Sequence record: PV806337.1
Reading direction: 5' to 3' (one strand)
Length of the DNA stretch: 64,000 bases
Origin: a phage
Shown: positions 1 through 64,000 of the stretch, piece by piece
How the letters are laid out: each line of letters begins with the position of its first letter
Numbering within the stretch: position 1 is the first letter of the stretch
Translations under genes and position numbers: made by a program
The notes under the pieces: generated by a model
The model's input: the letters and a program-made list of their open reading frames with translations, nothing else
The model's database searches: none
Told to the model about the DNA's origin: nothing

Positions 1-1754
1 ACTAGGATAGATTTCTCACCCATCTCTAGAGAAGTCTGAAGTGCAACCCAAATACTGGATTCATCAGGGAACTCATAAGCATGAGCTTTTGATAGCATTT
101 TACGGTGATGATTATAAAATGCAACCGGTTTATCAAACTCAATCAAAGAACCATATGCTTCAATTGTTTCTGCACTAATATCCCCATCAGATAATATAAT
201 GATTTTTGCAGTTGCAAGAATATCCCGAAGAACCTGAATACATTCACGACGTTGTTTAACAACCGGGGCGAATAATAGGTCGTTCATTACTGCATCACAT
301 TCATCGATAAAGATTGCATCAATTTGACCAATAAAACTCTTGAACTTATGCAAAGAGTGAATAGTTGTGGACATACGGTCAATAGCACCACGCTTAAAAT
401 TAAGCATATCTACAGACTTATCGTATTGTCCTGCACTAAATTTCTTAGCATTTGAAGATACCAGTGCTCTAGTATTGGTAATTGCTAAAAAATTACCTTT
501 AATAACTCCTGAATCTAACCAACGCACAACCGCCGTGGTTTTACCTGTGCCTAAACTCGCTTTTACAAAAGTCATATAACCTTCTGGTGGCACAGTATTT
601 AGTTTCAAGAAATTATCAGTTTCTAGAGAATTAGTTTCTAGCTTTTTAAGTGGAATACCTTTTAAAATATCGGGTATATCGCGTTTAGAATTATTAACAA
701 ACGCTTTCAGAGCCTGCTTACGACCGTTATTAAAATAATCTTGAATATTACGACTGTTATCTTTAGTTGCGATATATTCTGATAAGGCTGGACGGATTTC
801 TTTTTCTAGCCATGCAAAATCAACACCATCCTCTAATGCTCTATGGTATAGTTTGGGGATAATACGCAAGTACACCCCATCCTCAGCTTCTTCTAGTTCG
901 CTGATAGTTTCCTCTACTTTATCAGAGGCAGCTTTTTTACCTTTAATTTGATCGAGTAAAGAGTAAAACTCCTCCTTAAACTCACCTCTAGTTGTTTCAT
1001 AGTCAACCAGATTATTTGGTAAATTTACTTTAGAACCTTTAACAAATACCAGACGTGAAGCACCCTCCGCTTTAAACGGATCTACTATACCATCGGTAAA
1101 TAACGGATCTGCAAAATAATGGAGCTGTACGGAAGAGTAATAAGCTAAGTCGGCAATATCAAAGCCGTACTTTTGTCTACTACTTTCATTGATAGATGTA
1201 AATAAGAATTTGATTTGACCCTGAGTTACTTTAACATTAGATTCTAGTATTAAGTGCATTCGGATACCTGGTTTTAGCCCAGCCGAAGACGATGCATGAG
1301 CGATAAACCCTGCATCAAGAGGAAACATATCCTCACTAATACTATTTAACATCCTAATAATATGTCGAGCCATGCCAACAAGATCAAACTTGTTACAACC
1401 ACCTGTATCTACAATACCATCCACGTCCATTGCAATTATATGACTTGGGTTAGATACATTAAAGTTGCCCTTCTTACGTCGCACATTATTTTTAGGTGCA
1501 AGACATCGACCTCGTACCGCAACGATATGAGGGTCAGACGTTAAACGTCTCATAAGAGGAAGCATTTCTACTAGGGTTTGAGGATCAACTTCATCAATTA
1601 CATCAAACTTGAAGGGCATTGAGGCTGGTTTACCTTCAGGATGCTTTGAGGAAAATCTTTTAGCAAAAAGATAGTCTTCTGCTTTAACTTCTCGCCAATT
1701 GCCTGTGGCTAAATCGCGATGAAATCCTGCATGACCTTGTAGGATTGAGAACAC
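1..1754 (-). CDS. P-loop NTPase, putative helicase-type replication protein (partial; 3' end beyond window start)
   Basis: Uninterrupted reverse-strand frame from GTG at 1754 (AGGAG 7 nt upstream) to window edge; Walker A GTGKTT and Walker B IFIDECD in translation; absent from ORF track because no in-window stop. Confidence 0.6.
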   Translation of the reverse strand, partial: MFSILQGHAGFHRDLATGNWREVKAEDYLFAKRFSSKHPEGKPASMPFKFDVIDEVDPQTLVEMLPLMRRLTSDPHIVAVRGRCLAPKNNVRRKKGNFNVSNPSHIIAMDVDGIVDTGGCNKFDLVGMARHIIRMLNSISEDMFPLDAGFIAHASSSAGLKPGIRMHLILESNVKVTQGQIKFLFTSINESSRQKYGFDIADLAYYSSVQLHYFADPLFTDGIVDPFKAEGASRLVFVKGSKVNLPNNLVDYETTRGEFKEEFYSLLDQIKGKKAASDKVEETISELEEAEDGVYLRIIPKLYHRALEDGVDFAWLEKEIRPALSEYIATKDNSRNIQDYFNNGRKQALKAFVNNSKRDIPDILKGIPLKKLETNSLETDNFLKLNTVPPEGYMTFVKASLGTGKTTAVVRWLDSGVIKGNFLAITNTRALVSSNAKKFSAGQYDKSVDMLNFKRGAIDRMSTTIHSLHKFKSFIGQIDAIFIDECDAVMNDLLFAPVVKQRRECIQVLRDILATAKIIILSDGDISAETIEAYGSLIEFDKPVAFYNHHRKMLSKAHAYEFPDESSIWVALQTSLEMGEKSIL

Positions 1755-2373
1755 AACAATACTCCTGTGTTGGAAATAAAATAAGTTTTCTTTAGGACTA
1801 TTCAGAAAGAATAGAACAACTGTTACTGTCAATTTCTCAACAAATTAATCGCAAATACTGAAGTGGGGTGGCAACTTCCACTTTCACGCTGCGCTGCTGC
1901 TTTGCTATATCGCACAAATCCTTGAGGATGGCCGCTAAGCCAGATTTGCTCACCTAATGCTTCATATACTAGCTCATACTAGATGCAATATAACTTACAG
2001 AATCACGTCTCGGAGTTTTTCACTCCTCCCATCTCACTTCACAACCACCTCATACTAGGTTGCTTCGAGGCCTTACCAGGGTTCCTATGGGACGCAGATC
2101 GCTAAGTATTCTATTAACTATTTGTTTAAAAACTAACACGTAACAGTTAAAACAACCCTTAATGGGGCAGCCTAACTGTTCCGTATCGCGGATTGTAAAC
2201 AAGAAAAATTAGCAAAATCAATTTTTACTAATGTCTCTCAATTCAATATAAATATTATATCAAGATTTTGGGCATCCTGCAAGTAAAATTTTCCGGATGG
2301 TGCTATCATTGGTCTTGAGTACGGATAAAACCGAGCCAAAATGACTCGGTAATCAGAGTTCAGCTAATAAAAA

Positions 2374-2766
2374 TCATTCATCATTTAAGCCTGGAACATA
2401 AATCCCAACACGGTTTAATTGTTCTTTAGCTTCTTTGAGAATATCTGGAGTGTACTCCCAAATATCATCTTCCACCTGTAAAAGATGGGGCGAACAACCA
2501 TCATCCGACACACGACATATGGCCAAACCACGTGGGTGGAACAAAGAGAAATTTAGGGCAACAATTAAACCCATAGCAGACAACTCATTCCAATCCAACT
2601 CCCATTCCCCCGCGTAGCCGGATAGGAAAACACCAACACAGGGATCATCTATTTGCTGCTCCGGAAAAGTGAAGGAGGCTTGTCTTACCCCCAACCAACG
2701 TTGTAGCAGCTTCTCCGCACGTTTCACCAAACTAGGATCAATCTGACGCCAATATACTTGTTCCAT
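2374..2766 (-). CDS. hypothetical protein, paralog of adjacent gene
   Basis: ORF track 130 aa; shares motifs (GL.VALN..LF.P, I.VPGL C-terminus) with 2776-3204 product. Confidence 0.55.
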   Translation of the reverse strand: MEQVYWRQIDPSLVKRAEKLLQRWLGVRQASFTFPEQQIDDPCVGVFLSGYAGEWELDWNELSAMGLIVALNFSLFHPRGLAICRVSDDGCSPHLLQVEDDIWEYTPDILKEAKEQLNRVGIYVPGLNDE

Positions 2767-2775
2767 TCTGCCTCC

Positions 2776-3204
2776 TTAAGCAGTTAAACCTGGGATCATA
2801 TACCCGAAACGTCGAAGTTTCTGAATCCCCTCATTTACTTCTTCCGGTGAGTAAGACCAACCATAACGTTCATTAACCTGAAAACCAGGAGATTCACTAG
2901 TTTTATAGTTAACAACAAGGCGATGCTTAGCAGGCATAAACAGCTTATAATTTAACGCAAAAACTAAGCCCATTTCGTCTAACTCTTTCCAGCCCACAAT
3001 CTCTTCAAGACCATCCTCTACCTGCACAATTAAACCAATACAGGGGGCCTCATCAATATCATCTTTAAAAGCAAAGGAGATTTCGTTATTCTCACACCAT
3101 ATTTTCAAGGAGTTAATAGCCTCATTATACAGGCTAGCCGGTAGAGTACGCCAAAAGTTAACCAAAATTGGGTTAGCTTCTTTAGAGAATACATTATTGA
3201 ACAT
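2776..3204 (-). CDS. hypothetical protein, paralog of adjacent gene
   Basis: ORF track 142 aa; tandem with 2374-2766 and similar in sequence. Confidence 0.55.
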   Translation of the reverse strand: MFNNVFSKEANPILVNFWRTLPASLYNEAINSLKIWCENNEISFAFKDDIDEAPCIGLIVQVEDGLEEIVGWKELDEMGLVFALNYKLFMPAKHRLVVNYKTSESPGFQVNERYGWSYSPEEVNEGIQKLRRFGYMIPGLTA

Positions 3205-3206
3205 AT

Positions 3207-3713
3207 TTACACCTTAAATTGTTGTAGGGCTTTACACATTTCAAGATCTGGACTAAATTCTAGCATATAGCTAACAGCCATTAAATCTTGAAGATTTATT
3301 CCAGTTCTACCGTTGACTATAACCGTTGGATACTGGTACATCATAGCACCAGCGTCATCCAGAACACACCAATGTTTGAGCTTATGCTTTTCAACGAAGC
3401 GAAGAACAGAATTACCCCTAGATAATCCACCCCCAGTAAAATCCGTTGTACCAAGAAAACGATCGATAAGACCTAATCCGGTCATAATCTGAACGTTCTC
3501 CATCTCATTCCTGACAGAGAACCATGAGGATACTCCAACAATCATTATCGGAGAAGGACGAATAAAGTCCTGAAAAGCCTTGAGAAGCGGTTTGAAAACC
3601 CAATCACTTCCAAAGAAAATCTTTTCGTCATCAGGTGCATGATGGTGGGAGATGCTCGAATTGAGCACCCCATCAATATCTAGAAAAATAATTGGAGTAT
3701 TACTTATTTCCAT
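3207..3713 (-). CDS. HAD-superfamily phosphatase-like protein
   Basis: ORF track 168 aa; N-terminal IIFLDIDGVLN motif (HAD motif I DxDGV). Confidence 0.6.
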   Translation of the reverse strand: MEISNTPIIFLDIDGVLNSSISHHHAPDDEKIFFGSDWVFKPLLKAFQDFIRPSPIMIVGVSSWFSVRNEMENVQIMTGLGLIDRFLGTTDFTGGGLSRGNSVLRFVEKHKLKHWCVLDDAGAMMYQYPTVIVNGRTGINLQDLMAVSYMLEFSPDLEMCKALQQFKV

Positions 3714-3909
3714 TTTTGTTCCTTTCTAAGAACCTATCATACTCAACCGTATCAACATATATAACACCATAGTCATCGGATTTATAGTCCATCTCCCACA
3801 GCTCACAGCGATAGCACCAACTACCATCCGCCCATACAAATATATCATCGGGGTGTGTATACACAGATTTAACTATGGACATACCTGTTTCCCTTGCTTC
3901 TCGACACAT
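3700..3909 (-). CDS. hypothetical small protein
   Basis: ORF track 69 aa, same strand as flanking operon, overlaps neighbours by a few codons. Confidence 0.4.
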   Translation of the reverse strand: MCREARETGMSIVKSVYTHPDDIFVWADGSWCYRCELWEMDYKSDDYGVIYVDTVEYDRFLERNKNGNK

Positions 3910-4705
3910 AAGGTCTACCCTCTAAATGAGCTTCTACACGAGCAATAAAATCAGGATCACTAAAAGCATCTACCGCACCTTTACTCCAGTAAGGGACACC
4001 ACGTTCTTCCAGCTGGTACATCTCACTACGAGTCATACCTTGATAGCCCGGTTCCGCCGCGAGGGCACTATCATAGTAGTTAACTACCATAAATTTCGCA
4101 GCAGTCCTATTAAGAACAGGAAATAATTCCCAGTAGAAGTTAATTACTTGGTTAGAGCAACCAACCACAATGATCATATCTTGACTGGTAATACCATCAA
4201 AAACATTATACATTTCTGCGTATGCAGGAGCATGCTCTCCAAAGAAGATTACATTAGGTTTAACCCATTTATAATCATCTGGATCAATAGAATTGTATCC
4301 TACATCAATAATCCGTTTATTGCTACTATTGTAGCTATCAGCTACAACAACCTCTTTTAAATATCCGTGAATATGCAGAATGTCACTATGTGGAACGCCA
4401 GCACGCTCAATAAGGTCATCAACGTTGGTAGTCAAGTTTACTACTTGACCTGGATATTGTTTATACCATTCACCAATACGCAAATGCGCAAGATTGGGTT
4501 CAACAGTTTTTAGCTCTTCACGACGCTTGTTGTAAAACATATGGGTTTTATGATAAAAATTACCACGAAAGGCATGAATATTACATACTTCTTCTAGATC
4601 ATAGTCATCCCACAATGCTTTACCACTAGCAGTATCAGTACGGAAGGCTCGTACACCACTTTCAACACTCAAACCCGCACCACTAATAATAATTAATCTA
4701 CGCAT
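3869..4705 (-). CDS. Sir2-family (sirtuin-like) NAD-dependent deacetylase / ADP-ribosyltransferase-like protein
   Basis: ORF track 278 aa; motifs GAGLSVESG..FR, TTNVDDL, IHG, VIFFGE, VVGCS match sirtuin core; no Zn-binding Cys pairs seen. Confidence 0.7.
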   Translation of the reverse strand: MRRLIIISGAGLSVESGVRAFRTDTASGKALWDDYDLEEVCNIHAFRGNFYHKTHMFYNKRREELKTVEPNLAHLRIGEWYKQYPGQVVNLTTNVDDLIERAGVPHSDILHIHGYLKEVVVADSYNSSNKRIIDVGYNSIDPDDYKWVKPNVIFFGEHAPAYAEMYNVFDGITSQDMIIVVGCSNQVINFYWELFPVLNRTAAKFMVVNYYDSALAAEPGYQGMTRSEMYQLEERGVPYWSKGAVDAFSDPDFIARVEAHLEGRPYVSRSKGNRYVHS

Positions 4706-4919
4706 TTTTCACCTGTTCTCTGAAGTTTTGCCCAATACTGTCTAATAGCTCAGCTAATTCTTTATTGCCTTTCTCCATTAAGGTATTAGCAATAACTTCT
4801 AGCATAGTAGCGCAGGATTCAACACCATCCTTATAGCCAGTTTCCCACTGCTGCATTAATGCATTTTCCAAAGCGGAGTTTAAACCCTTATCTGGTAGCA
4901 TCGGCTTCGAGAATGCCAT
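4698..4919 (-). CDS. hypothetical protein
   Basis: ORF track 73 aa in co-directional cassette. Confidence 0.45.
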   Translation of the reverse strand: MAFSKPMLPDKGLNSALENALMQQWETGYKDGVESCATMLEVIANTLMEKGNKELAELLDSIGQNFREQVKNA

Positions 4920-5112
4920 AAAGTTTCTCCTCTAGTTCCATAACACGATTTTCATAAGAGGCACGCAACTTTTCAATTGCCAGTGCACGCACTGTAACCT
5001 CATTAGAGTTAATAGCTAATTGGGCCAGATCTTCTGTTTCCATACGTCCGTTGTAAATTAATCGATATTTAAGGTGTTTCACATTCTTAGTCATTATTAA
5101 ACTCCACTGCAA
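4888..5112 (-). CDS. hypothetical protein
   Basis: ORF track 74 aa. Confidence 0.45.
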   Translation of the reverse strand: MQWSLIMTKNVKHLKYRLIYNGRMETEDLAQLAINSNEVTVRALAIEKLRASYENRVMELEEKLYGILEADATR

Positions 5113-5467
5113 CTGTTTCTAGGTCTTCGTCAGAAAAACTAGAGTATACATCTTTAAGATACTGTTTAATACTCCAAGTAATATCTTCGTACCCATTGGG
5201 GCTACGTTGGTATACTTTTAACACTCTATTATACACAAATTCAAGATTACATTTTACTTCATCTCTGTCTTCATCAAACAAGCAATATGGGTTATAAGGC
5301 GATACATCTAGATTTGTTCCCACCCAATCGCCAATAATGGTAGGGTATCCAACACCCTCTATATGCGAGTAATCACCTGTGGCAGCAAAGACAGCCTCAG
5401 CAATATCATCTACACCCAGATGGAAACTACCACATGTAGATTCAACTATATAGGGCTTTAATTCCAT
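5087..5467 (-). CDS. hypothetical protein
   Basis: ORF track 126 aa. Confidence 0.5.
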   Translation of the reverse strand: MELKPYIVESTCGSFHLGVDDIAEAVFAATGDYSHIEGVGYPTIIGDWVGTNLDVSPYNPYCLFDEDRDEVKCNLEFVYNRVLKVYQRSPNGYEDITWSIKQYLKDVYSSFSDEDLETVAVEFNND

Positions 5468-5566
5468 ATCTTTCTCCTCTCAAATTTATAAATCTATTAT
5501 ATATAAATTTTTGGCTGAAAGCAAATAAAATAAAAGCCAGGTCGACTAGCAACCCGGCTGATTAGC

Positions 5567-7414
5567 TTACTTAGCTCGAATATCCTGATGTTTCACCCTG
5601 CCCATAACCTCATGCTGTTTGCCTGGGTTAAATGGACGAGCACCTGGATTTCCAAGATACCCACAAACTCGACGAGTTACTTCAAGAGTTTCGGGGTCAT
5701 GATTACCACAGATAGGGCACTTAAATCCATCTTCGGATGCTATTGTTTCACCTAAGAATCCACATTTACCACAAGAATCCACTGGAGTATTAATACCGAA
5801 GTAATGAACTTTACTAGCAGCATAATTAATAACCCATTCTAGTGCATCTGGGAATCGTTTCATATCCGGTAGTTCTACATAGGAAATACACCCACCAGAA
5901 GCAATCGGAGTAAAGTTAGATTCATAATCAAATTTCACATTGGGAGCAACTTTACGTTCCACATCAAGGTGGTGAGAGTTAGTGTAGTATCCTTTGGACA
6001 GAATATCTTCATGCTCCGGGAAATATTCACGATCTAAACGGCAAAACCTATCACACAGGGACTCTGACGGTGTAGCATACAGGCTATAACCTAACTTAGT
6101 TTCTTCCTTCTTCTGATCGACTCTATCTCGCATGTACTGCAATACACGCTGAACAAACTTGATGCTGGTCTCGGACATTGTGTCTACATCTTTGCCAAAC
6201 ATGAACTGTAGCATTTCATGACAACCAATATATCCTAGAGATACAGAAGCACGGTTATAGAAATGATCGAATACGTATTCATCAGGCTCCAAGCGCAGTC
6301 CAAAGGCTCCTGACATATAGAGGATGGGTGCAGCTTTAGCTTGAATGTATTTTAAGCGATCAACTCTCCACTCCAACGCTTTTAATGCTGTATCCACACG
6401 TAGCTCAAGCAAATCAAAGAATAGATCAATATTTCCTTCAGCTTCGATAGCAATTCTAGGCAAGTTTACAGAAACAACACCTAAGTTATTACGACCTGCA
6501 GTTTCACCATCTTCTGTAGCAGCTAGGAATGAACGGCAGCCCATAGAAACTTTATAGTCACCAGTAACTTCCACAACCTTATCATAGCTGATATAATCTG
6601 GATACATACGTTCAGCAGTACATTTCATAGCTAACTTCTTGATGTCATAATTAACATCCCCTGGTTTCATATTAACGCCATCACGGAGTACAAATACCAG
6701 TTTAGGGAAGATAGCTGTACGCTTATTGATACCTAAACCATCCATGCGTACTTTCAGTATTGCTTTCTGTACTAGACGTGCTTCCCAAGAAGTTCCTAGA
6801 CCAAAACCAAAGGTAATAAATGGACTCTGCCCATTAGAGTTGAACATGGTATTGATTTCATATTCTAAACCCTGACAAGCGTCATAGACTTCTTTTTCAG
6901 TCATCTCCGTAGCCATTACGGATGCTTTGGCTTCATCCTTAGTCCAACGTTTTGCAAACGCATGATTTTTGTCATAAGATTTACGAACATAAGGGGCTAA
7001 TACTTCATCAAGGCGATCTACAGAAGTACCACCATACTGATGGGAGCTAACCTGAGTGATAATCTGAGCAGTAATAGCCGCCGCAGTAGTGATAGAGTTT
7101 GGAGTGCTAATTTCAGCATTACCAACCTTCATACCATTCTTCAACATATCTTCCAGAGCTACCAGGCAACAGTTAGTCATACCTAATGCAGCATAATCAG
7201 CATCATGGAAATGAATATCCCCAATCATATGAGCATTTCGAATCTGAATTGGCATTTCTTCTAAAATCAGATACTTACTCAATTCACCTGCAAGCATATC
7301 CCTTTGTGTAGGGAAACGTTCACTCGGTTTGTTCGCGTTATTAAAAAGTAACTCTTCATTGGCAGATCCCTCAATAATTTCCTTACAATTTCTAATCAAT
7401 TCATCTTTGTTCAT
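5567..7414 (-). CDS. nrdD: anaerobic ribonucleoside-triphosphate reductase (class III RNR)
   Basis: ORF track 615 aa; C-terminal Zn ribbon CGKCG..CPICG and glycyl-radical motif RRVCGYLG. Confidence 0.85.
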   Translation of the reverse strand: MNKDELIRNCKEIIEGSANEELLFNNANKPSERFPTQRDMLAGELSKYLILEEMPIQIRNAHMIGDIHFHDADYAALGMTNCCLVALEDMLKNGMKVGNAEISTPNSITTAAAITAQIITQVSSHQYGGTSVDRLDEVLAPYVRKSYDKNHAFAKRWTKDEAKASVMATEMTEKEVYDACQGLEYEINTMFNSNGQSPFITFGFGLGTSWEARLVQKAILKVRMDGLGINKRTAIFPKLVFVLRDGVNMKPGDVNYDIKKLAMKCTAERMYPDYISYDKVVEVTGDYKVSMGCRSFLAATEDGETAGRNNLGVVSVNLPRIAIEAEGNIDLFFDLLELRVDTALKALEWRVDRLKYIQAKAAPILYMSGAFGLRLEPDEYVFDHFYNRASVSLGYIGCHEMLQFMFGKDVDTMSETSIKFVQRVLQYMRDRVDQKKEETKLGYSLYATPSESLCDRFCRLDREYFPEHEDILSKGYYTNSHHLDVERKVAPNVKFDYESNFTPIASGGCISYVELPDMKRFPDALEWVINYAASKVHYFGINTPVDSCGKCGFLGETIASEDGFKCPICGNHDPETLEVTRRVCGYLGNPGARPFNPGKQHEVMGRVKHQDIRAK

Positions 7415-8072
7415 TAATTATTTCCTCAATAAACCTTGCTACTACTTCTGGCTCAATACTAAAAAATTCTGTAGCACCATCAAAATCTTTATATTGACAA
7501 TTATATTCCTTAAACTGTAAATGGGTTTCTCTCTCAATATGCATAGCTTTTGATCTATCTGAAAAGCTATACTCCTTAAATATTTTTAAATCATGTATGT
7601 TAGAGGAAGTTTTAATATCTCTGAGTCTATCTTTAGTTCTGCTAGACACACCTATTTTGGTTCCCACATTACTTACTAAAATATATACGTTAGTAGGATA
7701 ATTATCCTTCTCTAATAAACATATAGGACAACCAGAATTATGATTTCTAACACTATCAAGTGTAGACTCCCATTTATGATCATTCTCACAGCTGAACATG
7801 ATTTTACTCTTGGAATTGATATATTTACCTTCCATCTTTATTCCACGGGCAGCTAAAGATTCATTTACTTCTTTAAGATCTAAAGTACGGCTAGCACAAT
7901 AAGGGCAACCTCTACCACCTTTTACGTTATCTACTCTAGCCTCCCAACTATGCCCATTAGAGCACTTAAATATAGCCTTGGATTTAGCTGATACATACGT
8001 GCTTAGCATAACTATTCCTCTAGGAGCAAGTGCTAAGTTCACATCTTCTGTAGTTATTTTCTTTCTTACCAT
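7401..8072 (-). CDS. tandem zinc-ribbon + T5orf172 (GIY-YIG-like) domain protein
   Basis: ORF track 223 aa; two repeats with GCPYC/GCPIC; C-terminal YILVSN..KIGVS..R..GATEFF pattern. Confidence 0.6.
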   Translation of the reverse strand: MVRKKITTEDVNLALAPRGIVMLSTYVSAKSKAIFKCSNGHSWEARVDNVKGGRGCPYCASRTLDLKEVNESLAARGIKMEGKYINSKSKIMFSCENDHKWESTLDSVRNHNSGCPICLLEKDNYPTNVYILVSNVGTKIGVSSRTKDRLRDIKTSSNIHDLKIFKEYSFSDRSKAMHIERETHLQFKEYNCQYKDFDGATEFFSIEPEVVARFIEEIINEQR

Positions 8073-8294
8073 TAAATTCTCCTTAATTCACATATTATAC
8101 ATAATTCCACCCCATACGTCAACTACATTTTTCTAATACTATTTGACTTTTGATTTTTATCAATTTTTATTGATGCTATACAGCATAATATCTTTACATA
8201 TAAATAAATGATTATCTAGTATCATATTTCTACCTTTATAAGCAAGTAAATTTTTTATTTAAAAGCAATATCATAGGTTTATTTAAAATTATAC

Positions 8295-8323
8295 TTGCTT
8301 TTTGCTGTAAACCTTGTTATAAT
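8295..8323 (+). promoter_or_regulatory. T5-type sigma70 early promoter (TTGCTT-17-TATAAT) for phoH-nrdA operon
   Basis: -35 at 8295-8300, -10 at 8318-8323, A/T-rich upstream. Confidence 0.7.
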
Positions 8324-8399
8324 ATATTTGTAAGTTGATAAACAAGATCTCTTTGTTGATCCTCTGTTAGAAGCGAAGTACACTATAGGAGTGTTATTT

Positions 8400-9152
8400 A
8401 TGGGAAAAGCACGTCAAAAAAGAGAGAACCGCAATGGTTCAAGAAAGCGTGGCAACAAGTATGAGAATAACGTAATTCAGGCTGATTTTTCTAATGATTA
8501 CGCTAACCCAGTTGCTAAATCCCTAGTAGGTAAAAACCGCGAGCAAAAATCATATATCAATATGATCAAGAACAACACAGTGACTGTGGGCATCGGTGAG
8601 CCAGGTACTGGTAAAACCTTTATTCCGTCCGTTCTTGCAGCTCAGGAACTCGTAGACATTCACTCAGATATTGAGCAAGTGATCCTCGTACGTCCTAATG
8701 AACCTCTAGGTAAGTCTCTTGGTATGCTTCCTGGTGATCTAGCAGAAAAGCTAGAGCCTTGGTTGGAGCCAATAGCTGATGGTATGAAATGGGCCATCGG
8801 CGATCATGCCTATAAGGGATATGTCGAACGTCAGAAAATTAAATTTTTGGCTGTCGAACATGCTCGTGGCAGAACTTTCAACAACTCCTATGTAATTGTC
8901 GATGAAGCTCAGAATATTTCCGTTGAGGCAATGATTTGTCTTCTAACTCGTGTAGGGCAAGACTGCCGTTTAATTATCTGCGGAGATATAGCTCAGAAAG
9001 ACATTAAAGGTGACTCAGGTCTAGCACTCCTTATGGAAGTCTATGAGAAATACGAAAATGCCCCATTCTCAATGATCGAATTGATTGATAACGTTCGTTC
9101 TGTTGAGTCTAAAGCATTCTATGACATCTTTAAAGACATGGGGAAGGTGTAA
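8400..9152 (+). CDS. phoH: PhoH-like ATPase
   Basis: ORF track frame; ATG 8400 with AGGAG 8 nt upstream; Walker A GEPGTGKT and Walker B VIVDEAQN. Confidence 0.8.
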   Translation: MGKARQKRENRNGSRKRGNKYENNVIQADFSNDYANPVAKSLVGKNREQKSYINMIKNNTVTVGIGEPGTGKTFIPSVLAAQELVDIHSDIEQVILVRPNEPLGKSLGMLPGDLAEKLEPWLEPIADGMKWAIGDHAYKGYVERQKIKFLAVEHARGRTFNNSYVIVDEAQNISVEAMICLLTRVGQDCRLIICGDIAQKDIKGDSGLALLMEVYEKYENAPFSMIELIDNVRSVESKAFYDIFKDMGKV

Positions 9153-9153
9153 T

Positions 9154-9375
9154 ATGGGAAACGTCGTTCATCTGAGCCGTAAAACTAAAATACATCGTAC
9201 TTCACTGAGTGCTGCTAATATGATTACACGTAAGGAAGGGGAAGAAAGTCCTAAGACAACCCTAGCGTGGAAAATTGTAACCTCAAATCCAAATAAACCA
9301 TTCAATTATAACGAGTTGAGCACCTCCATAGATATTCTATTAAAAGAAGTAGCTAGAACTAAAGTAATTGAATAA
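9154..9375 (+). CDS. hypothetical protein
   Basis: In-frame ATG 9154 immediately after phoH stop within track ORF 9085-9375. Confidence 0.45.
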   Translation: MGNVVHLSRKTKIHRTSLSAANMITRKEGEESPKTTLAWKIVTSNPNKPFNYNELSTSIDILLKEVARTKVIE

Positions 9376-9517
9376 GCTAAAAAGCTAGACTGGTAATATA
9401 CAGGGCCTGGGTATGAAAATACTCGGGCCTTTTCTATCAGAAAATTTTATTTGCCTAATGACCGATAATAAAGTAGAATATTCCTTAAATCCTGATAACT
9501 ATAAAAAGGAAAGCCAA

Positions 9518-11848
9518 ATGAGCCATCGCATTGAAAAAGTAATTAAACGTGACGGTACTGTAGAAGACTTTGCTCCTGAAAAAATCAATGGTTGGGCAGA
9601 GTATGGTTGCAAAACAGTTGATGTAAGCTGGTCAGCCATTACTATGGCTGCTCAAAAAACTCTGCCTAAAGGGGTTGTAGATTCCGACACTCTGATGGAT
9701 GCATTAATTAAAGCTGCTGAAAGTCTTATTAAAGATAATCCAGCATACGATGTGCCAGCAAAGGAATTACGTCTTGCGCAAATGCGTAAACGCCTTTATG
9801 ACTCTTTCGAACCACCTTCTTTACGCTTCTTCCATGACCACATGGTTAGCGTAGGTGCATGGGAAGACATGAGTGCATGGATTACCGATGAGCAATTTGA
9901 AGCTCTGAATCAGGTTATCGACCATGATCGTGACCGTCTTTTTACTAGTGGTGGGCTGAAGCAGTTCTTTGATAAGTATTCCCGTCGTAATATAGCCACT
10001 GGTGAAATTTATGAAACCCCGCAATTCGCCTACATGGGTATGGCAATGGCGATGTTATCTCAACCTAACTGGACAATTCTAGATGCAATCGACCTCTACA
10101 ACGCAATGTCGCTCCACAAAATCAACGTTCCTACGCCGCCACTGGTTGGTCTGCGCTCTAGTGACCGTGGATTTGCTAGTTGCTGTCTCGTGGATTCCAC
10201 TGACACGTTGGATTCAATCGACACCGCCGAGCACATCGTCTTCAAAATGGTCGCAGCCAGAGCGGGAATCGGGTATCATCTTGAAAGCCGATCAATTGCT
10301 GATCCGGTGCGAAATGGGGCATTCCCGCATTCCGGAAAACTGCCATATTATCGACACATTGACCGCTCAGTAAAGGCCAATACTCAGCAAACTCGTGGTG
10401 GTTCTGCTACAGTGTCTTATCCATACTTCGACCCTGAAATCATTCAATTGATGCAGGTTAAGCAACAACGTGCTACAGATGAGAATAAAATCGATAAGAT
10501 GGATTATTCTCTGAGCTTTAACAATCTTTTGTTAAAACGTTATCTTAAAAACGAAGATATTACGCTAATGTCATACTTCTATGCTCCAGAAGTTCATGAA
10601 GCGTTTTATAGTGATGACGAGGCTAAATTTGAAGAAATCTACGTGGCAGCGGAGAAACGTGTGGCATCTCTTACAAAGATCGACCACGAAGGAAAAACAG
10701 TTCCTGCAGCTCCTAAAGTCTCTGCAAAAGAAATCCTAGATACTTGGCTACGTATCCGAATGGAAACAGGACGTATGTATGCTCACCACATTGGGGAATC
10801 TAATCGTCACGGTAACTTCCTTGATCCGATCCGTATGACAAACCTTTGTGTTGAAATTACTCAGCCTACACGCCCGTTCCATCACATTACAGAGCTGTAC
10901 AAGACAAAAGAGCAGCTTGATCAAATGAAGCCGGAGGATATTGGTGAAGTATCTCTGTGTAACTTAGGTGGTGTTGTACTTGGACGCATGGAATCTCTGG
11001 CTGAGTGGGAAAAAACTTGCTACATCCTTCTGAAGTTTGTTGATACAATTATTGAAATTCAGGATTATCCGTTCCCAACTATGGAATATACGGCCAAGAA
11101 ACGTCGTAATGTCGGTATTGGCCTAATGAACGCAGCAGGTGCAATGGCAGCAGAAGGTCTGGCTTACGAAGGTATTGAAGCTCGTAACTGGATCCACCGT
11201 GAGGCTGAAAAACTGTCTTACTTCCTGCATAAAGCCTCTGTACGCCTGGCTAAGGAACAGGGTGCATGTGAGTGGTTTGATCGTACTAAACCATCTAAAG
11301 GAATTCTGGTAATCGACACGTACAAGAAAACTGTTGATGAGCTGGTATCCGTAGGTCTAGAAATGGACTGGGAGTCTCTGCGTGCAGATATTCTGAAATA
11401 TGGTATGCGTAACTCTGTTCTGACTGCTCAGATGCCGGGAGAAAGTTCTTCTGTTCTGTTAGGTGTTACTAACTCTATCGAACCACCTCGTAAGATTGTA
11501 TCTATCAAGGGTAGTGCAGTAAATAAAGTAATTGCAATTGCTCCAGGTGCAACCGATTGGGAAACGTTAATGAGCTATAAATTGGCTTATGATGTAGATC
11601 GTATCGAGTGGATCAAATGGGTAGCAACTATGCAGAAATTCTTCAGCCAGTCTGTTAGTACTAATATGTACTACGACTACACCAAGTTTGAGAATGAAAT
11701 TATTCCTGGCCCAGTAGTAGTTCGTGATTTCATGACTGCTGTTAAATACGGGTGGAAAACTTGGTATTATGCTAACTTCAACACCGCAAATGGTGGTGGT
11801 GCTGGAGAAGAAGCAGCTGGTTGTGCATCAGGCGGTTGTACTATTTAA
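9518..11848 (+). CDS. nrdA: ribonucleoside-diphosphate reductase alpha subunit (class I RNR)
   Basis: Track ORF 9413-11848; ATG 9518 after AAAGGAAAG; N-terminal ATP-cone KRDGT, core motifs NLCVEI and C-terminal Cys pair. Confidence 0.9.
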   Translation: MSHRIEKVIKRDGTVEDFAPEKINGWAEYGCKTVDVSWSAITMAAQKTLPKGVVDSDTLMDALIKAAESLIKDNPAYDVPAKELRLAQMRKRLYDSFEPPSLRFFHDHMVSVGAWEDMSAWITDEQFEALNQVIDHDRDRLFTSGGLKQFFDKYSRRNIATGEIYETPQFAYMGMAMAMLSQPNWTILDAIDLYNAMSLHKINVPTPPLVGLRSSDRGFASCCLVDSTDTLDSIDTAEHIVFKMVAARAGIGYHLESRSIADPVRNGAFPHSGKLPYYRHIDRSVKANTQQTRGGSATVSYPYFDPEIIQLMQVKQQRATDENKIDKMDYSLSFNNLLLKRYLKNEDITLMSYFYAPEVHEAFYSDDEAKFEEIYVAAEKRVASLTKIDHEGKTVPAAPKVSAKEILDTWLRIRMETGRMYAHHIGESNRHGNFLDPIRMTNLCVEITQPTRPFHHITELYKTKEQLDQMKPEDIGEVSLCNLGGVVLGRMESLAEWEKTCYILLKFVDTIIEIQDYPFPTMEYTAKKRRNVGIGLMNAAGAMAAEGLAYEGIEARNWIHREAEKLSYFLHKASVRLAKEQGACEWFDRTKPSKGILVIDTYKKTVDELVSVGLEMDWESLRADILKYGMRNSVLTAQMPGESSSVLLGVTNSIEPPRKIVSIKGSAVNKVIAIAPGATDWETLMSYKLAYDVDRIEWIKWVATMQKFFSQSVSTNMYYDYTKFENEIIPGPVVVRDFMTAVKYGWKTWYYANFNTANGGGAGEEAAGCASGGCTI

Positions 11849-11855
11849 TAAAAAC

Positions 11856-11880
11856 AAGGAGATCTTCGGGTCTCCTTTTT
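11856..11880 (+). terminator. rho-independent terminator after nrdA
   Basis: Hairpin AGGAGATC-TTCG-GGTCTCCTT then T-run. Confidence 0.7.
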
Positions 11881-11894
11881 CTTTGAAATTTTAC

Positions 11895-11923
11895 TTGCTA
11901 ATCGCTACCAGATTTGCTATAAT
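11895..11923 (+). promoter_or_regulatory. T5-type promoter (TTGCTA-17-TATAAT) for nrdB-folA-thyA
   Basis: -35 at 11895-11900, -10 at 11918-11923, just after nrdA terminator. Confidence 0.7.
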
Positions 11924-11954
11924 ATTCCTGAAATAGTGAGAAAGAGGAAAATCA

Positions 11955-13100
11955 ATGACTACTTTACTAAACCTGAATTGGGATCATACTAACGCCGACC
12001 TTTTCCTGGGAGATTCTCTCGGTATCGCAGATTATGTACGTGTAGCACATCCAGAACTAGAACGTCTGGCACTTCTGCAGCGCTCTCAATTTTGGACTGA
12101 AACTGAAATCAGTCTGGAAGCAGATAAGAAACAATGGCCTAATCTCCCACGAGAAATTCAGGAAATTACACTCCTGAACTTAGCATGGCAAACTCAAACT
12201 GATTCCTTTATCAGTCGTGCCCCTGAAGCAGCTATTATGCCGCTTGTAAGTCGTCCAGAATTGGAAGGTATGCTCAAACAGTGGAGCTATTTTGAAGACC
12301 TGCATAGTCGTGCTTATAGCAATATTATTCGTAATGTGCTGACTGATCCAGCAGAATTTATTGATTCTGTAACCAAAAACCAAGAAGCATTCGCGCGCAT
12401 CGCTGATTCTGTTGAACTATTCGATGAACTGTACCAGTTAGGTCAGTATTTCATCGCAGTACGCGATCATCGTGGCGACAATACATATCCAGAAACTGAG
12501 TTCCCTGAAGTTAAACGTGAAACTCAGGCTAAACTATTAGACGCTTACTTTGCGATCTATGGTCTGGAAGCAATGCAGTTTTACGCATCCTTTGCATGTA
12601 CCTTTGCATTAGCAGAGAACGATATTCTGCAAGGTATTGCTAAAAATCTGCAATTAATCGCTAAAGATGAAGCTCTGCACACTCAGATGTCCAAAGCAAT
12701 CATCCAGATTATGTTTCAGCAATTTGACAAAGATCTGGTAGATGAAGCAGTGGCTAAAGCACCAGCACAGCTCCTGAAAACTCTGAAAACTGAAATTGAA
12801 TGGGGTCATTTCATTTTCAAAGGTCGTAGTCTGATTGGCTTGAATGCAGAACTTCTAGAAGAATATCTGTATTTTGTGGGACGTAATGCATTTATGCACA
12901 TCGGTGTAGAATGGCCTAGTCATTTACCAGTAATCACCAAAAACCCTATTCCGTGGATTATGAACTGGTTGGATACTACTTCTCTACAGCCTGCTCCACA
13001 AGAAATCCAGATTGGTGCAGCCTACCGTGTAGGTCAGGTAACTGAGACCTCTACTGATACTCTGAAAGATCTGGGTAATGAATTTGGAGATTTCTTATGA
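11955..13100 (+). CDS. nrdB: ribonucleoside-diphosphate reductase beta subunit
   Basis: ORF track 381 aa directly downstream of nrdA; ferritin-like di-iron type sequence. Confidence 0.85.
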   Translation: MTTLLNLNWDHTNADLFLGDSLGIADYVRVAHPELERLALLQRSQFWTETEISLEADKKQWPNLPREIQEITLLNLAWQTQTDSFISRAPEAAIMPLVSRPELEGMLKQWSYFEDLHSRAYSNIIRNVLTDPAEFIDSVTKNQEAFARIADSVELFDELYQLGQYFIAVRDHRGDNTYPETEFPEVKRETQAKLLDAYFAIYGLEAMQFYASFACTFALAENDILQGIAKNLQLIAKDEALHTQMSKAIIQIMFQQFDKDLVDEAVAKAPAQLLKTLKTEIEWGHFIFKGRSLIGLNAELLEEYLYFVGRNAFMHIGVEWPSHLPVITKNPIPWIMNWLDTTSLQPAPQEIQIGAAYRVGQVTETSTDTLKDLGNEFGDFL

Positions 13101-13630
13101 TTACAGCAATGTATGCAGTTGGGCCGAATGGGGAGTTCGGCCTCCGCGGTAAACTTCCATGGGGTTCCTTCAAAGAAGAACTAGATGCTTTCTATTCTCA
13201 ACTGGACGTGTTGAATCCAGATAACATCATCATTGGTGCGGGTACTTATTTAGCTCTTCCATACGCCGTTAGAGAACGTATGATTGGAGCTTCTGACCTA
13301 TTTATTCGTGCTGATCGTCCACTGCCAGATGATATTACACATGATATTTACACCCCAATTTCTAAGATTGGGGATGCTTTACCTACATTTCTGAAAGATC
13401 AGCAGACAGTAGTTCTAGGTGGTGCTAACCTTCTTCTAGAAATGTATCAATATGGTCATATTGAAAGTGCTTTTGTATCCACAATCTTTAGTAATCAAAA
13501 ACTAGAGGCAGATGTATATCTGGATAATACGATTCTAGATTACAACTATGAATCTACTCGTTTAGTTTACGCAACTGGCGCAAACAGTGATAACAGCCTG
13601 CGATTTGTACAGGAATTGGTTACTTATTAA
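13097..13630 (+). CDS. folA: dihydrofolate reductase
   Basis: ORF track 177 aa; stop/start overlap with nrdB and thyA; DHFR-like N-terminus (GKLPW). Confidence 0.7.
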
Positions 13631-14484
13631 TGGATCAGTATATAGAAGTTGGAAAACGTATTCTATCAGAAGGTCAGTGGGTAACGAATCCCAGAACAGG
13701 GGTTCGTTGCCTCACCATTATTGATGCAGATTTTACTTTTAACGTAGGTGCAGGTGAATTCCCACTTATTACTACTCGTAAGGCGTTTGCAAAACAAGCA
13801 ATAATGGAAATGATTGGGTATCTACGTGGGTATGATTCAGCAGCACAATTCCGCGCTATTGGTGTTAACACATGGAATGCTAATGCAAATGAAAACTTAG
13901 CTTGGCTAGACAATCCATACCGTAAAGGTGAGGATGATATGGGACGAGTCTATGGTGTTCAAGGACGTCAGTGGACTAATTCCGATGGTCTTATGTTTGA
14001 CCAACTAGTCAAGATTTATCATAATCTGAAAAAGGGCATTGATGATCGTGGGGAAATTCTAACCTTCTGGAATCCGGGGGAGTTCTCAAAGGGTTGCTTA
14101 CGTCCATGTATGCATACTCATCAGTTCTCTATTTTGGGAGATACATTATATCTGAACTCTTTCCAGAGATCTAATGACTTCCTGTTAGGCCAAGTATTTA
14201 ACATGGTTCAGTGCTATACGCTTCTAGCATTAATGGCACAGATTACAGGCCTTAAACCAGGAATTGCACGCCAGAAGATTATCAATCTTCATATCTATGA
14301 GGATCAGTATAATGTTTTGATGGAGCACAAGCAATTCGATCGTGAACCTTTTGCACTCCCAACTCTAGAAATTAATCCAAATATTAAGACTTTAGATGAC
14401 GTATTGACTTGGGTAAGTAAGGATGATTTTACTGTTCAAGGTTATGAACATCATCCAGCTATTGCATACCCATTCACTGTTTAA
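13630..14484 (+). CDS. thyA: thymidylate synthase
   Basis: ORF track 284 aa; active-site-like RPCMHTHQF and ThyA-like downstream block. Confidence 0.8.
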
Positions 14485-14497
14485 TTTAAAATATTAT

Positions 14498-14527
14498 TTG
14501 CTTTAATCCCAGTACTTATAGTATAAT
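14498..14527 (+). promoter_or_regulatory. T5-type promoter upstream of HNH endonuclease
   Basis: TTGCTT at 14498-14503, TATAAT at 14522-14527. Confidence 0.6.
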
Positions 14528-14558
14528 ATCTCCTATATACATTATAGGAGATATATTT

Positions 14559-15113
14559 ATGATCGTACAAGAGGGGTGGACAAAAGAATCCGCACGTAAT
14601 AGGTTTATCTATAATCCTCTTACTGGGGAGATTTTAAATAGAATTAACAGTGGTAGGGCTAAGAAAGGACAGATAGCCGGGTACCTAGACAAGTCTACTG
14701 GATATATTCGGGTAACATTGGCAGGAAAAAGAATGAAAGGACATCAGTTAGCCTTCTTATACATGGAAGGATATATACCTGATACTATAGATCACATCAA
14801 CAGAATAAAATCTGATAATAGATGGTGTAATTTAAGGGAATCTTCACCCCAAGAGAATGCTAGAAATATTAAAGCAAGAAGTAAATCTGGTTATTTAGGG
14901 GTTGGGTGGCATAAGCCAAGTCAAAAATGGTGGGTATATACTAAAGATGTAAAAGGAGCGCAGATTAATGGTGGTTACTTTGATTATACGAAATTAGAGG
15001 AAGCAGTCAATAAAGCTAATGAACTCCGTCAGCAATTACATGGACATACTGCTATTTTAGAAGTTTTTAATCCTGATCAACCAATACCTACCATAGAGGA
15101 ACTTAATAAATGA
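14559..15113 (+). CDS. HNH homing endonuclease with AP2-like DNA-binding domain
   Basis: ORF track 184 aa; IDHINRIKSDNRWCNLR (HNH) and SKSGYLGVGWHK (AP2-like); own promoter at 14498-14527. Confidence 0.75.
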   Translation: MIVQEGWTKESARNRFIYNPLTGEILNRINSGRAKKGQIAGYLDKSTGYIRVTLAGKRMKGHQLAFLYMEGYIPDTIDHINRIKSDNRWCNLRESSPQENARNIKARSKSGYLGVGWHKPSQKWWVYTKDVKGAQINGGYFDYTKLEEAVNKANELRQQLHGHTAILEVFNPDQPIPTIEELNK

Positions 15114-15586
15114 GTGTTTTCCACATTTACACAGATGGTGCTTGTAAGTCTAACCCAGGTCCAGGTGCTTGGGGATTTATTGTCTATGATGATAACGATG
15201 ATCGTTTAGGTTCTAAATCTGGATATAGTCCTAAAACTACAAATAATGAGATGGAACTCACGGCTATTGTAGAGGCTCTACGTTGGTCAGTTAAAAAAGA
15301 TAATAGACCAATTGTTATCTATACTGATTCTGCTTATTGCAAAAATGGTATGGAAAGTTGGATGTTTTCTTGGCAAAGGAAAGGCTGGAAGAAAGCAGAT
15401 GGTGAAGTTCCTCTTAATCTAGAACTTTGGCAGGAAGCATTTAAATTAACACAGCAGTATATCAACTTTCATAATACTAACCCTACCTTTATTAAGGTTA
15501 AAGGACATTCTGGTATTAGTGGTAATGAAGCTGTAGACGCCTTATGTAACACAGTTATTACTGAAGCTGAAATGGCTGAGATGTGA
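15110..15586 (+). CDS. rnhA: ribonuclease H
   Basis: ORF track 158 aa; N-terminal IYTDGACKSNPGPGAWG typical of RNase HI. Confidence 0.8.
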   Translation: MSVFHIYTDGACKSNPGPGAWGFIVYDDNDDRLGSKSGYSPKTTNNEMELTAIVEALRWSVKKDNRPIVIYTDSAYCKNGMESWMFSWQRKGWKKADGEVPLNLELWQEAFKLTQQYINFHNTNPTFIKVKGHSGISGNEAVDALCNTVITEAEMAEM

Positions 15587-15607
15587 TAAATAAATTAAAA
15601 AATTTTC

Positions 15608-15636
15608 TTGCTTAAAGCCCTCTAATTTAGTATAAT
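15608..15636 (+). promoter_or_regulatory. T5-type promoter
   Basis: TTGCTT 15608-15613, 17 bp, TATAAT 15631-15636. Confidence 0.7.
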
Positions 15637-15663
15637 ATTCGTATTGAAAGTGAGGAGGGCTTT

Positions 15664-15942
15664 ATGAGAATTTATAACTCAAATTCATTAGGATTTAAAC
15701 CGTTGAGAAAACGTGCACAATCACCTCGTCAAATAAGAAAGGCTAATATTGGTGAGCCAGAAACACGTCTTCCACCTCCTCCGGAACAACGTTTAGTTTA
15801 TCTGGATGAAGAATTAGCTGAACGCGAAAGAAAAGCTCAAGAAGAGATTGAGCGTAAGAAAATGTGTACTGCTCCAGCATATAATAAAGGAGCGTATCAA
15901 TATGTTTCCGATGCAGAACAAGCCAAGATGGTTGGTAGATAA
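15664..15942 (+). CDS. hypothetical protein
   Basis: ORF track 92 aa following promoter 15608-15636 and GAGGAGG RBS. Confidence 0.55.
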   Translation: MRIYNSNSLGFKPLRKRAQSPRQIRKANIGEPETRLPPPPEQRLVYLDEELAERERKAQEEIERKKMCTAPAYNKGAYQYVSDAEQAKMVGR

Positions 15943-15958
15943 TTTTTAAAAAATTCAT

Positions 15959-15987
15959 TTGCTAAACGCTTCAAATTCTCGTATAAT
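15959..15987 (+). promoter_or_regulatory. T5-type promoter with AAAAATTCATTTGCTA upstream block
   Basis: TTGCTA 15959-15964, 17 bp, TATAAT 15982-15987. Confidence 0.75.
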
Positions 15988-16025
15988 ATACTTCATAAAT
16001 TGATAAACAAAAAGGAAAATAAATA

Positions 16026-16541
16026 ATGGCTAAGCAGAAAAACGCAAAAACTCAAGCAGCCCCGGCAGTTAAAACTTTCCCTCAGACTGAGGCTAACCGC
16101 AAAGCTCGTCTGGAACGCCACCTGCGCAAGCACCCTACTGATGCTCAAGCTGCACAGGCACTGAATCGTCCGGCTCCGATTCGTCAAAAGCCGAAGGCTA
16201 AGAATACCACTCGTTCTGTAGTCCGCCTTGTGACCTATGTACAGGGTTATGGTCACAAATCTGTTCCAGTAGCACTGAGTTTCAATGCTGGAGCAGAATT
16301 GTTCCCTCGTAATGGCATGGCCATGAAAGATTACGAGAAAGCAGTTAACCAGAAACGCAAACCAACGGCAGATGTATTGCGTGATACTCGTGGACAGTTT
16401 GGTTCTGTTAAGCCAAATATCTTCGGTGTAGAGTATAGCAAAGATAATGTTCGTGCTCTATGTTACGGTGTAGGCATTAAGTTCACGGGTGATTCTGCTC
16501 GTAAATCTGCTAAACCAGCTCGTAAACGTAAAGCGAAGTAA
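16026..16541 (+). CDS. basic, Lys/Arg/Ala-rich protein (possible nucleic-acid-binding)
   Basis: ORF track 171 aa; promoter 15959-15987; highly basic termini. Confidence 0.6.
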   Translation: MAKQKNAKTQAAPAVKTFPQTEANRKARLERHLRKHPTDAQAAQALNRPAPIRQKPKAKNTTRSVVRLVTYVQGYGHKSVPVALSFNAGAELFPRNGMAMKDYEKAVNQKRKPTADVLRDTRGQFGSVKPNIFGVEYSKDNVRALCYGVGIKFTGDSARKSAKPARKRKAK

Positions 16542-16605
16542 TAGATAAATAGGGGCAGAAGCCCCTACAATCTACTAATTCTCTAACTAATCAAGGATAT
16601 TTTTT

Positions 16606-16821
16606 ATGTTCTCTAAGAAACCACGTTCCGTTACTGAAATCGTTGCTTCCTTTACCACTATCACTGATGAGCTTCAAGCTCGTATTGAGGCTGATCAAAA
16701 AATTGCGGCGGATATTCAGAAACAGCAGGAAGAACTCGCTTTAAAGTTGGCTGAAACCAACAAGAGTGAAAAATCTGCCCAAACTATTATGGAAAATATC
16801 CTTAAACTGCTGGGCAAGTGA
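16606..16821 (+). CDS. hypothetical protein
   Basis: ORF track 71 aa between two hairpins. Confidence 0.5.
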   Translation: MFSKKPRSVTEIVASFTTITDELQARIEADQKIAADIQKQQEELALKLAETNKSEKSAQTIMENILKLLGK

Positions 16822-16862
16822 TTTAAATCAGGGGGCGAAAGCCCCTCTTATTTGGAGAAACT

Positions 16863-17099
16863 ATGCGTAATTTTGTAGCAAAGAATGATTTTAACCGTGC
16901 TAGCACTCATAAGTCCGCTAGAGATTATACACGACTTTCTAGTCATGAGGTAATGGACACCTGTTATGAAGAGCTGGAAGGTAGCTGGAATGAATGGCCC
17001 GACTTCTCTATGGAAGAGAACTGGGATGTCAGTGAGGATATGCTTCCTGGCTTTAAAGACCCCAAGAAGTGGGAGTCTATTAAAGAGCTGTCTCTTTAA
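16863..17099 (+). CDS. hypothetical acidic protein
   Basis: ORF track 78 aa with GGAGA RBS; overlapping reverse ORF judged spurious. Confidence 0.5.
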   Translation: MRNFVAKNDFNRASTHKSARDYTRLSSHEVMDTCYEELEGSWNEWPDFSMEENWDVSEDMLPGFKDPKKWESIKELSL

Positions 17100-17127
17100 T
17101 AGTTTTCTACACAATAAAGGATAAGTT

Positions 17128-17829
17128 ATGAAAGTAAAACCATTTGGTATGCTAGATATTGAATCTCTGGGAACTCCAGGAGATTGTGGTACTACTCATA
17201 TCGCAATGCCTTCTTTCGCTTTTGTGGCTATGCATGGAATTGATAAAGACCCTGATCTAATATTTGTTACTTTGGATGTACAAGATCAGCTTAATTCTGG
17301 TGCCAAAGTTACAGCATCTACTCTAGCATTCTGGATGGATCAAGCTAAAAATAGCCCGTCTGCTATCCACATTATGGAAGCTATGAAGGAACGTAATCCA
17401 AAACTGATTGCCTTCCAAAATGGTAAACATCATTGCACTAATAAACTCGGCTCTAACTATGCTGCCTACTCTATGGCTAAAAATATTATGGAGTTGGCTT
17501 TAGGCGAAAATGCTTTGTATTATGGAAACGGTCCAGAGTTTGATATGACTATCTACTCTGCAAACACGTTCCATGCTGGAACCAATGAAGAGGTAGTTCC
17601 GTGGAAATTCTGGAATTTGGGTAATGTTCGATCTCTTCGTAACCTCTGGATGCAGGCTGGATACAGTTATAAAGCTCTAGAGACCGAAGGTATTAGCTGG
17701 GCAATAGCTAAAATGGAGAAGATGGACACCATTCGTTATGGGATCTATCCGGTTAAGCACGACCCAGCATTTGATGCCTTAGTTGAGAGCTATTGTGTTG
17801 CAGCTATGATCGAAAAAATGAAAATTTGA
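17128..17829 (+). CDS. DnaQ-like 3'-5' exonuclease
   Basis: ORF track 233 aa; Exo I-like MLDIESLG and Exo III-like HDPAFDAL motifs. Confidence 0.6.
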   Translation: MKVKPFGMLDIESLGTPGDCGTTHIAMPSFAFVAMHGIDKDPDLIFVTLDVQDQLNSGAKVTASTLAFWMDQAKNSPSAIHIMEAMKERNPKLIAFQNGKHHCTNKLGSNYAAYSMAKNIMELALGENALYYGNGPEFDMTIYSANTFHAGTNEEVVPWKFWNLGNVRSLRNLWMQAGYSYKALETEGISWAIAKMEKMDTIRYGIYPVKHDPAFDALVESYCVAAMIEKMKI

Positions 17830-17830
17830 T

Positions 17831-17859
17831 TTGCTTCCGGCTCCAAAATTCTGTATAAT
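17831..17859 (+). promoter_or_regulatory. T5-type promoter
   Basis: TTGCTT 17831-17836, 17 bp, TATAAT 17854-17859. Confidence 0.7.
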
Positions 17860-17899
17860 ATATTCATAAATTTGAGAAAACAATAAAAGGAAAACAAAT

Positions 17900-18082
17900 A
17901 TGCCAGTATCTAAAAATGTTCGTAAAAATGGTAAGAAAGCTACTCGTAATCTGGGTATCCGTCGTATGGCTGAACGTCAATCAGGTATCCAGAAAATCTT
18001 TGATCTGCTAAATCGTGCTAATCCTAAAATTGATAACAGTAACGATACTGTTCTGCGCACTCTGCTGGCAATTGGTCTGTAA
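17900..18082 (+). CDS. hypothetical small basic protein
   Basis: ORF track 60 aa after promoter 17831-17859. Confidence 0.5.
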   Translation: MPVSKNVRKNGKKATRNLGIRRMAERQSGIQKIFDLLNRANPKIDNSNDTVLRTLLAIGL

Positions 18083-18135
18083 TAGACCAACTTTAAACAA
18101 ATTCAAATCTCAAACTTCATATAAGGAAGCAAATA

Positions 18136-18774
18136 ATGACTACTCGTATCTCTAAAACTCGCGCTCTGGCAACTATCAAATCTCTGGAAGCTAAAATCCG
18201 TAAAGCTACTGAACAACAGCTTCTGATCGCTGTTGGTGAAGGTAAGGATAAAAATAAGGTTGTAGTTGGCGCTGCAATCGAAGTAGATGATTTATCTGAG
18301 CGTATTAAGACAGATTTCCAGTCCCTGCTGGATATGATGTCCCAGCGTGATCGTATCAAAGCTGCTCTGATTAAGAGCAATGCAGAAACGATCGTTGAGA
18401 TAGGCTCTCGTAAAATGACTGTTGCGGAAGCAATTGAAGCTAAGCGTTCTATGGAACTTAAAGCCCAACTGCTGGCTAACATGCGTAAGCAGTTCCATGC
18501 CGCCACGGTTAAGTTTAATACGCAGAAAGCACAGTTTGATGCTAAATATGAGCGTTTGCAGGATAGCATGGCTACCCGTGATAAGAAAACTTCCGAAGAT
18601 GAAGTTAAAATGCAGCTCAACCTGCTGGAACTCAAGAATACTCCATTCTTGATTGATCCGCTGGAACTGGAGAAGCTGATTAAGCAGCATGACGAGGAAT
18701 ACCAGGACTTTGCAACAAATGTTGATTTTGTTCTGTCCGAGTCTAACGCCTCTACCTTCATTGAAGTAGAGTAA
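18136..18774 (+). CDS. hypothetical protein
   Basis: ORF track 212 aa with AAGGAAG RBS; two overlapping reverse ORFs judged spurious. Confidence 0.6.
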   Translation: MTTRISKTRALATIKSLEAKIRKATEQQLLIAVGEGKDKNKVVVGAAIEVDDLSERIKTDFQSLLDMMSQRDRIKAALIKSNAETIVEIGSRKMTVAEAIEAKRSMELKAQLLANMRKQFHAATVKFNTQKAQFDAKYERLQDSMATRDKKTSEDEVKMQLNLLELKNTPFLIDPLELEKLIKQHDEEYQDFATNVDFVLSESNASTFIEVE

Positions 18775-19157
18775 TAATTTAAAAGCTAGTAAATCGGTAG
18801 ACGAAAGCCCAAGCATCTTACCTCGCAGCAGCGGTTGAAATACGAGGTTAAATAAGACCGCTGACCATACTATAAAGTATAATCTATTGGAGATTATGTT
18901 TATTACACCAGCCTTTTAAGCTGACACGTAAGAACAAAGCGTCGTTGATATTACCGACACAACTTCAAAGATCAACATTTAAGTATGAAAGCTGAAAAGT
19001 TTAAAGAACTCAAACTTCTAAACTTCTAAAGCTAAAAGATGCAAAGTATTCGTTGATGATTCAAACCCTAGATCAAAGGTACATGGCTCATAAGATATGG
19101 CCTGTGGCGCCTCTAGGCTGTTTATCGGTTTACTAGTTTCACAATTTAAAAATGTAT

Positions 19158-19186
19158 TTGCTAATTTACTAAGTTATCTGTATAAT
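19158..19186 (+). promoter_or_regulatory. T5-type promoter
   Basis: TTGCTA 19158-19163, 17 bp, TATAAT 19181-19186. Confidence 0.7.
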
Positions 19187-19216
19187 ATATTTTTAAATTG
19201 ATGAAACGAGGCTATT

Positions 19217-19534
19217 ATGACTTTTCATATTTTGATTGATGATGTGCGTAATCTTCACGGAATGGATATTATCATTCGAACCCCAGAAGCCGCTGTAGAG
19301 TTTCTGAATAAAACTGATACCACCGGCCATTTCGTTTATATGGATAATGACTTGGCTGTAGATGGTATGGAAGGTTATCAAATTCTTCGTTTACTCTTAG
19401 AATTTGGGCAGAGACCAAAGAAAGTGGTACTAGTAACCTCGAACCCAGTAGCTAAGCAAAATATGCGTAATGATTTGCTTGACTTAGGGTATAAAGAAAA
19501 TCCCAATCGTGTTGAATATGATTGGCAGGAGTAA
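19217..19534 (+). CDS. hypothetical protein
   Basis: ORF track 105 aa after promoter 19158-19186. Confidence 0.55.
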   Translation: MTFHILIDDVRNLHGMDIIIRTPEAAVEFLNKTDTTGHFVYMDNDLAVDGMEGYQILRLLLEFGQRPKKVVLVTSNPVAKQNMRNDLLDLGYKENPNRVEYDWQE

Positions 19535-19539
19535 AAAGA

Positions 19540-19989
19540 ATGAAGGCAGCTTTGCTTTTAGTAGCTGCCCTTACCTTCAGCTTTAGTAGTCAGGCATCGC
19601 ACGATGCAAAAGAAATAGATTGCATTGCTAAAAATATCTATTTCGAAAGTCGTGGTGAGGGCATAAAGGGAATGACGGCGATTGCACATGTTACTAAAAA
19701 CCGTGTAAACTCCGGTAAATTCCCAGATTCCTACTGTAAAGTAGTATATCAGTCTAACCAGTTCTCTTGGGTATCTAAGAGACCAAAAGTTGATAAAACT
19801 GATGAGGCTTGGCAAACCGCTAAGAATTTAGCTAGAGTGATATACTACGTTGATTTACCACAAGATCCTACATATGGAGCACTATACTTCCATAGTGGTA
19901 AAGATAAACCTTACTGGACAAAGAAGTTTAAGAAAACAACTAAGATTAAGGGACATACATTCTATAAACCTGTTGTCACTAAAACTTAA
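19540..19989 (+). CDS. secreted cell-wall hydrolase (SleB-like)
   Basis: In-frame ATG 19540 within track ORF; signal peptide; hydrolase-like core IYFESRGE. Confidence 0.6.
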   Translation: MKAALLLVAALTFSFSSQASHDAKEIDCIAKNIYFESRGEGIKGMTAIAHVTKNRVNSGKFPDSYCKVVYQSNQFSWVSKRPKVDKTDEAWQTAKNLARVIYYVDLPQDPTYGALYFHSGKDKPYWTKKFKKTTKIKGHTFYKPVVTKT

Positions 19990-19997
19990 AAATTTAC

Positions 19998-20026
19998 TTG
20001 CTTAGCTACTTAAATTTCTGTATAAT
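19998..20026 (+). promoter_or_regulatory. T5-type promoter
   Basis: TTGCTT 19998-20003, 17 bp, TATAAT 20021-20026. Confidence 0.7.
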
Positions 20027-20057
20027 ACTTTCATAAATTAATGAGAGGAAGCGAAAT

Positions 20058-20228
20058 ATGAAATCAGTTGTAATTATTGGTGTTAACACTCGCGGTATTC
20101 GTACTACGAAAACTGTTAAAACTTCTAACGTTGCTGAAATAACTACGAACCCTAAAAAGTTTGATTTCGCCAAAGTCTCAGCAGTTATGACAGAACAATC
20201 TTTTAACCAAGCATTGGGGATGAAATAA
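20058..20228 (+). CDS. hypothetical small protein
   Basis: 56-codon frame read by eye (below track cut-off); GAGAGGAAG RBS after promoter 19998-20026. Confidence 0.45.
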   Translation: MKSVVIIGVNTRGIRTTKTVKTSNVAEITTNPKKFDFAKVSAVMTEQSFNQALGMK

Positions 20229-20662
20229 TGGGTGAAAATATTCTAATGACCCTTCGTGGACTACTTAGTCTAGCACGTACTCACGGTGATAAGGAACGGG
20301 CACTTAATCTTCAGACCATGATTGGTGATCTGCAACGTATTGATAAAGACATTGTTACTCGAACCGAGTTCGTAGCCTATCTGAAAGCTCAGATTAAGGC
20401 TCTAGAAAATGCAAAACAACGCGCTATTAAAGTTGGTATGGAAGTTCCTACTGATGTAGACTATGAGCAACTGCTTTATTCCATGCTGCAAGAGTATCAG
20501 CCAAGTCAACTGACTGAGGTTCAGATTCGTGAGTATTTTGCAGAACTGGTTAAATTAAACCCAGGTATTACCAAAGCTCTATTAATGAAAACTATTAAGG
20601 CAGAATTTCCCGGACGTTATGACGGTAAAACAACTGCTTTGATTGCTAGTGAATTTTTCTAA
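20228..20662 (+). CDS. hypothetical protein
   Basis: ORF track 144 aa. Confidence 0.55.
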   Translation: MGENILMTLRGLLSLARTHGDKERALNLQTMIGDLQRIDKDIVTRTEFVAYLKAQIKALENAKQRAIKVGMEVPTDVDYEQLLYSMLQEYQPSQLTEVQIREYFAELVKLNPGITKALLMKTIKAEFPGRYDGKTTALIASEFF

Positions 20663-20670
20663 AAATTCAT

Positions 20671-20699
20671 TTGCTAAATGCTTATAAATTCTGTATAAT
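20671..20699 (+). promoter_or_regulatory. T5-type promoter driving ORF-free/tRNA segment
   Basis: TTGCTA 20671-20676, 17 bp, TATAAT 20694-20699. Confidence 0.7.
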
Positions 20700-20922
20700 A
20701 TATTCATAAATTAGGGAACAGCGAGCCGATTACGCTGAGTGCAGAATCCCAACCGGAGCGCATTGAATAGAGTCGGTGGGTTAGTTGTAAAACTAGTACA
20801 CAGGGGGCGGCAATCCCGGTTAGTGGCTAGAACGTGTAAAATGAGGCGTCTGAAACCTCTCCCCTAAACTCTTCTCTGATTTATAAATAGTGGGGTGTGG
20901 AAATCACTTATGTAGTAACACT

Positions 20923-20994
20923 GCCGTCCTAGTATAATTGGTATTATCAAGCCGTAACTGGTGGAAGATGTAGGTTCGAATCCTACGGTCGGTA
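20923..20994 (+). tRNA. tRNA-like gene, anticodon unresolved
   Basis: Canonical T-arm GTAGG-TTCGAAT-CCTAC followed by acceptor 3' strand; 5' acceptor pairs with one mismatch; no clean anticodon stem found by eye. Confidence 0.35.
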
Positions 20995-21496
20995 AGAACT
21001 GGATAACTGATGCTTTTAACATAAAAGCTTCCGAGGTTAGTTGCGCACTGCCTAAACCACGCGGTAGTTGGTTCCAGACTAACCAACCAGTCTGCTGAAT
21101 AGTTTTATTACGATTTAACTATGTCCAGGCTAAAGAAGAACTTTAGAAGGTATTCTAGGATAGTGAAGTTCTTTCTCCATATCGGAGTAGTTTTTCAAGC
21201 TATCCACAAAGTGGGAAATGCTGACATGAGAGATGTCACTAATGGTGCACAATAGCACAGGTAATTCGCGATAACTCCTGTTGAGTAGCAGCAAAAGGTG
21301 GGAAGTCATGACCCCAAGCCTAACCGAGTCCTCAATATACCGCAGGACATAACCACTAAGTCACCCTGACTTAAACTGGAAAATAATAGACGTTACTGTA
21401 TTTTGTCTTGAAATACTTAATGAGTGAGACTTATGACTCTCCCGGTATCGTCTGTATTTTTAAGAGTTTTTACGAGAGTTCTTAAAAATACTTAAA

Positions 21497-21571
21497 CGGG
21501 GTGTAGTCTAAGGGAGAGGCAGGAGTCTTCTAAATTCCTTTATGCAGGTTCGAATCCTGTCACCTCGGCCA
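21497..21571 (+). tRNA. tRNA-Arg (anticodon TCT)
   Basis: Acceptor CGGGGTG/CACCTCG, D-stem GTCT/AGGC, anticodon loop CTTCTAA, T-loop TTCGAAT, encoded CCA. Confidence 0.7.
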
Positions 21572-21605
21572 ATTTTATTAACTGTAACTAAAACAAAGGA
21601 AATAT

Positions 21606-22553
21606 ATGTTTGCTACTAAAAATATGAAAGAACTGACTTCTGAGCAGAAAGTAATTCGTACTATTAAACGTTGGGGTATTGGTGCTGTAGTTGGTTTAGC
21701 AGGTTTAATCCTAGCTTTTAATTCATATACTATTGTTTCTGATGGTACGGTTAAAACCCAAACATTCCTGGGTAAAGTAGACCCTAATCCAGTATTGCCG
21801 GGCTTCCATCTTGTAAACCCGTTTGCATCTTTCGATACTTTTAGTACAAAAGATATTGCTGTAAAATTAGATAAACTTCAGGTTCCTAGCCAGGATAAGT
21901 TTAAATCCACTGTTGACCTGACTGTTATGTTGCAGTTTGATGGTTCTAAAGCACCGATTAACCGTATTAACGCAGGTACTCAGGATCAGGCACTAGACAA
22001 GTATGTAACTGAAAAATTACTGTCTACTATTCGTGAGTTTGGTAAGTCTGTACCTAAAGCACAAGATTTATTTGATGCTAAAATTCAGGCTCAATTGCAA
22101 ACTGCAATTCAACAGGAAGTTGAAGAGTATGCGCGCCCATATGGTTACACAGTTAAGCAGGTATTCCTTCAGGATATTACCTTGCCGCCAGTAATCATGG
22201 AACAGGTACAGAATACCAAAGTTCGTGAAGAGCAAGTTAATGCTGCGAAAGCTGAACTTGCTCGCGTTGAACAGGAAGCACAGCAAAAAGTTAAACAAGC
22301 AGAAGCAGATCGTGAAGCTCGTAACAACCAAGCTATTGCTAATGAACGTGACGCAGATGCTAAACTGTACGCAGCTAAGAAAGAAGCTGAAGCTAACGCC
22401 GCATTGCAACGTACCATTACTCCTGAAATGATTCGTTGGAAACAACTGGAAGTTGAAATGATCCGTGCTCAGAAGTATCAAGGTGGTGTACCTCAGACTG
22501 TGGTAGGTACTGGCTACGATGGTCAAATGATCATGGATATGCGTAACAAGTAA
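21606..22553 (+). CDS. SPFH/band-7 (prohibitin/HflK-like) membrane protein
   Basis: ORF track 315 aa; N-terminal TM segment, SPFH-like core, Ala/Glu/Gln-rich coiled-coil tail. Confidence 0.65.
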   Translation: MFATKNMKELTSEQKVIRTIKRWGIGAVVGLAGLILAFNSYTIVSDGTVKTQTFLGKVDPNPVLPGFHLVNPFASFDTFSTKDIAVKLDKLQVPSQDKFKSTVDLTVMLQFDGSKAPINRINAGTQDQALDKYVTEKLLSTIREFGKSVPKAQDLFDAKIQAQLQTAIQQEVEEYARPYGYTVKQVFLQDITLPPVIMEQVQNTKVREEQVNAAKAELARVEQEAQQKVKQAEADREARNNQAIANERDADAKLYAAKKEAEANAALQRTITPEMIRWKQLEVEMIRAQKYQGGVPQTVVGTGYDGQMIMDMRNK

Positions 22554-22577
22554 TAGTTACACGTAATCTTCGAACCA

Positions 22578-22617
22578 AGCCCGCGTTTCCTACGAGAGCG
22601 CGGGCTTTTCTGTATTT
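22578..22617 (+). terminator. rho-independent terminator after SPFH gene
   Basis: Hairpin AAGCCCGCG...CGCGGGCTT then T-run. Confidence 0.7.
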
Positions 22618-22624
22618 AAGGCAA

Positions 22625-22665
22625 AAGAAAAAGCCCCTTACCTTTCGGCAGGGGCTTTTGTTTTT
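22625..22665. terminator. bidirectional terminator
   Basis: Hairpin AGCCCCTTACC-TTTCGG-CAGGGGCTT with A-run 5' and T-run 3'; lies between convergent gene sets. Confidence 0.65.
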
Positions 22666-22872
22666 GGTTTAGAACCATACTCTCGGTGTACAGCAACCAC
22701 CCATACGGGAGGCCAATCTTGACTGAAAATCTACTCTAGGGGGCAGGATAAGAGTAGGCTTAAAGGCAAAGGGATTGAACGCCGGTATTTGCGTAAACAT
22801 TGCTGGAGAGCAACAACGTGCTACAGGCACTGGGCAGCACGAAACAGATTTTCTGCAACACATATTTCCTCC

Positions 22873-23289
22873 TTAGGAGTTACTACCCCCATTTTGAGCT
22901 TTTGCAACTTGGCTTTGGCAGAAGCTATTAAACTTACCCATAAGTGATACAAGCTGTTTCCCATCCTCTGTCTTTGCGAAGTCTTCGAAAAGGGCTAGTA
23001 CTGCCTGTCCTTCCGCAGAAACCTGCGGTTGTTGGGTTTGTTGCTGAACTTGCTGCTGAGGCACCTGTTGCTGCATTTGTTGAGGCATTTGCGACTGCCC
23101 GCTCATTTGCTGCATCATTTGCATAGGACTCACACTTCCAGGGTTTTGCTGGAGTTGTTGCTGCATCTGTTGCGCTTCTGCTAAACGCTGTTGCAACTGT
23201 TGTAAGTAGGGGTTATCCAGACCCGGAATGGGCTGCTGGGAGCCCATACTTTGATTAAGTCCGTTATTTACAAAACCATATTTACTCAT
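22873..23289 (-). CDS. Gln-rich low-complexity protein
   Basis: ORF track 138 aa; GGAGGAG RBS upstream on reverse strand; long Q/M/P repeats. Confidence 0.55.
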   Translation of the reverse strand: MSKYGFVNNGLNQSMGSQQPIPGLDNPYLQQLQQRLAEAQQMQQQLQQNPGSVSPMQMMQQMSGQSQMPQQMQQQVPQQQVQQQTQQPQVSAEGQAVLALFEDFAKTEDGKQLVSLMGKFNSFCQSQVAKAQNGGSNS

Positions 23290-23310
23290 AATGGGCTCCT
23301 CCCCTTAATA

Positions 23311-24300
23311 TTAAGCCGGCAGTTTAGCCTGCAGACCAGCCAGAGTCTGAGTGATAGCACCAAGACTTAAAGCGATTTGATTAATTACCTGACCGTTAGC
23401 ACCGCTACCCGCAGCGATTGCTTCACGTAGGCGACATGCGTCTAACTCATCCTGGATACGCGCAGTAGTTACACCAGCGATCGCAGTCTGAAGTTCACAG
23501 CAACATTCAGCGATCTGACGTTCCAGAGAGTTCTGGTTAGCACACATCTGAGCCTGAACAGCGGCAAACTGGTTATTAGTTTGTAAAGTCTGCTGGAAAG
23601 CGATCTGTGCAGAATCAAACTTATCTTGTGCACGAGCTATCTGGTTAGCTGCGAAAGATTGATCAATCTGGCGAGAAAGATCGAACTGACCCTGAATAAC
23701 GTTGCGAGTTTCCTGGCAGATCTGATTAGACAGATTAGCACCTGTACCGTAGATCGTAGTTAGTACAGACTGAGTATCACGGCTCTGGTTTTGGGTTGTC
23801 TGGCTAAAACCATTGTTAACTGCGCTTAAAACAGCTCCAGTACCCTGGTTAGCCTCTGTACGAGTAGTGTTGATAGCTGCTAGAATACTAGCGGTATCTT
23901 GGTTCTGAAGTACTGCATCAACTGCGGTACCTTCACCAACTACACCACGTCCACCGAATCCACCGAAACCACCGAATCCGCCGGTTAATAGAGCACCGAT
24001 TAGGATAGCTCCGAATAGTCCCATACCTTCACCACCGAAAGCACCTGCGTTTGCTGGGTAACCACCCAGTAGGCCAGGGAAGCCACTAGTGAATACGTTT
24101 ACTGGTTCTTGCATTTTATGTTTTCCATATTTATGACAATGTTCATCATCGTCATCTTCTTCTTCATCATCGTGTTCACGATGTTTTTCTTCGTAGGCTC
24201 TGACCTTCTCCCACTTTTTCTTATCTGATTCCTCGTGACGGTGCAGTTCTGCTGCAACGCTAGCGACGGTCTCAGGACTCTTAGCTACTTCTTCTGTCAT
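23311..24300 (-). CDS. acidic N-terminus / Gly-rich hydrophobic / Gln-Asn-Thr-rich protein
   Basis: Track ORF 23311-24360; ATG at 24300 has AGGAGG RBS; GGFGGFGGFGG segment. Confidence 0.55.
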   Translation of the reverse strand: MTEEVAKSPETVASVAAELHRHEESDKKKWEKVRAYEEKHREHDDEEEDDDDEHCHKYGKHKMQEPVNVFTSGFPGLLGGYPANAGAFGGEGMGLFGAILIGALLTGGFGGFGGFGGRGVVGEGTAVDAVLQNQDTASILAAINTTRTEANQGTGAVLSAVNNGFSQTTQNQSRDTQSVLTTIYGTGANLSNQICQETRNVIQGQFDLSRQIDQSFAANQIARAQDKFDSAQIAFQQTLQTNNQFAAVQAQMCANQNSLERQIAECCCELQTAIAGVTTARIQDELDACRLREAIAAGSGANGQVINQIALSLGAITQTLAGLQAKLPA

Positions 24301-24507
24301 ATTTTGACACCTCCTAGTATATAGAAAATGTGTGTCTCTTTGATCACTCATCCATAACATATACTTTACACTACCCCAGCGAAAATGTCAAGGGGTCTTT
24401 AAAAATTGCCCCCGGATTTTTAGTGGGGTCACAAATTTTGGTCCTCCCCACTTATCTGCTACCCTTAAGTGCCCTATGATTTTCCTCTAAAAAGTTAAAA
24501 AATTTGA

Positions 24508-24536
24508 TTGCTTGAATGCTAAATTCTCTGTATAAT
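24508..24536 (+). promoter_or_regulatory. T5-type promoter
   Basis: TTGCTT 24508-24513, 17 bp, TATAAT 24531-24536. Confidence 0.7.
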
Positions 24537-24566
24537 ATATCTATAAATTTGAGAGAGGAACCAAAT

Positions 24567-25085
24567 ATGAATGTTGATGAGCTAACACAGCACCTCTTAT
24601 CCAGAGGATTTGATACAGATAAATATCATTGCTGGTTAAGTCCGGAAGGATGGCTAACAGTCCCGTTGTATGACTTCTCCGGGATGTTGCGAGGCTATCA
24701 GACGTATAATCCTTCTGCTCCAAAAGGTCATGGTAAGTGTCCCTTTGAAGCTAAATATTTTACTTATTCTACTACCCAGTGTGTATGGGGACTAGAAACT
24801 CTCAATGGAGATGAAAAAGTAGTATTGATCGCTGAATCTGTATTTAAGGCAGTTGCGCTACATAACGCTGGTTATCCAGCCCTGGCAATGTTAGGTTCTT
24901 CTCCAGGAAAAGCGTTATTAAAGCAACTGAAATTATTACCTTTTAAATTGGTAGCTGTCGGAGACAACGATCCTGCGGGTGAAAAATTTGCTAGAAAATT
25001 AAACGGCTTTGTTTCTCCCGTAGATGTGGATGAGATGTCTACCGAAAACTTGAAAAATTTTCTTGCTATGAAGCTAAATTTCTAA
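24567..25085 (+). CDS. Toprim-domain protein (primase-like)
   Basis: In-frame ATG 24567 after promoter 24508-24536; LIAESVF..VAVGDNDPAGEKFA resembles DnaG Toprim. Confidence 0.55.
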   Translation: MNVDELTQHLLSRGFDTDKYHCWLSPEGWLTVPLYDFSGMLRGYQTYNPSAPKGHGKCPFEAKYFTYSTTQCVWGLETLNGDEKVVLIAESVFKAVALHNAGYPALAMLGSSPGKALLKQLKLLPFKLVAVGDNDPAGEKFARKLNGFVSPVDVDEMSTENLKNFLAMKLNF

Positions 25086-25091
25086 TATAAT
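25063..25091 (+). promoter_or_regulatory. T5-type promoter embedded in 3' end of Toprim-like gene, driving tRNA cluster
   Basis: TTGCTA 25063-25068, 17 bp, TATAAT 25086-25091; tRNA-Ser starts at 25107. Confidence 0.65.
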
Positions 25092-25106
25092 ATATCTTAT
25101 AAATTC

Positions 25107-25195
25107 GGAAGAATAGCATAACGGTATTGCAGCAGATTGCTAATCTGTCGGTTTGAAATATAGCCTTGTGGGTTCGATTCCCACTTCTTCCGCCA
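25107..25195 (+). tRNA. tRNA-Ser (anticodon GCT)
   Basis: Acceptor GGAAGAA/TTCTTCC, anticodon loop TTGCTAA, long variable arm, T-loop TTCGATT, CCA. Confidence 0.75.
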
Positions 25196-25201
25196 AATTC
25201 T

Positions 25202-25279
25202 GGTTCTCAAGCTCATATGGTATGAGCACCCGGCTCATAACCGGAAGGTACGTAGGTTCGAATCCTCGGGGAGCCACCA
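25202..25279 (+). tRNA. tRNA with CAT anticodon (Met/fMet/Ile2 type)
   Basis: Acceptor GGTTCTC/GGGAGCC, D-stem GCTC/GAGC, anticodon loop CTCATAA, T-loop TTCGAAT with weak T-stem, CCA. Confidence 0.5.
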
Positions 25280-25299
25280 ACTTAATTAGGGGATTACAA

Positions 25300-25488
25300 G
25301 TGGAATTATACATAGTTTATGTTGTATTTATTCAAGATAGAGAATACCCGGATGAATATAAAAAAGGATATAGGTTAGCCAGAGCTACCTCTGAGGCCCA
25401 AGCTATGGATAAAGTGGCAGATTATATGATTATGGTAGAAAACGTATACTATATCGACTCCCTTGAAGCCTCAAAAGTAATTGACTAA
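25300..25488 (+). CDS. hypothetical small protein
   Basis: GTG 25300 downstream of tRNAs; 5' part of track ORF 25153-25488 overlaps two tRNAs and is rejected. Confidence 0.35.
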   Translation: MELYIVYVVFIQDREYPDEYKKGYRLARATSEAQAMDKVADYMIMVENVYYIDSLEASKVID

Positions 25489-25497
25489 GGAGACTAT

Positions 25498-25683
25498 ATG
25501 TCCAAGTTTCAAGAACTCAAGCAAGAGCTAGAAGAATGTGCCTGCCCTGAGTGTAGGGGAATTGGTGAAAGTTCTGATGCAGAAGCAGGAGATACTTTTT
25601 GCAATATCTGGATTTGTTCAAATTGCAACGGTACAGGTATTAATCCTAACTGCGGTGTTTCCCTAGATATTGAACGAGGATAA
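25498..25683 (+). CDS. Cys-rich putative zinc-binding small protein
   Basis: ORF track 61 aa; CxC..CPEC..CSNCNG pattern. Confidence 0.5.
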   Translation: MSKFQELKQELEECACPECRGIGESSDAEAGDTFCNIWICSNCNGTGINPNCGVSLDIERG

Positions 25684-25784
25684 TACCTGTGAAACTAAAA
25701 GATTATTATATTGGTTGGTTTGTGGGACTAGTAGTAGGATTTTCACTAGGCTATAATATGTATCAACTAATAAACTGATTACAT

Positions 25785-25861
25785 GGGGGTGTAATCGAAT
25801 TGGCATAGGTACTGGACTTAAAATTCAGGTTTTGTGGGTTCGAATCCCACCACCCCTACCA
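25785..25861 (+). tRNA. tRNA with TAA anticodon (Leu by anticodon) but short variable arm
   Basis: Acceptor GGGGGTG/CACCCCT, anticodon stem CTGGA/TTCAG, loop CTTAAAA, T-arm GTGGG-TTCGAAT-CCCAC, A73, CCA; variable region only 5 nt. Confidence 0.55.
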
Positions 25862-25876
25862 ACTTAAGGAAATAAG

Positions 25877-26044
25877 ATGTATAGACATCCACCTCCGCCA
25901 ACACGTCGTTCTAGGGAAGTCATCCTTATGGAATTGACTAAAAACTTCAAGGCAACTCTTGAAGATAGAGATTTAGGCACGGATGAAGACATTGATTTTA
26001 TTTGTAGACTATTAAAGATGAAACTGGAGAAACAACATGGCTAA
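25877..26044 (+). CDS. hypothetical small protein
   Basis: 55-codon frame read by eye; AAGGAAA RBS. Confidence 0.4.
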   Translation: MYRHPPPPTRRSREVILMELTKNFKATLEDRDLGTDEDIDFICRLLKMKLEKQHG

Positions 26045-26243
26045 TCCTGAAATTACCGCACAACGTTTCATGCTTAAAGGCATGATTGCTGAAGCAGGTA
26101 TGACTCAAGAGGTTGCAGACTTTCATAAGCAATTTCTTGATATTATAACTCTAGCTAAAGAGACTGGAGAAAGAGAACACGGTGCAGCAATTATGGCTAT
26201 ATCTCTTATTAGCCTAGACTTAGCTGAAGAATCTGGAATTTAG
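26037..26243 (+). CDS. hypothetical protein
   Basis: ORF track 68 aa. Confidence 0.5.
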   Translation: MANPEITAQRFMLKGMIAEAGMTQEVADFHKQFLDIITLAKETGEREHGAAIMAISLISLDLAEESGI

Positions 26244-26273
26244 CTCCTCCAAACAGAATTTTTAAAAATGTAC

Positions 26274-26303
26274 TTGCCTTTTGCTTTAAATTTCTGATAT
26301 AAT
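26274..26303 (+). promoter_or_regulatory. T5-type promoter
   Basis: TTGCCT 26274-26279, 18 bp, TATAAT 26298-26303. Confidence 0.6.
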
Positions 26304-26333
26304 AGTTATATAAATTGATGAAGGAGTTAACTA

Positions 26334-26609
26334 ATGCAAAATCGTGTTGTAGCAACTGGTATTGAAAGTGCAATCTGTAAATCCTGGGAAGGCTGGGAAG
26401 GTGAGATTGAATGGCTTTATTTCTATGATGTAGAACTTCTACCGGAAGTTAAAGCTAAATGTGTTGAAGCTGGCATGGCTCCAGATGCAAAAGCTGATAT
26501 TGATATTTCAATGTCTGAACTTAAAGGTCGTGTAATTACTGTTAGTGATGAGGGCGAAGAAGTCTTCGAACTTCCATTCTCCTTAACTGTCACTCCTAAG
26601 TTCGACTAA
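26334..26609 (+). CDS. hypothetical protein
   Basis: ORF track 91 aa after promoter 26274-26303. Confidence 0.55.
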   Translation: MQNRVVATGIESAICKSWEGWEGEIEWLYFYDVELLPEVKAKCVEAGMAPDAKADIDISMSELKGRVITVSDEGEEVFELPFSLTVTPKFD

Positions 26610-26645
26610 CTAATACAGCATTGGGTAAGTTCTTTAAAATTTGAC

Positions 26646-26674
26646 TTGCTCAGTGCCTTAAAACTTGGTATAAT
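26646..26674 (+). promoter_or_regulatory. T5-type promoter driving tRNA-Tyr/Glu/Trp/Phe group
   Basis: TTGCTC 26646-26651, 17 bp, TATAAT 26669-26674. Confidence 0.65.
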
Positions 26675-26737
26675 AGTTATCTAATTTGGAAACATATTTA
26701 AAAGTGTTTAAACTAGTATTTGAATACTTTTAAATAT

Positions 26738-26828
26738 GTTGGATTAGTATCGTAGAGGTAGCGAAGCAGACTGTAAATCTGCCGACTCGGAAGGGTCTCG
26801 GGTGGTTCGACTCCATCATCCAACACCA
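26738..26828 (+). tRNA. tRNA-Tyr (anticodon GTA)
   Basis: Acceptor GTTGGAT/ATCCAAC, anticodon stem GCAGA/TCTGC, loop CTGTAAA, long variable arm, T-loop TTCGACT, CCA. Confidence 0.8.
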
Positions 26829-26835
26829 AATTTAA

Positions 26836-26912
26836 GTCCTGTTAGACAAACTGGTAAAGTCACTACCCTTTCAAGGTAGGATTTGCGGGTTCGATCCCCG
26901 CACAGGACGCCA
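26836..26912 (+). tRNA. tRNA-Glu (anticodon TTC)
   Basis: Acceptor GTCCTGT/ACAGGAC, anticodon stem CTACC/GGTAG, loop CTTTCAA, T-arm GCGGG-TTCGATC-CCCGC, CCA. Confidence 0.8.
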
Positions 26913-26920
26913 TTTTCTGC

Positions 26921-26997
26921 ATTCCTAGAGTGTTACTGGACAGCATGTCGGTCTCCAAAACCGTACGGTCTAGGTTCGAGTCCTAGTAGGTTTGCCA
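26921..26997 (+). tRNA. tRNA-Trp (anticodon CCA)
   Basis: Anticodon loop CTCCAAA, T-arm CTAGG-TTCGAGT-CCTAG, CCA; acceptor stem has two U-U mismatches. Confidence 0.55.
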
Positions 26998-27003
26998 AAA
27001 TTT

Positions 27004-27078
27004 GCACCTTTAGCTGAGATGGATTAGCGCTTGCCTGAAGAGCTTGAGAGGTTGGATCGTTACCAACGGGGTGCTCCA
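27004..27078 (+). tRNA. tRNA-Phe-like (anticodon GAA), atypical
   Basis: Acceptor GCACCTT/GGGGTGC, anticodon loop CTGAAGA, non-canonical T-loop ATCGTTA, CCA; anticodon stem has two U-U mismatches. Confidence 0.45.
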
Positions 27079-27095
27079 AATTGAAGGAGCTGCTG

Positions 27096-27368
27096 ATGCA
27101 TCCTGAAAACTTCTTTATTTACTGCGCTGATAAGTCGCTGAAACGTAGAATTAACAAAGTCTATCATTATAGTGCTAGTCAACAGCCTTATGTATACGCT
27201 TTTGACGGTGATCACATTCCACTAGAACAATTATCTTGTGATTACATGATATTGAAGAACTTTGATGAGACGAAGATCTCGAGCGTTCACAATCGACAGA
27301 ATCCATTAACGTGGAAATATAAGAAGAAAAAGAAAGGCATCAAATTCTTAAAAAATGTAGTTGCTTAG
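27096..27368 (+). CDS. hypothetical protein
   Basis: ATG 27096 with GAAGGAG RBS, inside track ORF 27081-27368. Confidence 0.5.
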   Translation: MHPENFFIYCADKSLKRRINKVYHYSASQQPYVYAFDGDHIPLEQLSCDYMILKNFDETKISSVHNRQNPLTWKYKKKKKGIKFLKNVVA

Positions 27369-27389
27369 TTTCCAAAAGTTCTGTATAAT
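27361..27389 (+). promoter_or_regulatory. T5-type promoter driving tRNA-Cys
   Basis: TTGCTT 27361-27366, 17 bp, TATAAT 27384-27389. Confidence 0.7.
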
Positions 27390-27437
27390 AATTACATAAA
27401 TTGAACTGGAGAAGCAACATGACAGAACAAGATAAAC

Positions 27438-27513
27438 CGACCGTTGGCTGAATGGCTTAGGCGAAGGATTGCAAATCCTTTTTATGTGAGTTCAAATCTC
27501 ATGCGGTCGTCCA
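27438..27513 (+). tRNA. tRNA-Cys (anticodon GCA)
   Basis: Acceptor CGACCGT/GCGGTCG, anticodon stem AAGGA/TCCTT, loop TTGCAAA, T-loop TTCAAAT, CCA. Confidence 0.8.
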
Positions 27514-27534
27514 AATTACTAAAGGAAAGAAGTA

Positions 27535-28053
27535 GTGCATACAAAAGTTTTTGATAGTTTGGTAAAGAAAGGCGTTGTTACTAACGAGCCCTTCTATATA
27601 ACCGCAGAACTAATCCAGAGATTTATGGAAGAATATATAAATCTTTCAGGAACCAATGGTAATACCAAAAAGAATACAAATACTATGTATTCGAGAAAAC
27701 TTGCTGCACTTTCCTTTATAAAGTTTAAGCAGGAAAATAAACTTCCTATTTCTGAAGGTTTTGTATACTGTATTAGTAATCCTGCATGGAAAAATCAGTA
27801 TAAAATAGGTATGAGTCAAAATCCAAAAGAGAGATTAGCTCAATATCAGACTTATTCCCCTTATAGGGATTATAAGTTAGAGCATTGGTCTTTTTGGTTT
27901 GACAAACGAAAAGGTGAAAAACTAATTCACCAGTATTTCAAAGATTTAAAAGAACATGAGTGGTTTAGTATAAATTCTAGGGATCTTAGTAAATATCTAG
28001 AACGTATTAACTCTAGTTCTGACTTATATGGTTCCTTAGCTCTAATTGGTTAG
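27535..28053 (+). CDS. T5orf172 (GIY-YIG-like) domain protein
   Basis: ORF track 172 aa; FVYCISNP..YKIGMS..RL motif. Confidence 0.6.
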   Translation: MHTKVFDSLVKKGVVTNEPFYITAELIQRFMEEYINLSGTNGNTKKNTNTMYSRKLAALSFIKFKQENKLPISEGFVYCISNPAWKNQYKIGMSQNPKERLAQYQTYSPYRDYKLEHWSFWFDKRKGEKLIHQYFKDLKEHEWFSINSRDLSKYLERINSSSDLYGSLALIG

Positions 28054-28107
28054 AGCGGCATCTTGTTAAGTTGAGGGTTGCTGGTTCGAATCCTGCAGGA
28101 ACCGCCA
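28030..28107 (+). tRNA. tRNA-Asn (anticodon GTT)
   Basis: Acceptor GGTTCCT/AGGAACC perfect, D-arm GCTC-TAATTGGTTA-GAGC, anticodon loop TTGTTAA, T-loop TTCGAAT, CCA. Confidence 0.7.
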
Positions 28108-28209
28108 AATTCTGTGTAGAGTTAAGTAAACCGGTAGCCAACCAGCTATCATTGCTGACATCGAATTCAGCCATAGATACCATTTTCGTTAATAACTGAG
28201 GAAACAAGC

Positions 28210-28395
28210 ATGTCCAAGAATGTAATTGCGCAGCTAGAAGTTCATCGTGATAGCACTATCAACAATATTGAAGTTGAGAAGAAATACATAGAAGAACTTA
28301 AACATGATATACTGGTAAGTCTCAACCGTCTTAATGTACGAAAAGAGTTTCTTAAAGAACTTAATGCAGCTATTGAAAAACTCAAAGCTGAGTAA
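28210..28395 (+). CDS. hypothetical coiled-coil small protein
   Basis: ORF track 61 aa. Confidence 0.5.
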   Translation: MSKNVIAQLEVHRDSTINNIEVEKKYIEELKHDILVSLNRLNVRKEFLKELNAAIEKLKAE

Positions 28396-28404
28396 ATGAA
28401 TTAT

Positions 28405-28481
28405 GCGACCGGGGCTGGCTTGGTAATGGTACTCCCCTGTCACGGGAGAGAATGTGGGTTCAAATCCCATCGGTCGCGCCA
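28405..28481 (+). tRNA. tRNA-Asp (anticodon GTC)
   Basis: Acceptor GCGACCG/CGGTCGC, anticodon stem CTCCC/GGGAG, loop CTGTCAC, T-loop TTCAAAT, CCA. Confidence 0.8.
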
Positions 28482-28498
28482 AATAAGGTAGGTTAGCT

Positions 28499-28657
28499 AT
28501 GGAACGTAGGGAGTTTACTCCAGAAGAGATAGAGCAGATAAAAGAATCTGCTATGAAAAATGCTAGAATATCTCTGTCACTGGAAGGTATCATTATTAGT
28601 GATGTAAACTTTGAAAAAATCAAAGCCATAGCTGATGAACTGGAAAAAGTAATTTAA
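28499..28657 (+). CDS. hypothetical small protein
   Basis: 52-codon frame read by eye between tRNA-Asp and tRNA-Lys. Confidence 0.4.
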   Translation: MERREFTPEEIEQIKESAMKNARISLSLEGIIISDVNFEKIKAIADELEKVI

Positions 28658-28658
28658 T

Positions 28659-28734
28659 ACATCCATAGCTCAATGGTTAGAGCTACCGCCTCTTAAGCGG
28701 AGGGTTCTAGGTTCAAGTCCTAGTGGGTGTACCA
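28659..28734 (+). tRNA. tRNA-Lys (anticodon CTT)
   Basis: Acceptor ACATCCA/TGGGTGT, D-arm GCTC/GAGC, anticodon loop CTCTTAA, T-arm CTAGG-TTCAAGT-CCTAG, CCA. Confidence 0.6.
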
Positions 28735-28760
28735 AATTAAACTAGCACGAGAAATATGCT

Positions 28761-29108
28761 ATGATTAATGCTAAAGAAGAATTGTTACTTGCCCTAAAGA
28801 ATACTAATTCTGAAGTTAAGTGTATTAAGATAGAATTCGGTTATTATGGGGATAAAGAAGTTTGGGTATTACCCGTAGGTTATACAGAAAAAGATATTGA
28901 AGATTTTCTAGATAATCTAGACTTTAAATATGATTCTGGTTTCGGCGGACAATTGCTTTATGGTAACGTATGGTTTACCGATGGAACTTGGTTAGAACGT
29001 GGTGAATATGATGGTTCTGAATGGTGGGAATATAAGACTACACCAGCAATCCCAGAAGAATGCCGAACAATTAATGGTGAAGTAGATCGTACTTTACTAT
29101 TAAATTAA
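28761..29108 (+). CDS. hypothetical protein
   Basis: ORF track 115 aa. Confidence 0.55.
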   Translation: MINAKEELLLALKNTNSEVKCIKIEFGYYGDKEVWVLPVGYTEKDIEDFLDNLDFKYDSGFGGQLLYGNVWFTDGTWLERGEYDGSEWWEYKTTPAIPEECRTINGEVDRTLLLN

Positions 29109-29230
29109 CAAAATTTCAGTGCAGAACACGGAGCTAGCAATTCGGAAGTGCTGACTCATGATAAGCTGCCTATGTACTTGCGAAGCGGTCGTGTCCAAGA
29201 CTCGGACTCTTGCACTGAAAACAATCAAAC

Positions 29231-29352
29231 ATTCTAGCGTGGTTGATGGGGAAACCAGCTTGGCGAGGGCAGAAGCTCGTTCGATTCGAGTGAAAGAATG
29301 GTTCTCGTAAGTCCGCACAAGTGATAACAGGTTCGAGTCCTGTCTAGAATGA
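29231..29352 (+). ncRNA. 122-nt tRNA-like structured RNA (acceptor-like helix, D-arm, two T-arm hairpins)
   Basis: ATTCTAG (29231-29237) pairs perfectly with CTAGAAT (29346-29352); D-arm TGGT/ACCA; T-arm hairpins GCTCG-TTCGATT-CGAGT and ACAGG-TTCGAGT-CCTGT; no CCA; no ORF. Confidence 0.3.
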
Positions 29353-29500
29353 CACTATAAAGTTTACTTATTATGTAGGTTCCGATAGACCGGCGGGTCT
29401 ATTCTGGCATTTAAGAGAGGTCTCGCAAACTTCTTTGTCAGCCGTGGGGTTGGTAGCCTCCAGGTGGCCTACACAATAAGTAAATTTATTAAAAATTCAT

Positions 29501-29529
29501 TTGCTATTCTGCTTTATTATCTGTATAAT
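29501..29529 (+). promoter_or_regulatory. T5-type promoter
   Basis: TTGCTA 29501-29506, 17 bp, TATAAT 29524-29529. Confidence 0.7.
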
Positions 29530-29561
29530 ATATTTTATAAAGTGAAGAGAAGGAAAGCAAA

Positions 29562-29720
29562 ATGAAACACAAGATAGCTCAAGTTTTTATGGCATTATGG
29601 TGTATACCAATAGCTATAACAGCATTTAATCTAGATACTTTTACTATAGAAGAAAAATGTATCGGATTAGTTAGCGGTTTTATTATGCTGGGCTTATCTT
29701 TGCTGTGGTTAAAGAACTAA
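29562..29720 (+). CDS. small membrane protein
   Basis: 52-codon frame after promoter 29501-29529 and GAGAAGGAAAG RBS; hydrophobic. Confidence 0.45.
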   Translation: MKHKIAQVFMALWCIPIAITAFNLDTFTIEEKCIGLVSGFIMLGLSLLWLKN

Positions 29721-29724
29721 TATT

Positions 29725-29802
29725 CTCCGTGTAGCTCAGTTTGGCCAGAGCGTTTCGTTTGGGGCGATAGGGTCGGGGGTTCAAATCCTCCCACGGAGAC
29801 CA
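29725..29802 (+). tRNA. tRNA-Pro (anticodon TGG)
   Basis: Acceptor CTCCGTG/CACGGAG, D-arm GCTC/GAGC, anticodon loop TTTGGGG, T-loop TTCAAAT, CCA. Confidence 0.7.
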
Positions 29803-29808
29803 AACAAT

Positions 29809-29886
29809 TGCGGGTTAGATCTCTGGTAGAGATCGCTAGTCTCATAAGCTAGAAAGAGGTAGGTTCGATTCCTGCACCCGCTTCCA
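29809..29886 (+). tRNA. tRNA with CAT anticodon (Met/fMet/Ile2 type)
   Basis: D-arm GATC/GATC, anticodon stem CTAGT/GCTAG, loop CTCATAA, T-loop TTCGATT, CCA. Confidence 0.7.
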
Positions 29887-29906
29887 CTTTAATAGAGGAT
29901 TTCGAA

Positions 29907-30074
29907 ATGAAAGTATTTCGATTAGTAGTAAGTGACAAACGTTTAGGTAAGAATACCTCAAAATCCTTACTTGCTCATTATGGAAAAGATGAGAAAGAAG
30001 TAATGGCGGAGTTTGGGATTAATCACCCTTACTTGAAAGTTCACTCTATTAAAGAAGTATATAATGGTTACTAA
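29907..30074 (+). CDS. hypothetical small protein
   Basis: 55-codon frame read by eye between tRNA-CAT and tRNA-Lys. Confidence 0.4.
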   Translation: MKVFRLVVSDKRLGKNTSKSLLAHYGKDEKEVMAEFGINHPYLKVHSIKEVYNGY

Positions 30075-30075
30075 T

Positions 30076-30154
30076 AGATCGCTAGCTCAATAGGTTTAGT
30101 AGCATCCGACTTTTAATCGGAAGGTTCTGGGTTCGAGTCCCAGGCGATCTACCA
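30076..30154 (+). tRNA. tRNA-Lys (anticodon TTT)
   Basis: Acceptor AGATCGC/GCGATCT perfect, anticodon stem TCCGA/TCGGA, loop CTTTTAA, T-loop TTCGAGT, CCA. Confidence 0.8.
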
Positions 30155-30172
30155 ATTTCAAGAAAAACGCAG

Positions 30173-30201
30173 TTGCTTGATGCTTAATTTCTTGTTATAA
30201 T
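30173..30201 (+). promoter_or_regulatory. T5-type promoter driving ORF-free segment and tRNA-Ala
   Basis: TTGCTT 30173-30178, 17 bp, TATAAT 30196-30201. Confidence 0.7.
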
Positions 30202-30438
30202 ATTTATATAAATTGATGAGGAGAAATCCTCATCATAGTTCACTAAGGTATTAGCTCGACCTAGGACTGGCTACCAAAAAGCACGATCCCTACGATTTGG
30301 AGAAGTTCTAGATTAGTCCACTAGATTCAGCGGCAACTGAATAGTGTATTGGGTTTGCGAGATGACGCAGTTCCTTCCGCTCGAAGCGAAGGTGCTGTAG
30401 TTACGCCGAGCTAATAGCCTTAGTAAACTAAAGAATTT

Positions 30439-30517
30439 GGGGGATGGGTCTGCTAGGGGTGGACACCTCACTTGCACCGAGGACATCAGAACGATTCGAA
30501 TTCGTTATCCTCCACCA
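30439..30517 (+). tRNA. tRNA-Ala (anticodon TGC)
   Basis: Acceptor GGGGGAT/ATCCTCC, D-stem GTCT/GGAC, anticodon loop CTTGCAC, T-arm AACGA-TTCGAAT-TCGTT, CCA. Confidence 0.6.
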
Positions 30518-30522
30518 AATAC

Positions 30523-30599
30523 GCGTGATTGATGGAATTGGCATACATACCGTCCTTAGAAGTCGGGTTTTGAGGGTTCGAATCCCTTGTCACGCACCA
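30523..30599 (+). tRNA. tRNA with TAG anticodon (Leu by anticodon) but short variable arm
   Basis: Acceptor GCGTGAT/GTCACGC, anticodon loop CTTAGAA, T-arm GAGGG-TTCGAAT-CCCTT, A73, CCA; 5-nt variable region. Confidence 0.5.
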
Positions 30600-30724
30600 A
30601 ATTTGATGGTCAGAGTAAATTAAACCTACTATCTCGGTTGAGCTGTTTTAATGGGTTCGAATCCCAGCGAGGCGTAACTGCCTGGTGTGATAGAGGCATC
30701 ATTCCACTAACATTGGAAAAACTA

Positions 30725-30955
30725 ATGAAACGAAAATTAAAAAAGTCTTATATAATTAAGATAAATAAGCTACGAAGTAGGGCAAAAGGATGGCCACTTC
30801 GAATATTAATTGCGGATAACCATACTAGATACCATGCGGAACAACGTCATTACAAACAGTGGGAGTCATACTGCCGCTCAAAAGCAGGTCGTTTAGATGG
30901 ATCTTATGAGTTTCTATTTGGTAAGAAGCCTACTAGAGTAGCTTTAGGTAATTAA
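30725..30955 (+). CDS. small basic protein
   Basis: In-frame ATG inside track ORF 30587-30955; upstream part carries a tRNA T-arm-like motif. Confidence 0.4.
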   Translation: MKRKLKKSYIIKINKLRSRAKGWPLRILIADNHTRYHAEQRHYKQWESYCRSKAGRLDGSYEFLFGKKPTRVALGN

Positions 30956-30959
30956 TACT

Positions 30960-31050
30960 TGGAAGAGCAAATCGAATTGGCGACGAAAACCGCTTGGAAA
31001 GTGGCTGACTGGTAAAACGGCTTGAGAGTTCAAATCTCTCCTCTTCCGCC
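30960..31050 (+). tRNA. tRNA-Ser (anticodon GGA)
   Basis: Anticodon loop TTGGAAA, long variable arm, T-arm GAGAG-TTCAAAT-CTCTC, acceptor 3' CTCTTCC, CCA. Confidence 0.6.
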
Positions 31051-31062
31051 AAACAATTTATA

Positions 31063-31157
31063 TGGTAGGTCAATCCAATGGCTGGCGTGGGACTCCGACT
31101 TGAAATCGGTTGATCGTAGTGATACGGTGTAAGGGTTCGATCCCCTTACCTACCTCC
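31063..31157 (+). tRNA. tRNA-Ser (anticodon TGA)
   Basis: Acceptor GGTAGGT/ACCTACC perfect, anticodon stem CCGA/TCGG, loop CTTGAAA, long variable arm, T-loop TTCGATC, CCA. Confidence 0.7.
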
Positions 31158-31523
31158 AAATCTTGAAGTATGCCGGAATCGGTAGACGGGGCTGCCTAAA
31201 AGGTTTATAGGGAACATCCACTCCCTGCAACATACCTCATAAAGCGGCTGAGATAAATGGTCTATCTCGTGAAGGTTCAAGTCCTTCTGCTTCTTGATAT
31301 ATCTATGGCTCAAAGTGTAACGGTGCTATTTGATGCTCTTAGTAAGACTTTCCCGACATGCGTTCGGGAGTAAGCTGCTAAGGCTAGAGTAGAAGAGTTT
31401 CGGAGAGCCGCCACAATTGAAAATTCGTACTCGTCTTGAGCTGCGCGCAATAGGAGATAACTTGATTAGTATTCTAGAACATGCTAATTGAGGATGGTTT
31501 CGCTAACCCTGCGAGTTTTCAAT

Positions 31524-31600
31524 TGTGGCTATATCATAATTGGTTAATGATCCTGATTGTGAATCAGGCCTATGTGGATTCGAATTCCACTAGCCACCCC
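31524..31600 (+). tRNA. tRNA-His (anticodon GTG)
   Basis: Acceptor GTGGCTA/TAGCCAC, D-arm TCAT/ATGA, anticodon stem CCTGA/TCAGG, loop TTGTGAA, T-loop TTCGAAT, CCA. Confidence 0.8.
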
Positions 31601-31626
31601 AAATTAACTTAAACAGGAAATAAAAT

Positions 31627-31821
31627 ATGGCTGATTTCTGCAAACAATGCTCCATTGATATGTGGGGCAGAGATACTGGTGATCTTTCTGGTTTGATTAC
31701 AGAAGCTGAAGTTAAAGAAGGCTACGGTGCAGTTGTAGTTTGCGAAGGCTGTGGAGTTATTCGAGTAGATCATGAAGGCAAACGTTTAGAAGAACCTGGG
31801 CCAACTACTCTAATTCCATAG
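31627..31821 (+). CDS. putative zinc-ribbon small protein
   Basis: ORF track 64 aa; CKQC ... CEGC pairs. Confidence 0.55.
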   Translation: MADFCKQCSIDMWGRDTGDLSGLITEAEVKEGYGAVVVCEGCGVIRVDHEGKRLEEPGPTTLIP

Positions 31822-31833
31822 AGTAATAATTAT

Positions 31834-31909
31834 TGGGATGTAGATCAATTGGCAGATCGTCGGCCTCTGACTCCGAAGGTTCCACGTTCGATCCGTGGCA
31901 TCCCAGCCA
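31834..31909 (+). tRNA. tRNA-Gln (anticodon CTG)
   Basis: 76 nt; U1-A72, G73, anticodon positions 34-36 CTG, T-loop TTCGATC, CCA. Confidence 0.8.
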
Positions 31910-31915
31910 AACAAT

Positions 31916-31991
31916 TGGAGAGTAGTGTAACGGTTAGCACAACGGCCTTTGACTCCGTTAATGGTAGGTTCGATTCCTCCTTCTCCAGCCA
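31916..31991 (+). tRNA. tRNA-Gln (anticodon TTG)
   Basis: 76 nt; U1-A72, G73, D-stem GTGT/GCAC, anticodon loop CTTTGAC, T-loop TTCGATT, CCA. Confidence 0.8.
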
Positions 31992-31999
31992 AATAATAA

Positions 32000-32075
32000 G
32001 CGGTTAAGCACACGGGTTGTGTCGCAGGCCTTCCAAGCCTCGCTGAGTAGGGTTCGATTCCCTCTAGCCGCTCCA
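32000..32075 (+). tRNA. tRNA-Gly (anticodon TCC)
   Basis: Acceptor GCGGTTA/TAGCCGC, anticodon loop CTTCCAA, T-loop TTCGATT, U73, CCA. Confidence 0.8.
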
Positions 32076-32091
32076 ACTTTAAGGAAATGTT

Positions 32092-32313
32092 ATGCACGTT
32101 TTTGAGTTTCGTAATAAAAATACTGATAAGCGAGTTATCATTATTGGAGAAACATACCGAGCATATGAACAAACTGACGGCTCTGTTATCTTGAATGATG
32201 AGAAAGGAGGTTTTAGCTTTTATCCAGAAGAACCTTATGAAGAGTTTCGTACTAAGTTTCTTTTACCAGACTGGCTAGCAGTAGCTGAGCAACGAGAATC
32301 CGAAGATGGCTGA
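32092..32313 (+). CDS. hypothetical protein
   Basis: ORF track 73 aa. Confidence 0.5.
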   Translation: MHVFEFRNKNTDKRVIIIGETYRAYEQTDGSVILNDEKGGFSFYPEEPYEEFRTKFLLPDWLAVAEQRESEDG

Positions 32314-32470
32314 TAACCTAAAATTAAGGGTCGACAAACAAAAGAAATACATTGAGGTTGAATTAGGCGAAGAACGCTTAAAGCTAACTTTCGAGTTTCT
32401 TCAGCAGTTGGCAATGACAGTTATGACTGATAAGTCTCCTGTTATTGAAAAAGAAATCCCGTTGAAATAA
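32306..32470 (+). CDS. hypothetical small protein
   Basis: 54-codon frame overlapping previous stop. Confidence 0.4.
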   Translation: MADNLKLRVDKQKKYIEVELGEERLKLTFEFLQQLAMTVMTDKSPVIEKEIPLK

Positions 32471-32478
32471 CGGGTTCT

Positions 32479-32553
32479 GCTCCTAAAGCATTGCTGGCGA
32501 TGCAGTTGCCTTGTAAGCATCTGAACCGGGTTCGATTCCTGGTGGGAGCACCA
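32479..32553 (+). tRNA. tRNA-Thr (anticodon TGT)
   Basis: Acceptor GCTCCTA/TGGGAGC, D-arm GCAT/ATGC, anticodon loop CTTGTAA, T-loop TTCGATT, CCA. Confidence 0.75.
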
Positions 32554-32568
32554 AATTTAAAAATTCAT

Positions 32569-32597
32569 TTGCCTTCTCTCTTATTTCTTGTTATAAT
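32569..32597 (+). promoter_or_regulatory. T5-type promoter
   Basis: TTGCCT 32569-32574, 17 bp, TATAAT 32592-32597. Confidence 0.65.
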
Positions 32598-32627
32598 ATT
32601 TATATAAATTAATGAGAGGGAAACCAA

Positions 32628-32921
32628 ATGAAACGTTATCTTTCTGTAGTATTTCAAACTGGTGGTCAAAGATATACCTATGAATTTCCTAACTCTTGGA
32701 AAATCAAAGAAGGTGATCAAGTTGTTGTGTTAACACCACGTGAAGGATATAAAGTAGTAACTGTTAAACAAGTATTCCCAAAAGATCATGAACCAGCTAA
32801 AGGCATTTGCTATAAGATGATTCATGGTGTAGTTCGTCAAGTACCACGAGCGGAAGTCGAAATCAAAATAGATAAAGATGGTAAACTTAAATACACCTCC
32901 TGCTTAGACGAGTTGCTATAA
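32628..32921 (+). CDS. hypothetical protein
   Basis: ORF track 97 aa after promoter 32569-32597. Confidence 0.55.
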   Translation: MKRYLSVVFQTGGQRYTYEFPNSWKIKEGDQVVVLTPREGYKVVTVKQVFPKDHEPAKGICYKMIHGVVRQVPRAEVEIKIDKDGKLKYTSCLDELL

Positions 32922-33127
32922 TGAGGATTACTTTTACAGAAAAGATCATGAGTAATGGTGTTATGATCATTACCGCATGGGATGGTAATCAGTGGTGTAG
33001 TGTTTCAGGTATTAAACCTGAAGAACAAACACTAGAAAATATCTCAAAGATTAAGCGAAGAATGGCAGAACGTGCACGACTTCCAGGTGCACCCAGAAAT
33101 GGCAAACGTTCTGCAACTAAATGTTAA
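32921..33127 (+). CDS. hypothetical protein
   Basis: ORF track 68 aa, ATGA overlap with previous gene. Confidence 0.5.
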   Translation: MRITFTEKIMSNGVMIITAWDGNQWCSVSGIKPEEQTLENISKIKRRMAERARLPGAPRNGKRSATKC

Positions 33128-33128
33128 T

Positions 33129-33205
33129 GCTTCGGTAGCTTAGCGATCTAAAGCACTCGGCTGATAACCGAGAGATCGGGGGTTTAAATCCCTCCCGGAG
33201 TACCA
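33129..33205 (+). tRNA. tRNA-Ile (anticodon GAT)
   Basis: Anticodon stem CTCGG/CCGAG perfect, loop CTGATAA, atypical T-loop TTTAAAT, CCA. Confidence 0.7.
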
Positions 33206-33301
33206 AATTTAGGAATTAAGACTATGCGTCCAGGAAAGTTTAAAAAAGCTAATTGGTCTAAAGAGTATAAAGAATACTTACTTAGTCTAATAAAACATAA
33301 T

Positions 33302-33377
33302 AGTTAGTTGGCAGAGTGGTTATGCACCTCCTTCATACGGAGCGATTACAGTGGTTCAAATCCACTACTAACTACCA
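33302..33377 (+). tRNA. tRNA with CAT anticodon (Met/fMet/Ile2 type)
   Basis: Acceptor AGTTAGT/ACTAACT perfect, anticodon loop TTCATAC, T-arm AGTGG-TTCAAAT-CCACT, CCA. Confidence 0.7.
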
Positions 33378-33414
33378 TTAAAAGAGCTAGAGATAGCTAA
33401 ATATAGGAGCAGTT

Positions 33415-33609
33415 ATGTTAACAGTTAAAGTAATGGCCACTAATGGTGGTGAAGAAATTCATGACGGTACTAGTGTAGGATTTAATCCCAAAAATAAAAG
33501 TATTCATATTTCAGGATTAGATCAACCAATTTTCTTAAAAGAGAATGAAGTTGCCTATGTTATGAACCAAAATGGTAAAACTGTTTCCGTATACTATGGA
33601 AAAGTATAA
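33415..33609 (+). CDS. hypothetical protein
   Basis: ORF track 64 aa; hairpin plus T-run at 33620-33642. Confidence 0.5.
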   Translation: MLTVKVMATNGGEEIHDGTSVGFNPKNKSIHISGLDQPIFLKENEVAYVMNQNGKTVSVYYGKV

Positions 33610-33794
33610 AGAATAAAATATCAGGCCTTTGTGCCTGATTTCTATGTTTATTAAGCTGAATGGGACTATCAATCCACAAGCCGGACTACGAGCGATTATC
33701 GGGTATTCACTTAATAAACAGCCTGCCTTCCAGTTTTTATCTTGCTTCTGGGTTAACAAAAAGCTGAGCCAAATTCTAACATCGGGGAGATCTA

Positions 33795-34163
33795 ATGAAA
33801 GCATATCAAAATCTTAAATCTGGCGTAATTAACCTTGTTCATGAAAATCAGATTATTCAGCTGTACTCCGACAATGGTGAACTTAAACAGAAAGTTCTAG
33901 TTGAAGATCTAGAAGGTATCACACCACAATTCGATTCCGAAGCCTTCCGTGAAGTCAAAGTGGAAGTCGCTCCTCAAATCGAAGGTGGTCAGCACCTAAA
34001 TGTCAATGTGTTAAGCCGTGATCAGCTTTTGGATGCGCAGAAACATCCTGAAAAATATCCTCAGTTGACCATCCGTGTCTCTGGCTACGCTGTTCGATTT
34101 AATGCACTGACTCGCGAACAACAGAACGACGTTATTAGTCGTACGTTTACTCAGGCGATGTAA
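33795..34163 (+). CDS. grcA: autonomous glycyl-radical cofactor protein (GrcA/YfiD-like)
   Basis: ORF track 122 aa; C-terminal [27 protein letters not shown] matches glycyl-radical domain. Confidence 0.7.
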
Positions 34164-34244
34164 TGGGGTTTGGATACGATTTCTCCCAGCTACGCAAGGT
34201 AGTCGAGCAAACTCCATTTATCTCCCAAGTTTTAGGAGAAATGT

Positions 34245-34559
34245 GTGGATCGAGCATTAAGACGCCATCACCGGCAACGTATGAAGAACAACCGCAAGAA
34301 GTACTGGACAGTCTTTCCACATGAAGAAAGCCCTAAGCGGTTAGGTATCATCACTACTACTCCTTGCATCTGTTCTTGTTGGATGTGTGGGAACCCTCGC
34401 AAATATTATAAGAATAGTAAAGCAGGACTGAAAATTTCGGAGATTAGGAAAATGGAAGCAATGATTATGGGCATTTCAAATGATGAATTTGATGGCTTTG
34501 TAGGATTCGGAGAAGGAATCAGCTCAGGCTGTTTCGAAGATGAATGCCACGATCTGTAA
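34245..34559 (+). CDS. Cys-rich hypothetical protein
   Basis: ORF track 104 aa; terminator hairpin at 34569-34599. Confidence 0.5.
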   Translation: MDRALRRHHRQRMKNNRKKYWTVFPHEESPKRLGIITTTPCICSCWMCGNPRKYYKNSKAGLKISEIRKMEAMIMGISNDEFDGFVGFGEGISSGCFEDECHDL

Positions 34560-34568
34560 TTAATAACA

Positions 34569-34605
34569 AACCCCAGCTATTGAACAAGTAGTCTGGGGTT
34601 TTTCT
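34569..34605 (+). terminator. rho-independent terminator
   Basis: Hairpin CCCCAGCT...AGTCTGGGG then TTTTTCTG. Confidence 0.65.
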
Positions 34606-34680
34606 GTATACAGGTAAATAGTTTATGTATAATAAAATTCATCCACATTAGGTTAATTTAAAAGACTTAATGGAGGTAAT

Positions 34681-35028
34681 ATGAGCCGTACTTATCGTAA
34701 ACAATCTGGTGATCAGTGGTGGAAGTCTAAAGAACAATTCTCTCAAGAATATTCTTTCATCAAAGAAAATGGCTACTGGATTCGTGTTATTTATGCCAAA
34801 TCTTGGGACTACATCAAAAAAGAAATGAAGGAAGCAACCATTCGTAATGAGAAAAAGGATGGTTATAACTGGAATTCCATTAGTAAGAATGTTAAGTGGC
34901 ACTCTAATAAAATGGTTCGTCAAGGGAATCGTCAAGAACTCCACCGCGTGATGAAAGATACAGAAAATTATGATTATAATCGCGATCATGACATGCGTAA
35001 GCGTGGATTATGGTGGTGCTATGACTAA
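34681..35028 (+). CDS. hypothetical basic protein
   Basis: ORF track 115 aa with GGAGG RBS; opposing ORF 34648-34989 judged spurious. Confidence 0.5.
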   Translation: MSRTYRKQSGDQWWKSKEQFSQEYSFIKENGYWIRVIYAKSWDYIKKEMKEATIRNEKKDGYNWNSISKNVKWHSNKMVRQGNRQELHRVMKDTENYDYNRDHDMRKRGLWWCYD

Positions 35029-35044
35029 ATTCTGAAATAATTCA

Positions 35045-35073
35045 TTTGCTAAACCTCTCTTTTCTTGCTATAA
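35045..35073 (+). promoter_or_regulatory. T5-type promoter
   Basis: TTGCTA 35045-35050, 17 bp, TATAAT 35068-35073. Confidence 0.7.
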
Positions 35074-35104
35074 TATATTTATAAATTGATGGGAGAGGTT
35101 TGAA

Positions 35105-35386
35105 ATGAAAACTCGTCTAGACTGTGCCCTTCATGTTCTTGAGCATGATGTTGTGGGAACCTGTATGTCTTACCACGAAGCAGGTCGTTTAATTAAAGAA
35201 CGTGTGGCAGATGTGTGCGGATTGAAGATTACTGCTGAGGAATCTGAGGATCTTTTAGGTCAAGCACTGGAGAAAACCGAAATGTTTCTCTGCGATTCTT
35301 GTTCTTGGTGGTGTGAAGCTCACGAACGTTCTTTCAACGATTATGATGTATGTCGTGATTGTAGTGGGGAGGATGAAAATGAATAA
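35105..35386 (+). CDS. Cys-rich hypothetical protein
   Basis: ORF track 93 aa after promoter 35045-35073. Confidence 0.55.
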   Translation: MKTRLDCALHVLEHDVVGTCMSYHEAGRLIKERVADVCGLKITAEESEDLLGQALEKTEMFLCDSCSWWCEAHERSFNDYDVCRDCSGEDENE

Positions 35387-35678
35387 GTTTATTATTGCAC
35401 TGATGATCTCCGCAGTTAGTTTCGGTTCTATGGCGTCTACCAAAGTTTCTATGAAAAATGGCAGTGTTAAAGTCCAACAGAACGGCATTATTACCGAGTA
35501 TGGTAAAGTTCGTGATGTTAAAGAACGTAATGGTAAAGTAGAAATCTATACTAACAAAAACTTTTCTACTCCAGCTGTTACTATTGGCAAACGCGGTGAA
35601 ATAACCACTCAACGTACTAATAGCTCTAGTTCTTTTACTTGTCGTTATGATTGCGACTTTGAAGGTGAAGATGAATAA
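35379..35678 (+). CDS. secreted small protein
   Basis: ATG 35379 overlapping previous stop (ATGAATAA), inside track ORF; signal-peptide-like N-terminus. Confidence 0.5.
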   Translation: MNKFIIALMISAVSFGSMASTKVSMKNGSVKVQQNGIITEYGKVRDVKERNGKVEIYTNKNFSTPAVTIGKRGEITTQRTNSSSSFTCRYDCDFEGEDE

Positions 35679-36063
35679 TTTAGACCCTAGAATTAAATTT
35701 GCAATTACCGAAATCCAAGATCAAATTGATGAGGACTTTACTGTTTGGTCAAGGTCCGGTAACGGGGAATACTGCCAGCTTTATAGTATGAAAATGGGTA
35801 TCTCAATTGAGCTTAATATCAACTCTGAGGGTAGAGTTGAAGCCCAACCCATGTTCAGTGTTCCAGGCTTCTCTGGATTTGTTGCAGGTATAAAATTGTG
35901 CCTACCAAATAACCATCTTCATCGAGTTATTTGTCAGCTAGAGACTATTAAGCATTTCTTGCCAGAAGGTAATATTAATGACTACTACCATGAAGTTGTA
36001 GCAGCTCATATGATGAAAGAAAGTAAACGTCGGAGAGAAGAACGTGAAAAGACTAAACATTAA
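35671..36063 (+). CDS. hypothetical protein
   Basis: ATG 35671 overlapping previous stop (ATGAATAA), inside track ORF 35647-36063. Confidence 0.5.
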   Translation: MNNLDPRIKFAITEIQDQIDEDFTVWSRSGNGEYCQLYSMKMGISIELNINSEGRVEAQPMFSVPGFSGFVAGIKLCLPNNHLHRVICQLETIKHFLPEGNINDYYHEVVAAHMMKESKRRREEREKTKH

Positions 36064-36340
36064 CAGCACAGTGCAGATTCCAGCAACTAAGGATGTTTTA
36101 ACATTCCTACGAAGTGAAAACGCTCAGTTTTGGCATGATCATGTTGTAAAGAACGGTAGTATTCCAGATGTAGTTGCCTTTGCCAAAAAACGTATCGAAG
36201 AATATAAAGATCCAGAGATTAAAGATGGGATGATCACTATGCAATTGTGGGTAGCCATGAATACGTTTGGACCTACTATGAGTCTAGGAGTTACTCCACT
36301 GTTTACTAATATTCTAATTAATGAAAAGGATCTGAAATGA
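36044..36340 (+). CDS. hypothetical protein
   Basis: ORF track 98 aa. Confidence 0.5.
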   Translation: MKRLNINSTVQIPATKDVLTFLRSENAQFWHDHVVKNGSIPDVVAFAKKRIEEYKDPEIKDGMITMQLWVAMNTFGPTMSLGVTPLFTNILINEKDLK

Positions 36341-36621
36341 TTATCTCTCCATTTGCTCTTTGGTTCGTCATTGGATCTATAGTAGCTATTTACAGCTTGG
36401 TTGATGATCTGTATATTTCTAAGAATAAAGATGTAATATTATACGTTATACATAAAACTCGACCGTTAGATCTGCCTCCTCTTGATGATAAAACATTACT
36501 CAGATGTGCTAGATCTATGATATTTATTGTGGATATTCTTCTAGGCCCAACATCTGTGTTTTTCTTTTATAGAAAGACTCGTAATATGAAAAAATTTAAA
36601 GCTGAAATGCAGAATACCTAA
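36337..36621 (+). CDS. membrane protein
   Basis: ORF track 94 aa with hydrophobic segments. Confidence 0.5.
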   Translation: MIISPFALWFVIGSIVAIYSLVDDLYISKNKDVILYVIHKTRPLDLPPLDDKTLLRCARSMIFIVDILLGPTSVFFFYRKTRNMKKFKAEMQNT

Positions 36622-36731
36622 AGAACTCGCGTAGGACCGAGTTGCGTCACCTGCAACTGTTACGGATAAGGGAGTCGTGCCCCTTAGTGCGGTAAGTGGT
36701 GAGGTGGCTGCTAGCCATAACTGGAGATAAT

Positions 36732-37076
36732 ATGACTATATTACTAATTCTTGTTACAACTTGGTTTTTAATCGGTGCTGTATATGCGATAGCTATTATT
36801 AGACATTTGGATGAACATTCTGCTGAATGGTTTGTTAAGTATCTACGTATTGATGATCAAGAACAGAAGTTTAAAGATGAAAAGCAGAAAAAAGCAGTAA
36901 ATAATATGACAGCCAAAGAATGCTTGTTCTACATGCGTATTGTAGGGTTCTTTGGACTATTAGTTGCTGGCCCAATTGGTTCTACCATTGCTCCATATAA
37001 AGAAACAGTTGCTGACATCAAATTGTGGAGAAATGCAGGGGTACTACGCAAAGCTAGAGAAACTAATATTACATAA
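36732..37076 (+). CDS. membrane protein
   Basis: ATG 36732 with GGAG RBS, inside track ORF 36696-37076; two hydrophobic segments. Confidence 0.5.
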   Translation: MTILLILVTTWFLIGAVYAIAIIRHLDEHSAEWFVKYLRIDDQEQKFKDEKQKKAVNNMTAKECLFYMRIVGFFGLLVAGPIGSTIAPYKETVADIKLWRNAGVLRKARETNIT

Positions 37077-37119
37077 GATTGATACTAAATCAACTTACTA
37101 GCAAAAGCAAATAATGACA

Positions 37120-37156
37120 AAGCCCAGCCTGCACTTTTGCGACTGGGCTATTTTTA
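37120..37156 (+). terminator. rho-independent terminator
   Basis: Hairpin AGCCCAGCCTGCAC-TTTTGC-GACTGGGCT then T-run. Confidence 0.65.
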
Positions 37157-37170
37157 TAATAAAATTTTAG

Positions 37171-37199
37171 TTGCTTAGATGCCCAAACTTTTGTATAAT
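37171..37199 (+). promoter_or_regulatory. T5-type promoter
   Basis: TTGCTT 37171-37176, 17 bp, TATAAT 37194-37199. Confidence 0.7.
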
Positions 37200-37230
37200 A
37201 TGTTTATAGATTGAGGCAAGAGGATTAAAT

Positions 37231-37929
37231 ATGAGGATTATTTCTAAGTTCGCCGATGTGTATGATTTGCAGAACAGTTTGTTCGACCCAGATCGTGTTT
37301 GGGAGCGTAAAACTGAAGAGTTGCTGGTTAAAGTAACCGATGATGCAGAAAAGAACATTGTGCATACTCGCCAGGTATTTCGTGATGGCTCGCTATCTTT
37401 TCGTGGTGATTTCGAATATTTTGTAAACCCACTATTTGTTGCAGGTGAAGTTTACTGGTTGCACGAGCTGTACTGCTGGCATCCGGCATTTAGCTTCAAA
37501 ACGTTCAACCTCGACACTATGTTCGATAAAATGGAAGAGATGGGGTTGCATGCCCGCTCTTATTTAATGGATAAGAGTCGCGGAGATGTTCGTGAAACAA
37601 TGCGTGATTTGCTCGCTGAAGCAAAACCTAAAGCAGAACGTATCTTATCCGAACTGCGTGTACCGATTGCATATGTGAAAGGTATTAAAAAGAACGATAA
37701 CGATGATGTTCGTAACTTCGTGATTCAGACTAACATTCGTTTCCATCAGTCAGGTATTCCGTGGCAGGAAATTGAAAGTAACTTATACCGTTTACACCAA
37801 GTTCTCGAACAGTATATCTTCGGTGTACTAGGAACTGGTGAGCCTGATATGATTAAAGTATCAGATAAAGACAGGTTAGCAGCGCATGGATTTGATACAA
37901 AAACTTCTTTCAGGAATATGGCAAGGTAA
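37231..37929 (+). CDS. hypothetical protein
   Basis: ORF track 232 aa after promoter 37171-37199. Confidence 0.6.
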   Translation: MRIISKFADVYDLQNSLFDPDRVWERKTEELLVKVTDDAEKNIVHTRQVFRDGSLSFRGDFEYFVNPLFVAGEVYWLHELYCWHPAFSFKTFNLDTMFDKMEEMGLHARSYLMDKSRGDVRETMRDLLAEAKPKAERILSELRVPIAYVKGIKKNDNDDVRNFVIQTNIRFHQSGIPWQEIESNLYRLHQVLEQYIFGVLGTGEPDMIKVSDKDRLAAHGFDTKTSFRNMAR

Positions 37930-38335
37930 GTGGTATATCCTGGGAGCAGGTCTAGCGATAGGCATCGGGTTCGGTGCTTATCACTTAGTAGATAAAGTGG
38001 AGACTTTAGCAGGAGATCTTGCGGTAGCTACTAAAAAGATTTCTTCTCTAGAGACTTCCCTCAATAAGGTGAAAGCTGAAAGCGAACTTCGTGAGACTAG
38101 AATGAATCAGTATTTCACAATGAATAATATTTCGCAAGCAGATCTAGACAAAAAGATTAAGCAGTTAGACAAAGCTCTTAGTCGCCAAGATATTATAGCT
38201 GCAAAGCCTGGATTGGTAACATTAATTGCTAAAAAGCAGAGTAAAGAGTTCGAGGAAAGATTAGCATGTTTAACTGGAAACTTGGAATACTGCTCGCAGC
38301 CGCAATCACAATCACAGGCTGTGCAGAAGAAATAA
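37886..38335 (+). CDS. candidate i-spanin (N-terminal TM + coiled coil)
   Basis: ORF track 149 aa; single N-terminal hydrophobic segment then charged helical region. Confidence 0.45.
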   Translation: MDLIQKLLSGIWQGKWYILGAGLAIGIGFGAYHLVDKVETLAGDLAVATKKISSLETSLNKVKAESELRETRMNQYFTMNNISQADLDKKIKQLDKALSRQDIIAAKPGLVTLIAKKQSKEFEERLACLTGNLEYCSQPQSQSQAVQKK

Positions 38336-38619
38336 AACCAGAGCCATCTCATGAGTTAAAGCAAGCTCATGTAGACTGGCCTAAAGGACTTCAACCTTGT
38401 AGCTTTGACTTTAAGTTTGAAAAGAAAGTAGCTACAAATGGAGAAGATGGCGTAGTAGTTGTTGTACCATATAAAGATTGGAATATGTTGGCAAAATGCC
38501 GTGAGGCAGAATATTCATATATTTCACGACTGACAAGTATGGTTTGCTTCTATCGCCAAGATTTACAAGAAAAACGTTGCTTAGTTTACTATCCACCCAT
38601 TACAAATAGGAAAGATTAA
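38266..38619 (+). CDS. candidate o-spanin / outer-membrane lipoprotein
   Basis: ORF track 117 aa; lipobox AITITGC; starts inside 3' end of previous gene in another frame. Confidence 0.45.
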   Translation: MFNWKLGILLAAAITITGCAEEIKPEPSHELKQAHVDWPKGLQPCSFDFKFEKKVATNGEDGVVVVVPYKDWNMLAKCREAEYSYISRLTSMVCFYRQDLQEKRCLVYYPPITNRKD

Positions 38620-39371
38620 TGTCAGTATTAGTCGGTTTACATGGTGAAGCTGGTTCGGGAAAAGATACCGTTGCAAAATTAATTATCGATTGGTGTAATG
38701 ACACGTATCCAACGTGTTTACCCCGTCGTTATAGTTTTGCTAAGCCCGTTTATGAACTTGCATCCGTAATCCTCGGTGTAACTCCAGAGTTTCTAGGAGA
38801 GCGCAGGGGAAAAGAGGTTGACCAATGGTTTACGGTCACACAATCTCAATTGGAGCGAGCCAGAGATGTGTGGTTTAAGTACGGTATCGATAAGTTTGAA
38901 GACTTCTCGTACGTTTGGCCTATTTTTGAGGAAAAATATCTTAATCCTCAACAACTTATCTCAGAGAGTAAAAAAGACGGACTTTATAGTTTATTTATTT
39001 CTCCGAGAAAAATGTTACAGCTCGTAGGAACTGAGCTAGGAAGGCAGCTGGTGCATGAACGCATTTGGCTCATAATTCTGGAGCAATCCATCGCTAAAGA
39101 CGACCCAGACGTCGCCGTAATAACAGATGTTAGATTCCCCAATGAAGGAGAGTTACTCAGAGAAACAAACCATTTAGATATGGATTCTTTGATAGTAAAT
39201 GTAGTACCCGCTGAGCAGAAGTTCACTATTAAATCAGATCATCCATCTGAAAGTGGTATTCCTGCAAAATATATTACTCACGAATTAGTTAATAAATTCG
39301 ATGGTATCAATAACCTTAAACTAGAAGTTTATAACTTCTGTGACTTAGAGCTAGAACCACTAGTTGGATAA
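38619..39371 (+). CDS. dnk: deoxynucleoside monophosphate kinase
   Basis: ORF track 250 aa; P-loop GEAGSGKDT at N-terminus. Confidence 0.7.
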   Translation: MSVLVGLHGEAGSGKDTVAKLIIDWCNDTYPTCLPRRYSFAKPVYELASVILGVTPEFLGERRGKEVDQWFTVTQSQLERARDVWFKYGIDKFEDFSYVWPIFEEKYLNPQQLISESKKDGLYSLFISPRKMLQLVGTELGRQLVHERIWLIILEQSIAKDDPDVAVITDVRFPNEGELLRETNHLDMDSLIVNVVPAEQKFTIKSDHPSESGIPAKYITHELVNKFDGINNLKLEVYNFCDLELEPLVG

Positions 39372-39383
39372 TCAAGGATCGCT

Positions 39384-39983
39384 ATGACTAATAAAAAAGA
39401 AGAAAAGACTAACCTGTTTCACTCCATTCGCCAATCTAATGAGTATACCTTTTTCTTTGATGAAGAATTAGGTCCACCTGATGAATACCGTGATTTATCA
39501 ATGGTACTTATGCAGGCAAATGAGGACGACGAAATTAATCTGATGATTAATGGCCCGGGTGGTTATGTTGATACTGCCGCACAGTTATCTAACTTAATTG
39601 CTAATTGCCGTGGAACAGTTATAGGACACCTGATTGGTCCTAGTGCTTCTGCTTACTGCACAATTTTCCTATCTTGTCATGGATGGGTAGTACACCCACA
39701 TGCTACGCTAATGGGACACACGTTCTCTGGCGGGTTCTGTGAGAAAGGTCAAGAAATCAAGAAAGCCTATGAATCTTACAACAAGTTCGTAGAAGATATG
39801 ATGCTAGATGTCTACTATCCATTCTTCTCAATAGATGAAATCGACGAGATGGTAAAAGACAACAAAAATATCTATCTAGATAGCAAGGAAATACATAAGC
39901 GTATTGAAATCTTGGCAAAATATCGATCTGAGCAATATAATAAAATGCAGTTACCTCAATCCGAGGGGCACAACGAAGAGTAA
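39384..39983 (+). CDS. ClpP-like serine protease
   Basis: ORF track 199 aa; INGPGGYV ... GPSAS ... HP resembles ClpP catalytic core. Confidence 0.6.
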   Translation: MTNKKEEKTNLFHSIRQSNEYTFFFDEELGPPDEYRDLSMVLMQANEDDEINLMINGPGGYVDTAAQLSNLIANCRGTVIGHLIGPSASAYCTIFLSCHGWVVHPHATLMGHTFSGGFCEKGQEIKKAYESYNKFVEDMMLDVYYPFFSIDEIDEMVKDNKNIYLDSKEIHKRIEILAKYRSEQYNKMQLPQSEGHNEE

Positions 39984-39992
39984 GTAATTTTA

Positions 39993-40022
39993 AGCCAGGG
40001 TTAAGTACCCTGGCTTTTCTTT
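39993..40022 (+). terminator. rho-independent terminator after ClpP-like gene
   Basis: Hairpin GCCAGGGTTAAGTACCCTGGC then TTTTCTTTT. Confidence 0.7.
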
Positions 40023-40085
40023 TATCTAAAATTCTTCTTGACAACGACATAATTTTGTGCTCCAAGTGTAACATTTAAAAACCCA

Positions 40086-40114
40086 TTGAAATTTTCCTCC
40101 AAAATTAGTATAAT
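40086..40114 (+). promoter_or_regulatory. sigma70-type promoter of lysis cassette
   Basis: TTGAAA 40086-40091, 17 bp, TATAAT 40109-40114; holin start TTG 40140. Confidence 0.55.
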
Positions 40115-40139
40115 GGTACTGGTTAGAGGAGGTTACAAA

Positions 40140-40796
40140 TTGGAAAAGTTCTTACAATTATTAACAGTACTGCTCCAAGAAGCGAAAGACCCAGCATCGC
40201 TTCTTAAACGTCTGCTAACTATCTTAGTTGCTGTCATTATTTTCTTATTTGTTAGTAATACTAGTGAAGTGATGTCATTCTTAAAGACTTTTTCCACGTC
40301 TGCAGTTTTACAGGATTTACAAACCCAGAGGATAGATAACTTCCCTAATGTGGCGAGGGAAAAGAGCATGGTTCTCTTCTCTCAGACGGGTGCAGATGCT
40401 GTTTTTGTAGTCAAGTATAAACCAGATGCTATCAATGACTATTCCAATATTATTGCATGGGAAAGTAATGCGCAATTAGATAGGGCTGACTTGGCCGATA
40501 AAGCGGTAAATAAAACGTCTGAATTATACAGACGTCATTTAGAGGGCTTTAACTACGCATCGGATCTAAGTGTAAGAGTAAATAAATATATGGGGTTAAA
40601 TATACCTGCGTTTAAAAACGTTACTTTTAATTACATATACACTTGTCCATACTTCAATCTAAAAAATATCTATGCTGGGTACATTGGTATTGCTTGGAAA
40701 GATAATCCGGTAGATACAGCTGATTCTGAACAGTTCAAGGAATATTTAGCAAAGCTCTGTTCCCCACAACAGAGATCTTTAGGTAGATCAATATGA
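40140..40796 (+). CDS. holin-like membrane protein
   Basis: TTG 40140 with GAGGAGG RBS after promoter 40086-40114; 218 codons; N-terminal TM; immediately upstream of endolysin. Confidence 0.55.
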   Translation: MEKFLQLLTVLLQEAKDPASLLKRLLTILVAVIIFLFVSNTSEVMSFLKTFSTSAVLQDLQTQRIDNFPNVAREKSMVLFSQTGADAVFVVKYKPDAINDYSNIIAWESNAQLDRADLADKAVNKTSELYRRHLEGFNYASDLSVRVNKYMGLNIPAFKNVTFNYIYTCPYFNLKNIYAGYIGIAWKDNPVDTADSEQFKEYLAKLCSPQQRSLGRSI

Positions 40797-41206
40797 GTTT
40801 TAAATTTGGTAAAAATAGTGAAAAACAATTAGCTACCGTTAAGCCCGAACTACAAAAAGTAGCTCGTAGGGCTTTAGAACTATCTCCGTATGATTTCACA
40901 ATCGTGCAAGGTATTCGTACAGTAGCACAAAGTGCCCAGAACATTGCTAATGGTACTTCATTTCTAAAAGATCCTAGTAAAAGCAAACATATTACTGGGG
41001 ATGCTATTGATTTTGCTCCATATATTAATGGCAAAATTGATTGGAATGACTTAGAAGCATTTTGGGCAGTTAAAAAGGCTTTTGAACAAGCTGGTAAAGA
41101 GCTAGGCATTAAACTTCGTTTTGGTGCTGATTGGAATGCTTCGGGAGATTATCACGACGAAATAAAACGTGGTACCTATGATGGCGGTCATGTCGAACTA
41201 GTTTAA
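40793..41206 (+). CDS. lys: endolysin, L-alanyl-D-glutamate peptidase (M15/VanY-like)
   Basis: ORF track 137 aa; SKHITGDAIDF and DGGHVEL zinc-peptidase motifs; terminator at 41214-41241. Confidence 0.8.
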   Translation: MSFKFGKNSEKQLATVKPELQKVARRALELSPYDFTIVQGIRTVAQSAQNIANGTSFLKDPSKSKHITGDAIDFAPYINGKIDWNDLEAFWAVKKAFEQAGKELGIKLRFGADWNASGDYHDEIKRGTYDGGHVELV

Positions 41207-41213
41207 TTAATAA

Positions 41214-41241
41214 CTGAGGCGGGAATATTCCCGCCTTTTTA
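41214..41241 (+). terminator. rho-independent terminator after endolysin
   Basis: Hairpin GGCGGGAATATTCCCGCC then TTTTT. Confidence 0.7.
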
Positions 41242-41283
41242 GGCAAAGGGGGCTTTAATAATTTTTGAAGATAGGAGAAAGCC

Positions 41284-41700
41284 ATGTTTGCAGAACTATT
41301 CACTATGATGCTGCTAGGTATCTGGAAAATAAGTCTAGTAGTATTCGTTTTAATGATAGTCTTTACTATCATTGCATTAACTACCCGAAATAGCTTATTA
41401 ATAAAGGTTATTCACGGACTAGAGTATATAATTATGGGTTCATTCGGCGTTTGTAAATGCAATTGCCATAGAGATACGAAATATTGTTGGTTATGGATGG
41501 AACTAGAGAATCCTATATCCATAGCTTTGGCTGTTTCATTCGGTATGATTCTTATGGCCCTTACTCTAGCATTAATACCTTTGATGTTAGCTGGGGGAGT
41601 TACAGCGTATTTCACCCTTTTCTCCCCGATACTTATGTACTCAATTTACCCAATAACTATGTATCTAGTTAGGAAAAAATTTATACATACAGTAGATTAA
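41284..41700 (+). CDS. multi-pass membrane protein
   Basis: ORF track 138 aa, several hydrophobic segments. Confidence 0.5.
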   Translation: MFAELFTMMLLGIWKISLVVFVLMIVFTIIALTTRNSLLIKVIHGLEYIIMGSFGVCKCNCHRDTKYCWLWMELENPISIALAVSFGMILMALTLALIPLMLAGGVTAYFTLFSPILMYSIYPITMYLVRKKFIHTVD

Positions 41701-41713
41701 GATAAAAAAGTAG

Positions 41714-41742
41714 TTGACTTTTAGCCCTAGTTATTATATAAT
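41714..41742 (+). promoter_or_regulatory. sigma70-type promoter
   Basis: TTGACT 41714-41719, 17 bp, TATAAT 41737-41742. Confidence 0.65.
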
Positions 41743-41775
41743 ATATACATAAATTAGTTAAGAGAGGTATATATT

Positions 41776-42207
41776 ATGTCTGATCGTTTCTATACTCAAA
41801 TGGCGGAACATTTTCGTATACCACATTACGAGCTAAACATTGCACTCCGTGATCATGACTCTCCTGAGTACAAAAAGCTCGAAAAGAAAGCGGAAAAATC
41901 TATTGATACAAAGGTAGGTGCATCTATGTCTAAGGGCAAAAAGTTAACTCGTCTTGATCTTAATAAAATTTTAACTGAACTTTTGGGTACTGATATTGAA
42001 GGTGCTAAATTACCGCTTCTTGTACTAGAGACTATGATTAAAAAGGTCAAAAATAAAGAATATAAGAAGGTAGAAGTGCCAGAAGGCAGATTGAAGGCTC
42101 CTTATCAGGAAGCATTAACCGAGTGTTTGGGTGTAAATCTTGATCTAAGCACCGCAACCGTAAAAACTATGAAAAACTTCTTAGAGGCCATTAATAACTA
42201 TGAGTAA
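41776..42207 (+). CDS. hypothetical protein
   Basis: ORF track 143 aa after promoter 41714-41742. Confidence 0.55.
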   Translation: MSDRFYTQMAEHFRIPHYELNIALRDHDSPEYKKLEKKAEKSIDTKVGASMSKGKKLTRLDLNKILTELLGTDIEGAKLPLLVLETMIKKVKNKEYKKVEVPEGRLKAPYQEALTECLGVNLDLSTATVKTMKNFLEAINNYE

Positions 42208-42490
42208 ATTAGTATATCTATTGAAAGGTTCCACTTGCAATCCTTGCAAAATGTTTGAGCCAGTATTTGATAAAGTAGTCAATGACTATAATTTGGAAAT
42301 CCATAAAGAGACTGATAATACAGAATTAATGCAGAAATTTGGTGTGCGCCAAGTTCCTGTAGTAGTTCTGGCAGATCGCTTACCTAATGGTCGAGTAGAA
42401 GCTAATCATATTCTGATTGGACGTCAGCTTCGTAAAGAAACTATGCACGAAGCTATTAAAAATTTCCTGGATGATAATCCAGAGGACTAA
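42200..42490 (+). CDS. thioredoxin-like protein
   Basis: ORF track 96 aa; CNPC motif near N-terminus. Confidence 0.5.
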   Translation: MSKLVYLLKGSTCNPCKMFEPVFDKVVNDYNLEIHKETDNTELMQKFGVRQVPVVVLADRLPNGRVEANHILIGRQLRKETMHEAIKNFLDDNPED

Positions 42491-42497
42491 TAAACAA

Positions 42498-42530
42498 AGC
42501 CTGATCTTAGCGGATCAGGCTTTTATTTTA
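42498..42530 (+). terminator. rho-independent terminator
   Basis: Hairpin AGCCTGATC-TTAGC-GGATCAGGCT then TTTTATTTT. Confidence 0.7.
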
Positions 42531-42531
42531 C

Positions 42532-42560
42532 TTGCTTTTTGCTAAAAATTTTGGTATAAT
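42532..42560 (+). promoter_or_regulatory. T5-type promoter
   Basis: TTGCTT 42532-42537, 17 bp, TATAAT 42555-42560. Confidence 0.7.
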
Positions 42561-42587
42561 ATTTATATAAATTGATCGGAGGATTAA

Positions 42588-42833
42588 ATGTTAGCGGAAC
42601 AGGCAAAACGTTTAGCCAGAATAAATAGAGCTGCACTTCTTAAAAGCAGAAAGAAACAATATAAGTATGTTAAAAAGAGAATAGTTTCTTCTGTGGGGAT
42701 TGGAGGTTCTTTTGTACAGTTTAATCGTGATGAAATTGGTTATGAAGCTATAAAAGCCCTCTATAAAGAGGGTTATACCCTCCAACTATCTAATGATTAT
42801 GGCACAACTATTTTAACTGTTATTTGGGAATAA
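42588..42833 (+). CDS. hypothetical protein
   Basis: ORF track 81 aa after promoter 42532-42560. Confidence 0.5.
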   Translation: MLAEQAKRLARINRAALLKSRKKQYKYVKKRIVSSVGIGGSFVQFNRDEIGYEAIKALYKEGYTLQLSNDYGTTILTVIWE

Positions 42834-42835
42834 TT

Positions 42836-43699
42836 ATGAAAAAAGAATTTAATGTACATAAAACTCTAGTAGTGCCGGATGATGCCAACTTGTTTTTCGT
42901 TGGTGATATTCATGGGTGCAACGATTTGCTAGAAGATGCGTTAAAATTAGCTGGGTATAATAGCAAAAAAGATTGCGTAGTATGTGTTGGTGACTTAATT
43001 GACCGAGGCACACAAAACTTACAAGTTTTAGCCAAATTCCTGTATAATCCACGCTTTATCAGTGTCCGTGGCAATCATGACCAATTTATGATTGTGGGAG
43101 ATTGGGCTAACTGGATGTATAATGGTGGTATGTGGGCCATGAATGAACTAGATGCTGACACCATTAAAAATATTGCCGAAGATATGGCTGAAAAAATGCC
43201 AGTATTCCTAACTGTTAGACATCGTGGTAAGAAGTTTGGTGTTGTTCATGGTGGTATACCTTTTACATACAAAGAATGTGGTAATGAAGTAGAAACCCCA
43301 GTATGGGATAATCTTATTGCACAAGTAGAAGCAACTAAGGAAGACCCACATGACCATCCGGGATACCATGTTGAACCATATTTATGGGATCGAGATGTAA
43401 TCCAAGAAATAGGCTTCTACTTGTCCAAAAATGGTGAGGAACACCCATATTTCCAGCGTTATGCAGGATTTAAAGAAAAATACATGGTAGAAGTGCCTGA
43501 AGTTAAAGGGGTAGATTTCGTGTTTCACGGGCATACTGGGGTCCCTTACCCACTTCTTTATAAAAACCGTGTTTATCTTGATACTGGCGGTGTTTTCAAC
43601 GGGCAGTTGACGGTTGCGCAGGTTAATGATGAAACGGGCAAAATCACCACATTTACTACACTCCGGGAAGATAGCTGTGGTGTACAGAGGATTCTTTAA
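42836..43699 (+). CDS. serine/threonine protein phosphatase (calcineurin-like metallophosphatase)
   Basis: In-frame ATG of track ORF; GDIHGC, GDLIDRG, GNHD motifs. Confidence 0.75.
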   Translation: MKKEFNVHKTLVVPDDANLFFVGDIHGCNDLLEDALKLAGYNSKKDCVVCVGDLIDRGTQNLQVLAKFLYNPRFISVRGNHDQFMIVGDWANWMYNGGMWAMNELDADTIKNIAEDMAEKMPVFLTVRHRGKKFGVVHGGIPFTYKECGNEVETPVWDNLIAQVEATKEDPHDHPGYHVEPYLWDRDVIQEIGFYLSKNGEEHPYFQRYAGFKEKYMVEVPEVKGVDFVFHGHTGVPYPLLYKNRVYLDTGGVFNGQLTVAQVNDETGKITTFTTLREDSCGVQRIL

Positions 43700-43998
43700 T
43701 GAATGATAGAATGAAAGAAGTACGAGAAGAATTACGAGCAATGCGTATTGATGCCCTTCGTTGGAGGGCATTAGTTAATGCTTTCGTCAAAGGAGATACT
43801 GGGGTAATATATTCTGGGATAGCAGTCAATTTTTGTTTTAATTCTCCTACTGAAATAGAGGTAGAAACAAGGCTTACTACCTATCTTAATGAGGTAGACC
43901 TTAAGGAAGGAGAGACTTCCGAGGAGTTTAAAACCAAAGTGTTAACCTCTTGGGTTGATAGTTTAATACAGAATAAGGAAAAGAGTAATGAAAGTTAA
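43699..43998 (+). CDS. hypothetical protein
   Basis: ORF track 99 aa. Confidence 0.5.
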   Translation: MNDRMKEVREELRAMRIDALRWRALVNAFVKGDTGVIYSGIAVNFCFNSPTEIEVETRLTTYLNEVDLKEGETSEEFKTKVLTSWVDSLIQNKEKSNES

Positions 43999-44578
43999 AT
44001 TCTGGTCAGACTTGCACCTAGACCACCCTGGAGCGTTACGTTTCCGTCCGTGGTTTAAGAACATGAAGGAGCACGATGAGTATATTCTAGACACTTTGTC
44101 CAAGCATATTGGTAAACGAACAAAACTTATTTTGCTAGGAGATATTGCAGTAGGTCGTGAAGGTCTGGCCAAGTTAAAGTCGGTTATCCACAATGTCCCT
44201 AATCAACTCATTATGGGTAATCATGATGCGGAGCGTCAAGGACTGAGTATTAGGGACTTAGCGGAAGTTTATGACGATATTCAAGCTCTAGGCAAACAGA
44301 CTGGAGGTGGCAAAAAGTTTTGGCTATCTCACTGCCCTTTGCATCCCAATGAACTTCGTGGCAAACTAAATATTCACGGACATGTACATACTACTTCTTT
44401 ACGTGACCCACGTTATATTAATGTCTCATTTGAAATGAGTAGAACTCCAATTCCACTAGAGGATATTGTGTCTGGTAAGTTTACTAGTTACGATAGAGTG
44501 GTTAATTGTACTACCGGCGAGGTATTACAAATAGGAGAAGACGTAGCTGCTGTATTGCGTGGCGATATAAATGTCTAA
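43988..44578 (+). CDS. metallophosphoesterase
   Basis: ORF track 196 aa; DLHLDH, GDIAVG, GNHD motifs. Confidence 0.6.
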   Translation: MKVKFWSDLHLDHPGALRFRPWFKNMKEHDEYILDTLSKHIGKRTKLILLGDIAVGREGLAKLKSVIHNVPNQLIMGNHDAERQGLSIRDLAEVYDDIQALGKQTGGGKKFWLSHCPLHPNELRGKLNIHGHVHTTSLRDPRYINVSFEMSRTPIPLEDIVSGKFTSYDRVVNCTTGEVLQIGEDVAAVLRGDINV

Positions 44579-44686
44579 GTATATAGCTGAGGTTATTATT
44601 AAACGAATCATACAGGCGATAGCAATACTTATAATCATTTGTATTGCTATTGGCACAGGATTAGGCATTTTAATTAAAAGTTTTAT

Positions 44687-44715
44687 TTGCTAAAATGCTT
44701 AAGTTTCTGTATAAT
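44687..44715 (+). promoter_or_regulatory. T5-type promoter
   Basis: TTGCTA 44687-44692, 17 bp, TATAAT 44710-44715. Confidence 0.7.
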
Positions 44716-44745
44716 TGCTGTATAAATTGATGAGAAGGAATCAAA

Positions 44746-45177
44746 ATGAACAAAGTTGATAAAGCTCTAGTTTTCGCAGCAGCAGATAAGTTTGAACAAG
44801 TTAAGGCAACTTTCCGAACCCTGTTTCAGTCTTACGTACAGGATAAGTCTAATCCTATTTCTGAACGCTTGATGGTTTGGGAGTGTCATGCTTGCAATGC
44901 CTTATTAATTGCGGATTATCGTAGCGATATAGATAAAGATCTATGCGAAATTCTTATCGCTGAGGAGGCAGAACGTTATCAGTTAGTCTCTTTCCAAGAT
45001 TTGGCGGAGCATATCATTCCCGATGATCTTTGGGATAAATACTATGGTGATCCTGAAGATGAAGGAATGACTCCAGAAGCATGTATTGAGCTGATCTGCA
45101 AAGATCATCCTGAAATTGCAGAGAAATTTGAAAAAGTTTTTGCTTCTGAGTTCTCCGGCGTTGTTAACGATTGGTAA
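44746..45177 (+). CDS. hypothetical acidic protein
   Basis: ORF track 143 aa after promoter 44687-44715. Confidence 0.55.
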   Translation: MNKVDKALVFAAADKFEQVKATFRTLFQSYVQDKSNPISERLMVWECHACNALLIADYRSDIDKDLCEILIAEEAERYQLVSFQDLAEHIIPDDLWDKYYGDPEDEGMTPEACIELICKDHPEIAEKFEKVFASEFSGVVNDW

Positions 45178-45194
45178 GTAATTAAAAAATTCAG

Positions 45195-45223
45195 TTGCTT
45201 TAAGCCTTAAAATTCTGTATAAT
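45195..45223 (+). promoter_or_regulatory. T5-type promoter
   Basis: TTGCTT 45195-45200, 17 bp, TATAAT 45218-45223. Confidence 0.7.
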
Positions 45224-45255
45224 AAGTTCATAAATTAATGAGAGAGGAAATTCTA

Positions 45256-45507
45256 ATGGAAAACATGACTAAAAACGAAATGGCTAACGTTCTGGCAATT
45301 CTCCTCGACATGCAGGGTTTTGAAGGACAGCTCATGAAGATGTCTATTCCGGCGATGAAAAAGATGTATGATTCTCTGAATAAGAATGCTATGGCGTTCA
45401 ACCTTGCAAAACAGGAAGCTCGTTTTGCTAAAGAGCATCAAGCGACTGCCGAACGTCGTGCAGCATCTTTTGAGCGTGAAGTTAAGCAACTGAAAGGTAA
45501 GAAATAA
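45256..45507 (+). CDS. hypothetical protein
   Basis: ATG 45256 after promoter 45195-45223 and GAGAGAGGAAA leader. Confidence 0.5.
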   Translation: MENMTKNEMANVLAILLDMQGFEGQLMKMSIPAMKKMYDSLNKNAMAFNLAKQEARFAKEHQATAERRAASFEREVKQLKGKK

Positions 45508-45529
45508 GGACTAAGGGAGTATATAATTA

Positions 45530-45811
45530 ATGTTGATTGAAATTCTTATTGGGTTACTAGTTCTTACTACGCTAGTAGCGATTGGCGGAGTTATTGGGAT
45601 TGTGAATGCACGAAAAAGCATGGAAAATATGCTTATTACTAATGATGGACTACACCACCGTTTGCTAGAGCAAGAGCAGGATATTGAATTAGCACAAAGA
45701 CGCTCGGATATTCTTAAGGAAAAATTAAATAATATAGAAGCAGTAGTTGGGAATAATAAATTACCTGCTAAAGTAATGCGTACACAGATAATCACGGAGA
45801 TTAAAAAATGA
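45530..45811 (+). CDS. membrane-anchored coiled-coil protein
   Basis: ORF track 93 aa. Confidence 0.5.
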   Translation: MLIEILIGLLVLTTLVAIGGVIGIVNARKSMENMLITNDGLHHRLLEQEQDIELAQRRSDILKEKLNNIEAVVGNNKLPAKVMRTQIITEIKK

Positions 45812-46053
45812 TGATGTTTATCCTAGCATTTTATTTGATTGTGGTAGGGGTTCTAGTTACTAAGTACCACATATGGGCACCAAATAATGTAGGTAAGGTA
45901 GCACTGTTTGTTATCCCAGTTCCACTTATTATACTTTCTATGTTACTGGTGATGTTAATAGGTAAAGTAACAAAAACAGATGTTAAGCGCATTGCTGACG
46001 AATTGCAACAGTCCTGTGATATGGTTGAGGATATTCTTAAAGATGAAGTTTAA
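45808..46053 (+). CDS. membrane protein
   Basis: ORF track 81 aa. Confidence 0.5.
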   Translation: MMMFILAFYLIVVGVLVTKYHIWAPNNVGKVALFVIPVPLIILSMLLVMLIGKVTKTDVKRIADELQQSCDMVEDILKDEV

Positions 46054-46369
46054 TTTTAATGAATTAAATACCTTACATGAGATATTACAGTTTGTGAATA
46101 ATAATATTAGTATTCCAGATGATACACTAGAAGTTCTCATGTTAATCGAGAAAAAGGTAGGAATTGAAATTGAGGATTCTTGGAAACCACTTTCTGTATT
46201 AACACCTCTTAATATGAAAGTGATAGTTAAAAATATTGATACTGGTGAAGAGTGTGAAATGATTCGTAAAGAACTAGCTGATAGCTACTCACCAAAGTCT
46301 GTAGTAATGTACCATGATGATACCGCTAAGACTCTACAGACAGCTAATTACGTATGGCGTCTCCCATGA
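46043..46369 (+). CDS. hypothetical protein
   Basis: In-frame ATG 46043 inside track ORF 45980-46369. Confidence 0.45.
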   Translation: MKFNFNELNTLHEILQFVNNNISIPDDTLEVLMLIEKKVGIEIEDSWKPLSVLTPLNMKVIVKNIDTGEECEMIRKELADSYSPKSVVMYHDDTAKTLQTANYVWRLP

Positions 46370-46468
46370 TTAATTTAGTACCAATTACTGCGTGGCTAAT
46401 AGCACTATTAGTGCTCGCAGTTTTTATTATTGTGGAGCAGGCCAAAGTAATAAGGAGACTTAAAAACA

Positions 46469-46669
46469 ATGATAAAACGTCTTGTTTATCAGGCACCAAA
46501 GATTGTAACTGAGTATTTTGTATTACTGCCTCAGATTGTATTTCTAACAGCATTATTTAATATACTTTTTCGACATCTAGGAATAACGGAAAATATCTTC
46601 TACACTTCTGGACTACTTCCTTTTATGTACGAAGGCATTATCGTGGCAATTAACGGAGTTCGTAAATGA
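46469..46669 (+). CDS. membrane protein
   Basis: ORF track 66 aa. Confidence 0.45.
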   Translation: MIKRLVYQAPKIVTEYFVLLPQIVFLTALFNILFRHLGITENIFYTSGLLPFMYEGIIVAINGVRK

Positions 46670-47127
46670 CAGCACTACAACAACTACAGAATTACTGGTT
46701 TGATAACCAATTTAACGATCTTTTCATCCAGTTGTTTGTCGAAACGAACGGACGCTTCAACTACCGATTCTTTAACAAGTTTCACGAAACAAAATTCTCG
46801 CATACAGAAATTAATGCAGCGATCCAAGACCTAACTGGTTCTAAAGTAGTTCAATATCGTGAAGTAGACTTTACACCAGATTGTTTTGGGTTTGAGTTGT
46901 TTAAGAAAGCATATAAATTTGGTAAGTTTGAGGATGCTCGTCAATGGGTTCATGATTTCTGGTACAACACTGATATTGTTCCTAGTCGTGTACTGATTCT
47001 TAACTGGATTGCTAAACAACATCCGCCTAAAGCTCAATCATCCTTCTTACCAACTGACACAGGAAACCTCTACCATGACAGAAAAGAAAAATCCATTATT
47101 GGAGCAGATGAAGGAGTGGGAGAGTAA
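46666..47127 (+). CDS. hypothetical protein
   Basis: ORF track 153 aa. Confidence 0.55.
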   Translation: MTALQQLQNYWFDNQFNDLFIQLFVETNGRFNYRFFNKFHETKFSHTEINAAIQDLTGSKVVQYREVDFTPDCFGFELFKKAYKFGKFEDARQWVHDFWYNTDIVPSRVLILNWIAKQHPPKAQSSFLPTDTGNLYHDRKEKSIIGADEGVGE

Positions 47128-47446
47128 TATTGAATCTGGTCTAGTAGACGGAGAAGATATTGTTAACTCCATGCTAGAAGTAACAGTAGATAATATTAAT
47201 CCTATTTTGGCCAAAGAAACCTCCGATCTTATAGGACTCTCTAGCACATTTGATTCTTTAGCTAAATTAGCCTTAGATGACGAAGAGATAACCAAAGAAG
47301 ATCTCGCCTCAGCTATGAATATGGCTATTAACGCTTACATTGGTAAACGTACCGATGAACTTGGTAAACAGATCAATAAGCGTGATGCTACGCTAGGTCT
47401 TATGGAAACGGCCACTATGTTAAGAAGTGGTAAACAACTTCATTAA
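47075..47446 (+). CDS. hypothetical acidic protein
   Basis: ATG 47075 inside track ORF 47009-47446; terminator 47454-47481. Confidence 0.5.
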   Translation: MTEKKNPLLEQMKEWESNIESGLVDGEDIVNSMLEVTVDNINPILAKETSDLIGLSSTFDSLAKLALDDEEITKEDLASAMNMAINAYIGKRTDELGKQINKRDATLGLMETATMLRSGKQLH

Positions 47447-47453
47447 TTCTAGA

Positions 47454-47481
47454 GGCCAGGACTTAATTGTTCTGGCCTTTT
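47454..47481 (+). terminator. rho-independent terminator
   Basis: Hairpin GGCCAGGAC...TTCTGGCC then TTTTG. Confidence 0.65.
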
Positions 47482-47505
47482 GAGTACATATAAAAGGAGA
47501 CTATA

Positions 47506-47739
47506 GTGGAAATTGTATTAGTTATTCTTGCAATAGCACTATTATTCGCAATCAGCGTATCTATTAAAAAGACTCGTGATCTTAATAGGACTATAGATGA
47601 TAACAGAAAACTACGTGGTGAAAAGGCTAGGCTTAACCTACAACATGAAGCTCTGAAGTTATTTGTAGTTCAGGGCAATAGAAACCATACTCCTGAAGAC
47701 TTTATTAAACAGCTTAAAAAGCACTTAGGGCTCAAATAA
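47506..47739 (+). CDS. small membrane-anchored protein
   Basis: ORF track 77 aa; AAGGAG RBS. Confidence 0.5.
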   Translation: MEIVLVILAIALLFAISVSIKKTRDLNRTIDDNRKLRGEKARLNLQHEALKLFVVQGNRNHTPEDFIKQLKKHLGLK

Positions 47740-47924
47740 TGGAAACTCTTTTTCTTTTAATGCTCGTAGGTTCTCTGTTACTAATACTAGCACTTCTACT
47801 AATCTGCAATATTCTTAATAATAAGAATCTAGAGCTAAAGTGTGAGAACCAAATCCTTAACCGTGAACTTAAACAATATAATCTAGCAGCCTATAAACTG
47901 TTAGACAAACTGGAGAATAAATAA
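47739..47924 (+). CDS. small membrane protein
   Basis: ORF track 61 aa. Confidence 0.45.
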   Translation: METLFLLMLVGSLLLILALLLICNILNNKNLELKCENQILNRELKQYNLAAYKLLDKLENK

Positions 47925-48526
47925 TGACTTTTAATGCGCAACAATCTATTCAAGTAGTGCCAGATCATGAACTGAACACATGGGATTATAGCTTTAAAGA
48001 TTTAACCGCTACTGTACAATTTAAATCTATGAAGCTAACATTTGCACACACTGACCTTAGAGCATGTAAAGGTCTTGAGGATAAGCTCGAAGATGCTCGC
48101 AAGATTTTTGGTAAGGCTCGCATCCCAGCTGATAATCTAATTAACGCATTAATCGATGCAGGGTACAAACTTGTGAAGACTGAGGTGAACCGCCCTAGTA
48201 CTCCAGTGACTATTAGAGATCCGTGGCAGTCAGGGACAATCGCAATGCTGAATAAATCATCGGATTTGCACAATGTTCCTTGTGGGGGTGTGATAAGTAG
48301 TACGCAGTCATATAAGTTTGGGGAAGATTACGGCCCTTCTGTACAGTTGAAACATACTCAAGAAGCTTTTGAATCTGATATGCGAAGCGTAGCACCTGCG
48401 GATGCTGAAGGTTTTAGAAGTCCCATCTATGTTACTCACTTTAATAATCTTAGGCCTGGGAGTATAAATGATGCTATCCTTGAAGCGTTGGGAGCTGCTA
48501 TTAATGAAGATAAGAGGGGTAATTAA
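47924..48526 (+). CDS. hypothetical protein
   Basis: ORF track 200 aa; internal reverse ORFs judged spurious. Confidence 0.55.
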   Translation: MTFNAQQSIQVVPDHELNTWDYSFKDLTATVQFKSMKLTFAHTDLRACKGLEDKLEDARKIFGKARIPADNLINALIDAGYKLVKTEVNRPSTPVTIRDPWQSGTIAMLNKSSDLHNVPCGGVISSTQSYKFGEDYGPSVQLKHTQEAFESDMRSVAPADAEGFRSPIYVTHFNNLRPGSINDAILEALGAAINEDKRGN

Positions 48527-49251
48527 TGAGTATAAAAAAGAATTTAGCAGAGATTATTAAGTTAGCTAGAGCTTGTAATGGAAAATGTGTTTCTCAGCTT
48601 AATGAACTAGAAGCACATGCAGTAGCATTTTGTGCAGAGTTTTATCCTGCATACCTTAATGCTAGTGGGCAACCTAAATATAATAAGGATGCCGAAGAAG
48701 TTACGTTAGCTCCTTCATATATTAGCTTGCGTCGTTTAATTCAAACCGTTGATCCTACTATTAAAGGATTCTCAGCAGATTCATTCCACGTCTTTGCAGA
48801 TAAAGAACTCCCGTATTTTAAAGAAGGAAATGCAAAGTCATGTTTAGAATGTTATCCTAATATACTGATGATTCCTCAAAAGCAATGTAAATACGATCAT
48901 CTTCCTAGACTTACAAAGAAAGTAGCACCACCTTATTCTTCTCTATCTGAATTAAAGCTAGGAATTGTATCTACACTTGCGCAGATTCATCTAAGTATAG
49001 TTGACGACTCAACAACATCTAACCCTATTCTAGATGCTGCTCACTTTGAAATTTTACGTGATCCTGAACAAGCTAGAAAAGTTGCTAAGTCTGTTAAGTT
49101 TGATATATCAACAATTCTTGACACTAAACAAGAAACTAGACCTAGAGGAAGTGTAGATTATTCTGCGCTAAATTCCGAGTCATCTTACTTAGCAACATTC
49201 CTTTTCATGGCGTCAAAAGGGGTTATTCTAAAGGTTAATAAAGATGGATGA
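48526..49251 (+). CDS. hypothetical protein
   Basis: ORF track 241 aa. Confidence 0.55.
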   Translation: MSIKKNLAEIIKLARACNGKCVSQLNELEAHAVAFCAEFYPAYLNASGQPKYNKDAEEVTLAPSYISLRRLIQTVDPTIKGFSADSFHVFADKELPYFKEGNAKSCLECYPNILMIPQKQCKYDHLPRLTKKVAPPYSSLSELKLGIVSTLAQIHLSIVDDSTTSNPILDAAHFEILRDPEQARKVAKSVKFDISTILDTKQETRPRGSVDYSALNSESSYLATFLFMASKGVILKVNKDG

Positions 49252-49972
49252 TTTACGTGCTGAAATTAATAAAAAGTTACGAGAGGAAGCCCGGAGGTTT
49301 CCTCTTAAAAACTTTTTGAAGTCAAATGGCTCTACTAATATAACGAAGATTAGGCAACTTCACCCTGACTTCCAACAAGAGGCCTTAAACCTTATCTTTA
49401 TTAGGAAAGCTTTAAAAGTCCAGAAAGAAGAGTATGGGTATGAAAGAGTTAATTATAAGACAGCCAATCAGTTAGTAGAGATATGGTGCTATAAACATAA
49501 AGGATACTTTATGCAAACTGCTAGATCTCACCTAGATGGGCACGGTTGTTTACAATGTGCTAGGGAAAGCAACCTAAATACACCTATCGAGAAACCGGAG
49601 GTAGAAGAAGATGTTCAGTCCCCCACATATCTCTATATCTTCTCTAATAAAGATCAGTCTAGGAAGAAATTAAAGACAAAGATTGGGGTTTCTAGAGAGC
49701 CACATCAAAGGTTTAAGAATCTAGAGTATGATAAATTGCGTGTGCCGGGTTTTGAAGATATGGAAGTATTTGGTATCTACCAGTATAAGAAAGGATCGAA
49801 AGAACTCGCTTACAAAATAGAACACCAAGCACATAAATTTTTCGAGAATAAATTTGCTAACCATTATAAATTCGATGGAGCAAAAGAGATATTCAACATT
49901 AAAGCTGTAGAGGCAGAAGAATATCTATTAAGTCAAGGTTGCATAAAAATTTACCCAACTCCAAACTCATGA
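49244..49972 (+). CDS. zinc-ribbon + T5orf172 (GIY-YIG-like) domain protein
   Basis: ORF track 242 aa; GHGCLQC ribbon; YLYIFSN..KIGVS..FDGAKEIF pattern. Confidence 0.6.
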   Translation: MDDLRAEINKKLREEARRFPLKNFLKSNGSTNITKIRQLHPDFQQEALNLIFIRKALKVQKEEYGYERVNYKTANQLVEIWCYKHKGYFMQTARSHLDGHGCLQCARESNLNTPIEKPEVEEDVQSPTYLYIFSNKDQSRKKLKTKIGVSREPHQRFKNLEYDKLRVPGFEDMEVFGIYQYKKGSKELAYKIEHQAHKFFENKFANHYKFDGAKEIFNIKAVEAEEYLLSQGCIKIYPTPNS

Positions 49973-49999
49973 CAAAAATTTAAAAGTAACGAAATCTGC

Positions 50000-50029
50000 T
50001 TGACATTCGTGAGAATAATGTGTTATAAT
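50000..50029 (+). promoter_or_regulatory. consensus sigma70 promoter (TTGACA-18-TATAAT) with no ORF downstream
   Basis: TTGACA 50000-50005, TATAAT 50024-50029; next about 300 nt lack a credible ORF and lead into the repeat field. Confidence 0.6.
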
Positions 50030-50369
50030 AATCTCATAGATTAAAAACATCAACTTGTTTTTACCTCTAGGCCGTAGATTTACATCATTCCTCGTAGGAA
50101 AACACTTGATGACGGTTCTGCTCGCAGGTTCTCGTCAATTGTTCTTCCACACCGAGACTTAGGAGGATGTATCAAATCGCACGCGCCTAGAGGGGCTAAC
50201 TCTCATGAAATGGGGGTATATTTACTTTTAAATAACTAAAAAATATTTAAAGGCAATATCTGTGTTCAAGATGATACACCTGTTGCCGCTCTCCATCTCT
50301 AGGATCACATACACTTTCCTAGAAACTCCAGAGTTCTCACTAAATACTCACGAAATATCACACTTCTAG

Positions 50370-50442
50370 TGGGCGGTTCTCCTAAGTTTCTAGGAACATA
50401 TACTAGGCGGTTAATATAGGGCGGTTAATATAGGGCGGTTAT
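50370..50442. repeat. tandem GGCGGTT-containing direct repeats (TAGGGCGGTTAATA x3 plus variant)
   Basis: Copies at 50405-50417, 50417-50430, 50431-50442, variant 50370-50380. Confidence 0.8.
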
Positions 50443-50485
50443 TTCTAGGAGACATTTTTCCAAAACACATTTCCAGAAATTACTA

Positions 50486-51085
50486 TCGGATTTGCACATT
50501 GTGTTTCTAGAAATTTATGGTCGGATTTGCACAAACGCCTAAGTTTTTAGGAACTCTTACTCCCCTGAAAATGGCAGCATTATTTCGGGCCGAAGGCCCA
50601 TAATTGCCTGAGTTTTTAGAGCCACAGAAATTTTCACTTGTCAAGCTATTTTGCCCCATTTTGCTAATAAAATTTTACTTTATCTCCACTAATCTCAAAT
50701 TAACCCAAATCTTCTCAACTCTTCCCCAAAAACGCAGCAAATCAGGCGTTGCACGCCACCCATGCTGCTCCTCCAGTTTCTCCCCTTATTTTCTCTCGCT
50801 CTCTCATCTTCTCCTCAAACCCATACAATCACACACCCTCTCATCGAAGTCACAAAAATCTTGTCGGATTCGCACATCTTAATCCTAGAAAAACCGTGTC
50901 GGATTTGCACATACCCCACAGGATTCGAACGCAGTTCGTGATTGCTGGAGTTTTTAGGAAAATTCATTGTCGGATTTGCACACTATAAAAATTTTTCGGG
51001 TCGGATTTGCACACTACCAAAAATTGTCGGATTTGCACACACACGCCCACGCGTAATCCATGGGGGCAAATGTCGGTTTTGCACA
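50486..51085. repeat. dispersed 14-bp direct repeat GTCGGATTTGCACA, 8 copies (injection-stop-signal-like region)
   Basis: Copies near 50486, 50520, 50863 (variant), 50898, 50969, 51000, 51026, 51072 (variant), irregular spacing. Confidence 0.8.
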
Positions 51086-51119
51086 AAAGCGCAGGGCAAT
51101 TGCCCTGCTCGCCTGAATG

Positions 51120-51300
51120 CGAATGATAATGAGAATGATTCTCATTTAAAAAGCGGAATGAGAATGATAATAATTCGCATTTAAGAATGGAAGTGAGAAT
51201 TATTCAGGAAGTGAAACGATTCTCATTTAAAAAGCAGAATGATTCTCATTTAGAAAGTGGAACGCAAATAATAGTGATTCGTATTTAAGAACGGAAGTGA
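51120..51300. repeat. palindromic repeat family (GAATGAGAATGATTCTCATTTAAAAAGC-like)
   Basis: Several similar ~25-bp units, each a near-palindrome around GAGAATGATTCTC; further copy at 51623-51643. Confidence 0.7.
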
Positions 51301-51426
51301 GAAACACTATTATTTAAGTTATCCACAGACTTATTAACAGCACGATTTGACTTGACAGAATCCTAGCCATTTTGGGGTGTTATTAACAGACTTATCCACA
51401 GCTTATCCTACTGTATAAATATACAG
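51297..51426. repeat. left arm of ~130-bp imperfect inverted repeat with two DnaA-box motifs
   Basis: TTATCCACA at 51319-51327 and 51392-51400; ends in palindrome CTGTATAAATATACAG; reverse complement matches 55251-55380. Confidence 0.8.
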
Positions 51427-51794
51427 TATTCCTACGCAGTGAATAATTCTAATATAGCGTTAAAACGTCCTAGATCGCATTCTAACGCGTTTAATTTTGG
51501 TGGAGATACTAAAACAAGGGCAAAATTGGAGGAGGCTTGAAAATTAGTTAGCTCGCTAACGATCACACAAGGCGACACGTAACACCCTAATCATTAGCAG
51601 GCTAACCATCGCGGGCGCGGTCAAATGAGAATGATTCTCATTTGAGAATTGGGGGCACTTCCCGATAGTTGCGCCCCGTGATTATTATAGTAGCGGGCAA
51701 CCGTTACGCTTTGCCCACTCCCGCCACTCATCTTGATGCCTAGACTTGCGACGGCGTACTAAAAACCGCTTGTACCAGTGATTAAACCATCGTT

Positions 51795-51998
51795 TCATAA
51801 ACCCTCCTCCGGTAGTCGATGCGTGATCTTCTCCTCCTCCCCGTAGGAATCCACCAAATACTGATAATAACCATCGTGATCATAAATCACTTTATCATAT
51901 TCGCCCCGCTCGACCGCTTGCCGATTCTCCGGCGTATCTGGCACGTAAAAAACATCAACCATTGTACTGATTTTGGTTACAATAATTTTATTGCTCAT
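51795..51998 (-). CDS. hypothetical protein (pre-early block)
   Basis: ORF track 67 aa in GC-richer block between inverted repeats. Confidence 0.45.
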   Translation of the reverse strand: MSNKIIVTKISTMVDVFYVPDTPENRQAVERGEYDKVIYDHDGYYQYLVDSYGEEEKITHRLPEEGL

Positions 51999-52221
51999 AA
52001 TAACGCTCCGTTATTAAAAATTACCATATATTCCCGGCCAAATTTTACTAGTAACATAAGTTACTATTCCTGCCGTAATTATGCTATAAACTACTAATAA
52101 GGTAAACATTAAACCAGACATAATAACTCCTAGTAAATATATTTTTGCCAATGGTGGCGAACGTTGTCGCCACCAGCGGAATCATTAGCTGCCTTAACAT
52201 TACCAACGAAAATATATAATC

Positions 52222-52581
52222 TCATTGCGCCACCTTTCGAAATGCTGTTTCAATACTTTCCGCAGTTGATTGAATATACACGCCTTTCATTATCAAGCGC
52301 TCAGTGCATACCTTACGGAAAATATTAATAAAATCCTCTTCATTTTCCGCGATTAATGCCTCACCCATAACCTGAACGTCACAAGATGCAAAGGTCAAAA
52401 ATTGAAATGCTAGTTCACGGGCAACGACCGCATTAATTTTATAATGCGCCTTTCCCTCATAAATATTAATAACGCCCTTATAAGCTGGGGAAAGCTGGTT
52501 TAAATAGTTTGCTAATAATGCCGGACGGCAATTAGCAACAAAGCGATTGCCTTCATAAATTATCATTTGCATAGCTCCCAA
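52222..52581 (-). CDS. hypothetical protein (pre-early block)
   Basis: ORF track 119 aa. Confidence 0.5.
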   Translation of the reverse strand: MGAMQMIIYEGNRFVANCRPALLANYLNQLSPAYKGVINIYEGKAHYKINAVVARELAFQFLTFASCDVQVMGEALIAENEEDFINIFRKVCTERLIMKGVYIQSTAESIETAFRKVAQ

Positions 52582-52681
52582 ATAGTTCCGCCGATGATCA
52601 TTAGCTGACTAATAATTATCAGAATAAAACCAATTGAAGGCAGGACGCCCCAAAAACGAAAAGCCGTTTTAATTTGCTGAA

Positions 52682-52894
52682 TCATAATACCCCACGAAAA
52701 GCAGCGTAAAAGGTGGCAAAATGTTTAACTGTTTCAGCTATCACGTTGCCGCGCTTATCAAATTTTTTCTCGGTAACACGAAAGGCATTTTTGTTACGTG
52801 CTACATATTCGATTTTACAATCTTCCCGCTCGAACGTGTTAACATCCACCAGCTTAAAGCCTTTCGAACGTGCAAGGGAAACGTTGCGGATCAT
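52682..52894 (-). CDS. hypothetical protein (pre-early block)
   Basis: ORF track 70 aa; overlapping forward ORFs judged spurious. Confidence 0.45.
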   Translation of the reverse strand: MIRNVSLARSKGFKLVDVNTFEREDCKIEYVARNKNAFRVTEKKFDKRGNVIAETVKHFATFYAAFRGVL

Positions 52895-53095
52895 TTTTAT
52901 TCTCCTTTACTAGTCATGCAGCCCAGCAGATAAGAAAACGCAGCAATGCCAGCGCCAATAATAACAGCGTGAACGCCGAAAGCTATCGCAAATAACGATA
53001 AAATAGCGCCCAAGATACCCGCTAAAATAGATCGAAAAATAACCATTTGTGATAGCCTCCTAGTTATCGGGGCGAAAGTAACGCCCCGTTATTAA

Positions 53096-53404
53096 TTACA
53101 TTAAAACAATTTTAGCGGCTTGTTTTTTAGTGCAATGTTCAGCTTTCAGGGTATCCAGTAAAAAGCCAGCCGTTTGCTGATCGATTTTATCGGCGTTATA
53201 TAGTTCCTGAATGGTATTATAAGTTTTAGCAATGCCGAACTCCTGCACCATTTCATAGATGACAGCACGATTAGATACCCAGCCTTGCGCGGTAAACAGA
53301 TGACTAGCAGAAGAATAAGCAACCATTTTAAGCCTCCAAATTTTTGGGAAAATTTTCAATCCACCGTTTTGGTGTAAAAGCATTATAACAAAAAAGGCCA
53401 CCAT
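53096..53404 (-). CDS. hypothetical protein (pre-early block)
   Basis: ORF track 102 aa. Confidence 0.5.
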   Translation of the reverse strand: MVAFFVIMLLHQNGGLKIFPKIWRLKMVAYSSASHLFTAQGWVSNRAVIYEMVQEFGIAKTYNTIQELYNADKIDQQTAGFLLDTLKAEHCTKKQAAKIVLM

Positions 53405-53431
53405 AAAAGGCGACCTTTACAAAACTTTACA

Positions 53432-53926
53432 TTAGACTACTTGCAGGGATTCAATATTGAAACATCGTTTCAATTCGTCATGCAAAACAGCGTATTCATC
53501 CCATCGGGTACTATCAGGAATATAAACAAGCTGTTTTAATCGGTTTGCGTATATTACCGCTTTGTTATCAATTATCTCGACGCCACCATATTTAATAATT
53601 AATTTCATGACGGAATTAATAGGATCGCCGCCGTTTACATATGTGCCGGATTTACTTAGCTGATAATGATAAAGGCTTGCATATACGTTTTCATTTTCAT
53701 ACCATTCGCCAGTTTCTTCGTCTTCATAGCCATCGCTACCAAAACGAGAAGCATTATCAATAGCCATTTCATGAGCGAAAGCGTCCAGATCCGTACCAGC
53801 AGGAACAAAGTATTCTTCGGTGTTCCCTTCTCCGCAATAGCCAGTATGACAATCGACTAAAATGATCATATCATGTTTAGCCGTGCTCACTTCTCCTAGC
53901 GAGAAGCCGTATTTTTCCTCAGCCAT
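53432..53926 (-). CDS. hypothetical acidic protein (pre-early block)
   Basis: ORF track 164 aa. Confidence 0.55.
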   Translation of the reverse strand: MAEEKYGFSLGEVSTAKHDMIILVDCHTGYCGEGNTEEYFVPAGTDLDAFAHEMAIDNASRFGSDGYEDEETGEWYENENVYASLYHYQLSKSGTYVNGGDPINSVMKLIIKYGGVEIIDNKAVIYANRLKQLVYIPDSTRWDEYAVLHDELKRCFNIESLQVV

Positions 53927-53991
53927 TAGTTAGCCTCCTATTAATTAACAAGGGAATAGTAAAGTGGGGAAATAATCCCCACTAAATATTA

Positions 53992-54984
53992 TTACTCGAT
54001 TTCGGTGCTAGTGGTAAAAGTAGAAATATCAATACCTTTCACCATTTCATCAATCATTTCAGCGATGTTAAAACTTTGCACCATTTCCAGCATTGCCGCT
54101 TCCATAGCCGCCCCTGCTACCGCTTTCGCTTTCTGGTTAGTCGGTGCGTACTGGTCAACCGCTACACTTAGCAGGTTAGCAATCACTACTCGACCAATCG
54201 GCGTATCAATATAGCCTTTAATCATGAACGGTGCTTTTTTAGCCGCTACTTTCGTGATTTGAGTCAGTGCAATTTTACCCGCTTCCAGTTTTGCAGCATT
54301 TACAACAGCAGACTTATTGGCGGCAACGATATTAGCGATCTTGGTCATGGTATTTTTTCCTTTGTTTTCAGTAGTTTGAGTGTTAACGCTTTGAGTGTTA
54401 GAATTTACAGCATGTTTTTCGATGTTGTCAATAGGCTGATCTTCCTCCTTCCAGAAAGTAAAACCAGCCTCCTCTATTAAATCATTATATACATACGGGT
54501 ATAATTCCGACGGTAGCAAAAAATTACCGTTATCATCAAAAGCCATTATAGCCGCAAAACGATACCCGTGATAATCTGATCGATTCCACCCAATTGATAA
54601 ATAACGCCAAAATGAATCGAGAAAATTTTCTACGTCATAAAGATCCTTATCATAAGGCTCATAATTTTCTATCGTGAAAACTTCTAAGCCCATCCCCGCA
54701 TCATAGGCTTTTACTGTACTGCCTTTCACTATAATAAAATCAGTATCTGGCCCTCGACTAGTAAGCAAGTGAGATTCCTGATTATATAAAACAAGCGTTG
54801 CCCCTTGATTATATAACGGTAGAAAACTATTCATATTATAAGCATCGTAATCATCAAGAAAATTACGATGAATAGTTTCAATATTGAAAACAAAATGTTT
54901 AATGCTGGTTGTTCTGCTACCGTCCAGCAGGTTACGCAGCGCGCCTTTTAAGACGGTTGCGTTATCTGGTTTATACAGCCTCAT
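53992..54984 (-). CDS. hypothetical protein (pre-early block)
   Basis: ORF track 330 aa. Confidence 0.55.
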   Translation of the reverse strand: MRLYKPDNATVLKGALRNLLDGSRTTSIKHFVFNIETIHRNFLDDYDAYNMNSFLPLYNQGATLVLYNQESHLLTSRGPDTDFIIVKGSTVKAYDAGMGLEVFTIENYEPYDKDLYDVENFLDSFWRYLSIGWNRSDYHGYRFAAIMAFDDNGNFLLPSELYPYVYNDLIEEAGFTFWKEEDQPIDNIEKHAVNSNTQSVNTQTTENKGKNTMTKIANIVAANKSAVVNAAKLEAGKIALTQITKVAAKKAPFMIKGYIDTPIGRVVIANLLSVAVDQYAPTNQKAKAVAGAAMEAAMLEMVQSFNIAEMIDEMVKGIDISTFTTSTEIE

Positions 54985-55250
54985 TTGTTGGCCTCCCTCG
55001 TTAATCGGTGAGTGAATGATAAAGGTAATTTTCTAGCATGGGCAAATATTATTTTACCTTTTTATTTTCCTTGCCTAACGCCTAGTTTTATGCTAACCGC
55101 GCAGCGGTGCAATAAAGAGCAAAACACGGCGAAGCCACCAGGGCGACGCGTTGCGGCTTTACTTTAACATTACCCTACAGCATTTTGCTCGTTAGAAAGC
55201 GATTTAGGCCGCTTAAAATTGATTGCAGTTGTTAACACTACCTTTTTACC

Positions 55251-55380
55251 CTGTATATTTATACAGTAGGATAACCTGTGGATAAGTCTGTGTAAAAGTC
55301 CTTATATCGCCGCCTATCGTGTCAAGTCAAAAAGTGCTGTGGATAACTTTGTGTATAACTTAAATGATAGTGGTTCTCAC
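55251..55380. repeat. right arm of ~130-bp imperfect inverted repeat with two DnaA-box motifs
   Basis: TGTGGATAA at 55277-55285 and 55338-55346; starts with CTGTATATTTATACAG; inner ~40 bp nearly identical to left arm, outer part diverged. Confidence 0.8.
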
Positions 55381-55900
55381 TTAGCTAGATGATTTCTTAT
55401 AGTTATTATTTCTCATTAATTTATATGTATATTATATATCATGAAATAGTTAGTTGGCTAATGAGATTTTTCCGTGATTAATAGTCTGCTAATAATTCAG
55501 GTCGTTACAATCCACCAGCATGATTATCATTCTAGCAATTATTAGTCTGCTATCTTTCCGATGCATACTAACAAATAAAAGTCAATTAATTTATTTCATA
55601 AAATAAGTAGTTATCCACTGGAAAATAAAAGTCAAGTGGATAACTAGGAAAATTTCATTTTTGCTTTTGGGGATAAGTTATCAACAAGGCTAGAATGCGC
55701 CTAAAACGCTCCAGAACGCAATAAAGTTTTTAGCCATCCCATCATAAGGGGATAAGCCGTTTATCGTTACCACGAGCTTTTTAGATTTTGTCAAGTAGGG
55801 CAAAGCAAATATAAATGAAAAAATTACTTGCCTATTTGCTTTATTTTGTGGTATTCGCGCGCCCGTTTCTTTTAATTTTAGGCCGTCGCCGCACGGTGTC
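55380..55900. promoter_or_regulatory. AT-rich non-coding control region with further DnaA-box-like motifs upstream of pre-early genes
   Basis: TTATCCACT (~55610) and GTGGATAAC (~55637) in inverted orientation; repeated AATAAAAGTCAA; no ORF. Confidence 0.45.
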
Positions 55901-56090
55901 CGGTGAGTTTTACCTTTACATTTCTTTACAAAAATAAGGTTGCGCCATTTTCGGGAATCCCCTATTATTTATCTCGTAGGGCGGCAATGACGAACTACAC
56001 GGCGGGAAGTTTACCGCCACGCTCTTTAAAAATTGGGTATATCTTAAAGCCTATCGGCGGTAAACTTATTCATTATAAGGAATCGACGAT

Positions 56091-56294
56091 ATGAAACAAA
56101 CGCTTTTGATCACTGGCAAGCCTAGCAAGGCACTAGATAGCAAAACAAAAAACTTGTTGACAGTAGCGCAAAATTCTGTAAAATGGCGATTCAAGCAATA
56201 TTTGCAAGGTCGCCAGCAAGGTTTAGAAATGATCTGGCGAAACATTATGATTGACCTGAAGGAAAATCATAAAAAATCTCAAAAAATTGTTTGA
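56091..56294 (+). CDS. hypothetical small protein
   Basis: ORF track 67 aa. Confidence 0.4.
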   Translation: MKQTLLITGKPSKALDSKTKNLLTVAQNSVKWRFKQYLQGRQQGLEMIWRNIMIDLKENHKKSQKIV

Positions 56295-56520
56295 CAGCCT
56301 AGCCGATAGGTTTTAAGATGTACCCAGTTCGAAAAGAGCGATAACTTGATAAAATTTGACGGTCGGTGCTTACCATAATGCATCCCGCCCCCTAACGGGA
56401 TATAGCGGCCTACGTGGAGTTCTTTAAATTGATTAAACTGGCGAGCGGATTGTTACTTATTACCTGCTACTTTCTAGCAGGTAATGCGGAACAATCCCCA
56501 AATAACTAGGAGTTTATATT

Positions 56521-56772
56521 ATGCAAAACGTTATTACCGCGCCTAAAATTGGTCAATCCGTTTTTATTCCTTTCGTTACTAAAACGGACGAATTAACCGG
56601 AAAAGCCGAACGTATTAAAGGTGCGGCGCTTATGCCGTTCGATACAATCGACGCGGTATACACTGAAAATGAACGCAGTAACAACGGCAAGCCCGTTTTT
56701 AGCGTTCGCGTTAAATCCGGCGATGTTGTAAAGGTTGTTCAACGCAACGAAAAATGGGAAGCTGTTTTATAA
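56521..56772 (+). CDS. hypothetical protein
   Basis: ORF track 83 aa with AGGAG RBS. Confidence 0.5.
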   Translation: MQNVITAPKIGQSVFIPFVTKTDELTGKAERIKGAALMPFDTIDAVYTENERSNNGKPVFSVRVKSGDVVKVVQRNEKWEAVL

Positions 56773-56870
56773 TTTAGTGCTAACTTTATATCCCTCTTAT
56801 TTCAGGGGGATATAACGATTAACATTAAGTTAATCTAATCCCTTAAATTAAACTAATAGGAGTTTTTACC

Positions 56871-57278
56871 ATGACTAACGCAAAAACCGCAAAATTCGCA
56901 TGGAATGAAGAAAACACTCAGAAAGCTGTTACCATGTACCAGCAGTTAATCAACGAAAACGGTTTAGATTTTGCAAATAGCGACGGCCTGAAAGAGATTG
57001 CAAAAGCAGTAGGCGCGGCCTCCCCCGTATCCGTTCGCTCAAAATTGACCAGTGCAAAAGCCTATCAAAAAAGCGATAAGCCGCGTAAAGTTGGCGGCGG
57101 TAGCTCTGTGCGTAAAGCTCACTATGTGCGCGTTATCGCTAAACATGCTATTGATTCCGGCATTATCAAAGACGCCGATGATTTGGCAAGCCTTGAAAGT
57201 GCAAAACTTGAAACGCTGGACGCAGTAGCGCAATTGTTAGGCGTTGCCGATGAAGTAAAACAGGCCGCAGGCGAATAA
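56871..57278 (+). CDS. hypothetical protein
   Basis: ORF track 135 aa with AGGAG RBS; terminator hairpin 57291-57311. Confidence 0.55.
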   Translation: MTNAKTAKFAWNEENTQKAVTMYQQLINENGLDFANSDGLKEIAKAVGAASPVSVRSKLTSAKAYQKSDKPRKVGGGSSVRKAHYVRVIAKHAIDSGIIKDADDLASLESAKLETLDAVAQLLGVADEVKQAAGE

Positions 57279-57290
57279 TAGTTATATCTT

Positions 57291-57315
57291 GCCCCCTTTT
57301 AGTGAGGGGGCAATA
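57291..57315 (+). terminator. rho-independent terminator-like hairpin
   Basis: GCCCCCTTTTAGTGAGGGGGC palindrome after 56871-57278 gene. Confidence 0.5.
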
Positions 57316-57368
57316 ATATAACTGTTTAGCGATAGTTATTTTCTTCCCTTAAATCAGGAGTTTTAAAA

Positions 57369-57566
57369 ATGGTTTTCTTCCCTACTGAATCTTTAATTCT
57401 AGGCTTATTTATTATGGCGGCCTCTCTATTATTCGCTTATTTTCAAAATGATTTAGATTCATATTATTTTAAACGCAAATCTAAATTGGCAAAGCGTTTG
57501 GGCTTACTTTGTTTTATCGCTGCCGTTGCTTGTGGTGTTAGTTCTAGCCTAGTGCCTTTAAATTAA
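57369..57566 (+). CDS. small membrane protein
   Basis: ORF track 65 aa. Confidence 0.45.
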   Translation: MVFFPTESLILGLFIMAASLLFAYFQNDLDSYYFKRKSKLAKRLGLLCFIAAVACGVSSSLVPLN

Positions 57567-57656
57567 TGTTGCAAATTATAACGCCTATTGTTCGAGGCGT
57601 TATATTTGGCAATATTGCCGTTATTAACCTAATCCCTTTAATGGAGTTTTATTACT

Positions 57657-59327
57657 ATGATTATTTCCGCAGAAAAACAAACCGTTATCCTGAAAATGGC
57701 CGCTGACTTTAATTTCTATGGTAAACGTCTGCGCGCTACTAAGCTGGAAGTCTGCGACGATATATCAAAAGCGGTTTACGATACTACAAAACACTCCACC
57801 GCCATTTGTGATTGGTTGGAAGCAAATAAACCAGCGAAACCAAAAGCGGCAAAAGTAGCAAAAGCCATTAAAAATGATGAGCGCCCAGAAGCGGCTGGGA
57901 TTGTTTCTAGTACGGTGGAGCAATGGGAAGTAAAACAAGGTAAACGCTTTATTATTACATCGATTCAGAATAATACTTTCCCACATAAAAACTTTTTAGC
58001 CTCACTGGAGCAATTTGCTAAATATATCGGTGCTGATTTGCTTGTTTCTAAGTATATTTATAATAAAAACGGTTTTCAAAATGGGGAAGGTGCGGATGGA
58101 ATCAAATATGATTCCGCGTTCGATAAATATATTTGCAGCAAAAACGTGTTTTTAAATAACCGCCGCTTTGCTTTTATGGCTGAAATTAATGTTTTGCCAA
58201 CCGCAGATTATCCGCTTTCTGGATTCGCTGAAACTGCAACGGCGCTTAATCTTGAAGGTCTGGCAATTGGTCACGCCAAAATTACCGCCGAAAGCGTGCC
58301 AGCTTTAAAAGGTGAAGTAGTGCGCCGCATGTATTCAACCGGAACGGCAACGCTCAAAAACTACATTCAGCAGAAAGCAGGGCAAAAAGCCGAAGCGCTG
58401 CATAATTTCGGTGCGCTTATTGTTGAGTTCGACGAGGACGGGGAATTTTTTGTTCGCCAGCTTGAAACAATGGACGAAAGCGGGGTGTTTTATGATCTGA
58501 ACGTTTGCGCTACTCCTGCCGGATGCTATGAGACATCGGGGCATGTTTTAGGCTTGCAGTATGGCGATATTCACGCCGAAAAATTAGATGAGGAGTGCGC
58601 CGCCGCATCTTGGGGGCATGGTGATACTTATGGGCTAGTAGATATTCTTAAACCAAAATATCAGTTTGTGCATGACGTTCATGATTTTACATCCCGCAAT
58701 CATCATAACCGCGCATCCGGTGTATTCCTAGCGAAACAATATGCCGCCGGACGTGATAAAGTTCTGGATGATCTTATCGATACGGGGCGCGTACTGGAAT
58801 CAATGGAGCGCGATTTTAGTCAAACAATCATTGTTGAATCGAATCACGATTTGGCGCTATCCCGTTGGCTTGATGATCGTAATGCTAACATCAAAGACGA
58901 TCCAGCAAACGCCGAGTTATATCACCGCCTGAATGCTGCAATTTACGCGGCAATCGGTGAACACGACGAAACGTTTAACGTGCTAGATTATGCGTTGCGC
59001 AAGGTTGCAGGTTGTGAATTTAACGCCATTTTCCTGACCACTGATCAATCTTTCAAGATTGCAGGCATTGAATGCGGCGTACACGGTCACAATGGCATTA
59101 ACGGCAGTCGTGGCAATCCTAAACAATTTAAAAAATTGGGCAAGTTAAACACGGGGCATACCCATACCGCCAGCATTTATGGCGGCGTATATACCGCTGG
59201 CGTAGCTGGTAGTCTGGATATGGGCTACAACGTTGGCGCGTCAAGTTGGACGCAGACGCATTTAATTACCTATGCAAACGGTCAACGCACTTTGATCGAC
59301 TTTAAAAACGGTAAATTCTTTGCGTAA
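57657..59327 (+). CDS. A1: pre-early A1-like protein (metallophosphoesterase-type)
   Basis: ORF track 556 aa (matches recalled size of T5 A1); GDIHAEK and GHNGINGSRGN phosphoesterase-like motifs; next to A2- and dmp-like genes. Confidence 0.6.
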   Translation: MIISAEKQTVILKMAADFNFYGKRLRATKLEVCDDISKAVYDTTKHSTAICDWLEANKPAKPKAAKVAKAIKNDERPEAAGIVSSTVEQWEVKQGKRFIITSIQNNTFPHKNFLASLEQFAKYIGADLLVSKYIYNKNGFQNGEGADGIKYDSAFDKYICSKNVFLNNRRFAFMAEINVLPTADYPLSGFAETATALNLEGLAIGHAKITAESVPALKGEVVRRMYSTGTATLKNYIQQKAGQKAEALHNFGALIVEFDEDGEFFVRQLETMDESGVFYDLNVCATPAGCYETSGHVLGLQYGDIHAEKLDEECAAASWGHGDTYGLVDILKPKYQFVHDVHDFTSRNHHNRASGVFLAKQYAAGRDKVLDDLIDTGRVLESMERDFSQTIIVESNHDLALSRWLDDRNANIKDDPANAELYHRLNAAIYAAIGEHDETFNVLDYALRKVAGCEFNAIFLTTDQSFKIAGIECGVHGHNGINGSRGNPKQFKKLGKLNTGHTHTASIYGGVYTAGVAGSLDMGYNVGASSWTQTHLITYANGQRTLIDFKNGKFFA

Positions 59328-59383
59328 TTAAATTATTTCCCTAGCGGCTTGAAATATAGCCGCTATTACAGGAGTCACAAAAA

Positions 59384-59641
59384 ATGAAAGTTACATTACC
59401 CAAAACATTGGACGAAAAAGTATTCATTTCACCGGATGAAATGGAATCTGATAAAGTTTACAGCTTCGGGCCTATCCTAGCCGCTAAAACTAATACTGAT
59501 GGTATTATTTCCGTCGATTCCCGTGATAATGATGTTGTTCCTTTTGATGACGATGGCGCTTTTTATGAGTGGCTAAGCGATAATAATTTACCCGTAAACG
59601 GTGAATTAACGCCGTACCAGATGCAGATTATTATCAAATAA
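59384..59641 (+). CDS. hypothetical acidic protein
   Basis: ORF track 85 aa. Confidence 0.5.
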   Translation: MKVTLPKTLDEKVFISPDEMESDKVYSFGPILAAKTNTDGIISVDSRDNDVVPFDDDGAFYEWLSDNNLPVNGELTPYQMQIIIK

Positions 59642-59679
59642 ATTAAATCCATTATTAAACTAATTGGGGTTTTATAAAT

Positions 59680-60072
59680 ATGAAAAAGCAAAATATTCCA
59701 TTCGATCGCGCTCAATCTTCCATTGTTCTGGTTTATTCTAATGGCGAACGTTACCACGTCGAGGCGGGGCACGTTATTGATGAACTACTAGACTTTAATG
59801 ACGCTTTGCAGGTTACTACCTTTGCCTATACGCAAGGCCGCGCAAGTAGTTACATTAAGGCCGCAGGCGTTTATGTTGACACGGTGAAACAAGAAACGAT
59901 TATCATCGACGCCGTAAAATCCGGCCTAGCCTTTGCAGTTGTCGCGCCTTGCCCCGCTTGCCTTGATGATCAATTGATCAGCGCAAAAGTATATACTTGT
60001 GCGGGGATTCGTTCCAGCGTATCCGGTGAAGATGTTAGTTTTATTGCCGATGCGTTGGCTTATGGTCTTTAA
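59680..60072 (+). CDS. A2: pre-early A2-like protein
   Basis: ORF track 130 aa; position between A1-like and dmp-like genes; assignment by synteny and size only. Confidence 0.45.
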   Translation: MKKQNIPFDRAQSSIVLVYSNGERYHVEAGHVIDELLDFNDALQVTTFAYTQGRASSYIKAAGVYVDTVKQETIIIDAVKSGLAFAVVAPCPACLDDQLISAKVYTCAGIRSSVSGEDVSFIADALAYGL

Positions 60073-60151
60073 TAGTTAATTTATTATTACCCGCTTATAA
60101 ATAGCGGGTAATGCTGAATAAACTAAATCCCTTTAACGGAGAATGTAACAA

Positions 60152-60886
60152 ATGAGTAAAGCTATTATGAATATTTCCCGCAGCTTCCCGCATATTTCCC
60201 GCGTCATGATTTGGGATCTGGACGGCACTATCATTAATTCTTTCCATCGTGTAGCACCCTGCTTTGATAGCGAGGGCAATTTAGATTTAAATAAGTATAA
60301 AAATGAAGCCTGCAAACATGATTTAATAATGCAAGATACTTTATTGCCCCTTGTTACATATATGCGCCAGTGCATGAATGACGCAAATACATTAAACATT
60401 ATTTGCACCGCTCGACTGATGAGCAAGTCGGATTATTATTTCTTGCGTAAACAAGGCTTGCGCGGTCGTGATAAAAGCAATATCCGCGTTTTTTCCCGCG
60501 ACACACTGCATAAATATTTTGAAGCTGATAAAGTTAGCGAAATTTACCATAGTAAAGACGCTATATATAAAAGCCATTATTTTGAGCTATTTAAACAGTT
60601 ATATCCGAACGCTGATTTTACGATGATTGACGATCATAAAGGTGTGCTATCGGCGGCGGCATCATACGGATTTAAAACGCTGGACGCGCAAGCTATTAAC
60701 GATATTCTATCGATTGGGGTTACATTGATAGGTGAAACCTTTATTGATGAATCTCTTGAGGATGATAATGATTATCAGTTCCTAGCCGACCGCCTGCAAT
60801 TATGTTGGGAAGGTATGACCGAAGAAGAACGCGCAGAATATAGTTGCAGCCCGCAACAATATATTGAGAAATTAAAAGTTGCGTAA
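60152..60886 (+). CDS. dmp: 5'-deoxyribonucleotidase (HAD-like)
   Basis: ORF track 244 aa; N-terminal MIWDLDGTIINS HAD motif; size and synteny as recalled for T5 dmp. Confidence 0.6.
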   Translation: MSKAIMNISRSFPHISRVMIWDLDGTIINSFHRVAPCFDSEGNLDLNKYKNEACKHDLIMQDTLLPLVTYMRQCMNDANTLNIICTARLMSKSDYYFLRKQGLRGRDKSNIRVFSRDTLHKYFEADKVSEIYHSKDAIYKSHYFELFKQLYPNADFTMIDDHKGVLSAAASYGFKTLDAQAINDILSIGVTLIGETFIDESLEDDNDYQFLADRLQLCWEGMTEEERAEYSCSPQQYIEKLKVA

Positions 60887-60902
60887 TAATTAAAGTTGAA
60901 AT

Positions 60903-60937
60903 AGTCACGGTGTGTAATGATAACATGCCGTGACTAT
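60903..60937. terminator. hairpin between convergent dmp-like and reverse small genes
   Basis: TAGTCACGG...CCGTGACTA inverted repeat. Confidence 0.5.
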
Positions 60938-61037
60938 TAGCCTGCTAAGTACCGGGCGGTAATGAGACTCATTCTCATCTGGAGGACCACTGGACACACC
61001 TCCATGTGTAATCTTATGAAATTTGGCAAAAGTCAAA

Positions 61038-61283
61038 TTAGCGCATAGAAGGGTCATCAAACCTGTGTTCTGGTCTGAACTCACGGAATCTCTTTCGCGA
61101 CGCCCGAGATCCATCCGACCACTCCCGCTCAAACTCCGCACGTTTCTCATCAAACTTCCGCTCCCTTTCCGCAATCTCCCGCGATACTTCCGCAGTATAC
61201 TTACGATGCTTGTTAATAGCCGCAGTCATTCCGAAAACTCCCGCGAGTACCCCGATAATAAAAGCAATTACAATACTAAACAT
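61038..61283 (-). CDS. small membrane protein
   Basis: ORF track 81 aa; N-terminal TM then charged tail. Confidence 0.45.
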   Translation of the reverse strand: MFSIVIAFIIGVLAGVFGMTAAINKHRKYTAEVSREIAERERKFDEKRAEFEREWSDGSRASRKRFREFRPEHRFDDPSMR

Positions 61284-61470
61284 CTAATTCCCTCTCAATT
61301 TGCAGAATACGGGTACTATCACAACGTTGGAGTTCTACTAATTTTTCTATGGCAAATTGTTGCTGCTTTACCTGGGCCTCTAGAGTTTTTAGGCGAACAT
61401 ACGCGGTGTAAGAAATAATGAAAACTGCCCAGACTAGTATTACTATTAGTGTAGCTACCACTTCCATCAT
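61276..61470 (-). CDS. small membrane protein
   Basis: ORF track 64 aa; N-terminal TM. Confidence 0.45.
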   Translation of the reverse strand: MMEVVATLIVILVWAVFIISYTAYVRLKTLEAQVKQQQFAIEKLVELQRCDSTRILQIERELDV

Positions 61471-61880
61471 TTACGTTTCTCCAATAATAAGGTTTCAATT
61501 CTAGCTAAGTGATTATCTAAAATACATTGCCCAGTAATAACAACCCCTAGTAGTGCAATAATTATCCATTCCATTAAATCCACCCCGCCATAGCTGCTAA
61601 CCAAAAACCTACGAAAATAAAGAATAGGATAGTTCCGAATCCAAAGCTATTAATCCAGCTATCGTACACTTCTCCACGTCTGCTCTTTCTTTTGTTTGAC
61701 ATATCTTTCATGCTCCTATAAATATGGTATTTTAAAATATTTTATAATTTGTGTAATAACCAACCATGCTTGTGACTTCCTAGAAGGACTTCTACTTTTC
61801 TTACATAGTGGTTTCTGCCAATATACCATCCAAAAAATAAAAAATTTAGTTTACTTGGATGTCTTTTTGCTTTATACTAA

Positions 61881-62147
61881 TTACAGGTAGTTAGATTGCT
61901 CTAGTTTAAATTTACAATCACCATATTTAAGGTCAAACTGACTGAGATCCCACCACCCAAACTTAGTACGGAGCTGTACTACTGGGAAGCGATCTCCCTT
62001 AATACGAACTTTTTGAATCTTGAGGCCGTAATGTTCTTCTCCCGCACCGCCAAAAGATTTTACAAATCCAGTACAAAATGGTTTGGGAGCAGGTGCACAA
62101 CCAGATAACATAACTGCGGCAACTAGTGCAATCACAAACTTTTTCAT
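61881..62147 (-). CDS. llp: lytic-conversion-type lipoprotein (Llp-like)
   Basis: ORF track 88 aa; lipobox MLSGC; GGAGAG RBS; divergent from adjacent receptor-binding gene. Confidence 0.6.
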   Translation of the reverse strand: MKKFVIALVAAVMLSGCAPAPKPFCTGFVKSFGGAGEEHYGLKIQKVRIKGDRFPVVQLRTKFGWWDLSQFDLKYGDCKFKLEQSNYL

Positions 62148-62232
62148 ATTTATCTCTCCATTTCTAATTTATGAATCTATTATAGCAAAATAGAGGGATG
62201 AAAGCAAATACATTTTTATAATAGGAGATTAT

Positions 62233-63990
62233 ATGGGTTTTTTCGCTGGAAAATATAGCGATGGTAAGACCGTACTATCCTTAAATACTGAATCTGGTGG
62301 TGACATTAATCGTCACTATAGTCCAAATAATAATAGTATTTTTCATAGTGATATGCCATTTGTTCTAGTTGATGGTACTTATGAGGTAGGATTAGGTGAT
62401 GCCGGGAATGGGTTTTTCGTATGTCAGATGCCTCCTGATATAGTAAATATTAAATCTAATGATCCTGGTAGAGTTATACTAACTGCTATTGAAATTAACG
62501 GCACTCACAGAGCTTTTCTTAATGGTACTCAGAGTAAGGTTGGTCAAACTATAGTTGCCACTCAAGCAGATCCCTTTAGATCTTTTGCTAGTGTTTCTCA
62601 AACCAGTGGATTTGCCTTTGGTAATAGTCTAGCATCCGGCACTTATAATTATAATCCCTCTCTAGGGCACGAAGAATCTATCTCTAGGAGTGGTACAGGG
62701 GGTACTACGTTACATAGTACCTACCATGGGATAGTTAGGCCCGGTGCGGGAGCTCCTGTAGGTATTACTGTTGCAGAAGCTTTTGCACAATTAGGTTTTC
62801 CTACTAATAGTAGCACAGTACCTATAGATGGCAATAACCCGTACTATTGGGATCCTGGATGGATATCACCTCTAGGAGCAGCGCATAGAGGGCATGATTG
62901 GTTTTATGTCTGCAATTCTAATATACGTGGATATGGTGGGGTTAGGCAAGGGCTCCCAGGTAATGTAAATACTATGTACCACGACGGTGGGAACAGATTT
63001 GTTTGTAGGGGATCTACTACTAATCTGGCCAACCAGTCTGGCAATCCTACGGTAATACAGGACTGGTATAATATAACTCCTACTAAGGTTATTTGGTATG
63101 TTCTTAATTTAAGGTACTCTAATGGTGGAATGAGTATTTCAGGCAACCCCTTTACTGGTTCTGATATTCTTATATCGCCTTCTAACTTCATAATTAAAGG
63201 GGTGAGTCTCCCTAATACCGGATATAAATTTATAAATCAGAATGCTTTTGGTAACCTAGGTTACCGTCCTGATATGGAGTATATAGGAAATAACGCAGCG
63301 TATACCGGGGTTTTTGGTGATACCACGGCAAGATGTGAACTTGTAGGGTCTAGTAATGGAGGGTTGTGGTCTCCTGTAGATTATGGAGGAGCTAAATCTC
63401 AAATTAGTATTTATAGATTCGGAGTAGGTAAACAGTGGTATGTAAACTCTAACGATAATACTATTGGTAATGAGCATGGAGTTGTTTGGGGACCCTCAGC
63501 AGTTCCACTGCGACTTTTTGGTGGAAATGTAGGTAGTTCTTATATGGGAGATGATATTACTCCCAGCTACCCAGGAACGGGTGATAGATACGTTGGTTTA
63601 TCAACTATTGGGCTAGGTATACCAGGCGGAAATGCTACAGTAATTCTTACTACTGAAGTTATATCAGGTAATCTTAATTGTGCGGGTGTTCCAGCTAATA
63701 CATGGAATAATGGTGTGTTTCAAGTGCAAGGAAGAAGAGCATATAGCTATAGCGGCGGGGATGCAATATTCCACCAGATTTTAACGCTACCTGTGGGCTA
63801 TCTAGTACCTTTTCATACTACATCTGCTTTTAGATATACACCTAACAATGCTCTAAGTAGAAACAGTTTTATATACACTGTTAAAAATTTAGGAAATGGA
63901 AATGTAGAGTTAGGAGTAGTTATGCACGTGAGTTTGGGTAGTGCAGTTTTCCTACCTAGATTAAGAGTAACAGTTCAACGCCTTACCTAA
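62233..63990 (+). CDS. oad: receptor-binding tail protein (pb5/Oad-like)
   Basis: ORF track 585 aa; AGGAG RBS; Gly/Asn/Ser/Thr-rich; N-terminus MGFFAGK..IFHSDM, internal KVIWYV.NL and FIIKGV, C-terminal QRLT resemble T5 pb5 as recalled. Confidence 0.65.
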   Translation: MGFFAGKYSDGKTVLSLNTESGGDINRHYSPNNNSIFHSDMPFVLVDGTYEVGLGDAGNGFFVCQMPPDIVNIKSNDPGRVILTAIEINGTHRAFLNGTQSKVGQTIVATQADPFRSFASVSQTSGFAFGNSLASGTYNYNPSLGHEESISRSGTGGTTLHSTYHGIVRPGAGAPVGITVAEAFAQLGFPTNSSTVPIDGNNPYYWDPGWISPLGAAHRGHDWFYVCNSNIRGYGGVRQGLPGNVNTMYHDGGNRFVCRGSTTNLANQSGNPTVIQDWYNITPTKVIWYVLNLRYSNGGMSISGNPFTGSDILISPSNFIIKGVSLPNTGYKFINQNAFGNLGYRPDMEYIGNNAAYTGVFGDTTARCELVGSSNGGLWSPVDYGGAKSQISIYRFGVGKQWYVNSNDNTIGNEHGVVWGPSAVPLRLFGGNVGSSYMGDDITPSYPGTGDRYVGLSTIGLGIPGGNATVILTTEVISGNLNCAGVPANTWNNGVFQVQGRRAYSYSGGDAIFHQILTLPVGYLVPFHTTSAFRYTPNNALSRNSFIYTVKNLGNGNVELGVVMHVSLGSAVFLPRLRVTVQRLT

Positions 63991-64000
63991 AGGAGGAAAT

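What the first reader, a model, noticed from the sequence alone, without database searches (positions are those of the whole stretch)
2374..4705. Reverse-strand accessory cassette: Sir2-like enzyme, HAD phosphatase and two tandem paralogs
A co-directional block unrelated to DNA replication encodes a sirtuin-like protein (GAGLSVESG..FR, TTNVDDL, IHG, VIFFGE, VVGCS) with no zinc-binding cysteines, an HAD phosphatase (FLDIDGVL), and two small paralogous proteins. Sir2 domains cleave or transfer from NAD+, and HAD enzymes often dephosphorylate nucleotides or ADP-ribose derivatives. Together they could form a phage NAD+/ADP-ribose handling or counter-defence module, for example against NAD+-depleting abortive-infection systems.
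Basis: partly seen in the sequence, partly recalled or inferred. Interest (0 to 1): 0.65.

Follow-up and report, generated by a model that had tools for sequence, protein, structure and literature searches.

The report
T5 phage sirtuin–HAD phosphatase operon
This is the conserved accessory early operon of T5-like phages (T5.100–T5.107), encoding a zinc-less phage sirtuin, a small partner protein, a HAD phosphatase and two DUF7415 paralogs; the sirtuin–HAD pairing was already described in 2022 and its function is still untested.

Summary
All ORFs, motifs and the paralogy are real, and all genes are under purifying selection. The window is a T5-like phage, and the block equals T5.102–T5.107 inside one promoter-to-terminator unit of eight genes.

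The Sir2–HAD pairing is not new. Iyer et al. 2022 (PMC9503650) described it in T5-like phage SP15. They proposed that this phage sirtuin clade removes RNA 2'-phosphates with NAD+, as KptA/Tpt1 does, and that the neighbouring phosphoesterases clean up. I reproduced all three of their neighbourhood types.

Three points I did not find in the papers I read:
- The T5-type HAD subfamily has its own motif signature. Its only close relatives outside T5-likes open HAD–Adps–Namat (NARP1) operons in phages that lack the sirtuin. This points to a soluble phospho-ADP-ribose substrate.
- A ~60-aa ORF follows Sir2 wherever the HAD lies.
- The DUF7415 pair has no recognisable fold and accompanies Sir2 only in T5-like lineages.

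Defence against NAD+ depletion is not shown. No RNA ligase, kinase or NARP1 gene lies in the window. Function remains inferred.

The parts
5535..5559 (-). Intrinsic terminator-like hairpin ending the nrdD transcript; upstream boundary of the cassette
   Evidence: 10-bp stem with 6 G-C pairs, followed by a T-run, -16.4 kcal/mol. The T5 record annotates a terminator at the equivalent site.
5496..5525 (-). Promoter-like site (consensus TATAAT at 5501-5496, weak -35 TTTGCT) ahead of the first ORF's ribosome-binding site
   Evidence: Read from the sequence. The T5 record annotates a promoter here. Function is inferred.
5087..5467 (-). 126-aa ORF, homologue of T5.100, unknown function; variable among T5-likes
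   Evidence: phrog_11748; present, absent or replaced across loci.
4888..5112 (-). 74-aa ORF, homologue of T5.101, unknown function
   Evidence: dN/dS 0.03-0.16.
4698..4919 (-). 73-aa ORF, unknown function; overlaps the Sir2 start by 8 nt; often absent in relatives
3869..4705 (-). Phage-clade sirtuin (T5.102 orthologue). It resembles class III sirtuins, lacks the zinc site, and retains the catalytic residues.
   Evidence: Pfam SIR2 at 8e-25. Best PDB sequence match is E. coli CobB at 2e-17, with Y58xxR61 aligned to the CobB YxxR. GAG, F21, R22, N94, D97, H113 and the F154-F155-x-E157 core of the FGE motif (G156 is N in one member) are invariant across 7 phage lineages. Scores fall below the CobB equivalog cut-offs. 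No PADLOC hit.
3700..3909 (-). 69-aa ORF (probably about 60 aa from the internal Met; T5.104 homologue). It overlaps both the Sir2 end and the HAD start and carries a conserved DDxxVWPDGxWCYR motif.
   Evidence: phrog_5116. Homologues lie directly after Sir2 in T5-likes, Klebsiella T5-likes, L108/L109 and L005, whatever the position of the HAD.
3207..3713 (-). HAD-superfamily phosphatase (T5.105 orthologue) of the HAD_SAK_2 family, in a distinct subfamily
2776..3204 (-). DUF7415 protein a (T5.106 orthologue), two DUF7415 repeats, unknown function
2374..2766 (-). DUF7415 protein b (T5.107 orthologue), paralog of a at 32% identity
   Evidence: Split into two ORFs in phage MM-1.
2324..2350 (-). 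Terminator-like hairpin followed by UUUUAU; downstream boundary of the operon
   Evidence: 9-bp stem, centroid -12.6 kcal/mol, z -2.3. The T5 record annotates a terminator after T5.107.

Best explanation
This is an accessory early operon of T5-like phages for NAD+-dependent phosphate removal and clean-up of the resulting ADP-ribose phosphate.

Shown:
- The genes form one tightly packed transcription unit.
- The sirtuin keeps all residues needed to cleave nicotinamide from NAD+.
- The HAD keeps all catalytic motifs of an Mg2+-dependent phosphatase.
- Sir2, the ~60-aa ORF and the HAD stay linked through gene-order changes.

Inferred:
1. The sirtuin, perhaps with the ~60-aa partner, uses NAD+ the way KptA/Tpt1 does. 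It transfers ADP-ribose onto a phosphomonoester, most likely an RNA 2'-phosphate left after cleavage by host ribonuclease toxins. This releases nicotinamide, dephosphorylated RNA and ADP-ribose 1'',2''-cyclic phosphate or ADP-ribose 1''-phosphate.
2. The HAD then hydrolyses the ADP-ribose phosphate to ADP-ribose. This is the role of Poa1p in yeast tRNA splicing and of the Macro-domain Adpp in NARP1-AP.
3. In ChuuTotoro-type phages the same HAD subfamily would do the same step on host-made ADP-ribose phosphate, feeding NARP1.

The DUF7415 pair and the three upstream small ORFs have no assigned role.
For: - Operon structure.
- Catalytic residues are invariant in seven lineages. The class III YxxR anion-binding motif is retained (its role is from my own knowledge of SIRT5/CobB).
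- In the T5, rV5 and phi92 clades the sirtuin lacks the zinc cysteines. It also has N or D at the position after V187 that corresponds by offset to CobB P221, which PMC5107563 calls strictly conserved (the printed alignment ends at V187). This hints at an altered peptide-binding site.
- The same sirtuin clade sits beside Rnl1 ligase, cREC and a P-loop kinase in rV5-likes.
- It sits beside 2H, Nudix, cREC and PIN-PhoH in jumbo phages.
- It sits beside the HAD in T5-likes. These are the three contexts of Iyer et al. 2022, who made the KptA-like proposal.
- The HAD subfamily is also the first gene of HAD-Adps-Namat operons. It shares a private motif signature with the T5 HAD.
- Known NARP1 accessory genes, Adpp and RyDEP, convert ADPR derivatives to ADPR.
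Against: - No biochemical evidence was found in the papers I searched that any sirtuin acts on RNA phosphate.
- The window has no RNA ligase, kinase or cREC. T5-likes are essentially absent from 815 phage records holding an Rnl1 ligase. So the source of 2'-phosphate RNA and the sealing step are unexplained.
- No cyclic phosphodiesterase is evident in the cassette.
- The sirtuin's nearest characterised relatives are true lysine deacylases, and it keeps the FGE and YxxR motifs.
- Klebsiella T5-likes keep Sir2 without the HAD, and ChuuTotoro keeps the HAD without Sir2. Neither enzyme strictly needs the other.
- The NARP1-HAD link comes from one phage lineage: 3 isolates plus 2 further contigs (L006, L158).
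- HAD structural neighbours (MDP-1, SCP1) do not discriminate small-molecule from macromolecular substrates.
Confidence: 0.3

Rival explanations
1. Ordinary protein deacylase for host takeover. The sirtuin removes acetyl or succinyl groups from host or phage proteins to tune metabolism or replication. The HAD, the ~60-aa ORF and the DUF7415 proteins are independent accessory genes that merely share the operon.
For: - Best structural-sequence relatives are CobB, Sir2Af and SIRT5.
- The best NCBIfam models are CobB-type deacylases.
- The catalytic His, FGE loop and YxxR are retained.
- This sirtuin clade occurs in about 1000 phage records, most without the HAD.
- A 2016 study argued for deacetylase function of the KVP40-type homologue by modelling.
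Against: - Scores are far below the CobB equivalog cut-offs, 90-101 bits against 243-320.
- The zinc module cysteines are lost, and the CobB P221-equivalent position inferred by offset is N or D.
- Neighbours are recurrently nucleic-acid or ADPR phosphoesterases, not protein-modification genes.
- Sir2-HAD linkage survives gene-order inversion.
Confidence: 0.2
2. Direct counter-defence at the NAD+/ADPR level. The HAD destroys or recycles a defence-made phospho-ADPR such as the ADPR-1''-phosphate produced by aRES. The sirtuin degrades or remodels an NAD+-derived immune signal or adduct. Together they protect a phage that depends on NAD+ for its own DNA ligase.
For: - HAD subfamily members open NARP1 operons in a phage genome that has no sirtuin at all. 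There the substrate must be host-derived.
- aRES makes ADPR-1P, which NARP1 cannot use without a phosphatase.
- Namat-, Nampt- or Adps-like genes lie within a few genes of this sirtuin in several lineages: L133, L135, L138, L141, L142 and L154-156.
- An Acb1-like 2H gene abuts Sir2 in a jumbo phage.
- T5-likes carry an NAD-dependent DNA ligase on the same strand about 7 kb away.
Against: - The window has no Adps or Namat to convert ADPR back to NAD+, so dephosphorylating ADPR-1P alone would not restore NAD+.
- A sirtuin consumes NAD+.
- No sirtuin is known to cleave Thoeris-type signals.
- No plating data for T5-likes on aRES were available in the text I could read.
Confidence: 0.2
3. RNA end-healing by the HAD itself. 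As the Pfam name implies, the HAD removes 3'- or 2'-phosphates from cleaved tRNA or mRNA ends, like the phosphatase domain of T4 Pnkp, and host ligases reseal. The sirtuin acts separately or on the junction phosphate.
For: - The HAD is a member of HAD_SAK_2.
- Its closest folds are HADs that I take, from my own knowledge, to be capless and to act on macromolecular phospho-substrates, such as SCP1 and UBLCP1.
- This is one of the options offered by Iyer et al..
- The phage carries 21 tRNA genes.
Against: - No kinase or ligase partner lies in the window or in T5-likes.
- The subfamily signature differs from the bulk of phage HAD_SAK_2 proteins.
- Its only non-T5 context is a NAD+ reconstitution operon, not RNA repair.
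- Generic phage HAD_SAK_2 homologues show no recurrent neighbours at all.
Confidence: 0.1

Closest known systems
Type-3 'sirtuin + Swiss-army-knife HAD' neighbourhood of T5-like phage SP15 (Iyer, Burroughs, Anantharaman, Aravind 2022, PMC9503650)
   Same: It is the same gene pair in the same phage group. The DUF7415 protein of SP15 is 92% identical to the window's. The same sirtuin clade is involved, and I reproduced all three neighbourhood types.
   Different: That paper does not mention the ~60-aa ORF, the DUF7415 pair or a NARP1-linked HAD. Its functional proposal is purely computational.
Tpt1/KptA - Cpd1 - Poa1p pathway (removal of the tRNA-splicing 2'-phosphate with NAD+)
   Same: The proposed chemistry matches: NAD+ is consumed, nicotinamide is released, a phospho-ADPR by-product forms, and a phosphatase converts it to ADPR.
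   Different: Tpt1 has an ADP-ribosyltransferase fold and Poa1p a Macro fold. Here the candidates are a sirtuin and a HAD, so they are analogues at most, not family members. No cyclic phosphodiesterase or ligase is present.
NARP1-AP (Adps - Macro-domain Adpp - Namat; Osterman et al. 2026 preprint, 10.64898/2026.01.28.702374)
   Same: A phosphatase gene is embedded in a NARP1 operon. ChuuTotoro-type phages have HAD-Adps-Namat, with a HAD about 39% identical to the window's.
   Different: The phosphatase is a HAD, not a Macro domain, and sits before Adps rather than between the two genes. The window itself has no Adps or Namat. The substrate is untested.
Class III sirtuins (E. coli CobB, human SIRT5)
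   Same: Same Rossmann core: GAGxS, FR, xNxD and HG motifs, FGE loop and the YxxR motif.
   Different: No zinc-binding cysteines, and TTNVD instead of TQNID. N189, the position corresponding by offset to CobB P221, replaces the conserved VxP proline. There is a roughly 90-aa C-terminal extension. Scores fall well below the equivalog cut-offs.
Defence-associated SIR2 NADases (ThsA, DSR1/2, SIR2-HerA, pAgo-SIR2)
   Same: Sir2 superfamily, and also zinc-less.
   Different: No match to any PADLOC model. It has no sensor or partner domain, is encoded by a lytic phage, and its closest sequences are deacylase-type sirtuins.
T4 polynucleotide kinase-phosphatase (Pnkp)
   Same: A DxDxT-type HAD phosphatase in a phage. 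The Pfam family name refers to RNA repair.
   Different: It is a single-domain 168-aa protein with no kinase domain and no ligase partner. No sequence match to any PDB chain at E<=1.

Membership tests
Sir2/sirtuin superfamily (PF02146) | NAD+-binding GAGxS...FR motif, xNxD motif and catalytic His-Gly | tested here: met
   Pfam E 8e-25. GAG, F21, R22, N94, D97 and H113-G114 are invariant in 7 lineages.
Class III sirtuin / CobB | YxxR motif next to the active site | tested here: met
   Y58 and R61 align with CobB chain residues Y53 and R56, which are Y92 and R95 in full-length numbering. They are invariant in the phage clade. The functional role is from my own knowledge.
Class III sirtuin / CobB | Four-cysteine zinc-binding module | tested here: not met
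   Only two cysteines, neither in a CxxC pair.
Class III sirtuin / CobB | Score above the curated equivalog cut-off | tested here: not met
   NCBIfam scores of 100.7 against a cut-off of 243, and 90.4 against 320.
Class III sirtuin / CobB | NAD+-dependent lysine deacylase activity | not testable with these tools
   Needs an enzyme assay.
Defence-type SIR2 (ThsA, DSR, SIR2-HerA, pAgo-SIR2) | Match to defence SIR2 profiles and an adjacent or fused sensor or partner (SLOG, HerA, pAgo) | tested here: not met
   No PADLOC hit at E<=0.01 for any of the 8 ORFs. None of the cassette ORFs carries such a domain.
SirTM (macrodomain-linked ADP-ribosylating sirtuins) | Adjacent Macro-domain gene | tested here: not met
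   No Macro domain among the 8 operon ORFs. The catalytic His is retained.
Phage 'RNA-repair' sirtuin clade, type 3 (Iyer et al. 2022) | Distinct phage sirtuin joined to a SAK-like HAD in a T5-like phage | tested here: met
   The SP15 homologue appears.
Tpt1/KptA RNA 2'-phosphotransferase | ADP-ribosyltransferase fold | tested here: not met
   The protein has a Sir2 Rossmann fold. It could be a functional analogue only.
Tpt1/KptA RNA 2'-phosphotransferase | NAD+-dependent removal of RNA 2'-phosphate | not testable with these tools
   Needs an enzyme assay.
Complete RNA-repair system (ligase + kinase + end phosphatase) | RNA ligase and polynucleotide kinase encoded with the phosphatase | tested here: not met
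   tblastn with Rnl1, cREC, P-loop kinase and Metallophos seeds finds nothing in the 64-kb window. Only 14 of the 815 phage records holding Rnl1 are Salmonella phages, so T5-likes, which are mostly Salmonella phages, are essentially absent.
HAD superfamily phosphatase | Motif I DxDx(T/V), motif II S/T, motif IV DD, and a Rossmannoid fold with a flap | tested here: met
HAD_SAK_2 (PF18143) | Score above the Pfam gathering cut-off | tested here: met
   73 bits against 27.5.
T4 Pnkp-type end-healing enzyme | Fused 5'-kinase domain | tested here: not met
   Single-domain 168-aa protein. No PDB sequence hit.
NARP1 / NARP1-AP | Adps and Namat genes in the operon | tested here: not met
   Absent from the window. 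Present next to HAD homologues in L004, L006 and L158.
NARP1 / NARP1-AP | ADPR-1''-phosphate phosphatase activity of the accessory gene | not testable with these tools
   Needs an enzyme assay or a complementation test.
DUF7415 (PF24187) | Score above the Pfam gathering cut-off | tested here: met
   120.8 and 107 bits against a cut-off of 27, with two repeats per protein.

The most novel reading that the evidence does not exclude
The T5-type HAD subfamily is a non-Macro ADP-ribose-1''-phosphate (or related phospho-ADPR) phosphatase. If so, HAD-Adps-Namat in ChuuTotoro-type phages is a second, unrecognised form of NARP1-AP. The T5 operon would then pair that enzyme with a sirtuin that generates phospho-ADPR by stripping phosphates from RNA. 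That would be a new catalytic activity for the sirtuin superfamily and a ligase-independent RNA or NAD+ counter-defence in a model phage.
Probability: 0.25. Interest if true: 0.75.

Novelty: already known. Interest (0 to 1): 0.45.

Why it matters
This sirtuin clade is in about 2% of sequenced phage genomes: 1001 of 50,697 records, including T5, rV5-like, phi92-like, KVP40-like and jumbo phages. I found no experimentally shown function for it.

Phage–host conflict over NAD+ is an active field (NARP1-3, aRES, Thoeris evasion). If the sirtuin works like Tpt1 it would be a new enzymatic activity for sirtuins. If the HAD is an ADPR-phosphate phosphatase it would extend the set of NARP1 accessory enzymes.

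The HAD–NARP1 link gives a cheap, direct test in genetically tractable T5. As it stands, however, the cassette is a long-annotated block (T5.102–T5.107) with a published computational hypothesis, so it is not a discovery.

Tried and rejected
- **HAD against PDB sequences:** no hit at E<=1.
- **DUF7415 profile against 1.84 billion representatives:** only 50 hits. The single informative fusion is to a thymidylate kinase, and two long hits were low-complexity artefacts.
- **Is DUF7415 a 2H phosphoesterase?** Rejected, because there are no paired HxT/S motifs.
- **Neighbour enrichment for 47 distant viral HAD_SAK_2 loci (22-33% identity):** no family recurs in more than 2 of 142 neighbours. The Sir2 and NARP1 links are therefore specific to the T5-type subfamily.
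- **Domain fusions of the sirtuin:** the top 120 homologues are all single-domain proteins.
- **Is the 217-aa ORF between Adps and Namat in L133 a Macro Adpp?** No Pfam hit, so a "HAD replaces Macro" argument cannot be made.
- **PADLOC scan of all eight ORFs:** no hits.
- **Candidate NARP3 (NadR/PnuC) genes at 22.9-24.4 kb of the window:** no Pfam support. I did not establish whether this phage has NARP3.
- **Literature:** no paper found for DUF7415 or HAD_SAK_2. No experimental paper on a phage sirtuin. The Burroughs & Aravind 2016 paper was not retrievable.
- **Providencia phage PSTCR6 HAD context:** uninformative.
Full report
**What is there**

The window is a T5-like phage. Region 2200-5600 is 99.9% identical to Escherichia phage EC148, and more than 80% of it is present in 181 phage records.

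On the minus strand the ORF list gives, in order of transcription:
- nrdD, 5567-7414
- three small ORFs: 5087-5467, 4888-5112 and 4698-4919
- a 278-aa Sir2 protein, 3869-4705
- a 69-aa ORF, 3700-3909
- a 168-aa HAD protein, 3207-3713
- two DUF7415 proteins, 2776-3204 and 2374-2766

Family assignments are firm: Pfam SIR2 at 8e-25, HAD_SAK_2 at 4e-20, and DUF7415 at 2.6e-35 and 5.3e-31. The two DUF7415 proteins are 32% identical, E 7e-21.

The genes overlap or are separated by at most 9 nt. A strong hairpin with a T-run follows nrdD (5559-5535). A consensus TATAAT lies at 5501-5496. A second hairpin with a U-run follows the last gene (2350-2324). The phage T5 reference record annotates the same promoter and terminators around T5.100-T5.107. 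This shows that the cassette equals T5.102 (Sir2), T5.104 (small ORF), T5.105 (HAD), T5.106 and T5.107.

Pairwise dN/dS values are 0.03-0.21 for all genes (0.375 for DUFb against the most distant Klebsiella orthologue).

**The sirtuin**

Its best matches among solved structures are E. coli CobB (2e-17), the archaeal Sir2Af proteins and SIRT5. These are deacylase-type sirtuins, not defence NADases. No PADLOC defence model matches.

Across seven phage lineages these residues are invariant: GAG, F21, R22, N94, D97, H113-G114, the F154-F155-x-E157 core of the FGE motif (G156 is N in one member) and Y58-x-x-R61. The last pair aligns with the CobB and SIRT5 YxxR motif. That this motif binds a distal anion is my own knowledge.

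It departs from CobB in several ways:
- It has no zinc cysteines.
- It has TTNVD in place of TQNID.
- In the T5, rV5 and phi92 clades it has N or D at the position after V187 that corresponds by offset to CobB P221, which PMC5107563 calls strictly conserved (the printed alignment ends at V187).
- Its scores are far below the curated CobB cut-offs.

The clade is in 1001 of 50,697 phage records. Its 120 best homologues are all single-domain proteins on phage-sized contigs.

**The HAD**

All catalytic motifs are invariant. The model is confident, pLDDT 94.6. Its nearest folds are the HADs MDP-1, SCP1 and UBLCP1, which I class as capless from my own knowledge. This does not settle whether the substrate is small or macromolecular.

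Public records often label this gene "Sir2". That label is an artefact of phrog_18062.

**Context elsewhere**

Close HAD homologues (35-43% identity) fall in two settings.
- In divergent T5-like contigs the order is HAD, then a 117-119-aa ORF (81 aa in L005), then SIR2. The pairing therefore survives inversion of gene order.
- In Serratia phage ChuuTotoro and its relatives the HAD overlaps and leads an operon with a PRPP-synthetase-like gene and a 595-aa protein. That protein matches crystallised phage Namat (9W5X) at 1e-115, against 1e-48 for Nampt. This is a NARP1 operon.

ChuuTotoro's whole genome has no sirtuin.

The Sir2-linked and NARP1-linked HADs share VSSWF, GGGxxRG and DDAGxxMY. The bulk of phage HAD_SAK_2 proteins have SSxWR and DDDxDML instead, and they show no recurrent neighbours.

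The sirtuin clade itself recurs in several settings:
- next to an Rnl1 ligase, cREC and a P-loop kinase in rV5-likes;
- next to a 2H (Acb1-like) gene, Nudix, cREC and PIN-PhoH in jumbo phages;
- within a few genes of Namat-, Nampt- or Adps-like genes in several lineages.

Within T5-likes, Sir2, HAD and both DUF7415 genes are constant, while the upstream small ORFs vary.
- One phage contig from the viral-contig collection (L021) has deleted Sir2 through the HAD N-terminus.
- Klebsiella T5-likes lack the HAD but keep Sir2, the small ORF and two DUF7415 genes.

The ~60-aa ORF follows Sir2 in every T5-like lineage I could test by homology, and in L108/L109. DUF7415 lies beside Sir2 only in T5-like lineages. 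It has no known fold.

**Literature**

Iyer et al. [quoted passage not shown] I found no experimental test of this proposal.

Later work defined several NAD+ rescue pathways:
- NARP1.
- NARP1-AP, in which a Macro-domain phosphatase, Adpp, converts aRES-made ADPR-1''-phosphate to ADPR.
- A NARP1-linked glycosidase.
- NARP3, described in the phage Bas30, which I take to be T5-like from my own recollection of the BASEL collection.

Neither of the NARP1 accessory-enzyme papers nor the original NARP1 preprint mentions a HAD.

**Interpretation**

The model that unifies most contexts is a Tpt1/Poa1-like two-step. The sirtuin spends NAD+ to remove a phosphate, probably an RNA 2'-phosphate, and yields a phospho-ADPR. 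The HAD then converts that to ADPR. The NARP1-linked HAD would perform the same second step on host-made phospho-ADPR.

I give this model 0.3, for four reasons:
- T5-likes lack a ligase, kinase or cyclic phosphodiesterase.
- Neither enzyme strictly needs the other.
- The NARP1 link comes from one lineage.
- The sirtuin still looks much like a deacylase.

**Verdict**

This is a real, conserved, dispensable accessory operon. It is already annotated in T5, and its Sir2-HAD core has already been described and interpreted computationally. What is added here:
- the operon boundaries;
- the conserved small partner ORF;
- the HAD subfamily signature and its NARP1 context;
- the absence of any fold relative for DUF7415.

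Noticed in passing
window 3207-3713 and 2374-3204; L001, L002, L003, L168: Public records mislabel the HAD as "Sir2 (NAD-dependent deacetylase)" through phrog_18062. The DUF7415 genes are variously called tail tube protein, tail protein or exonuclease. The "Sir2 x2" in annotations is not a duplicated sirtuin.
   Followed up: yes
window 3869-4705 and 5567-7414 compared with L016-L019 and L115-L118: Within otherwise near-identical T5-like genomes the sirtuin occurs as alleles of 91% identity or more, about 62%, and about 53%, while the adjacent HAD stays about 90% identical. nrdD likewise has 99% and 60% alleles. This looks like mosaic exchange or diversification at this locus.
   Followed up: partly
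L021 (IMGVR_UViG_2706796320) and L003 (phage MM-1): One T5-like contig from the viral-contig collection (L021) has a natural deletion removing Sir2, the small ORF and the HAD N-terminus. Phage MM-1 has the second DUF7415 gene split into two ORFs. The cassette is therefore dispensable for propagation.
   Followed up: partly
window 21606-22553 (+), beside tRNA-Arg at 21497-21571: A 315-aa SPFH/Band-7 protein (Pfam E 2e-17) sits at the edge of a 21-gene tRNA cluster (21.5-33.4 kb). From memory, SPFH modules have been proposed as RNA-repair scaffolds associated with tRNA-like RNAs.
   Followed up: no
window 7401-8072 (-): A 223-aa ORF between nrdD and phoH has repeated CxxC-containing segments. 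An ORF at the equivalent position in L005 has weak T5orf172/MUG113 hits, suggesting a homing-endonuclease-like mobile gene.
   Followed up: no
L142 5509-5955: In a 366-kb jumbo-phage contig the gene directly upstream of the sirtuin is a 2H phosphoesterase. It matches the Pfam anti-CBASS Acb1 family (E 1.6e-16) better than the generic 2'-5' RNA ligase family.
   Followed up: no
L133 1031-6750: A 146-kb contig related to ChuuTotoro has a 128aa-Adps-217aa-Namat operon divergently adjacent (about 1.1 kb) to a sirtuin-DNA ligase operon. It has no HAD. The 217-aa ORF between Adps and Namat has no Pfam match.
   Followed up: partly
P0081 (515 aa, metagenomic): One protein fuses a DUF7415 domain to a thymidylate kinase domain. 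This is the only functional hint for DUF7415.
   Followed up: no
L157 41187-43140 (phage fp01); same strand as the cassette: T5-likes encode a split NAD+-dependent DNA ligase about 7-9 kb downstream of the cassette. The phage therefore has its own requirement for NAD+.
   Followed up: no

What the first reader, a model, noticed from the sequence alone, without database searches (positions are those of the whole stretch)
7401..8072. Three zinc-ribbon / T5orf172-domain genes scattered through the window
Genes at 7401-8072 (reverse), 27535-28053 and 49244-49972 share a C-terminal Y.[IL].SN...KIG.S..R..RL ... GATEFF/GAKEIF pattern typical of the T5orf172 (GIY-YIG-related) domain. Two of them also have N-terminal CPxC zinc ribbons. 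Their placement at operon boundaries, next to nrdD, inside the tRNA region and at the end of the early region, is reminiscent of homing-endonuclease-like selfish genes.
Basis: partly seen in the sequence, partly recalled or inferred. Interest (0 to 1): 0.5.

Follow-up and report, generated by a model that had tools for sequence, protein, structure and literature searches.

The report
Three T5orf172 homing-endonuclease-type genes
The window comes from a T5-like phage and carries three intact nuclease genes of the T5orf172 (GIY-YIG-like) family that come and go between close relatives like selfish homing-endonuclease genes, a pattern already described for T5-like phages.

Summary

- **g1 (7401-8072, minus strand).** It has two treble-clef zinc fingers plus the nuclease domain. 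It lies upstream of nrdD, in a slot that in 29 relatives is empty in 19. Nine others hold a T5orf172 gene (one g1-type, eight of two other lineages), and one holds an HNH gene.
- **g2 (27535-28053).** Its protein is identical to phage T5 ORF065. It lies between tRNA-Cys and tRNA-Asn and always travels with its own tRNA-Asn allele.
- **g3 (49244-49972).** It is a clean ~737-bp insertion at the end of an early operon. Its N-terminus is homologous to a conserved nuclease-less T5 protein (ORF022 family).

Each gene is rare among ~430-500 T5-like records (about 5%, 16% and 8%). They assort independently, and sequence divergence rises at the junctions. Cleavage and homing are untested. Barth et al. 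2023 already reported T5orf172 homing-type genes as abundant in T5-like phages and often near ribonucleotide reductase genes. Interest is therefore low; the tRNA-Asn linkage and the nuclease-less paralogue are the only fresh details.

The parts
7401..8072 (-). g1: free-standing T5orf172 endonuclease gene (223 aa). Its stop overlaps the nrdD start at 7412-7414.
   Evidence: ORF; Pfam and PHROG (phrog_681 'endonuclease', 1.9e-49); the exact protein is in public collections.
7890..7988 (-). g1 zinc finger 1 (aa 29-61; C37, H41, C56, C59)
   Evidence: DUF4379 treble-clef domain
7719..7835 (-). g1 zinc finger 2 (aa 80-118; C95, H99, C115, C118)
   Evidence: DUF4379 / CapR-homology hits
7419..7694 (-). 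g1 T5orf172 nuclease domain (aa 127-218; Y130, K139-I-G141, R149, H184, E202)
   Evidence: Pfam; conserved columns
7400..8205 (-). g1 cassette: the segment with no homology in HEG-less relatives. It replaces about 200 bp holding the first codons and upstream region of nrdD.
   Evidence: Alignment with FFH1 (empty), phiLLS (HNH), AKFV33 and NR01
8094..8122 (-). Near-consensus sigma-70-like promoter (TTGACG-17-TATAAT) inside the cassette, 22 nt upstream of g1. It would also drive nrdD.
   Evidence: Pattern scan (a consensus match only)
7300..7399 (-). Recoded 5' tract of nrdD next to g1. It shows 41/50 and 38/50 matches to the empty allele, against about 48/50 elsewhere, and the protein is nearly identical from 'LIRNCKEII' onwards. 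This is the candidate target or co-conversion tract.
27535..28053 (+). g2: 172-aa T5orf172/MUG113 protein with an N-terminal three-helix domain. It is identical to phage T5 ORF065.
   Evidence: AlphaFold model with pLDDT 85.9
27757..28008 (+). g2 nuclease domain (aa 75-158; Y78, K90-I-G92, R100, E142)
27518..28082 (+). g2 variable segment: g2 plus the 5' two-thirds of tRNA-Asn allele A. Homology to g2-less phages stops just after tRNA-Cys and resumes in the T-arm of tRNA-Asn.
27438..27513 (+). tRNA-Cys, the conserved left flank of g2
28030..28107 (+). tRNA-Asn(GTT) allele A (78 nt), overlapped by the last 24 nt of g2. It is linked to g2 in 8 of 9 contigs carrying this allele.
49244..49972 (+). 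g3: 242-aa T5orf172 endonuclease gene. Its start overlaps the stop of the upstream 241-aa gene (ATGGATGA).
49244..49561 (+). g3 N-terminal module (aa 1-106, helical region plus finger C82/H85/C102/C105). It is homologous to the nuclease-less T5 ORF022 family (about 62% aa, about 70% nt).
49628..49921 (+). g3 nuclease domain (aa 129-226; Y131, K146-I-G148, R156, H197, E215)
49250..49986 (+). g3 insert: absent from GSP044, phage 1-23 and two IMG/VR contigs (L040, L041). In those genomes the upstream gene's stop is followed within a few bases by TAACGAAA and the promoter.
50000..50029 (+). Conserved 12/12 sigma-70 promoter forming the right flank of the g3 slot

Best explanation
The three genes are free-standing homing-endonuclease-type genes of the T5orf172 branch of the GIY-YIG nuclease superfamily, resident in a Tequintavirus (T5-like) genome.

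Proposed mechanism. Each protein pairs a DNA-recognition module with a small GIY-YIG-like nuclease domain. The module is two treble-clef zinc fingers in g1, a helical region plus one finger in g3, and a three-helix domain in g2. In a cell co-infected by a relative that lacks the gene, the protein binds and cuts the HEG-less allele close to its own insertion point. The break is repaired by recombination from the HEG-carrying genome. This copies the gene together with adjacent sequence.

Predicted targets:
- g1: the 5' end or promoter region of nrdD.
- g2: the alternative tRNA-Asn allele.
- g3: the 3' end of the 241-aa gene or the short spacer before the conserved promoter.

Shown here: family membership, fold, conservation of the catalytic-type Arg and Glu, intactness, purifying selection on g2 and g3 (weaker on g1), presence/absence polymorphism with defined junctions, alternative occupants of the same slots, a recombination boundary at the g1/nrdD junction, and independent assortment of the three genes.

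Inferred, not shown: DNA cleavage, target positions and unidirectional transfer.
For: **Family and fold**
- Pfam T5orf172 is above cut-off for all three genes.
- The g3 model hits HIGLE 6.7, SLX1 6.6/6.5, I-TevI 4.5, UvrC and Eco29kI.
- A T5orf172 protein, ICP1 Odn, cleaves DNA in vitro and is inactivated by mutating the conserved Glu (PMC8263062). That Glu is a conserved column in all three genes.

**Polymorphism**
- g1 flanks occur in 442 phage records, but g1 at >=90% aa occurs in 21.
- Of 29 IMG/VR loci anchored on phoH, 19 are empty (including a 121,750-bp contig, the length of the T5 genome), 1 has g1, 8 have two other T5orf172 lineages (43-46% aa) and 1 has an HNH gene.
- g2 at >=95% aa occurs in 79 of about 450-500 records.
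- g3 at >=90% aa occurs in 35 of 430 records. The same slot holds g3 in 3, a 117-aa T5orf172-only gene in 3 and nothing in 4 of 10 loci.

**Junctions**
- Junctions are defined.
- Both the occupied and empty states carry unique sequence at the g1 and g2 sites. This indicates replacement rather than simple deletion.
- Divergence rises at the junctions: nrdD falls from about 48/50 to 38/50 with the protein kept, and the g3 left flank falls from 38-40/40 to 29/40.

**Recombination boundary.** NR01 shares g1 and the phoH side at 98.5% nt, but its nrdD is only about 66% aa identical.

**Independent assortment**

| Phage | g1 slot | g2 | g3 |
|---|---|---|---|
| T5 | empty | present | absent |
| GSP044 | empty | absent | absent |
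| SE11-size contig | empty | absent | present |
| NBEco002 | other allele | present | not assessed |

**Selection.** All copies are intact. dN/dS is 0.03-0.06 for g3, 0 for g2 and 0.08-0.48 for g1.

**Literature.** T5orf172 HEGs are reported as abundant in T5-like phages, often near nrd genes, carrying CapR/DUF723/DUF4379 fingers, and sitting at boundaries of genetic exchange (PMC10448857).
Against: - No cleavage or homing has been demonstrated for these genes. According to Barth et al. 2023, none has been shown for any T5orf172 HEG.
- Presence/absence alone cannot give the direction of change (gain versus loss).
- g2 has no recognisable DNA-binding domain.
- The strong purifying selection on g2 and g3 would also fit a function useful to the phage.
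- g2 is fixed at one position with one spacing wherever it was seen. Recent movement is therefore not demonstrated.
Confidence: 0.8

Rival explanations
1. They are nucleases kept because they benefit the phage, for example by excluding co-infecting relatives, destroying satellites or other competitors as ICP1 Odn does, or shuffling useful alleles. They would not be purely selfish homing elements. This rival overlaps with the main explanation, because the molecular activity would be the same.
For: - g3 (dN/dS 0.03-0.06 with dS up to 0.18) and g2 are under strong purifying selection, and all copies are intact.
- g1 supplies the promoter and a translationally coupled start for nrdD.
- g2 travels with a functional tRNA allele.
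- Precedent: Odn is a T5orf172 nuclease used against a satellite.
Against: - Each gene is missing from the large majority of otherwise very similar phages.
- The slots are filled interchangeably by unrelated nuclease classes. This is what selfish elements do and is not expected of a needed function.
- No target such as a satellite is known for T5-like phages.
Confidence: 0.25
2. They are ordinary accessory genes whose patchy distribution results from general recombination and deletion in mosaic phage genomes, with no contribution from their own nuclease activity.
For: - T5-like genomes are highly mosaic, especially the tRNA region.
- Other small genes nearby also come and go. Examples are the ORF022 block missing from the window and an extra 162-aa gene in GSP044.
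Against: - All three variable genes carry the same nuclease domain.
- Alternative occupants of the g1 and g3 slots are again nucleases, either HNH or T5orf172.
- Junction-proximal recoding and a breakpoint exactly at the gene border are signatures of endonuclease-driven gene conversion.
Confidence: 0.1
3. They are DNA-binding regulators without nuclease activity.
For: - UniProt names seen.
- History of the annotation summarised in PMC8096241.
- Nuclease-less relatives such as CapR, and here the ORF022 family, do exist.
Against: - The domain folds like GIY-YIG nucleases.
- It keeps the Arg and Glu that are catalytic in I-TevI and in Odn.
- The DNA-binding role is already covered by separate zinc-finger modules in g1 and g3.
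Confidence: 0.05

Closest known systems
T5orf172 homing endonuclease genes of ICP1 and of T5-like phages (Barth, Dunham & Seed 2023, PMC10448857)
   Same: - Same Pfam domain.
- Same architecture: N-terminal CapR/DUF723/DUF4379 zinc fingers plus a C-terminal T5orf172 domain.
- Same placement next to ribonucleotide reductase genes and at boundaries of genetic exchange.
- Same variable presence between close isolates.
- T5-like phages are explicitly named there as enriched in these genes.
   Different: That paper gives no locus-level description of these three sites. Not described there, as far as I read, are the tRNA-Asn allele linkage of g2 and the relation of g3 to the nuclease-less ORF022 family. 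g2 lacks a zinc finger.
Phage T5 ORF065 / T5.069 (172 aa), probably the ORF after which the T5orf172 domain is named
   Same: The g2 protein is identical to T5 ORF065 (AAX12002.1). It sits at the same place between tRNA-Cys and tRNA-Asn.
   Different: None at protein level. That this is the eponymous 'orf172' is my inference from its length of 172 aa and its UniProt names. The founding paper was not available to check.
Odn (ICP1 gp88), a chimeric T5orf172 nuclease (PMC8263062)
   Same: The T5orf172 nuclease domain is fused to a DNA-binding module shared with another protein. g3 likewise shares its N-terminus with the ORF022 family. Odn is the experimental proof that the domain cleaves DNA through the conserved Glu.
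   Different: Odn's DNA-binding module is a RepA_N domain taken from a satellite, and it serves as anti-satellite immunity. g3's module is a phage-resident zinc-finger protein, and no satellite is known here.
T4 SegB (GIY-YIG) and the T5 HNH enzymes F-TflI/II/IV, free-standing endonucleases inside tRNA gene clusters (PMC2330249; Akulenko et al. 2004 as cited there)
   Same: Like g2, these genes are embedded in a tRNA cluster without a promoter of their own. SegB causes preferential inheritance of the tRNA region in mixed infection.
   Different: They have different nuclease subfamilies or folds (canonical GIY-YIG, HNH). No activity data exist for g2.
T-even seg/mob endonucleases next to nrd genes (review PMC2988022)
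   Same: Ribonucleotide reductase genes, including nrdD, are recurrent targets of several endonuclease classes. The g1 slot likewise hosts T5orf172 or HNH genes.
   Different: The phage family is different, and g1 uses the T5orf172 domain with treble-clef fingers.
CapR of the PLE satellite, a 'domesticated endonuclease' DNA-binding domain (PMC8096241)
   Same: It is a nuclease-less homologue of the DNA-binding part of T5orf172 HEGs that is kept as a functional protein. The T5 ORF022 family looks analogous relative to g3 (dN/dS 0.02-0.12).
   Different: CapR is encoded by a satellite and represses a phage capsid operon. The ORF022 family is phage-encoded and of unknown function. It is absent from this window.

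Membership tests
Pfam T5orf172 (PF10544) | Score above the curated gathering threshold (20 bits) | tested here: met
   41.7, 47.6 and 27.6 bits for g1, g2 and g3
GIY-YIG nuclease superfamily | Alpha/beta fold of the GIY-YIG catalytic domain | tested here: met
GIY-YIG nuclease superfamily | Conserved Tyr-containing strands and the catalytic Arg and Glu | tested here: met
   The conserved residues are Y130/KIG139-141/R149/E202 in g1, Y78/KIG90-92/R100/E142 in g2 and Y131/KIG146-148/R156/E215 in g3. They are invariant among the three genes and among 16 g2 homologues. Equivalence to I-TevI R27/E75 rests on the published alignment for Odn, not on an alignment made here.
GIY-YIG nuclease superfamily | Match to the canonical GIY-YIG sequence model (PF01541) | tested here: not met
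   Only g2 matches, at E 0.087 and 13.6 bits against a cut-off of 22.6. The genes are therefore filed under the T5orf172 branch of the clan, not as canonical GIY-YIG.
Free-standing homing endonuclease gene | Nuclease domain joined to a separate DNA-recognition module | tested here: met
   g1 has two DUF4379/CapR fingers. g3 has one DUF723-type finger. For g2 this is inconclusive: it has a confidently modelled N-terminal three-helix domain of unknown function.
Free-standing homing endonuclease gene | Presence/absence polymorphism at the same site among close relatives, with identifiable empty sites | tested here: met
Free-standing homing endonuclease gene | Signs of co-conversion: altered flanking sequence next to the gene and recombination breakpoints at its border | tested here: met
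   Junction-proximal divergence is shown. In NR01, g1 is 98.5% nt identical while nrdD is about 66% aa identical. The 5' part of tRNA-Asn is replaced together with g2.
Free-standing homing endonuclease gene | Site-specific cleavage of the HEG-less allele | not testable with these tools
   Needs purified protein and empty-site DNA
Free-standing homing endonuclease gene | Biased (super-Mendelian) inheritance in mixed infection that depends on the nuclease | not testable with these tools
   Needs phage crosses
Anti-phage defence systems (PADLOC) | Match to a defence-system protein model | tested here: not met
   Only weak domain-level hits to the candidate PDC-S57 (g2 6.4e-8, g1 1.6e-3, g3 none). 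The genes are phage-borne.

The most novel reading that the evidence does not exclude
These T5orf172 genes may act as vehicles and raw material for functional change in T5-like phages, rather than as simple parasites.

- g2 moves as a unit with its own tRNA-Asn allele. Contigs with allele A carry g2 in 8 of 9 cases; contigs with allele B carry it in 0 of 16.
- g1 brings a new promoter and a new N-terminus for nrdD.
- The widely conserved, strongly constrained T5 ORF022 family would be a domesticated, nuclease-less derivative of a g3-type endonuclease, working as a DNA-binding regulator or as a site protector. This would be a phage-internal counterpart of the satellite protein CapR.
Probability: 0.3. 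Interest if true: 0.45.

Novelty: already known. Interest (0 to 1): 0.22.

Why it matters
The finding explains part of the mosaicism of T5-like genomes. It also marks three places where gene conversion is likely to distort phylogenies and comparative annotation: the 5' end of nrdD, tRNA-Asn, and the end of the early operon.

It gives concrete pairs of occupied and empty sites on which the still-missing experimental proof of homing by a T5orf172 enzyme could be obtained in an easy model, T5-like phages on E. coli K-12.

The tRNA-Asn linkage and the nuclease-less ORF022 paralogue are small new leads. They bear on how such nucleases carry cargo and get domesticated.

Tried and rejected
- **PDB sequence search.** Searches with g1 and g2 found no relative.
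- **NCBIfam and PADLOC.** NCBIfam has no model for any of the three genes. PADLOC gave only weak domain hits.
- **I-TevI comparison.** The residue equivalence to I-TevI is therefore taken from the literature, not shown here.
- **Shallow alignments.** The search for homologous proteins returned few relatives for g1 (7) and g3 (4). The g3 alignment for AlphaFold was therefore shallow and the model is only moderately confident (pLDDT 70.2). g1 itself was not modelled.
- **g3 anchor.** Anchoring the g3 site on the upstream 241-aa protein gave only 7 loci because that protein is itself variable. I re-anchored on the conserved promoter.
- **g3 and the terminal repeat, rejected.** I considered that g3 abuts the terminal-repeat boundary, since the Kenya-K36 annotation puts the DTR 9 bp from g3. 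In T5 the repeat ends about 700 bp from the first early gene, so that annotation is not reliable.
- **Hef link, unverified.** I tried to link g1 to the experimentally characterised Hef endonuclease of phage U5. Only 'Hef-like' annotations were found. The original paper is not held, and a T4-like homologue I inspected lies in a different locus.
- **T5 nicks, rejected.** I considered whether the genes could make the site-specific nicks of T5 DNA. T5 itself lacks g1 and g3.
Full report
**What the window is.** All three loci match hundreds of Tequintavirus/Epseptimavirus (T5-like, Demerecviridae) genomes at 85-99% nucleotide identity. The nearest relatives differ from locus to locus: NG_A1 and YJin-2024a at g1, S130/S131 at g2, NG_A1 at g3. 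The window also holds 21 tRNA genes.

**Observation.**
- ORFs lie exactly at 7401-8072(-), 27535-28053(+) and 49244-49972(+).
- All three pass the Pfam T5orf172 gathering threshold, and the related MUG113 model too.
- g1 has two DUF4379 treble-clef zinc fingers that also hit the CapR-homology model.
- g3 has one finger (C82/H85/C102/C105; CLQC, not CPxC). It aligns with g1's second finger and has a precomputed DUF723 hit.
- g2 has no finger.
- The C-terminal domains share the Tyr strand, K-I-G, Arg, His and Glu. They are detectably similar pairwise: g1-g3 6e-9, g1-g2 2e-5.
- No fourth T5orf172 ORF exists in the window, but there is an HNH_3 gene at 14490-15110.

**Fold.**
- No solved structure is related by sequence.
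- The less confident g3 model (pLDDT 70.2) finds HIGLE, SLX1, I-TevI, AtGRXS16, UvrC, Eco29kI and T4 EndoII.
- The canonical GIY-YIG Pfam model is not reached, and a profile comparison with I-TevI failed. The genes therefore belong to the T5orf172 branch of the clan.
- That this branch cleaves DNA through the conserved Glu is known from ICP1 Odn (PMC8263062).

**g1 locus.** g1 lies between nrdD (5567-7414, minus strand) and a phoH-like gene (8391-9152, plus strand).
- *Junctions.* Aligned with phage FFH1, which lacks the gene, homology ends at about 7400 and resumes at about 8205. The roughly 805-bp cassette replaces about 200 bp that hold the first codons and upstream region of nrdD. In occupied genomes nrdD is 9 codons shorter and its new start overlaps the end of g1.
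- *Promoter.* The cassette carries a near-consensus promoter 22 nt upstream of g1.
- *Recoding.* The last 100 bp of nrdD next to g1 drop from about 48/50 to 41 and 38/50 matches, while the protein is almost unchanged from 'LIRNCKEII' onwards.
- *Slot states.* In 29 IMG/VR loci anchored on phoH, the slot is empty in 19, including a 121,750-bp contig of the length of the T5 genome. One locus holds g1 (the NR01-length contig), eight hold two other T5orf172 lineages only 43-46% identical to g1, and one holds an HNH gene as in phiLLS.
- *Frequency.* Among 442 GenBank phage records with the flanks, 21 have g1 at >=90% aa.
- *Recombination boundary.* NR01 shares g1 and the phoH side at 98.5% nt, but its nrdD is only about 66% aa identical. 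A recombination boundary therefore lies at the g1/nrdD junction.

**g2 locus.**
- *Identity.* The g2 protein is identical to T5 ORF065 (AAX12002.1) and to a BF23 protein. It is nearly identical to T5.069, also 172 aa. It is probably the ORF that gave the domain its name; this is an inference.
- *Position.* It sits between tRNA-Cys and tRNA-Asn, has no promoter of its own, and its last 24 nt run into tRNA-Asn.
- *Empty sites.* In g2-less phages the two tRNA genes are 7-10 bp apart (NBSal003, SIA3lw), or separated by an unrelated 152-bp spacer (GSP044).
- *tRNA-Asn allele.* The tRNA-Asn of g2-less phages is a different allele: 83 nt against 78 nt, alignable only in the T-arm and acceptor end. 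Homology to the window resumes at 28083, inside the tRNA.
- *Linkage.* In IMG/VR, 8 of 9 contigs with allele A have g2 at the same 516-bp spacing, and 0 of 16 with allele B have it.
- *Frequency.* g2 at >=95% aa occurs in 79 of about 450-500 records with the flanks.

**g3 locus.** g3 is the last gene of a rightward early operon.
- *Junctions.* Its ATG overlaps the stop of the upstream 241-aa gene. In GSP044, phage 1-23 and two IMG/VR contigs the stop is followed within a few bases by TAACGAAA and a conserved 12/12 promoter (50000-50029). The insert is therefore 49250-49986.
- *Junction divergence.* The last 40 bp of the left flank fall to 29/40 matches, against 38-40/40 further away.
- *Frequency.* g3 at >=90% aa is in 35 of 430 records.
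- *Slot states.* Of 10 loci anchored on the promoter, 3 have g3, 4 are empty, and 3 hold a 117-aa T5orf172-only gene 38-40% identical to the g3 C-terminus in the same slot; one of these is the FFH1 contig.
- *ORF022 relation.* The first 106 residues of g3 are about 62% identical (about 70% nt) to a conserved nuclease-less protein of 148-180 aa (T5 ORF022, phrog_4605, DUF723 finger). That gene normally lies about 1.7 kb upstream and is missing from this window. The family is under strong purifying selection, dN/dS 0.02-0.12.
- *Reading.* g3 thus looks like a product of domain shuffling, or ORF022 like a domesticated remnant. The parallels are Odn and CapR.

**Selection and assortment.**
- All copies examined are intact. 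dN/dS is 0.03-0.06 for g3, 0 for g2 and 0.08-0.48 for g1.
- The three genes assort independently: T5 has only g2, GSP044 has none, an SE11-size contig has only g3, and NBEco002 has another allele in the g1 slot plus g2.

**Interpretation.**
- The best explanation is three free-standing homing-endonuclease-type genes. They would cut HEG-less alleles near their insertion points and be copied by recombinational repair together with neighbouring sequence.
- Architecture, fold, polymorphism, junctions and the breakpoint are shown. Cleavage, target positions and biased inheritance are inferred.
- The rivals are a beneficial nuclease, a passive accessory gene and a pure DNA-binding regulator. They are less likely for the reasons given in their entries.

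**Comparison with what is known.**
- Barth, Dunham & Seed 2023 (PMC10448857) describe T5orf172 HEGs, their zinc-finger modules, their enrichment in T5-like phages, their association with nrd genes and their position at boundaries of exchange.
- Other papers note that homing endonucleases drive most differences among T5-like genomes (PMC10644984; PMC8594841).
- The proteins are already in public databases as 'endonuclease', 'GIY-YIG nuclease family protein' or 'T5orf172 domain-containing protein'.
- The finding is therefore real but already known. The g2/tRNA-Asn cassette, the alternative occupants of the g3 slot and the ORF022 relation are minor new details.

Noticed in passing
window 28030-28107 (tRNA-Asn) with 27535-28053; loci L053-L077: T5-like phages carry two very different tRNA-Asn(GTT) alleles. 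Allele A (78 nt, in the window) is linked to g2 in 8 of 9 contigs. Allele B (83 nt, with a long variable arm) is never linked to g2 (0 of 16).
   Followed up: yes
window 47485-47607 (deletion junction); L044:2510-2956, L051:4320-4808(-): The conserved T5 ORF022 family (phrog_4605, DUF723 finger, 148-180 aa) is a nuclease-less homologue of the g3 N-terminus. It is under strong purifying selection (dN/dS 0.02-0.12). The gene and its two small neighbours are missing from this window.
   Followed up: partly
L082 (FFH1 contig), slot equivalent to window 49250-49986: In FFH1-type phages the g3 slot holds a 117-aa protein that consists of a T5orf172 domain alone. It is 38-40% identical to the g3 C-terminus and overlaps the stop of a divergent upstream gene.
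   Followed up: partly
window 14490-15110 (+): A further homing-endonuclease-like gene is present. It has an HNH_3 domain (4.4e-12) with a weak AP2/Arm-like C-terminus and is related to the HNH gene that occupies the g1 slot in phiLLS.
   Followed up: partly
window 5567-7414 (nrdD); loci L006-L034: nrdD exists in at least three very divergent alleles among otherwise similar T5-like phages: the N-terminal 200 aa are 99.5%, 92% or 66% identical to the window's. The alleles partly co-vary with the T5orf172 lineage upstream.
   Followed up: partly
L047:885-1036 (GSP044), between tRNA-Cys and tRNA-Asn(B): A 152-bp spacer unrelated to g2 is shared by many g2-less phages. Its nature is unknown; it could be a small RNA or a remnant.
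   Followed up: no
window 24516-25085 (+): A 189-aa ORF next to tRNA-Ser has a Toprim-like domain (Toprim_2, 2.6e-5).
   Followed up: no
L036:2342-2830 (GSP044): An extra 162-aa gene with no Pfam match lies between the 200-aa and 241-aa early genes in GSP044. It is absent from the window and is another variable gene in this operon.
   Followed up: no

Follow-up and report, generated by a model that had tools for sequence, protein, structure and literature searches.

Early promoter modules in a T5-like genome

The analysed DNA, a 64-kb stretch of PV806337.1 (64,000 nucleotides, hereafter the window), comes from a T5-like coliphage with 99.9% identity to Escherichia phage T5_ev212, EC148 and MM-1. 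The T5 reference, at ~90% identity, runs colinear with it in the opposite orientation. The window contains 27 strong copies of a promoter-plus-leader module with the consensus tAAAAATTcat–TTGCTw–17 bp–TATAAT–ATATTc–ATAAATTgatGAGAGG, together with two weak or atypical variants (29 sites). The earlier note had counted about 25 copies over 8295–50029, which agrees with the 23 strong copies on the + strand (8,283–45,247) plus the two atypical sites (-10 at 9474 and 50024); 4 further strong copies, on the - strand, lie outside that range. All copies have the orientation of the downstream genes, and in most of them a start codon follows the predicted +1 by 21–27 nt.

In the following, module coordinates are given with the first position of the -10 hexamer. 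On the + strand, the module at 8283–8347 (-10 at 8318–8323) precedes a phoH-like gene with a 70-nt leader, carries the initial transcribed sequence (ITS) variant GTAAGTT and is orthologous to T5 53638–53712. The weak variant TTGCCT-17-TAGAAT (9439–9503; -10 at 9474) lies upstream of nrdA, with the A block present and the ITS off consensus. The module at 11883–11947 (11918), which has a T5 orthologue, is located directly 3´ of a terminator hairpin (11856–11877), and that at 14486–14551 (14522), detected by the weight matrix, has an 18-bp spacer and a 12-bp palindrome (14526–14554) in place of the ITS. The weight matrix and a T5 orthologue identify the modules at 15596–15660 (15631), 17819–17883 (17854), 19146–19210 (19181), 35034–35098 (35069), 37159–37223 (37194) and 41702–41766 (41737), the last with a TTGACT -35 and the ITS ATAAATT. 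Orthologues of T5 P-H207 (15947–16011; 15982), P-D/E33 (19986–20050; 20021), P15a (24496–24560; 24531), P15c (26262–26327; 26298; 18-bp spacer), P14b (27349–27413; 27384), P13a (29489–29553; 29524) and P-F30 (44675–44739; 44710) are assigned by the weight matrix and position. The P16-17 orthologue (20659–20723; 20694) heads a stable-RNA/tRNA-Arg unit, the P14a orthologue (26634–26698; 26669) a tRNA-Tyr/Glu/Trp cluster and the P13b orthologue (30161–30225; 30196) a stable RNA; the P15b orthologue (25051–25115; 25086) overlaps the 3´ end of the upstream ORF and is followed by tRNA-Ser from about +10, and the P11 orthologue (32557–32621; 32592) begins 5 nt past tRNA-Thr. At 42520–42584 (42555; T5 orthologue), the T-tract of an upstream terminator (42496–42523) occupies the A-block position, and the module at 45183–45247 (45218; T5 orthologue) comes closest to the consensus (70.6 bits). 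The atypical site TTGACA-18-TATAAT at 49988–50053 (50024, the hexamer ending at 50029) has no A block at -43, the ITS CATAGATT and no ORF downstream.

On the - strand, modules are located in the divergent early region at 2230–2294 (2259; orthologue T5 58999–59073) and at 5472–5536 (5501; orthologue T5 55708–55782). A module-like sequence in the pre-early terminal repeat (55407–55472; 55436) combines a poor -35 (TAGCCA) with a good ITS (ATAAATTAATGAGA), and is conserved and unannotated in T5. The module at 62155–62219 (62184), identified by a TTGCTW match and the weight matrix, precedes an 88-aa ORF that we assume to be the orthologue of T5 lpp (lipoprotein), whose promoter has the same module.

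Positional orthologues of the 75-bp promoter features in NC_005859 account for 24 of the 29 sites, including the twelve named promoters above, which places these promoter-plus-leader cassettes at the heads of early units. Early units are headed by the module, as had been proposed; "nearly every" unit is slightly overstated, as at least two other T5-annotated promoters in the range, at 34587–34660 (P10a) and 40066–40139, are without the downstream part.

The repeated module is real, and it is the strong early promoter that has long been known from T5 and its relatives, of the kind of the PN25 "T5 promoter"; PN25 in the T5 reference has the same module. The finding of the repeated module is therefore correct yet ordinary, being already known, and matters little as it stands: Gentz and Bujard reportedly described the class in 1985 (PN25, PN26, P-H207, P-D/E33, P-K28a), the T5 reference carries annotations of it, and a logo for a T5-like phage appeared in 2012. 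PN25 has been used for decades in expression work and as a model of promoter escape. The earlier note did not name the modules as this textbook class. The T5 early promoters and those of the window have in common the consensus from -45 to +18, the use of the host polymerase and the temporal class; nothing material differs beyond a few substitutions per copy, as for a ~90% relative, and some T5 promoter-adjacent genes, e.g. hegH, are missing from the window. In the T5-like phage AKFV33, 32 promoters were described with TTGCTw, a 17–18 bp spacer, TATAATA and AT-rich blocks at -43 (AAAAATT) and +1 (TAAATT), in wording nearly identical to that of the earlier note (Niu 2012, PMC3326045). That study explains the AT-rich blocks by DNA curvature and the stability of the complex alone, and draws no line between the ITS and the ribosome-binding part. 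The discriminator ATATT of the early class has also been described (Klimuk 2020, PMC7472727). The pre-early (P-H22) and late (P-G25, P-J5) promoters contain neither TTGCTW nor ATAAATT, and the same consensus is retained in a T5-like phage of Klebsiella with an A1 protein only 73% identical.

Conservation within and beyond the hexamers

The window contains 21 exact matches to TTGCTW-N16-18-TATAAT, compared with 0.27 expected and never more than 2 in shuffles, and 18 matches to TATAAT-N6-7-ATAAATT, compared with 0.04 expected. A two-block weight-matrix scan returned the 27 copies at 17–71 bits, and 20 shuffled windows never exceeded 0.5; chance or AT-richness as the source of the module is ruled out by the shuffles. 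A generic TTGACA-based sigma-70 scan of the window revealed no enrichment (50 vs 55 expected; 55 vs 59), which indicates that the signal is specific to the early class and does not reflect general promoter-likeness.

The scans recovered every part that had been ascribed to the cassette: the -35 and -10 elements with the 17-bp spacer, the A-rich block and the ITS. Per-segment information of the 27 aligned copies amounts to ~32 bits outside both hexamers and 18 bits within them, so that conservation reaches well past the -35 and -10 elements, as had been claimed. It is distributed over the A block (-45 to -36, 9.3 bits), the -35 hexamer (8.6 bits), the spacer (7.0 bits), the -10 hexamer (9.8 bits), the discriminator (consensus ATaT.T, 4.2 bits), the heptamer ATAAATT at +1 to +7 (6.1 bits) and positions +8 to +18 (5.2 bits); the flanks contain 0.07–0.11 bit per position, and information upstream of -46 is near zero. 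The +1 position is assigned by analogy with PN25, the ITS of which has 9 AT and 2 GC at +1 to +11; this property is shared by the window copies, with an average of 8.9 AT in 11. In the +1 region, purines average 14.3 of 20 and C 0.85, compared with 3.9 expected. The A5 tract at -45 to -41, followed by TT, has the position of the proximal UP-element subsite (about -46 to -38), and is replaced by a terminator T-tract in three copies. A TG near the -10 hexamer is present in the canonical TGn position (-15/-14) in 10/27 copies and at -14/-13 in another 10/27, with neither in 7/27. The upstream A-tract of PN25 is a canonical UP element and its spacer an UP-like element (PMC12464699). The A-tract around -43 and the AT-rich spacer found here have counterparts in UP-element promoters (rrnB P1, lambda PR) and the "fullcon" spacer, although only the proximal A5 tract is strongly conserved in the window modules.

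Downstream of the discriminator, two conserved parts can be told apart cleanly: a heptamer related to transcription and a purine block related to translation. The Shine-Dalgarno (SD) zone contains 6.3 bits in promoter-proximal leaders and 2.2 bits in 32 internal genes. ATAAATT is retained at 20694, 25086 and 30196, all of which head RNA genes; the SD block is absent from the first two, and in the third the purine block is base-paired within a hairpin at the 5´ end (30214–30235). The fourth RNA-heading copy, at 26669, has CTAATTT instead of ATAAATT. The excess of information in the SD zone and the loss of the ribosome-binding part before RNA genes support leader function, one of the roles that the earlier note had suggested for the extended conservation. 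The SD block contains 6.4 bits when anchored on +1 and 6.25 bits when anchored on the start codon; the two anchors were compared to tell transcriptional from translational constraint, but their distances are almost fixed with respect to each other. Selection on promoter escape, also suggested there, is supported by experiments on the sister promoter PN25, in which replacement of +3 to +20 lowers output ~10-fold, the kinetics are escape-limited and the native AT-rich sequence escapes fastest (PMC12464699).

Between the window and T5, the hexamers (0–1.4% change) and the A block (3.8%) are the only segments clearly slower than the flanks (7–8%); the discriminator value is noisy due to one-nucleotide indels in two orthologue pairs. 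The ITS changes almost at the flank rate (5–6%), which indicates weak per-site constraint. Escape and translation tolerate many sequences; alone, they do not explain one heptamer used 18 times and leave the different, more rigid downstream consensus of the distant Vibrio T5-like phages unexplained.

Alternative explanations of the downstream conservation

Conservation of the leader to about +18 and the nearly constant distance from +1 to the start codon could reflect an element acting in the RNA, for instance a folded 5´ UTR, a site of RNA processing or a signal for stability. The loss of +8 to +18 before RNA genes while +1 to +7 stays is more readily explained by an SD combined with an ITS acting in the DNA than by a single RNA motif, and we regard an RNA-level element as highly improbable. 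An Rfam search of the window found tRNAs only, and the leaders are unstructured, with a mean MFE of -1.75 kcal/mol, compared with -1.93 for shuffles (mean z 0.04); leader RNA structure was rejected on these two results. Recombination could also have spread the cassette and kept it uniform, as a mobile cassette like the PeSLs (precedent in PMC2839356) or through gene conversion, and the cassette would then serve as a junction for gene shuffling. In the comparison of one genome pair, window and T5, 8 of 40 synteny-breakpoint edges fall inside a module, compared with 2.9 expected at random positions (P = 0.006), and the HNH gene hegH of T5, which the window lacks, has its boundary within the 11918 module. 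The excess would disappear against a gene-boundary null, 5 of 20 events being close to the share of module-bearing junctions (~25%, a rough estimate). Uniformity within a genome combined with difference between lineages (T5 vs Vibrio D239) is the pattern expected from concerted evolution. Pairs of 69-bp modules have a mean identity of 0.574 and a maximum of 0.768, compared with a column-shuffle null maximum of 0.726 ± 0.021 (P = 0.055); none reaches 80%, and the flanks of the best pairs show random identity (17–37%). The pairwise identity is thus close to that of independent columns, and the test rules out recent duplication or gene conversion of cassettes. The copies are not products of recent copy-paste, so that recombinational spread, which the earlier note had offered as an option, is unsupported in this genome and altogether improbable. 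Several modules overlap the 3´ end of an upstream ORF or adjoin a tRNA. The terminator-hairpin scan found an adjoining hairpin at two modules, 11918 and 42555, and at only ~3–5 of 27 when weaker hairpins (e.g. before 5501) are included. The PeSLs of T4-type phages (Arbiol 2010, PMC2839356; Comeau 2014, PMC4122927) resemble the T5 modules in that both are repeated cassettes with a strong sigma-70 early promoter, scattered through a region with many small genes that are not essential, and a few T5 modules follow right after a terminator or contain an indel boundary. Unlike PeSLs, most T5 modules are without a stem-loop, have no copy-paste signature, and, in the genome pair compared, would hold breakpoints no more often than gene boundaries do.

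The discriminator and ITS, perhaps with TTGCTW, might instead form a class-specific site, read by a temporal regulator of the phage or a nucleoid protein of the host so as to switch the whole early class on or off, with the D5 DNA-binding protein, a gpT5.026-modified polymerase or H-NS as candidate readers. Escape and translation would in that case have a secondary role. Such a site is compatible with a sigma-70 promoter-plus-leader explanation, and we consider it unlikely. The signature is missing from pre-early and late promoters, ATAAATT is retained before RNA genes, where translation is irrelevant, and the consensus is common to Escherichia and Klebsiella phages, across genera. Vibrio phage D239 has 12 copies with a near-identical 26–29 nt downstream segment (ACTTGTATAGAATGAAGAAACGGAGAGAC) and varying -35 hexamers and spacers; ten pairs of these copies are at least 80% identical, compared with none in the null. 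The early discriminator has been proposed as the target of gpT5.026, with the switching mechanism stated to be unknown (Klimuk 2020, PMC7472727), and TTCATAAATT matches 8 of 10 positions of the high-affinity H-NS motif tCGATAAATT (Lang 2007). However, no protein is known to bind the discriminator-ITS site, close relatives show only weak constraint per site, AT-rich composition suffices for the PN25 escape data, and the likeness to the H-NS motif may merely reflect AT-richness.

Proposed mode of action and meaning for temporal classes

The modules are almost certainly strong sigma-70 early promoters of Tequintavirus, each fused to a short standard mRNA leader. They would be read by unmodified host RNA polymerase, and the long conservation would represent a stack of elements, each useful on its own. 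The A5 tract at -45 to -41 may serve as a proximal UP-element-like subsite for the alpha C-terminal domain, which would speed up polymerase recruitment to a core of the class-specific TTGCTW -35, an exact 17-bp spacer and a consensus TATAAT. The AT-rich promoter-proximal spacer (AAATTTcTG), often with TG at -15/-14 or -14/-13, would ease the bending of the upstream duplex onto sigma region 3. Downstream of the -10 hexamer, the AT-rich discriminator ATATTC would be followed by an ITS (ATAAATT) that is AT-rich, purine-rich and C-poor and would be easily scrunched by RNA polymerase, so that very tightly bound promoters could still clear quickly. The purine block GAGAGG at +11 to +17 is a predicted strong SD; the leader that holds it is unstructured, and the start codon follows at about +22 to +28. 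By analogy with PN25, we infer that transcription from every window copy begins with the A of ATAAATT and that the individual elements act as in that promoter.

More tentatively, and with a probability that we put as low, the downstream half and TTGCTW may constitute a cis-signature that addresses the early class as a block, with a lineage-specific factor reading it to shut the class off or to protect it from silencing by the host. If true, such a signature would account for its absence in pre-early and late promoters and its retention before RNA genes, as well as for its retention in Escherichia and Klebsiella phages and for the Vibrio phages' own downstream consensus, which varies far less than their -35 hexamers and spacers do. 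The split between heptamer and purine block, together with the Vibrio consensus, bears on how T5 switches its temporal classes.

Conservation across the promoter-leader module

TTGCTW-N16-18-TATAAT occurs 21 times in the window, against 0.27 expected. A two-block weight matrix trained on the 22 copies whose spacer is 17 bp long recovers 27 copies at 17–71 bits, and the maximum in 20 shuffled windows does not exceed 0.5. On the + strand, 23 copies lie within 8,283–45,247, all in the same direction as the genes; four further copies, which the earlier note did not include, are on the - strand (2259, 5501, 55436 and 62184; copies are named by the start of the -10 hexamer). The roughly 25 cassettes that it counted correspond to the 23 strong copies together with the atypical sites 9474 and 50024, and the -10 hexamer of the latter ends where that note closed the region. 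A generic TTGACA/TATAAT scan of 8000–47999 gives no excess over shuffles (50 vs 55; 55 vs 59). The -35 hexamer of this class is TTGCTW, and standard promoter scans would miss these modules.

Because the seeds were chosen by the two hexamers only, all other columns are free of ascertainment. Across the 27 copies, these other columns hold more information in total than the -35 (8.6 bits) and -10 (9.8 bits) hexamers: 9.3 bits in the A block (AAAAaTTTA, -45 to -36), 7.0 in the spacer (...gcCt.AAaTTTttg), 4.2 in the discriminator (ATaT.T), 6.1 in the initial transcribed sequence (ITS) ATAAATT (+1 to +7, with +1 placed by analogy with the T5 promoter PN25) and 5.2 in the downstream block (.atGAga.a.a, +8 to +18). 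The flanks beyond -50 and beyond +19 hold about 0.1 bit per position. TATAAT-N6-7-ATAAATT by itself has 18 matches against 0.04 expected; the heptamer alone is not enriched in the window (45 vs 34.6). The module is real and highly non-random, and the per-segment bits bear out conservation past the hexamers, leaving no room for a hexamer-only pattern.

Within the spacer, a G-C-C/T triplet at -26 to -24, 3–5 nt past the -35 hexamer (TTGCTwnnnGCT; for example 20680–20682 and 45204–45206), reaches 1.15 bits and is common to a Klebsiella phage; the promoter papers cited here offer no explanation for it. Three ATAAATT in 40 bp, spaced by 15 and 18 nt, lie inside the last early ORF (49833–49872, +) and may be due to chance.

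Relation to known T5 early promoters

The 7-kb piece 19,000–26,000 matches 464 T5-like records, with 99.9% identity to Escherichia phage T5_ev212, EC148 and MM-1. The window is colinear with the T5 reference (NC_005859) in reverse orientation at about 83–98% identity: 8,206–48,527 corresponds to T5 53,781–11,898, the left early region including the tRNA cluster, and 50,265–60,905 to the pre-early terminal repeat. ARAGORN finds 21 tRNA genes within 21,497–33,377. Rfam finds tRNAs and no other RNA family in the window; three of its tRNA matches lack an ARAGORN counterpart (20923–20994, 25202–25276 and 27004–27075, +) and may represent RNAs that the T5 annotation lists as tRNA-like stable RNAs or pseudo-tRNAs.

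NC_005859 carries 75-bp 'promoter' features throughout the corresponding region, and 24 of the 29 sites (27 copies plus 9474 and 50024) coincide with them, including the named, experimentally derived P-H207, P-D/E33, P16-17, P15a/b/c, P14a/b, P13a/b, P11 and P-F30. The promoter-plus-leader reading is correct. P-N25, the 'T5 promoter' of pQE-type expression vectors, carries the identical module type in the T5 reference (AAAAAATTTATTTGCTTTCAGGAAAATTTTTCTGTATAATAGATTCATAAATTTGAGAGAGGAG). Gentz and Bujard (1985) is the classic source and reportedly names the -43 and +7 homologies already. The T5-like phage AKFV33 has 32 promoters with TTGCTw, TATAATA, a 17–18 bp spacer and AT-rich -43 (AAAAATT) and +1 (TAAATT) regions, for which a logo is given (PMC3326045); this description matches the module nearly verbatim. 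The discriminator ATATT is common to all known early T5 promoters (Klimuk et al. 2020, PMC7472727). The module class is already known.

In PN25, a UP element lies upstream of the -35, the AT-rich spacer resembles the distal UP consensus and the 'fullcon' spacer, and the open complex forms very fast and is stable, with escape being rate-limiting (PMC12464699). By analogy, the A5 tract (-45 to -41) and the AAATTT spacer block of the modules appear to be these UP and spacer elements. In 5501, 11918 and 42555, the place of the A block is taken by a T-tract that belongs to a terminator lying upstream. A canonical TGn is found in 10 of 27 copies, and another 10 have the TG one position closer.

The module is carried by the early lpp promoter. 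Pre-early promoters (for example P-H22, 56,136–56,209) have TTGACA or TTGATA at -35 and lack ATAAATT, as do the late promoters P-G25 and P-J5 of the T5 reference. Two T5-annotated promoters in the early range, 34,587–34,660 (P10a) and 40,066–40,139, are without the downstream part. Outside the main set, a consensus TTGACA-18-TATAAT promoter (49988–50053, +) is directed from the last early ORF to the terminal-repeat boundary. No ORF of at least 45 aa follows 50024 on the same strand for about 450 nt (to about 50420), and the T5 equivalent of 49988–50420 (about 10,220–10,930) has no annotated feature; this promoter may make a non-coding transcript. The pre-early region contains a module-like TAGCCA-18-TATAAT-ATACAT-ATAAATTAATGAGA (55407–55472, -), conserved without annotation in T5 (+ strand, about 6040–6110) and with no obvious ORF after it.

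Two parts of the downstream half

Replacement of PN25 +3 to +20 lowers productive RNA about 10-fold, and escape is fastest, at +11, with the native AT-rich ITS (PMC12464699). The module copies resemble PN25 in having an AT-rich, purine-rich and C-poor ITS, with a mean of 8.9 AT in 11 at +1 to +11, 14.3 non-template purines in 20 at +1 to +20, and 0.85 C against 3.9 expected.

Three of the four copies heading RNA genes retain ATAAATT. The GAGAGG purine block is lost in 20694, which leads a stable RNA and tRNA-Arg, and in 25086, which leads a tRNA-Ser starting at about +10; in 30196 (T5 P13b), which leads a stable RNA, the purine block lies in a 5' hairpin. The fourth, 26669, leads tRNA-Tyr and has CTAATTT instead. 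In most protein-gene copies, the start codon is 21–27 nt from +1. The Shine-Dalgarno zone holds 6.3 bits in promoter-proximal leaders vs 2.2 bits in 32 internal genes, and GAGAGG occurs in 7 of 20 such leaders vs none of the 32. Leader structure (mean MFE -1.75 kcal/mol) equals that of shuffles. The retention of ATAAATT and loss of GAGAGG before RNA genes, the Shine-Dalgarno information and the unstructured leaders together indicate a two-part downstream region, in which +1 to +7 is a transcription-level (DNA) feature and +8 to +18 mainly provides an open leader with a strong ribosome-binding site.

In the 30196 copy (30208–30235, +), pairing of the ITS purine block GATGAGGA with TCCTCATC immediately 3' of it creates the hairpin at the 5' end of the RNA annotated in T5 as stable RNA 2H. 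In 14522, a perfect 12-bp palindrome (ATATCTCCTATA...TATAGGAGATAT; 14526–14554, +) replaces discriminator and ITS and would leave the Shine-Dalgarno sequence base-paired in the RNA. The next gene (14559–15113) falls where the window does not align with T5.

Spread and lineage of the module

Recombinational spread, which the earlier note had also proposed, finds no evidence as recent copying in this genome. The 69-bp modules share a mean pairwise identity of 57% and a maximum of 77%; a null built by permuting the columns between copies has an equal mean, and its maximum is 0.726 ± 0.021 (P = 0.055). All pairs in the window stay below 80%, and the sequences flanking the best-matching pairs are no more alike than random ones. 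The spread of identities is slightly wider than the null (0.065 vs 0.052), a difference attributed to a few copies that diverge from the rest. Several of the modules either overlap the upstream ORF at its end or begin 5–9 nt past a tRNA. Breakpoint edges relative to T5 fall inside modules in 8 of 40 cases (5 of 20 events), against 2.9 expected at random positions; as an estimated quarter or so of gene junctions carry a module, this would be no excess over a gene-boundary null in this one genome pair. The modules may have spread in ancient times. T5 hegH, an HNH endonuclease gene, is missing from the window (11925–11930 vs T5 49,561–50,085), with the deletion boundary inside the 11918 module, from the discriminator to about +1; similar boundaries are found at 20717, 26697, 27436 and 30158.

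Compared with T5, the window shows per-site substitutions of 0% in the -10 hexamer, 1.4% in the -35 hexamer, 3.8% in the A block, 6.4% in the spacer, 5–6% in the ITS and 7–8% in the flanks. The consensus, ATAAATT included, recurs in about 20 copies in a T5-like phage of Klebsiella (73% identity in the A1 protein). In the Vibrio T5-like phage D239 (A1 34% identical), 12 of 26 hexamer-defined sites have in common an almost constant downstream segment, TATAAT-ACTTGTATAGAATGAAGAAACGGAGAGAC, which is unlike that of T5 and follows variable -35 hexamers and spacers (OZ196063 55000–104000, +; for example 15168, 18680, 24469, 30180, 35304, 36579, 38629 and 41166). The common segment after TATAAT is 26–29 nt long in these early-region promoters; identity is 80% or more in ten pairs vs none in the null. 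T5 keeps its downstream segment far less rigidly. The D239 tRNA region has a second sub-class with AGTTaCAnAAAAT.

The shared Klebsiella consensus and the uniform but different D239 segment indicate that a uniform downstream segment is a family-wide habit whose sequence is lineage-specific. Of all the results, this alone is not fully accounted for by generic arguments from escape and translation, and it leaves room for the downstream half to be a class-specific recognition site as well, a reading that we nevertheless consider improbable. As a lead only, TTCATAAATT agrees at 8 of 10 positions with tCGATAAATT, a published high-affinity motif of H-NS. The residual novelty of the module lies in a class-specific or lineage-specific reading of its downstream half.
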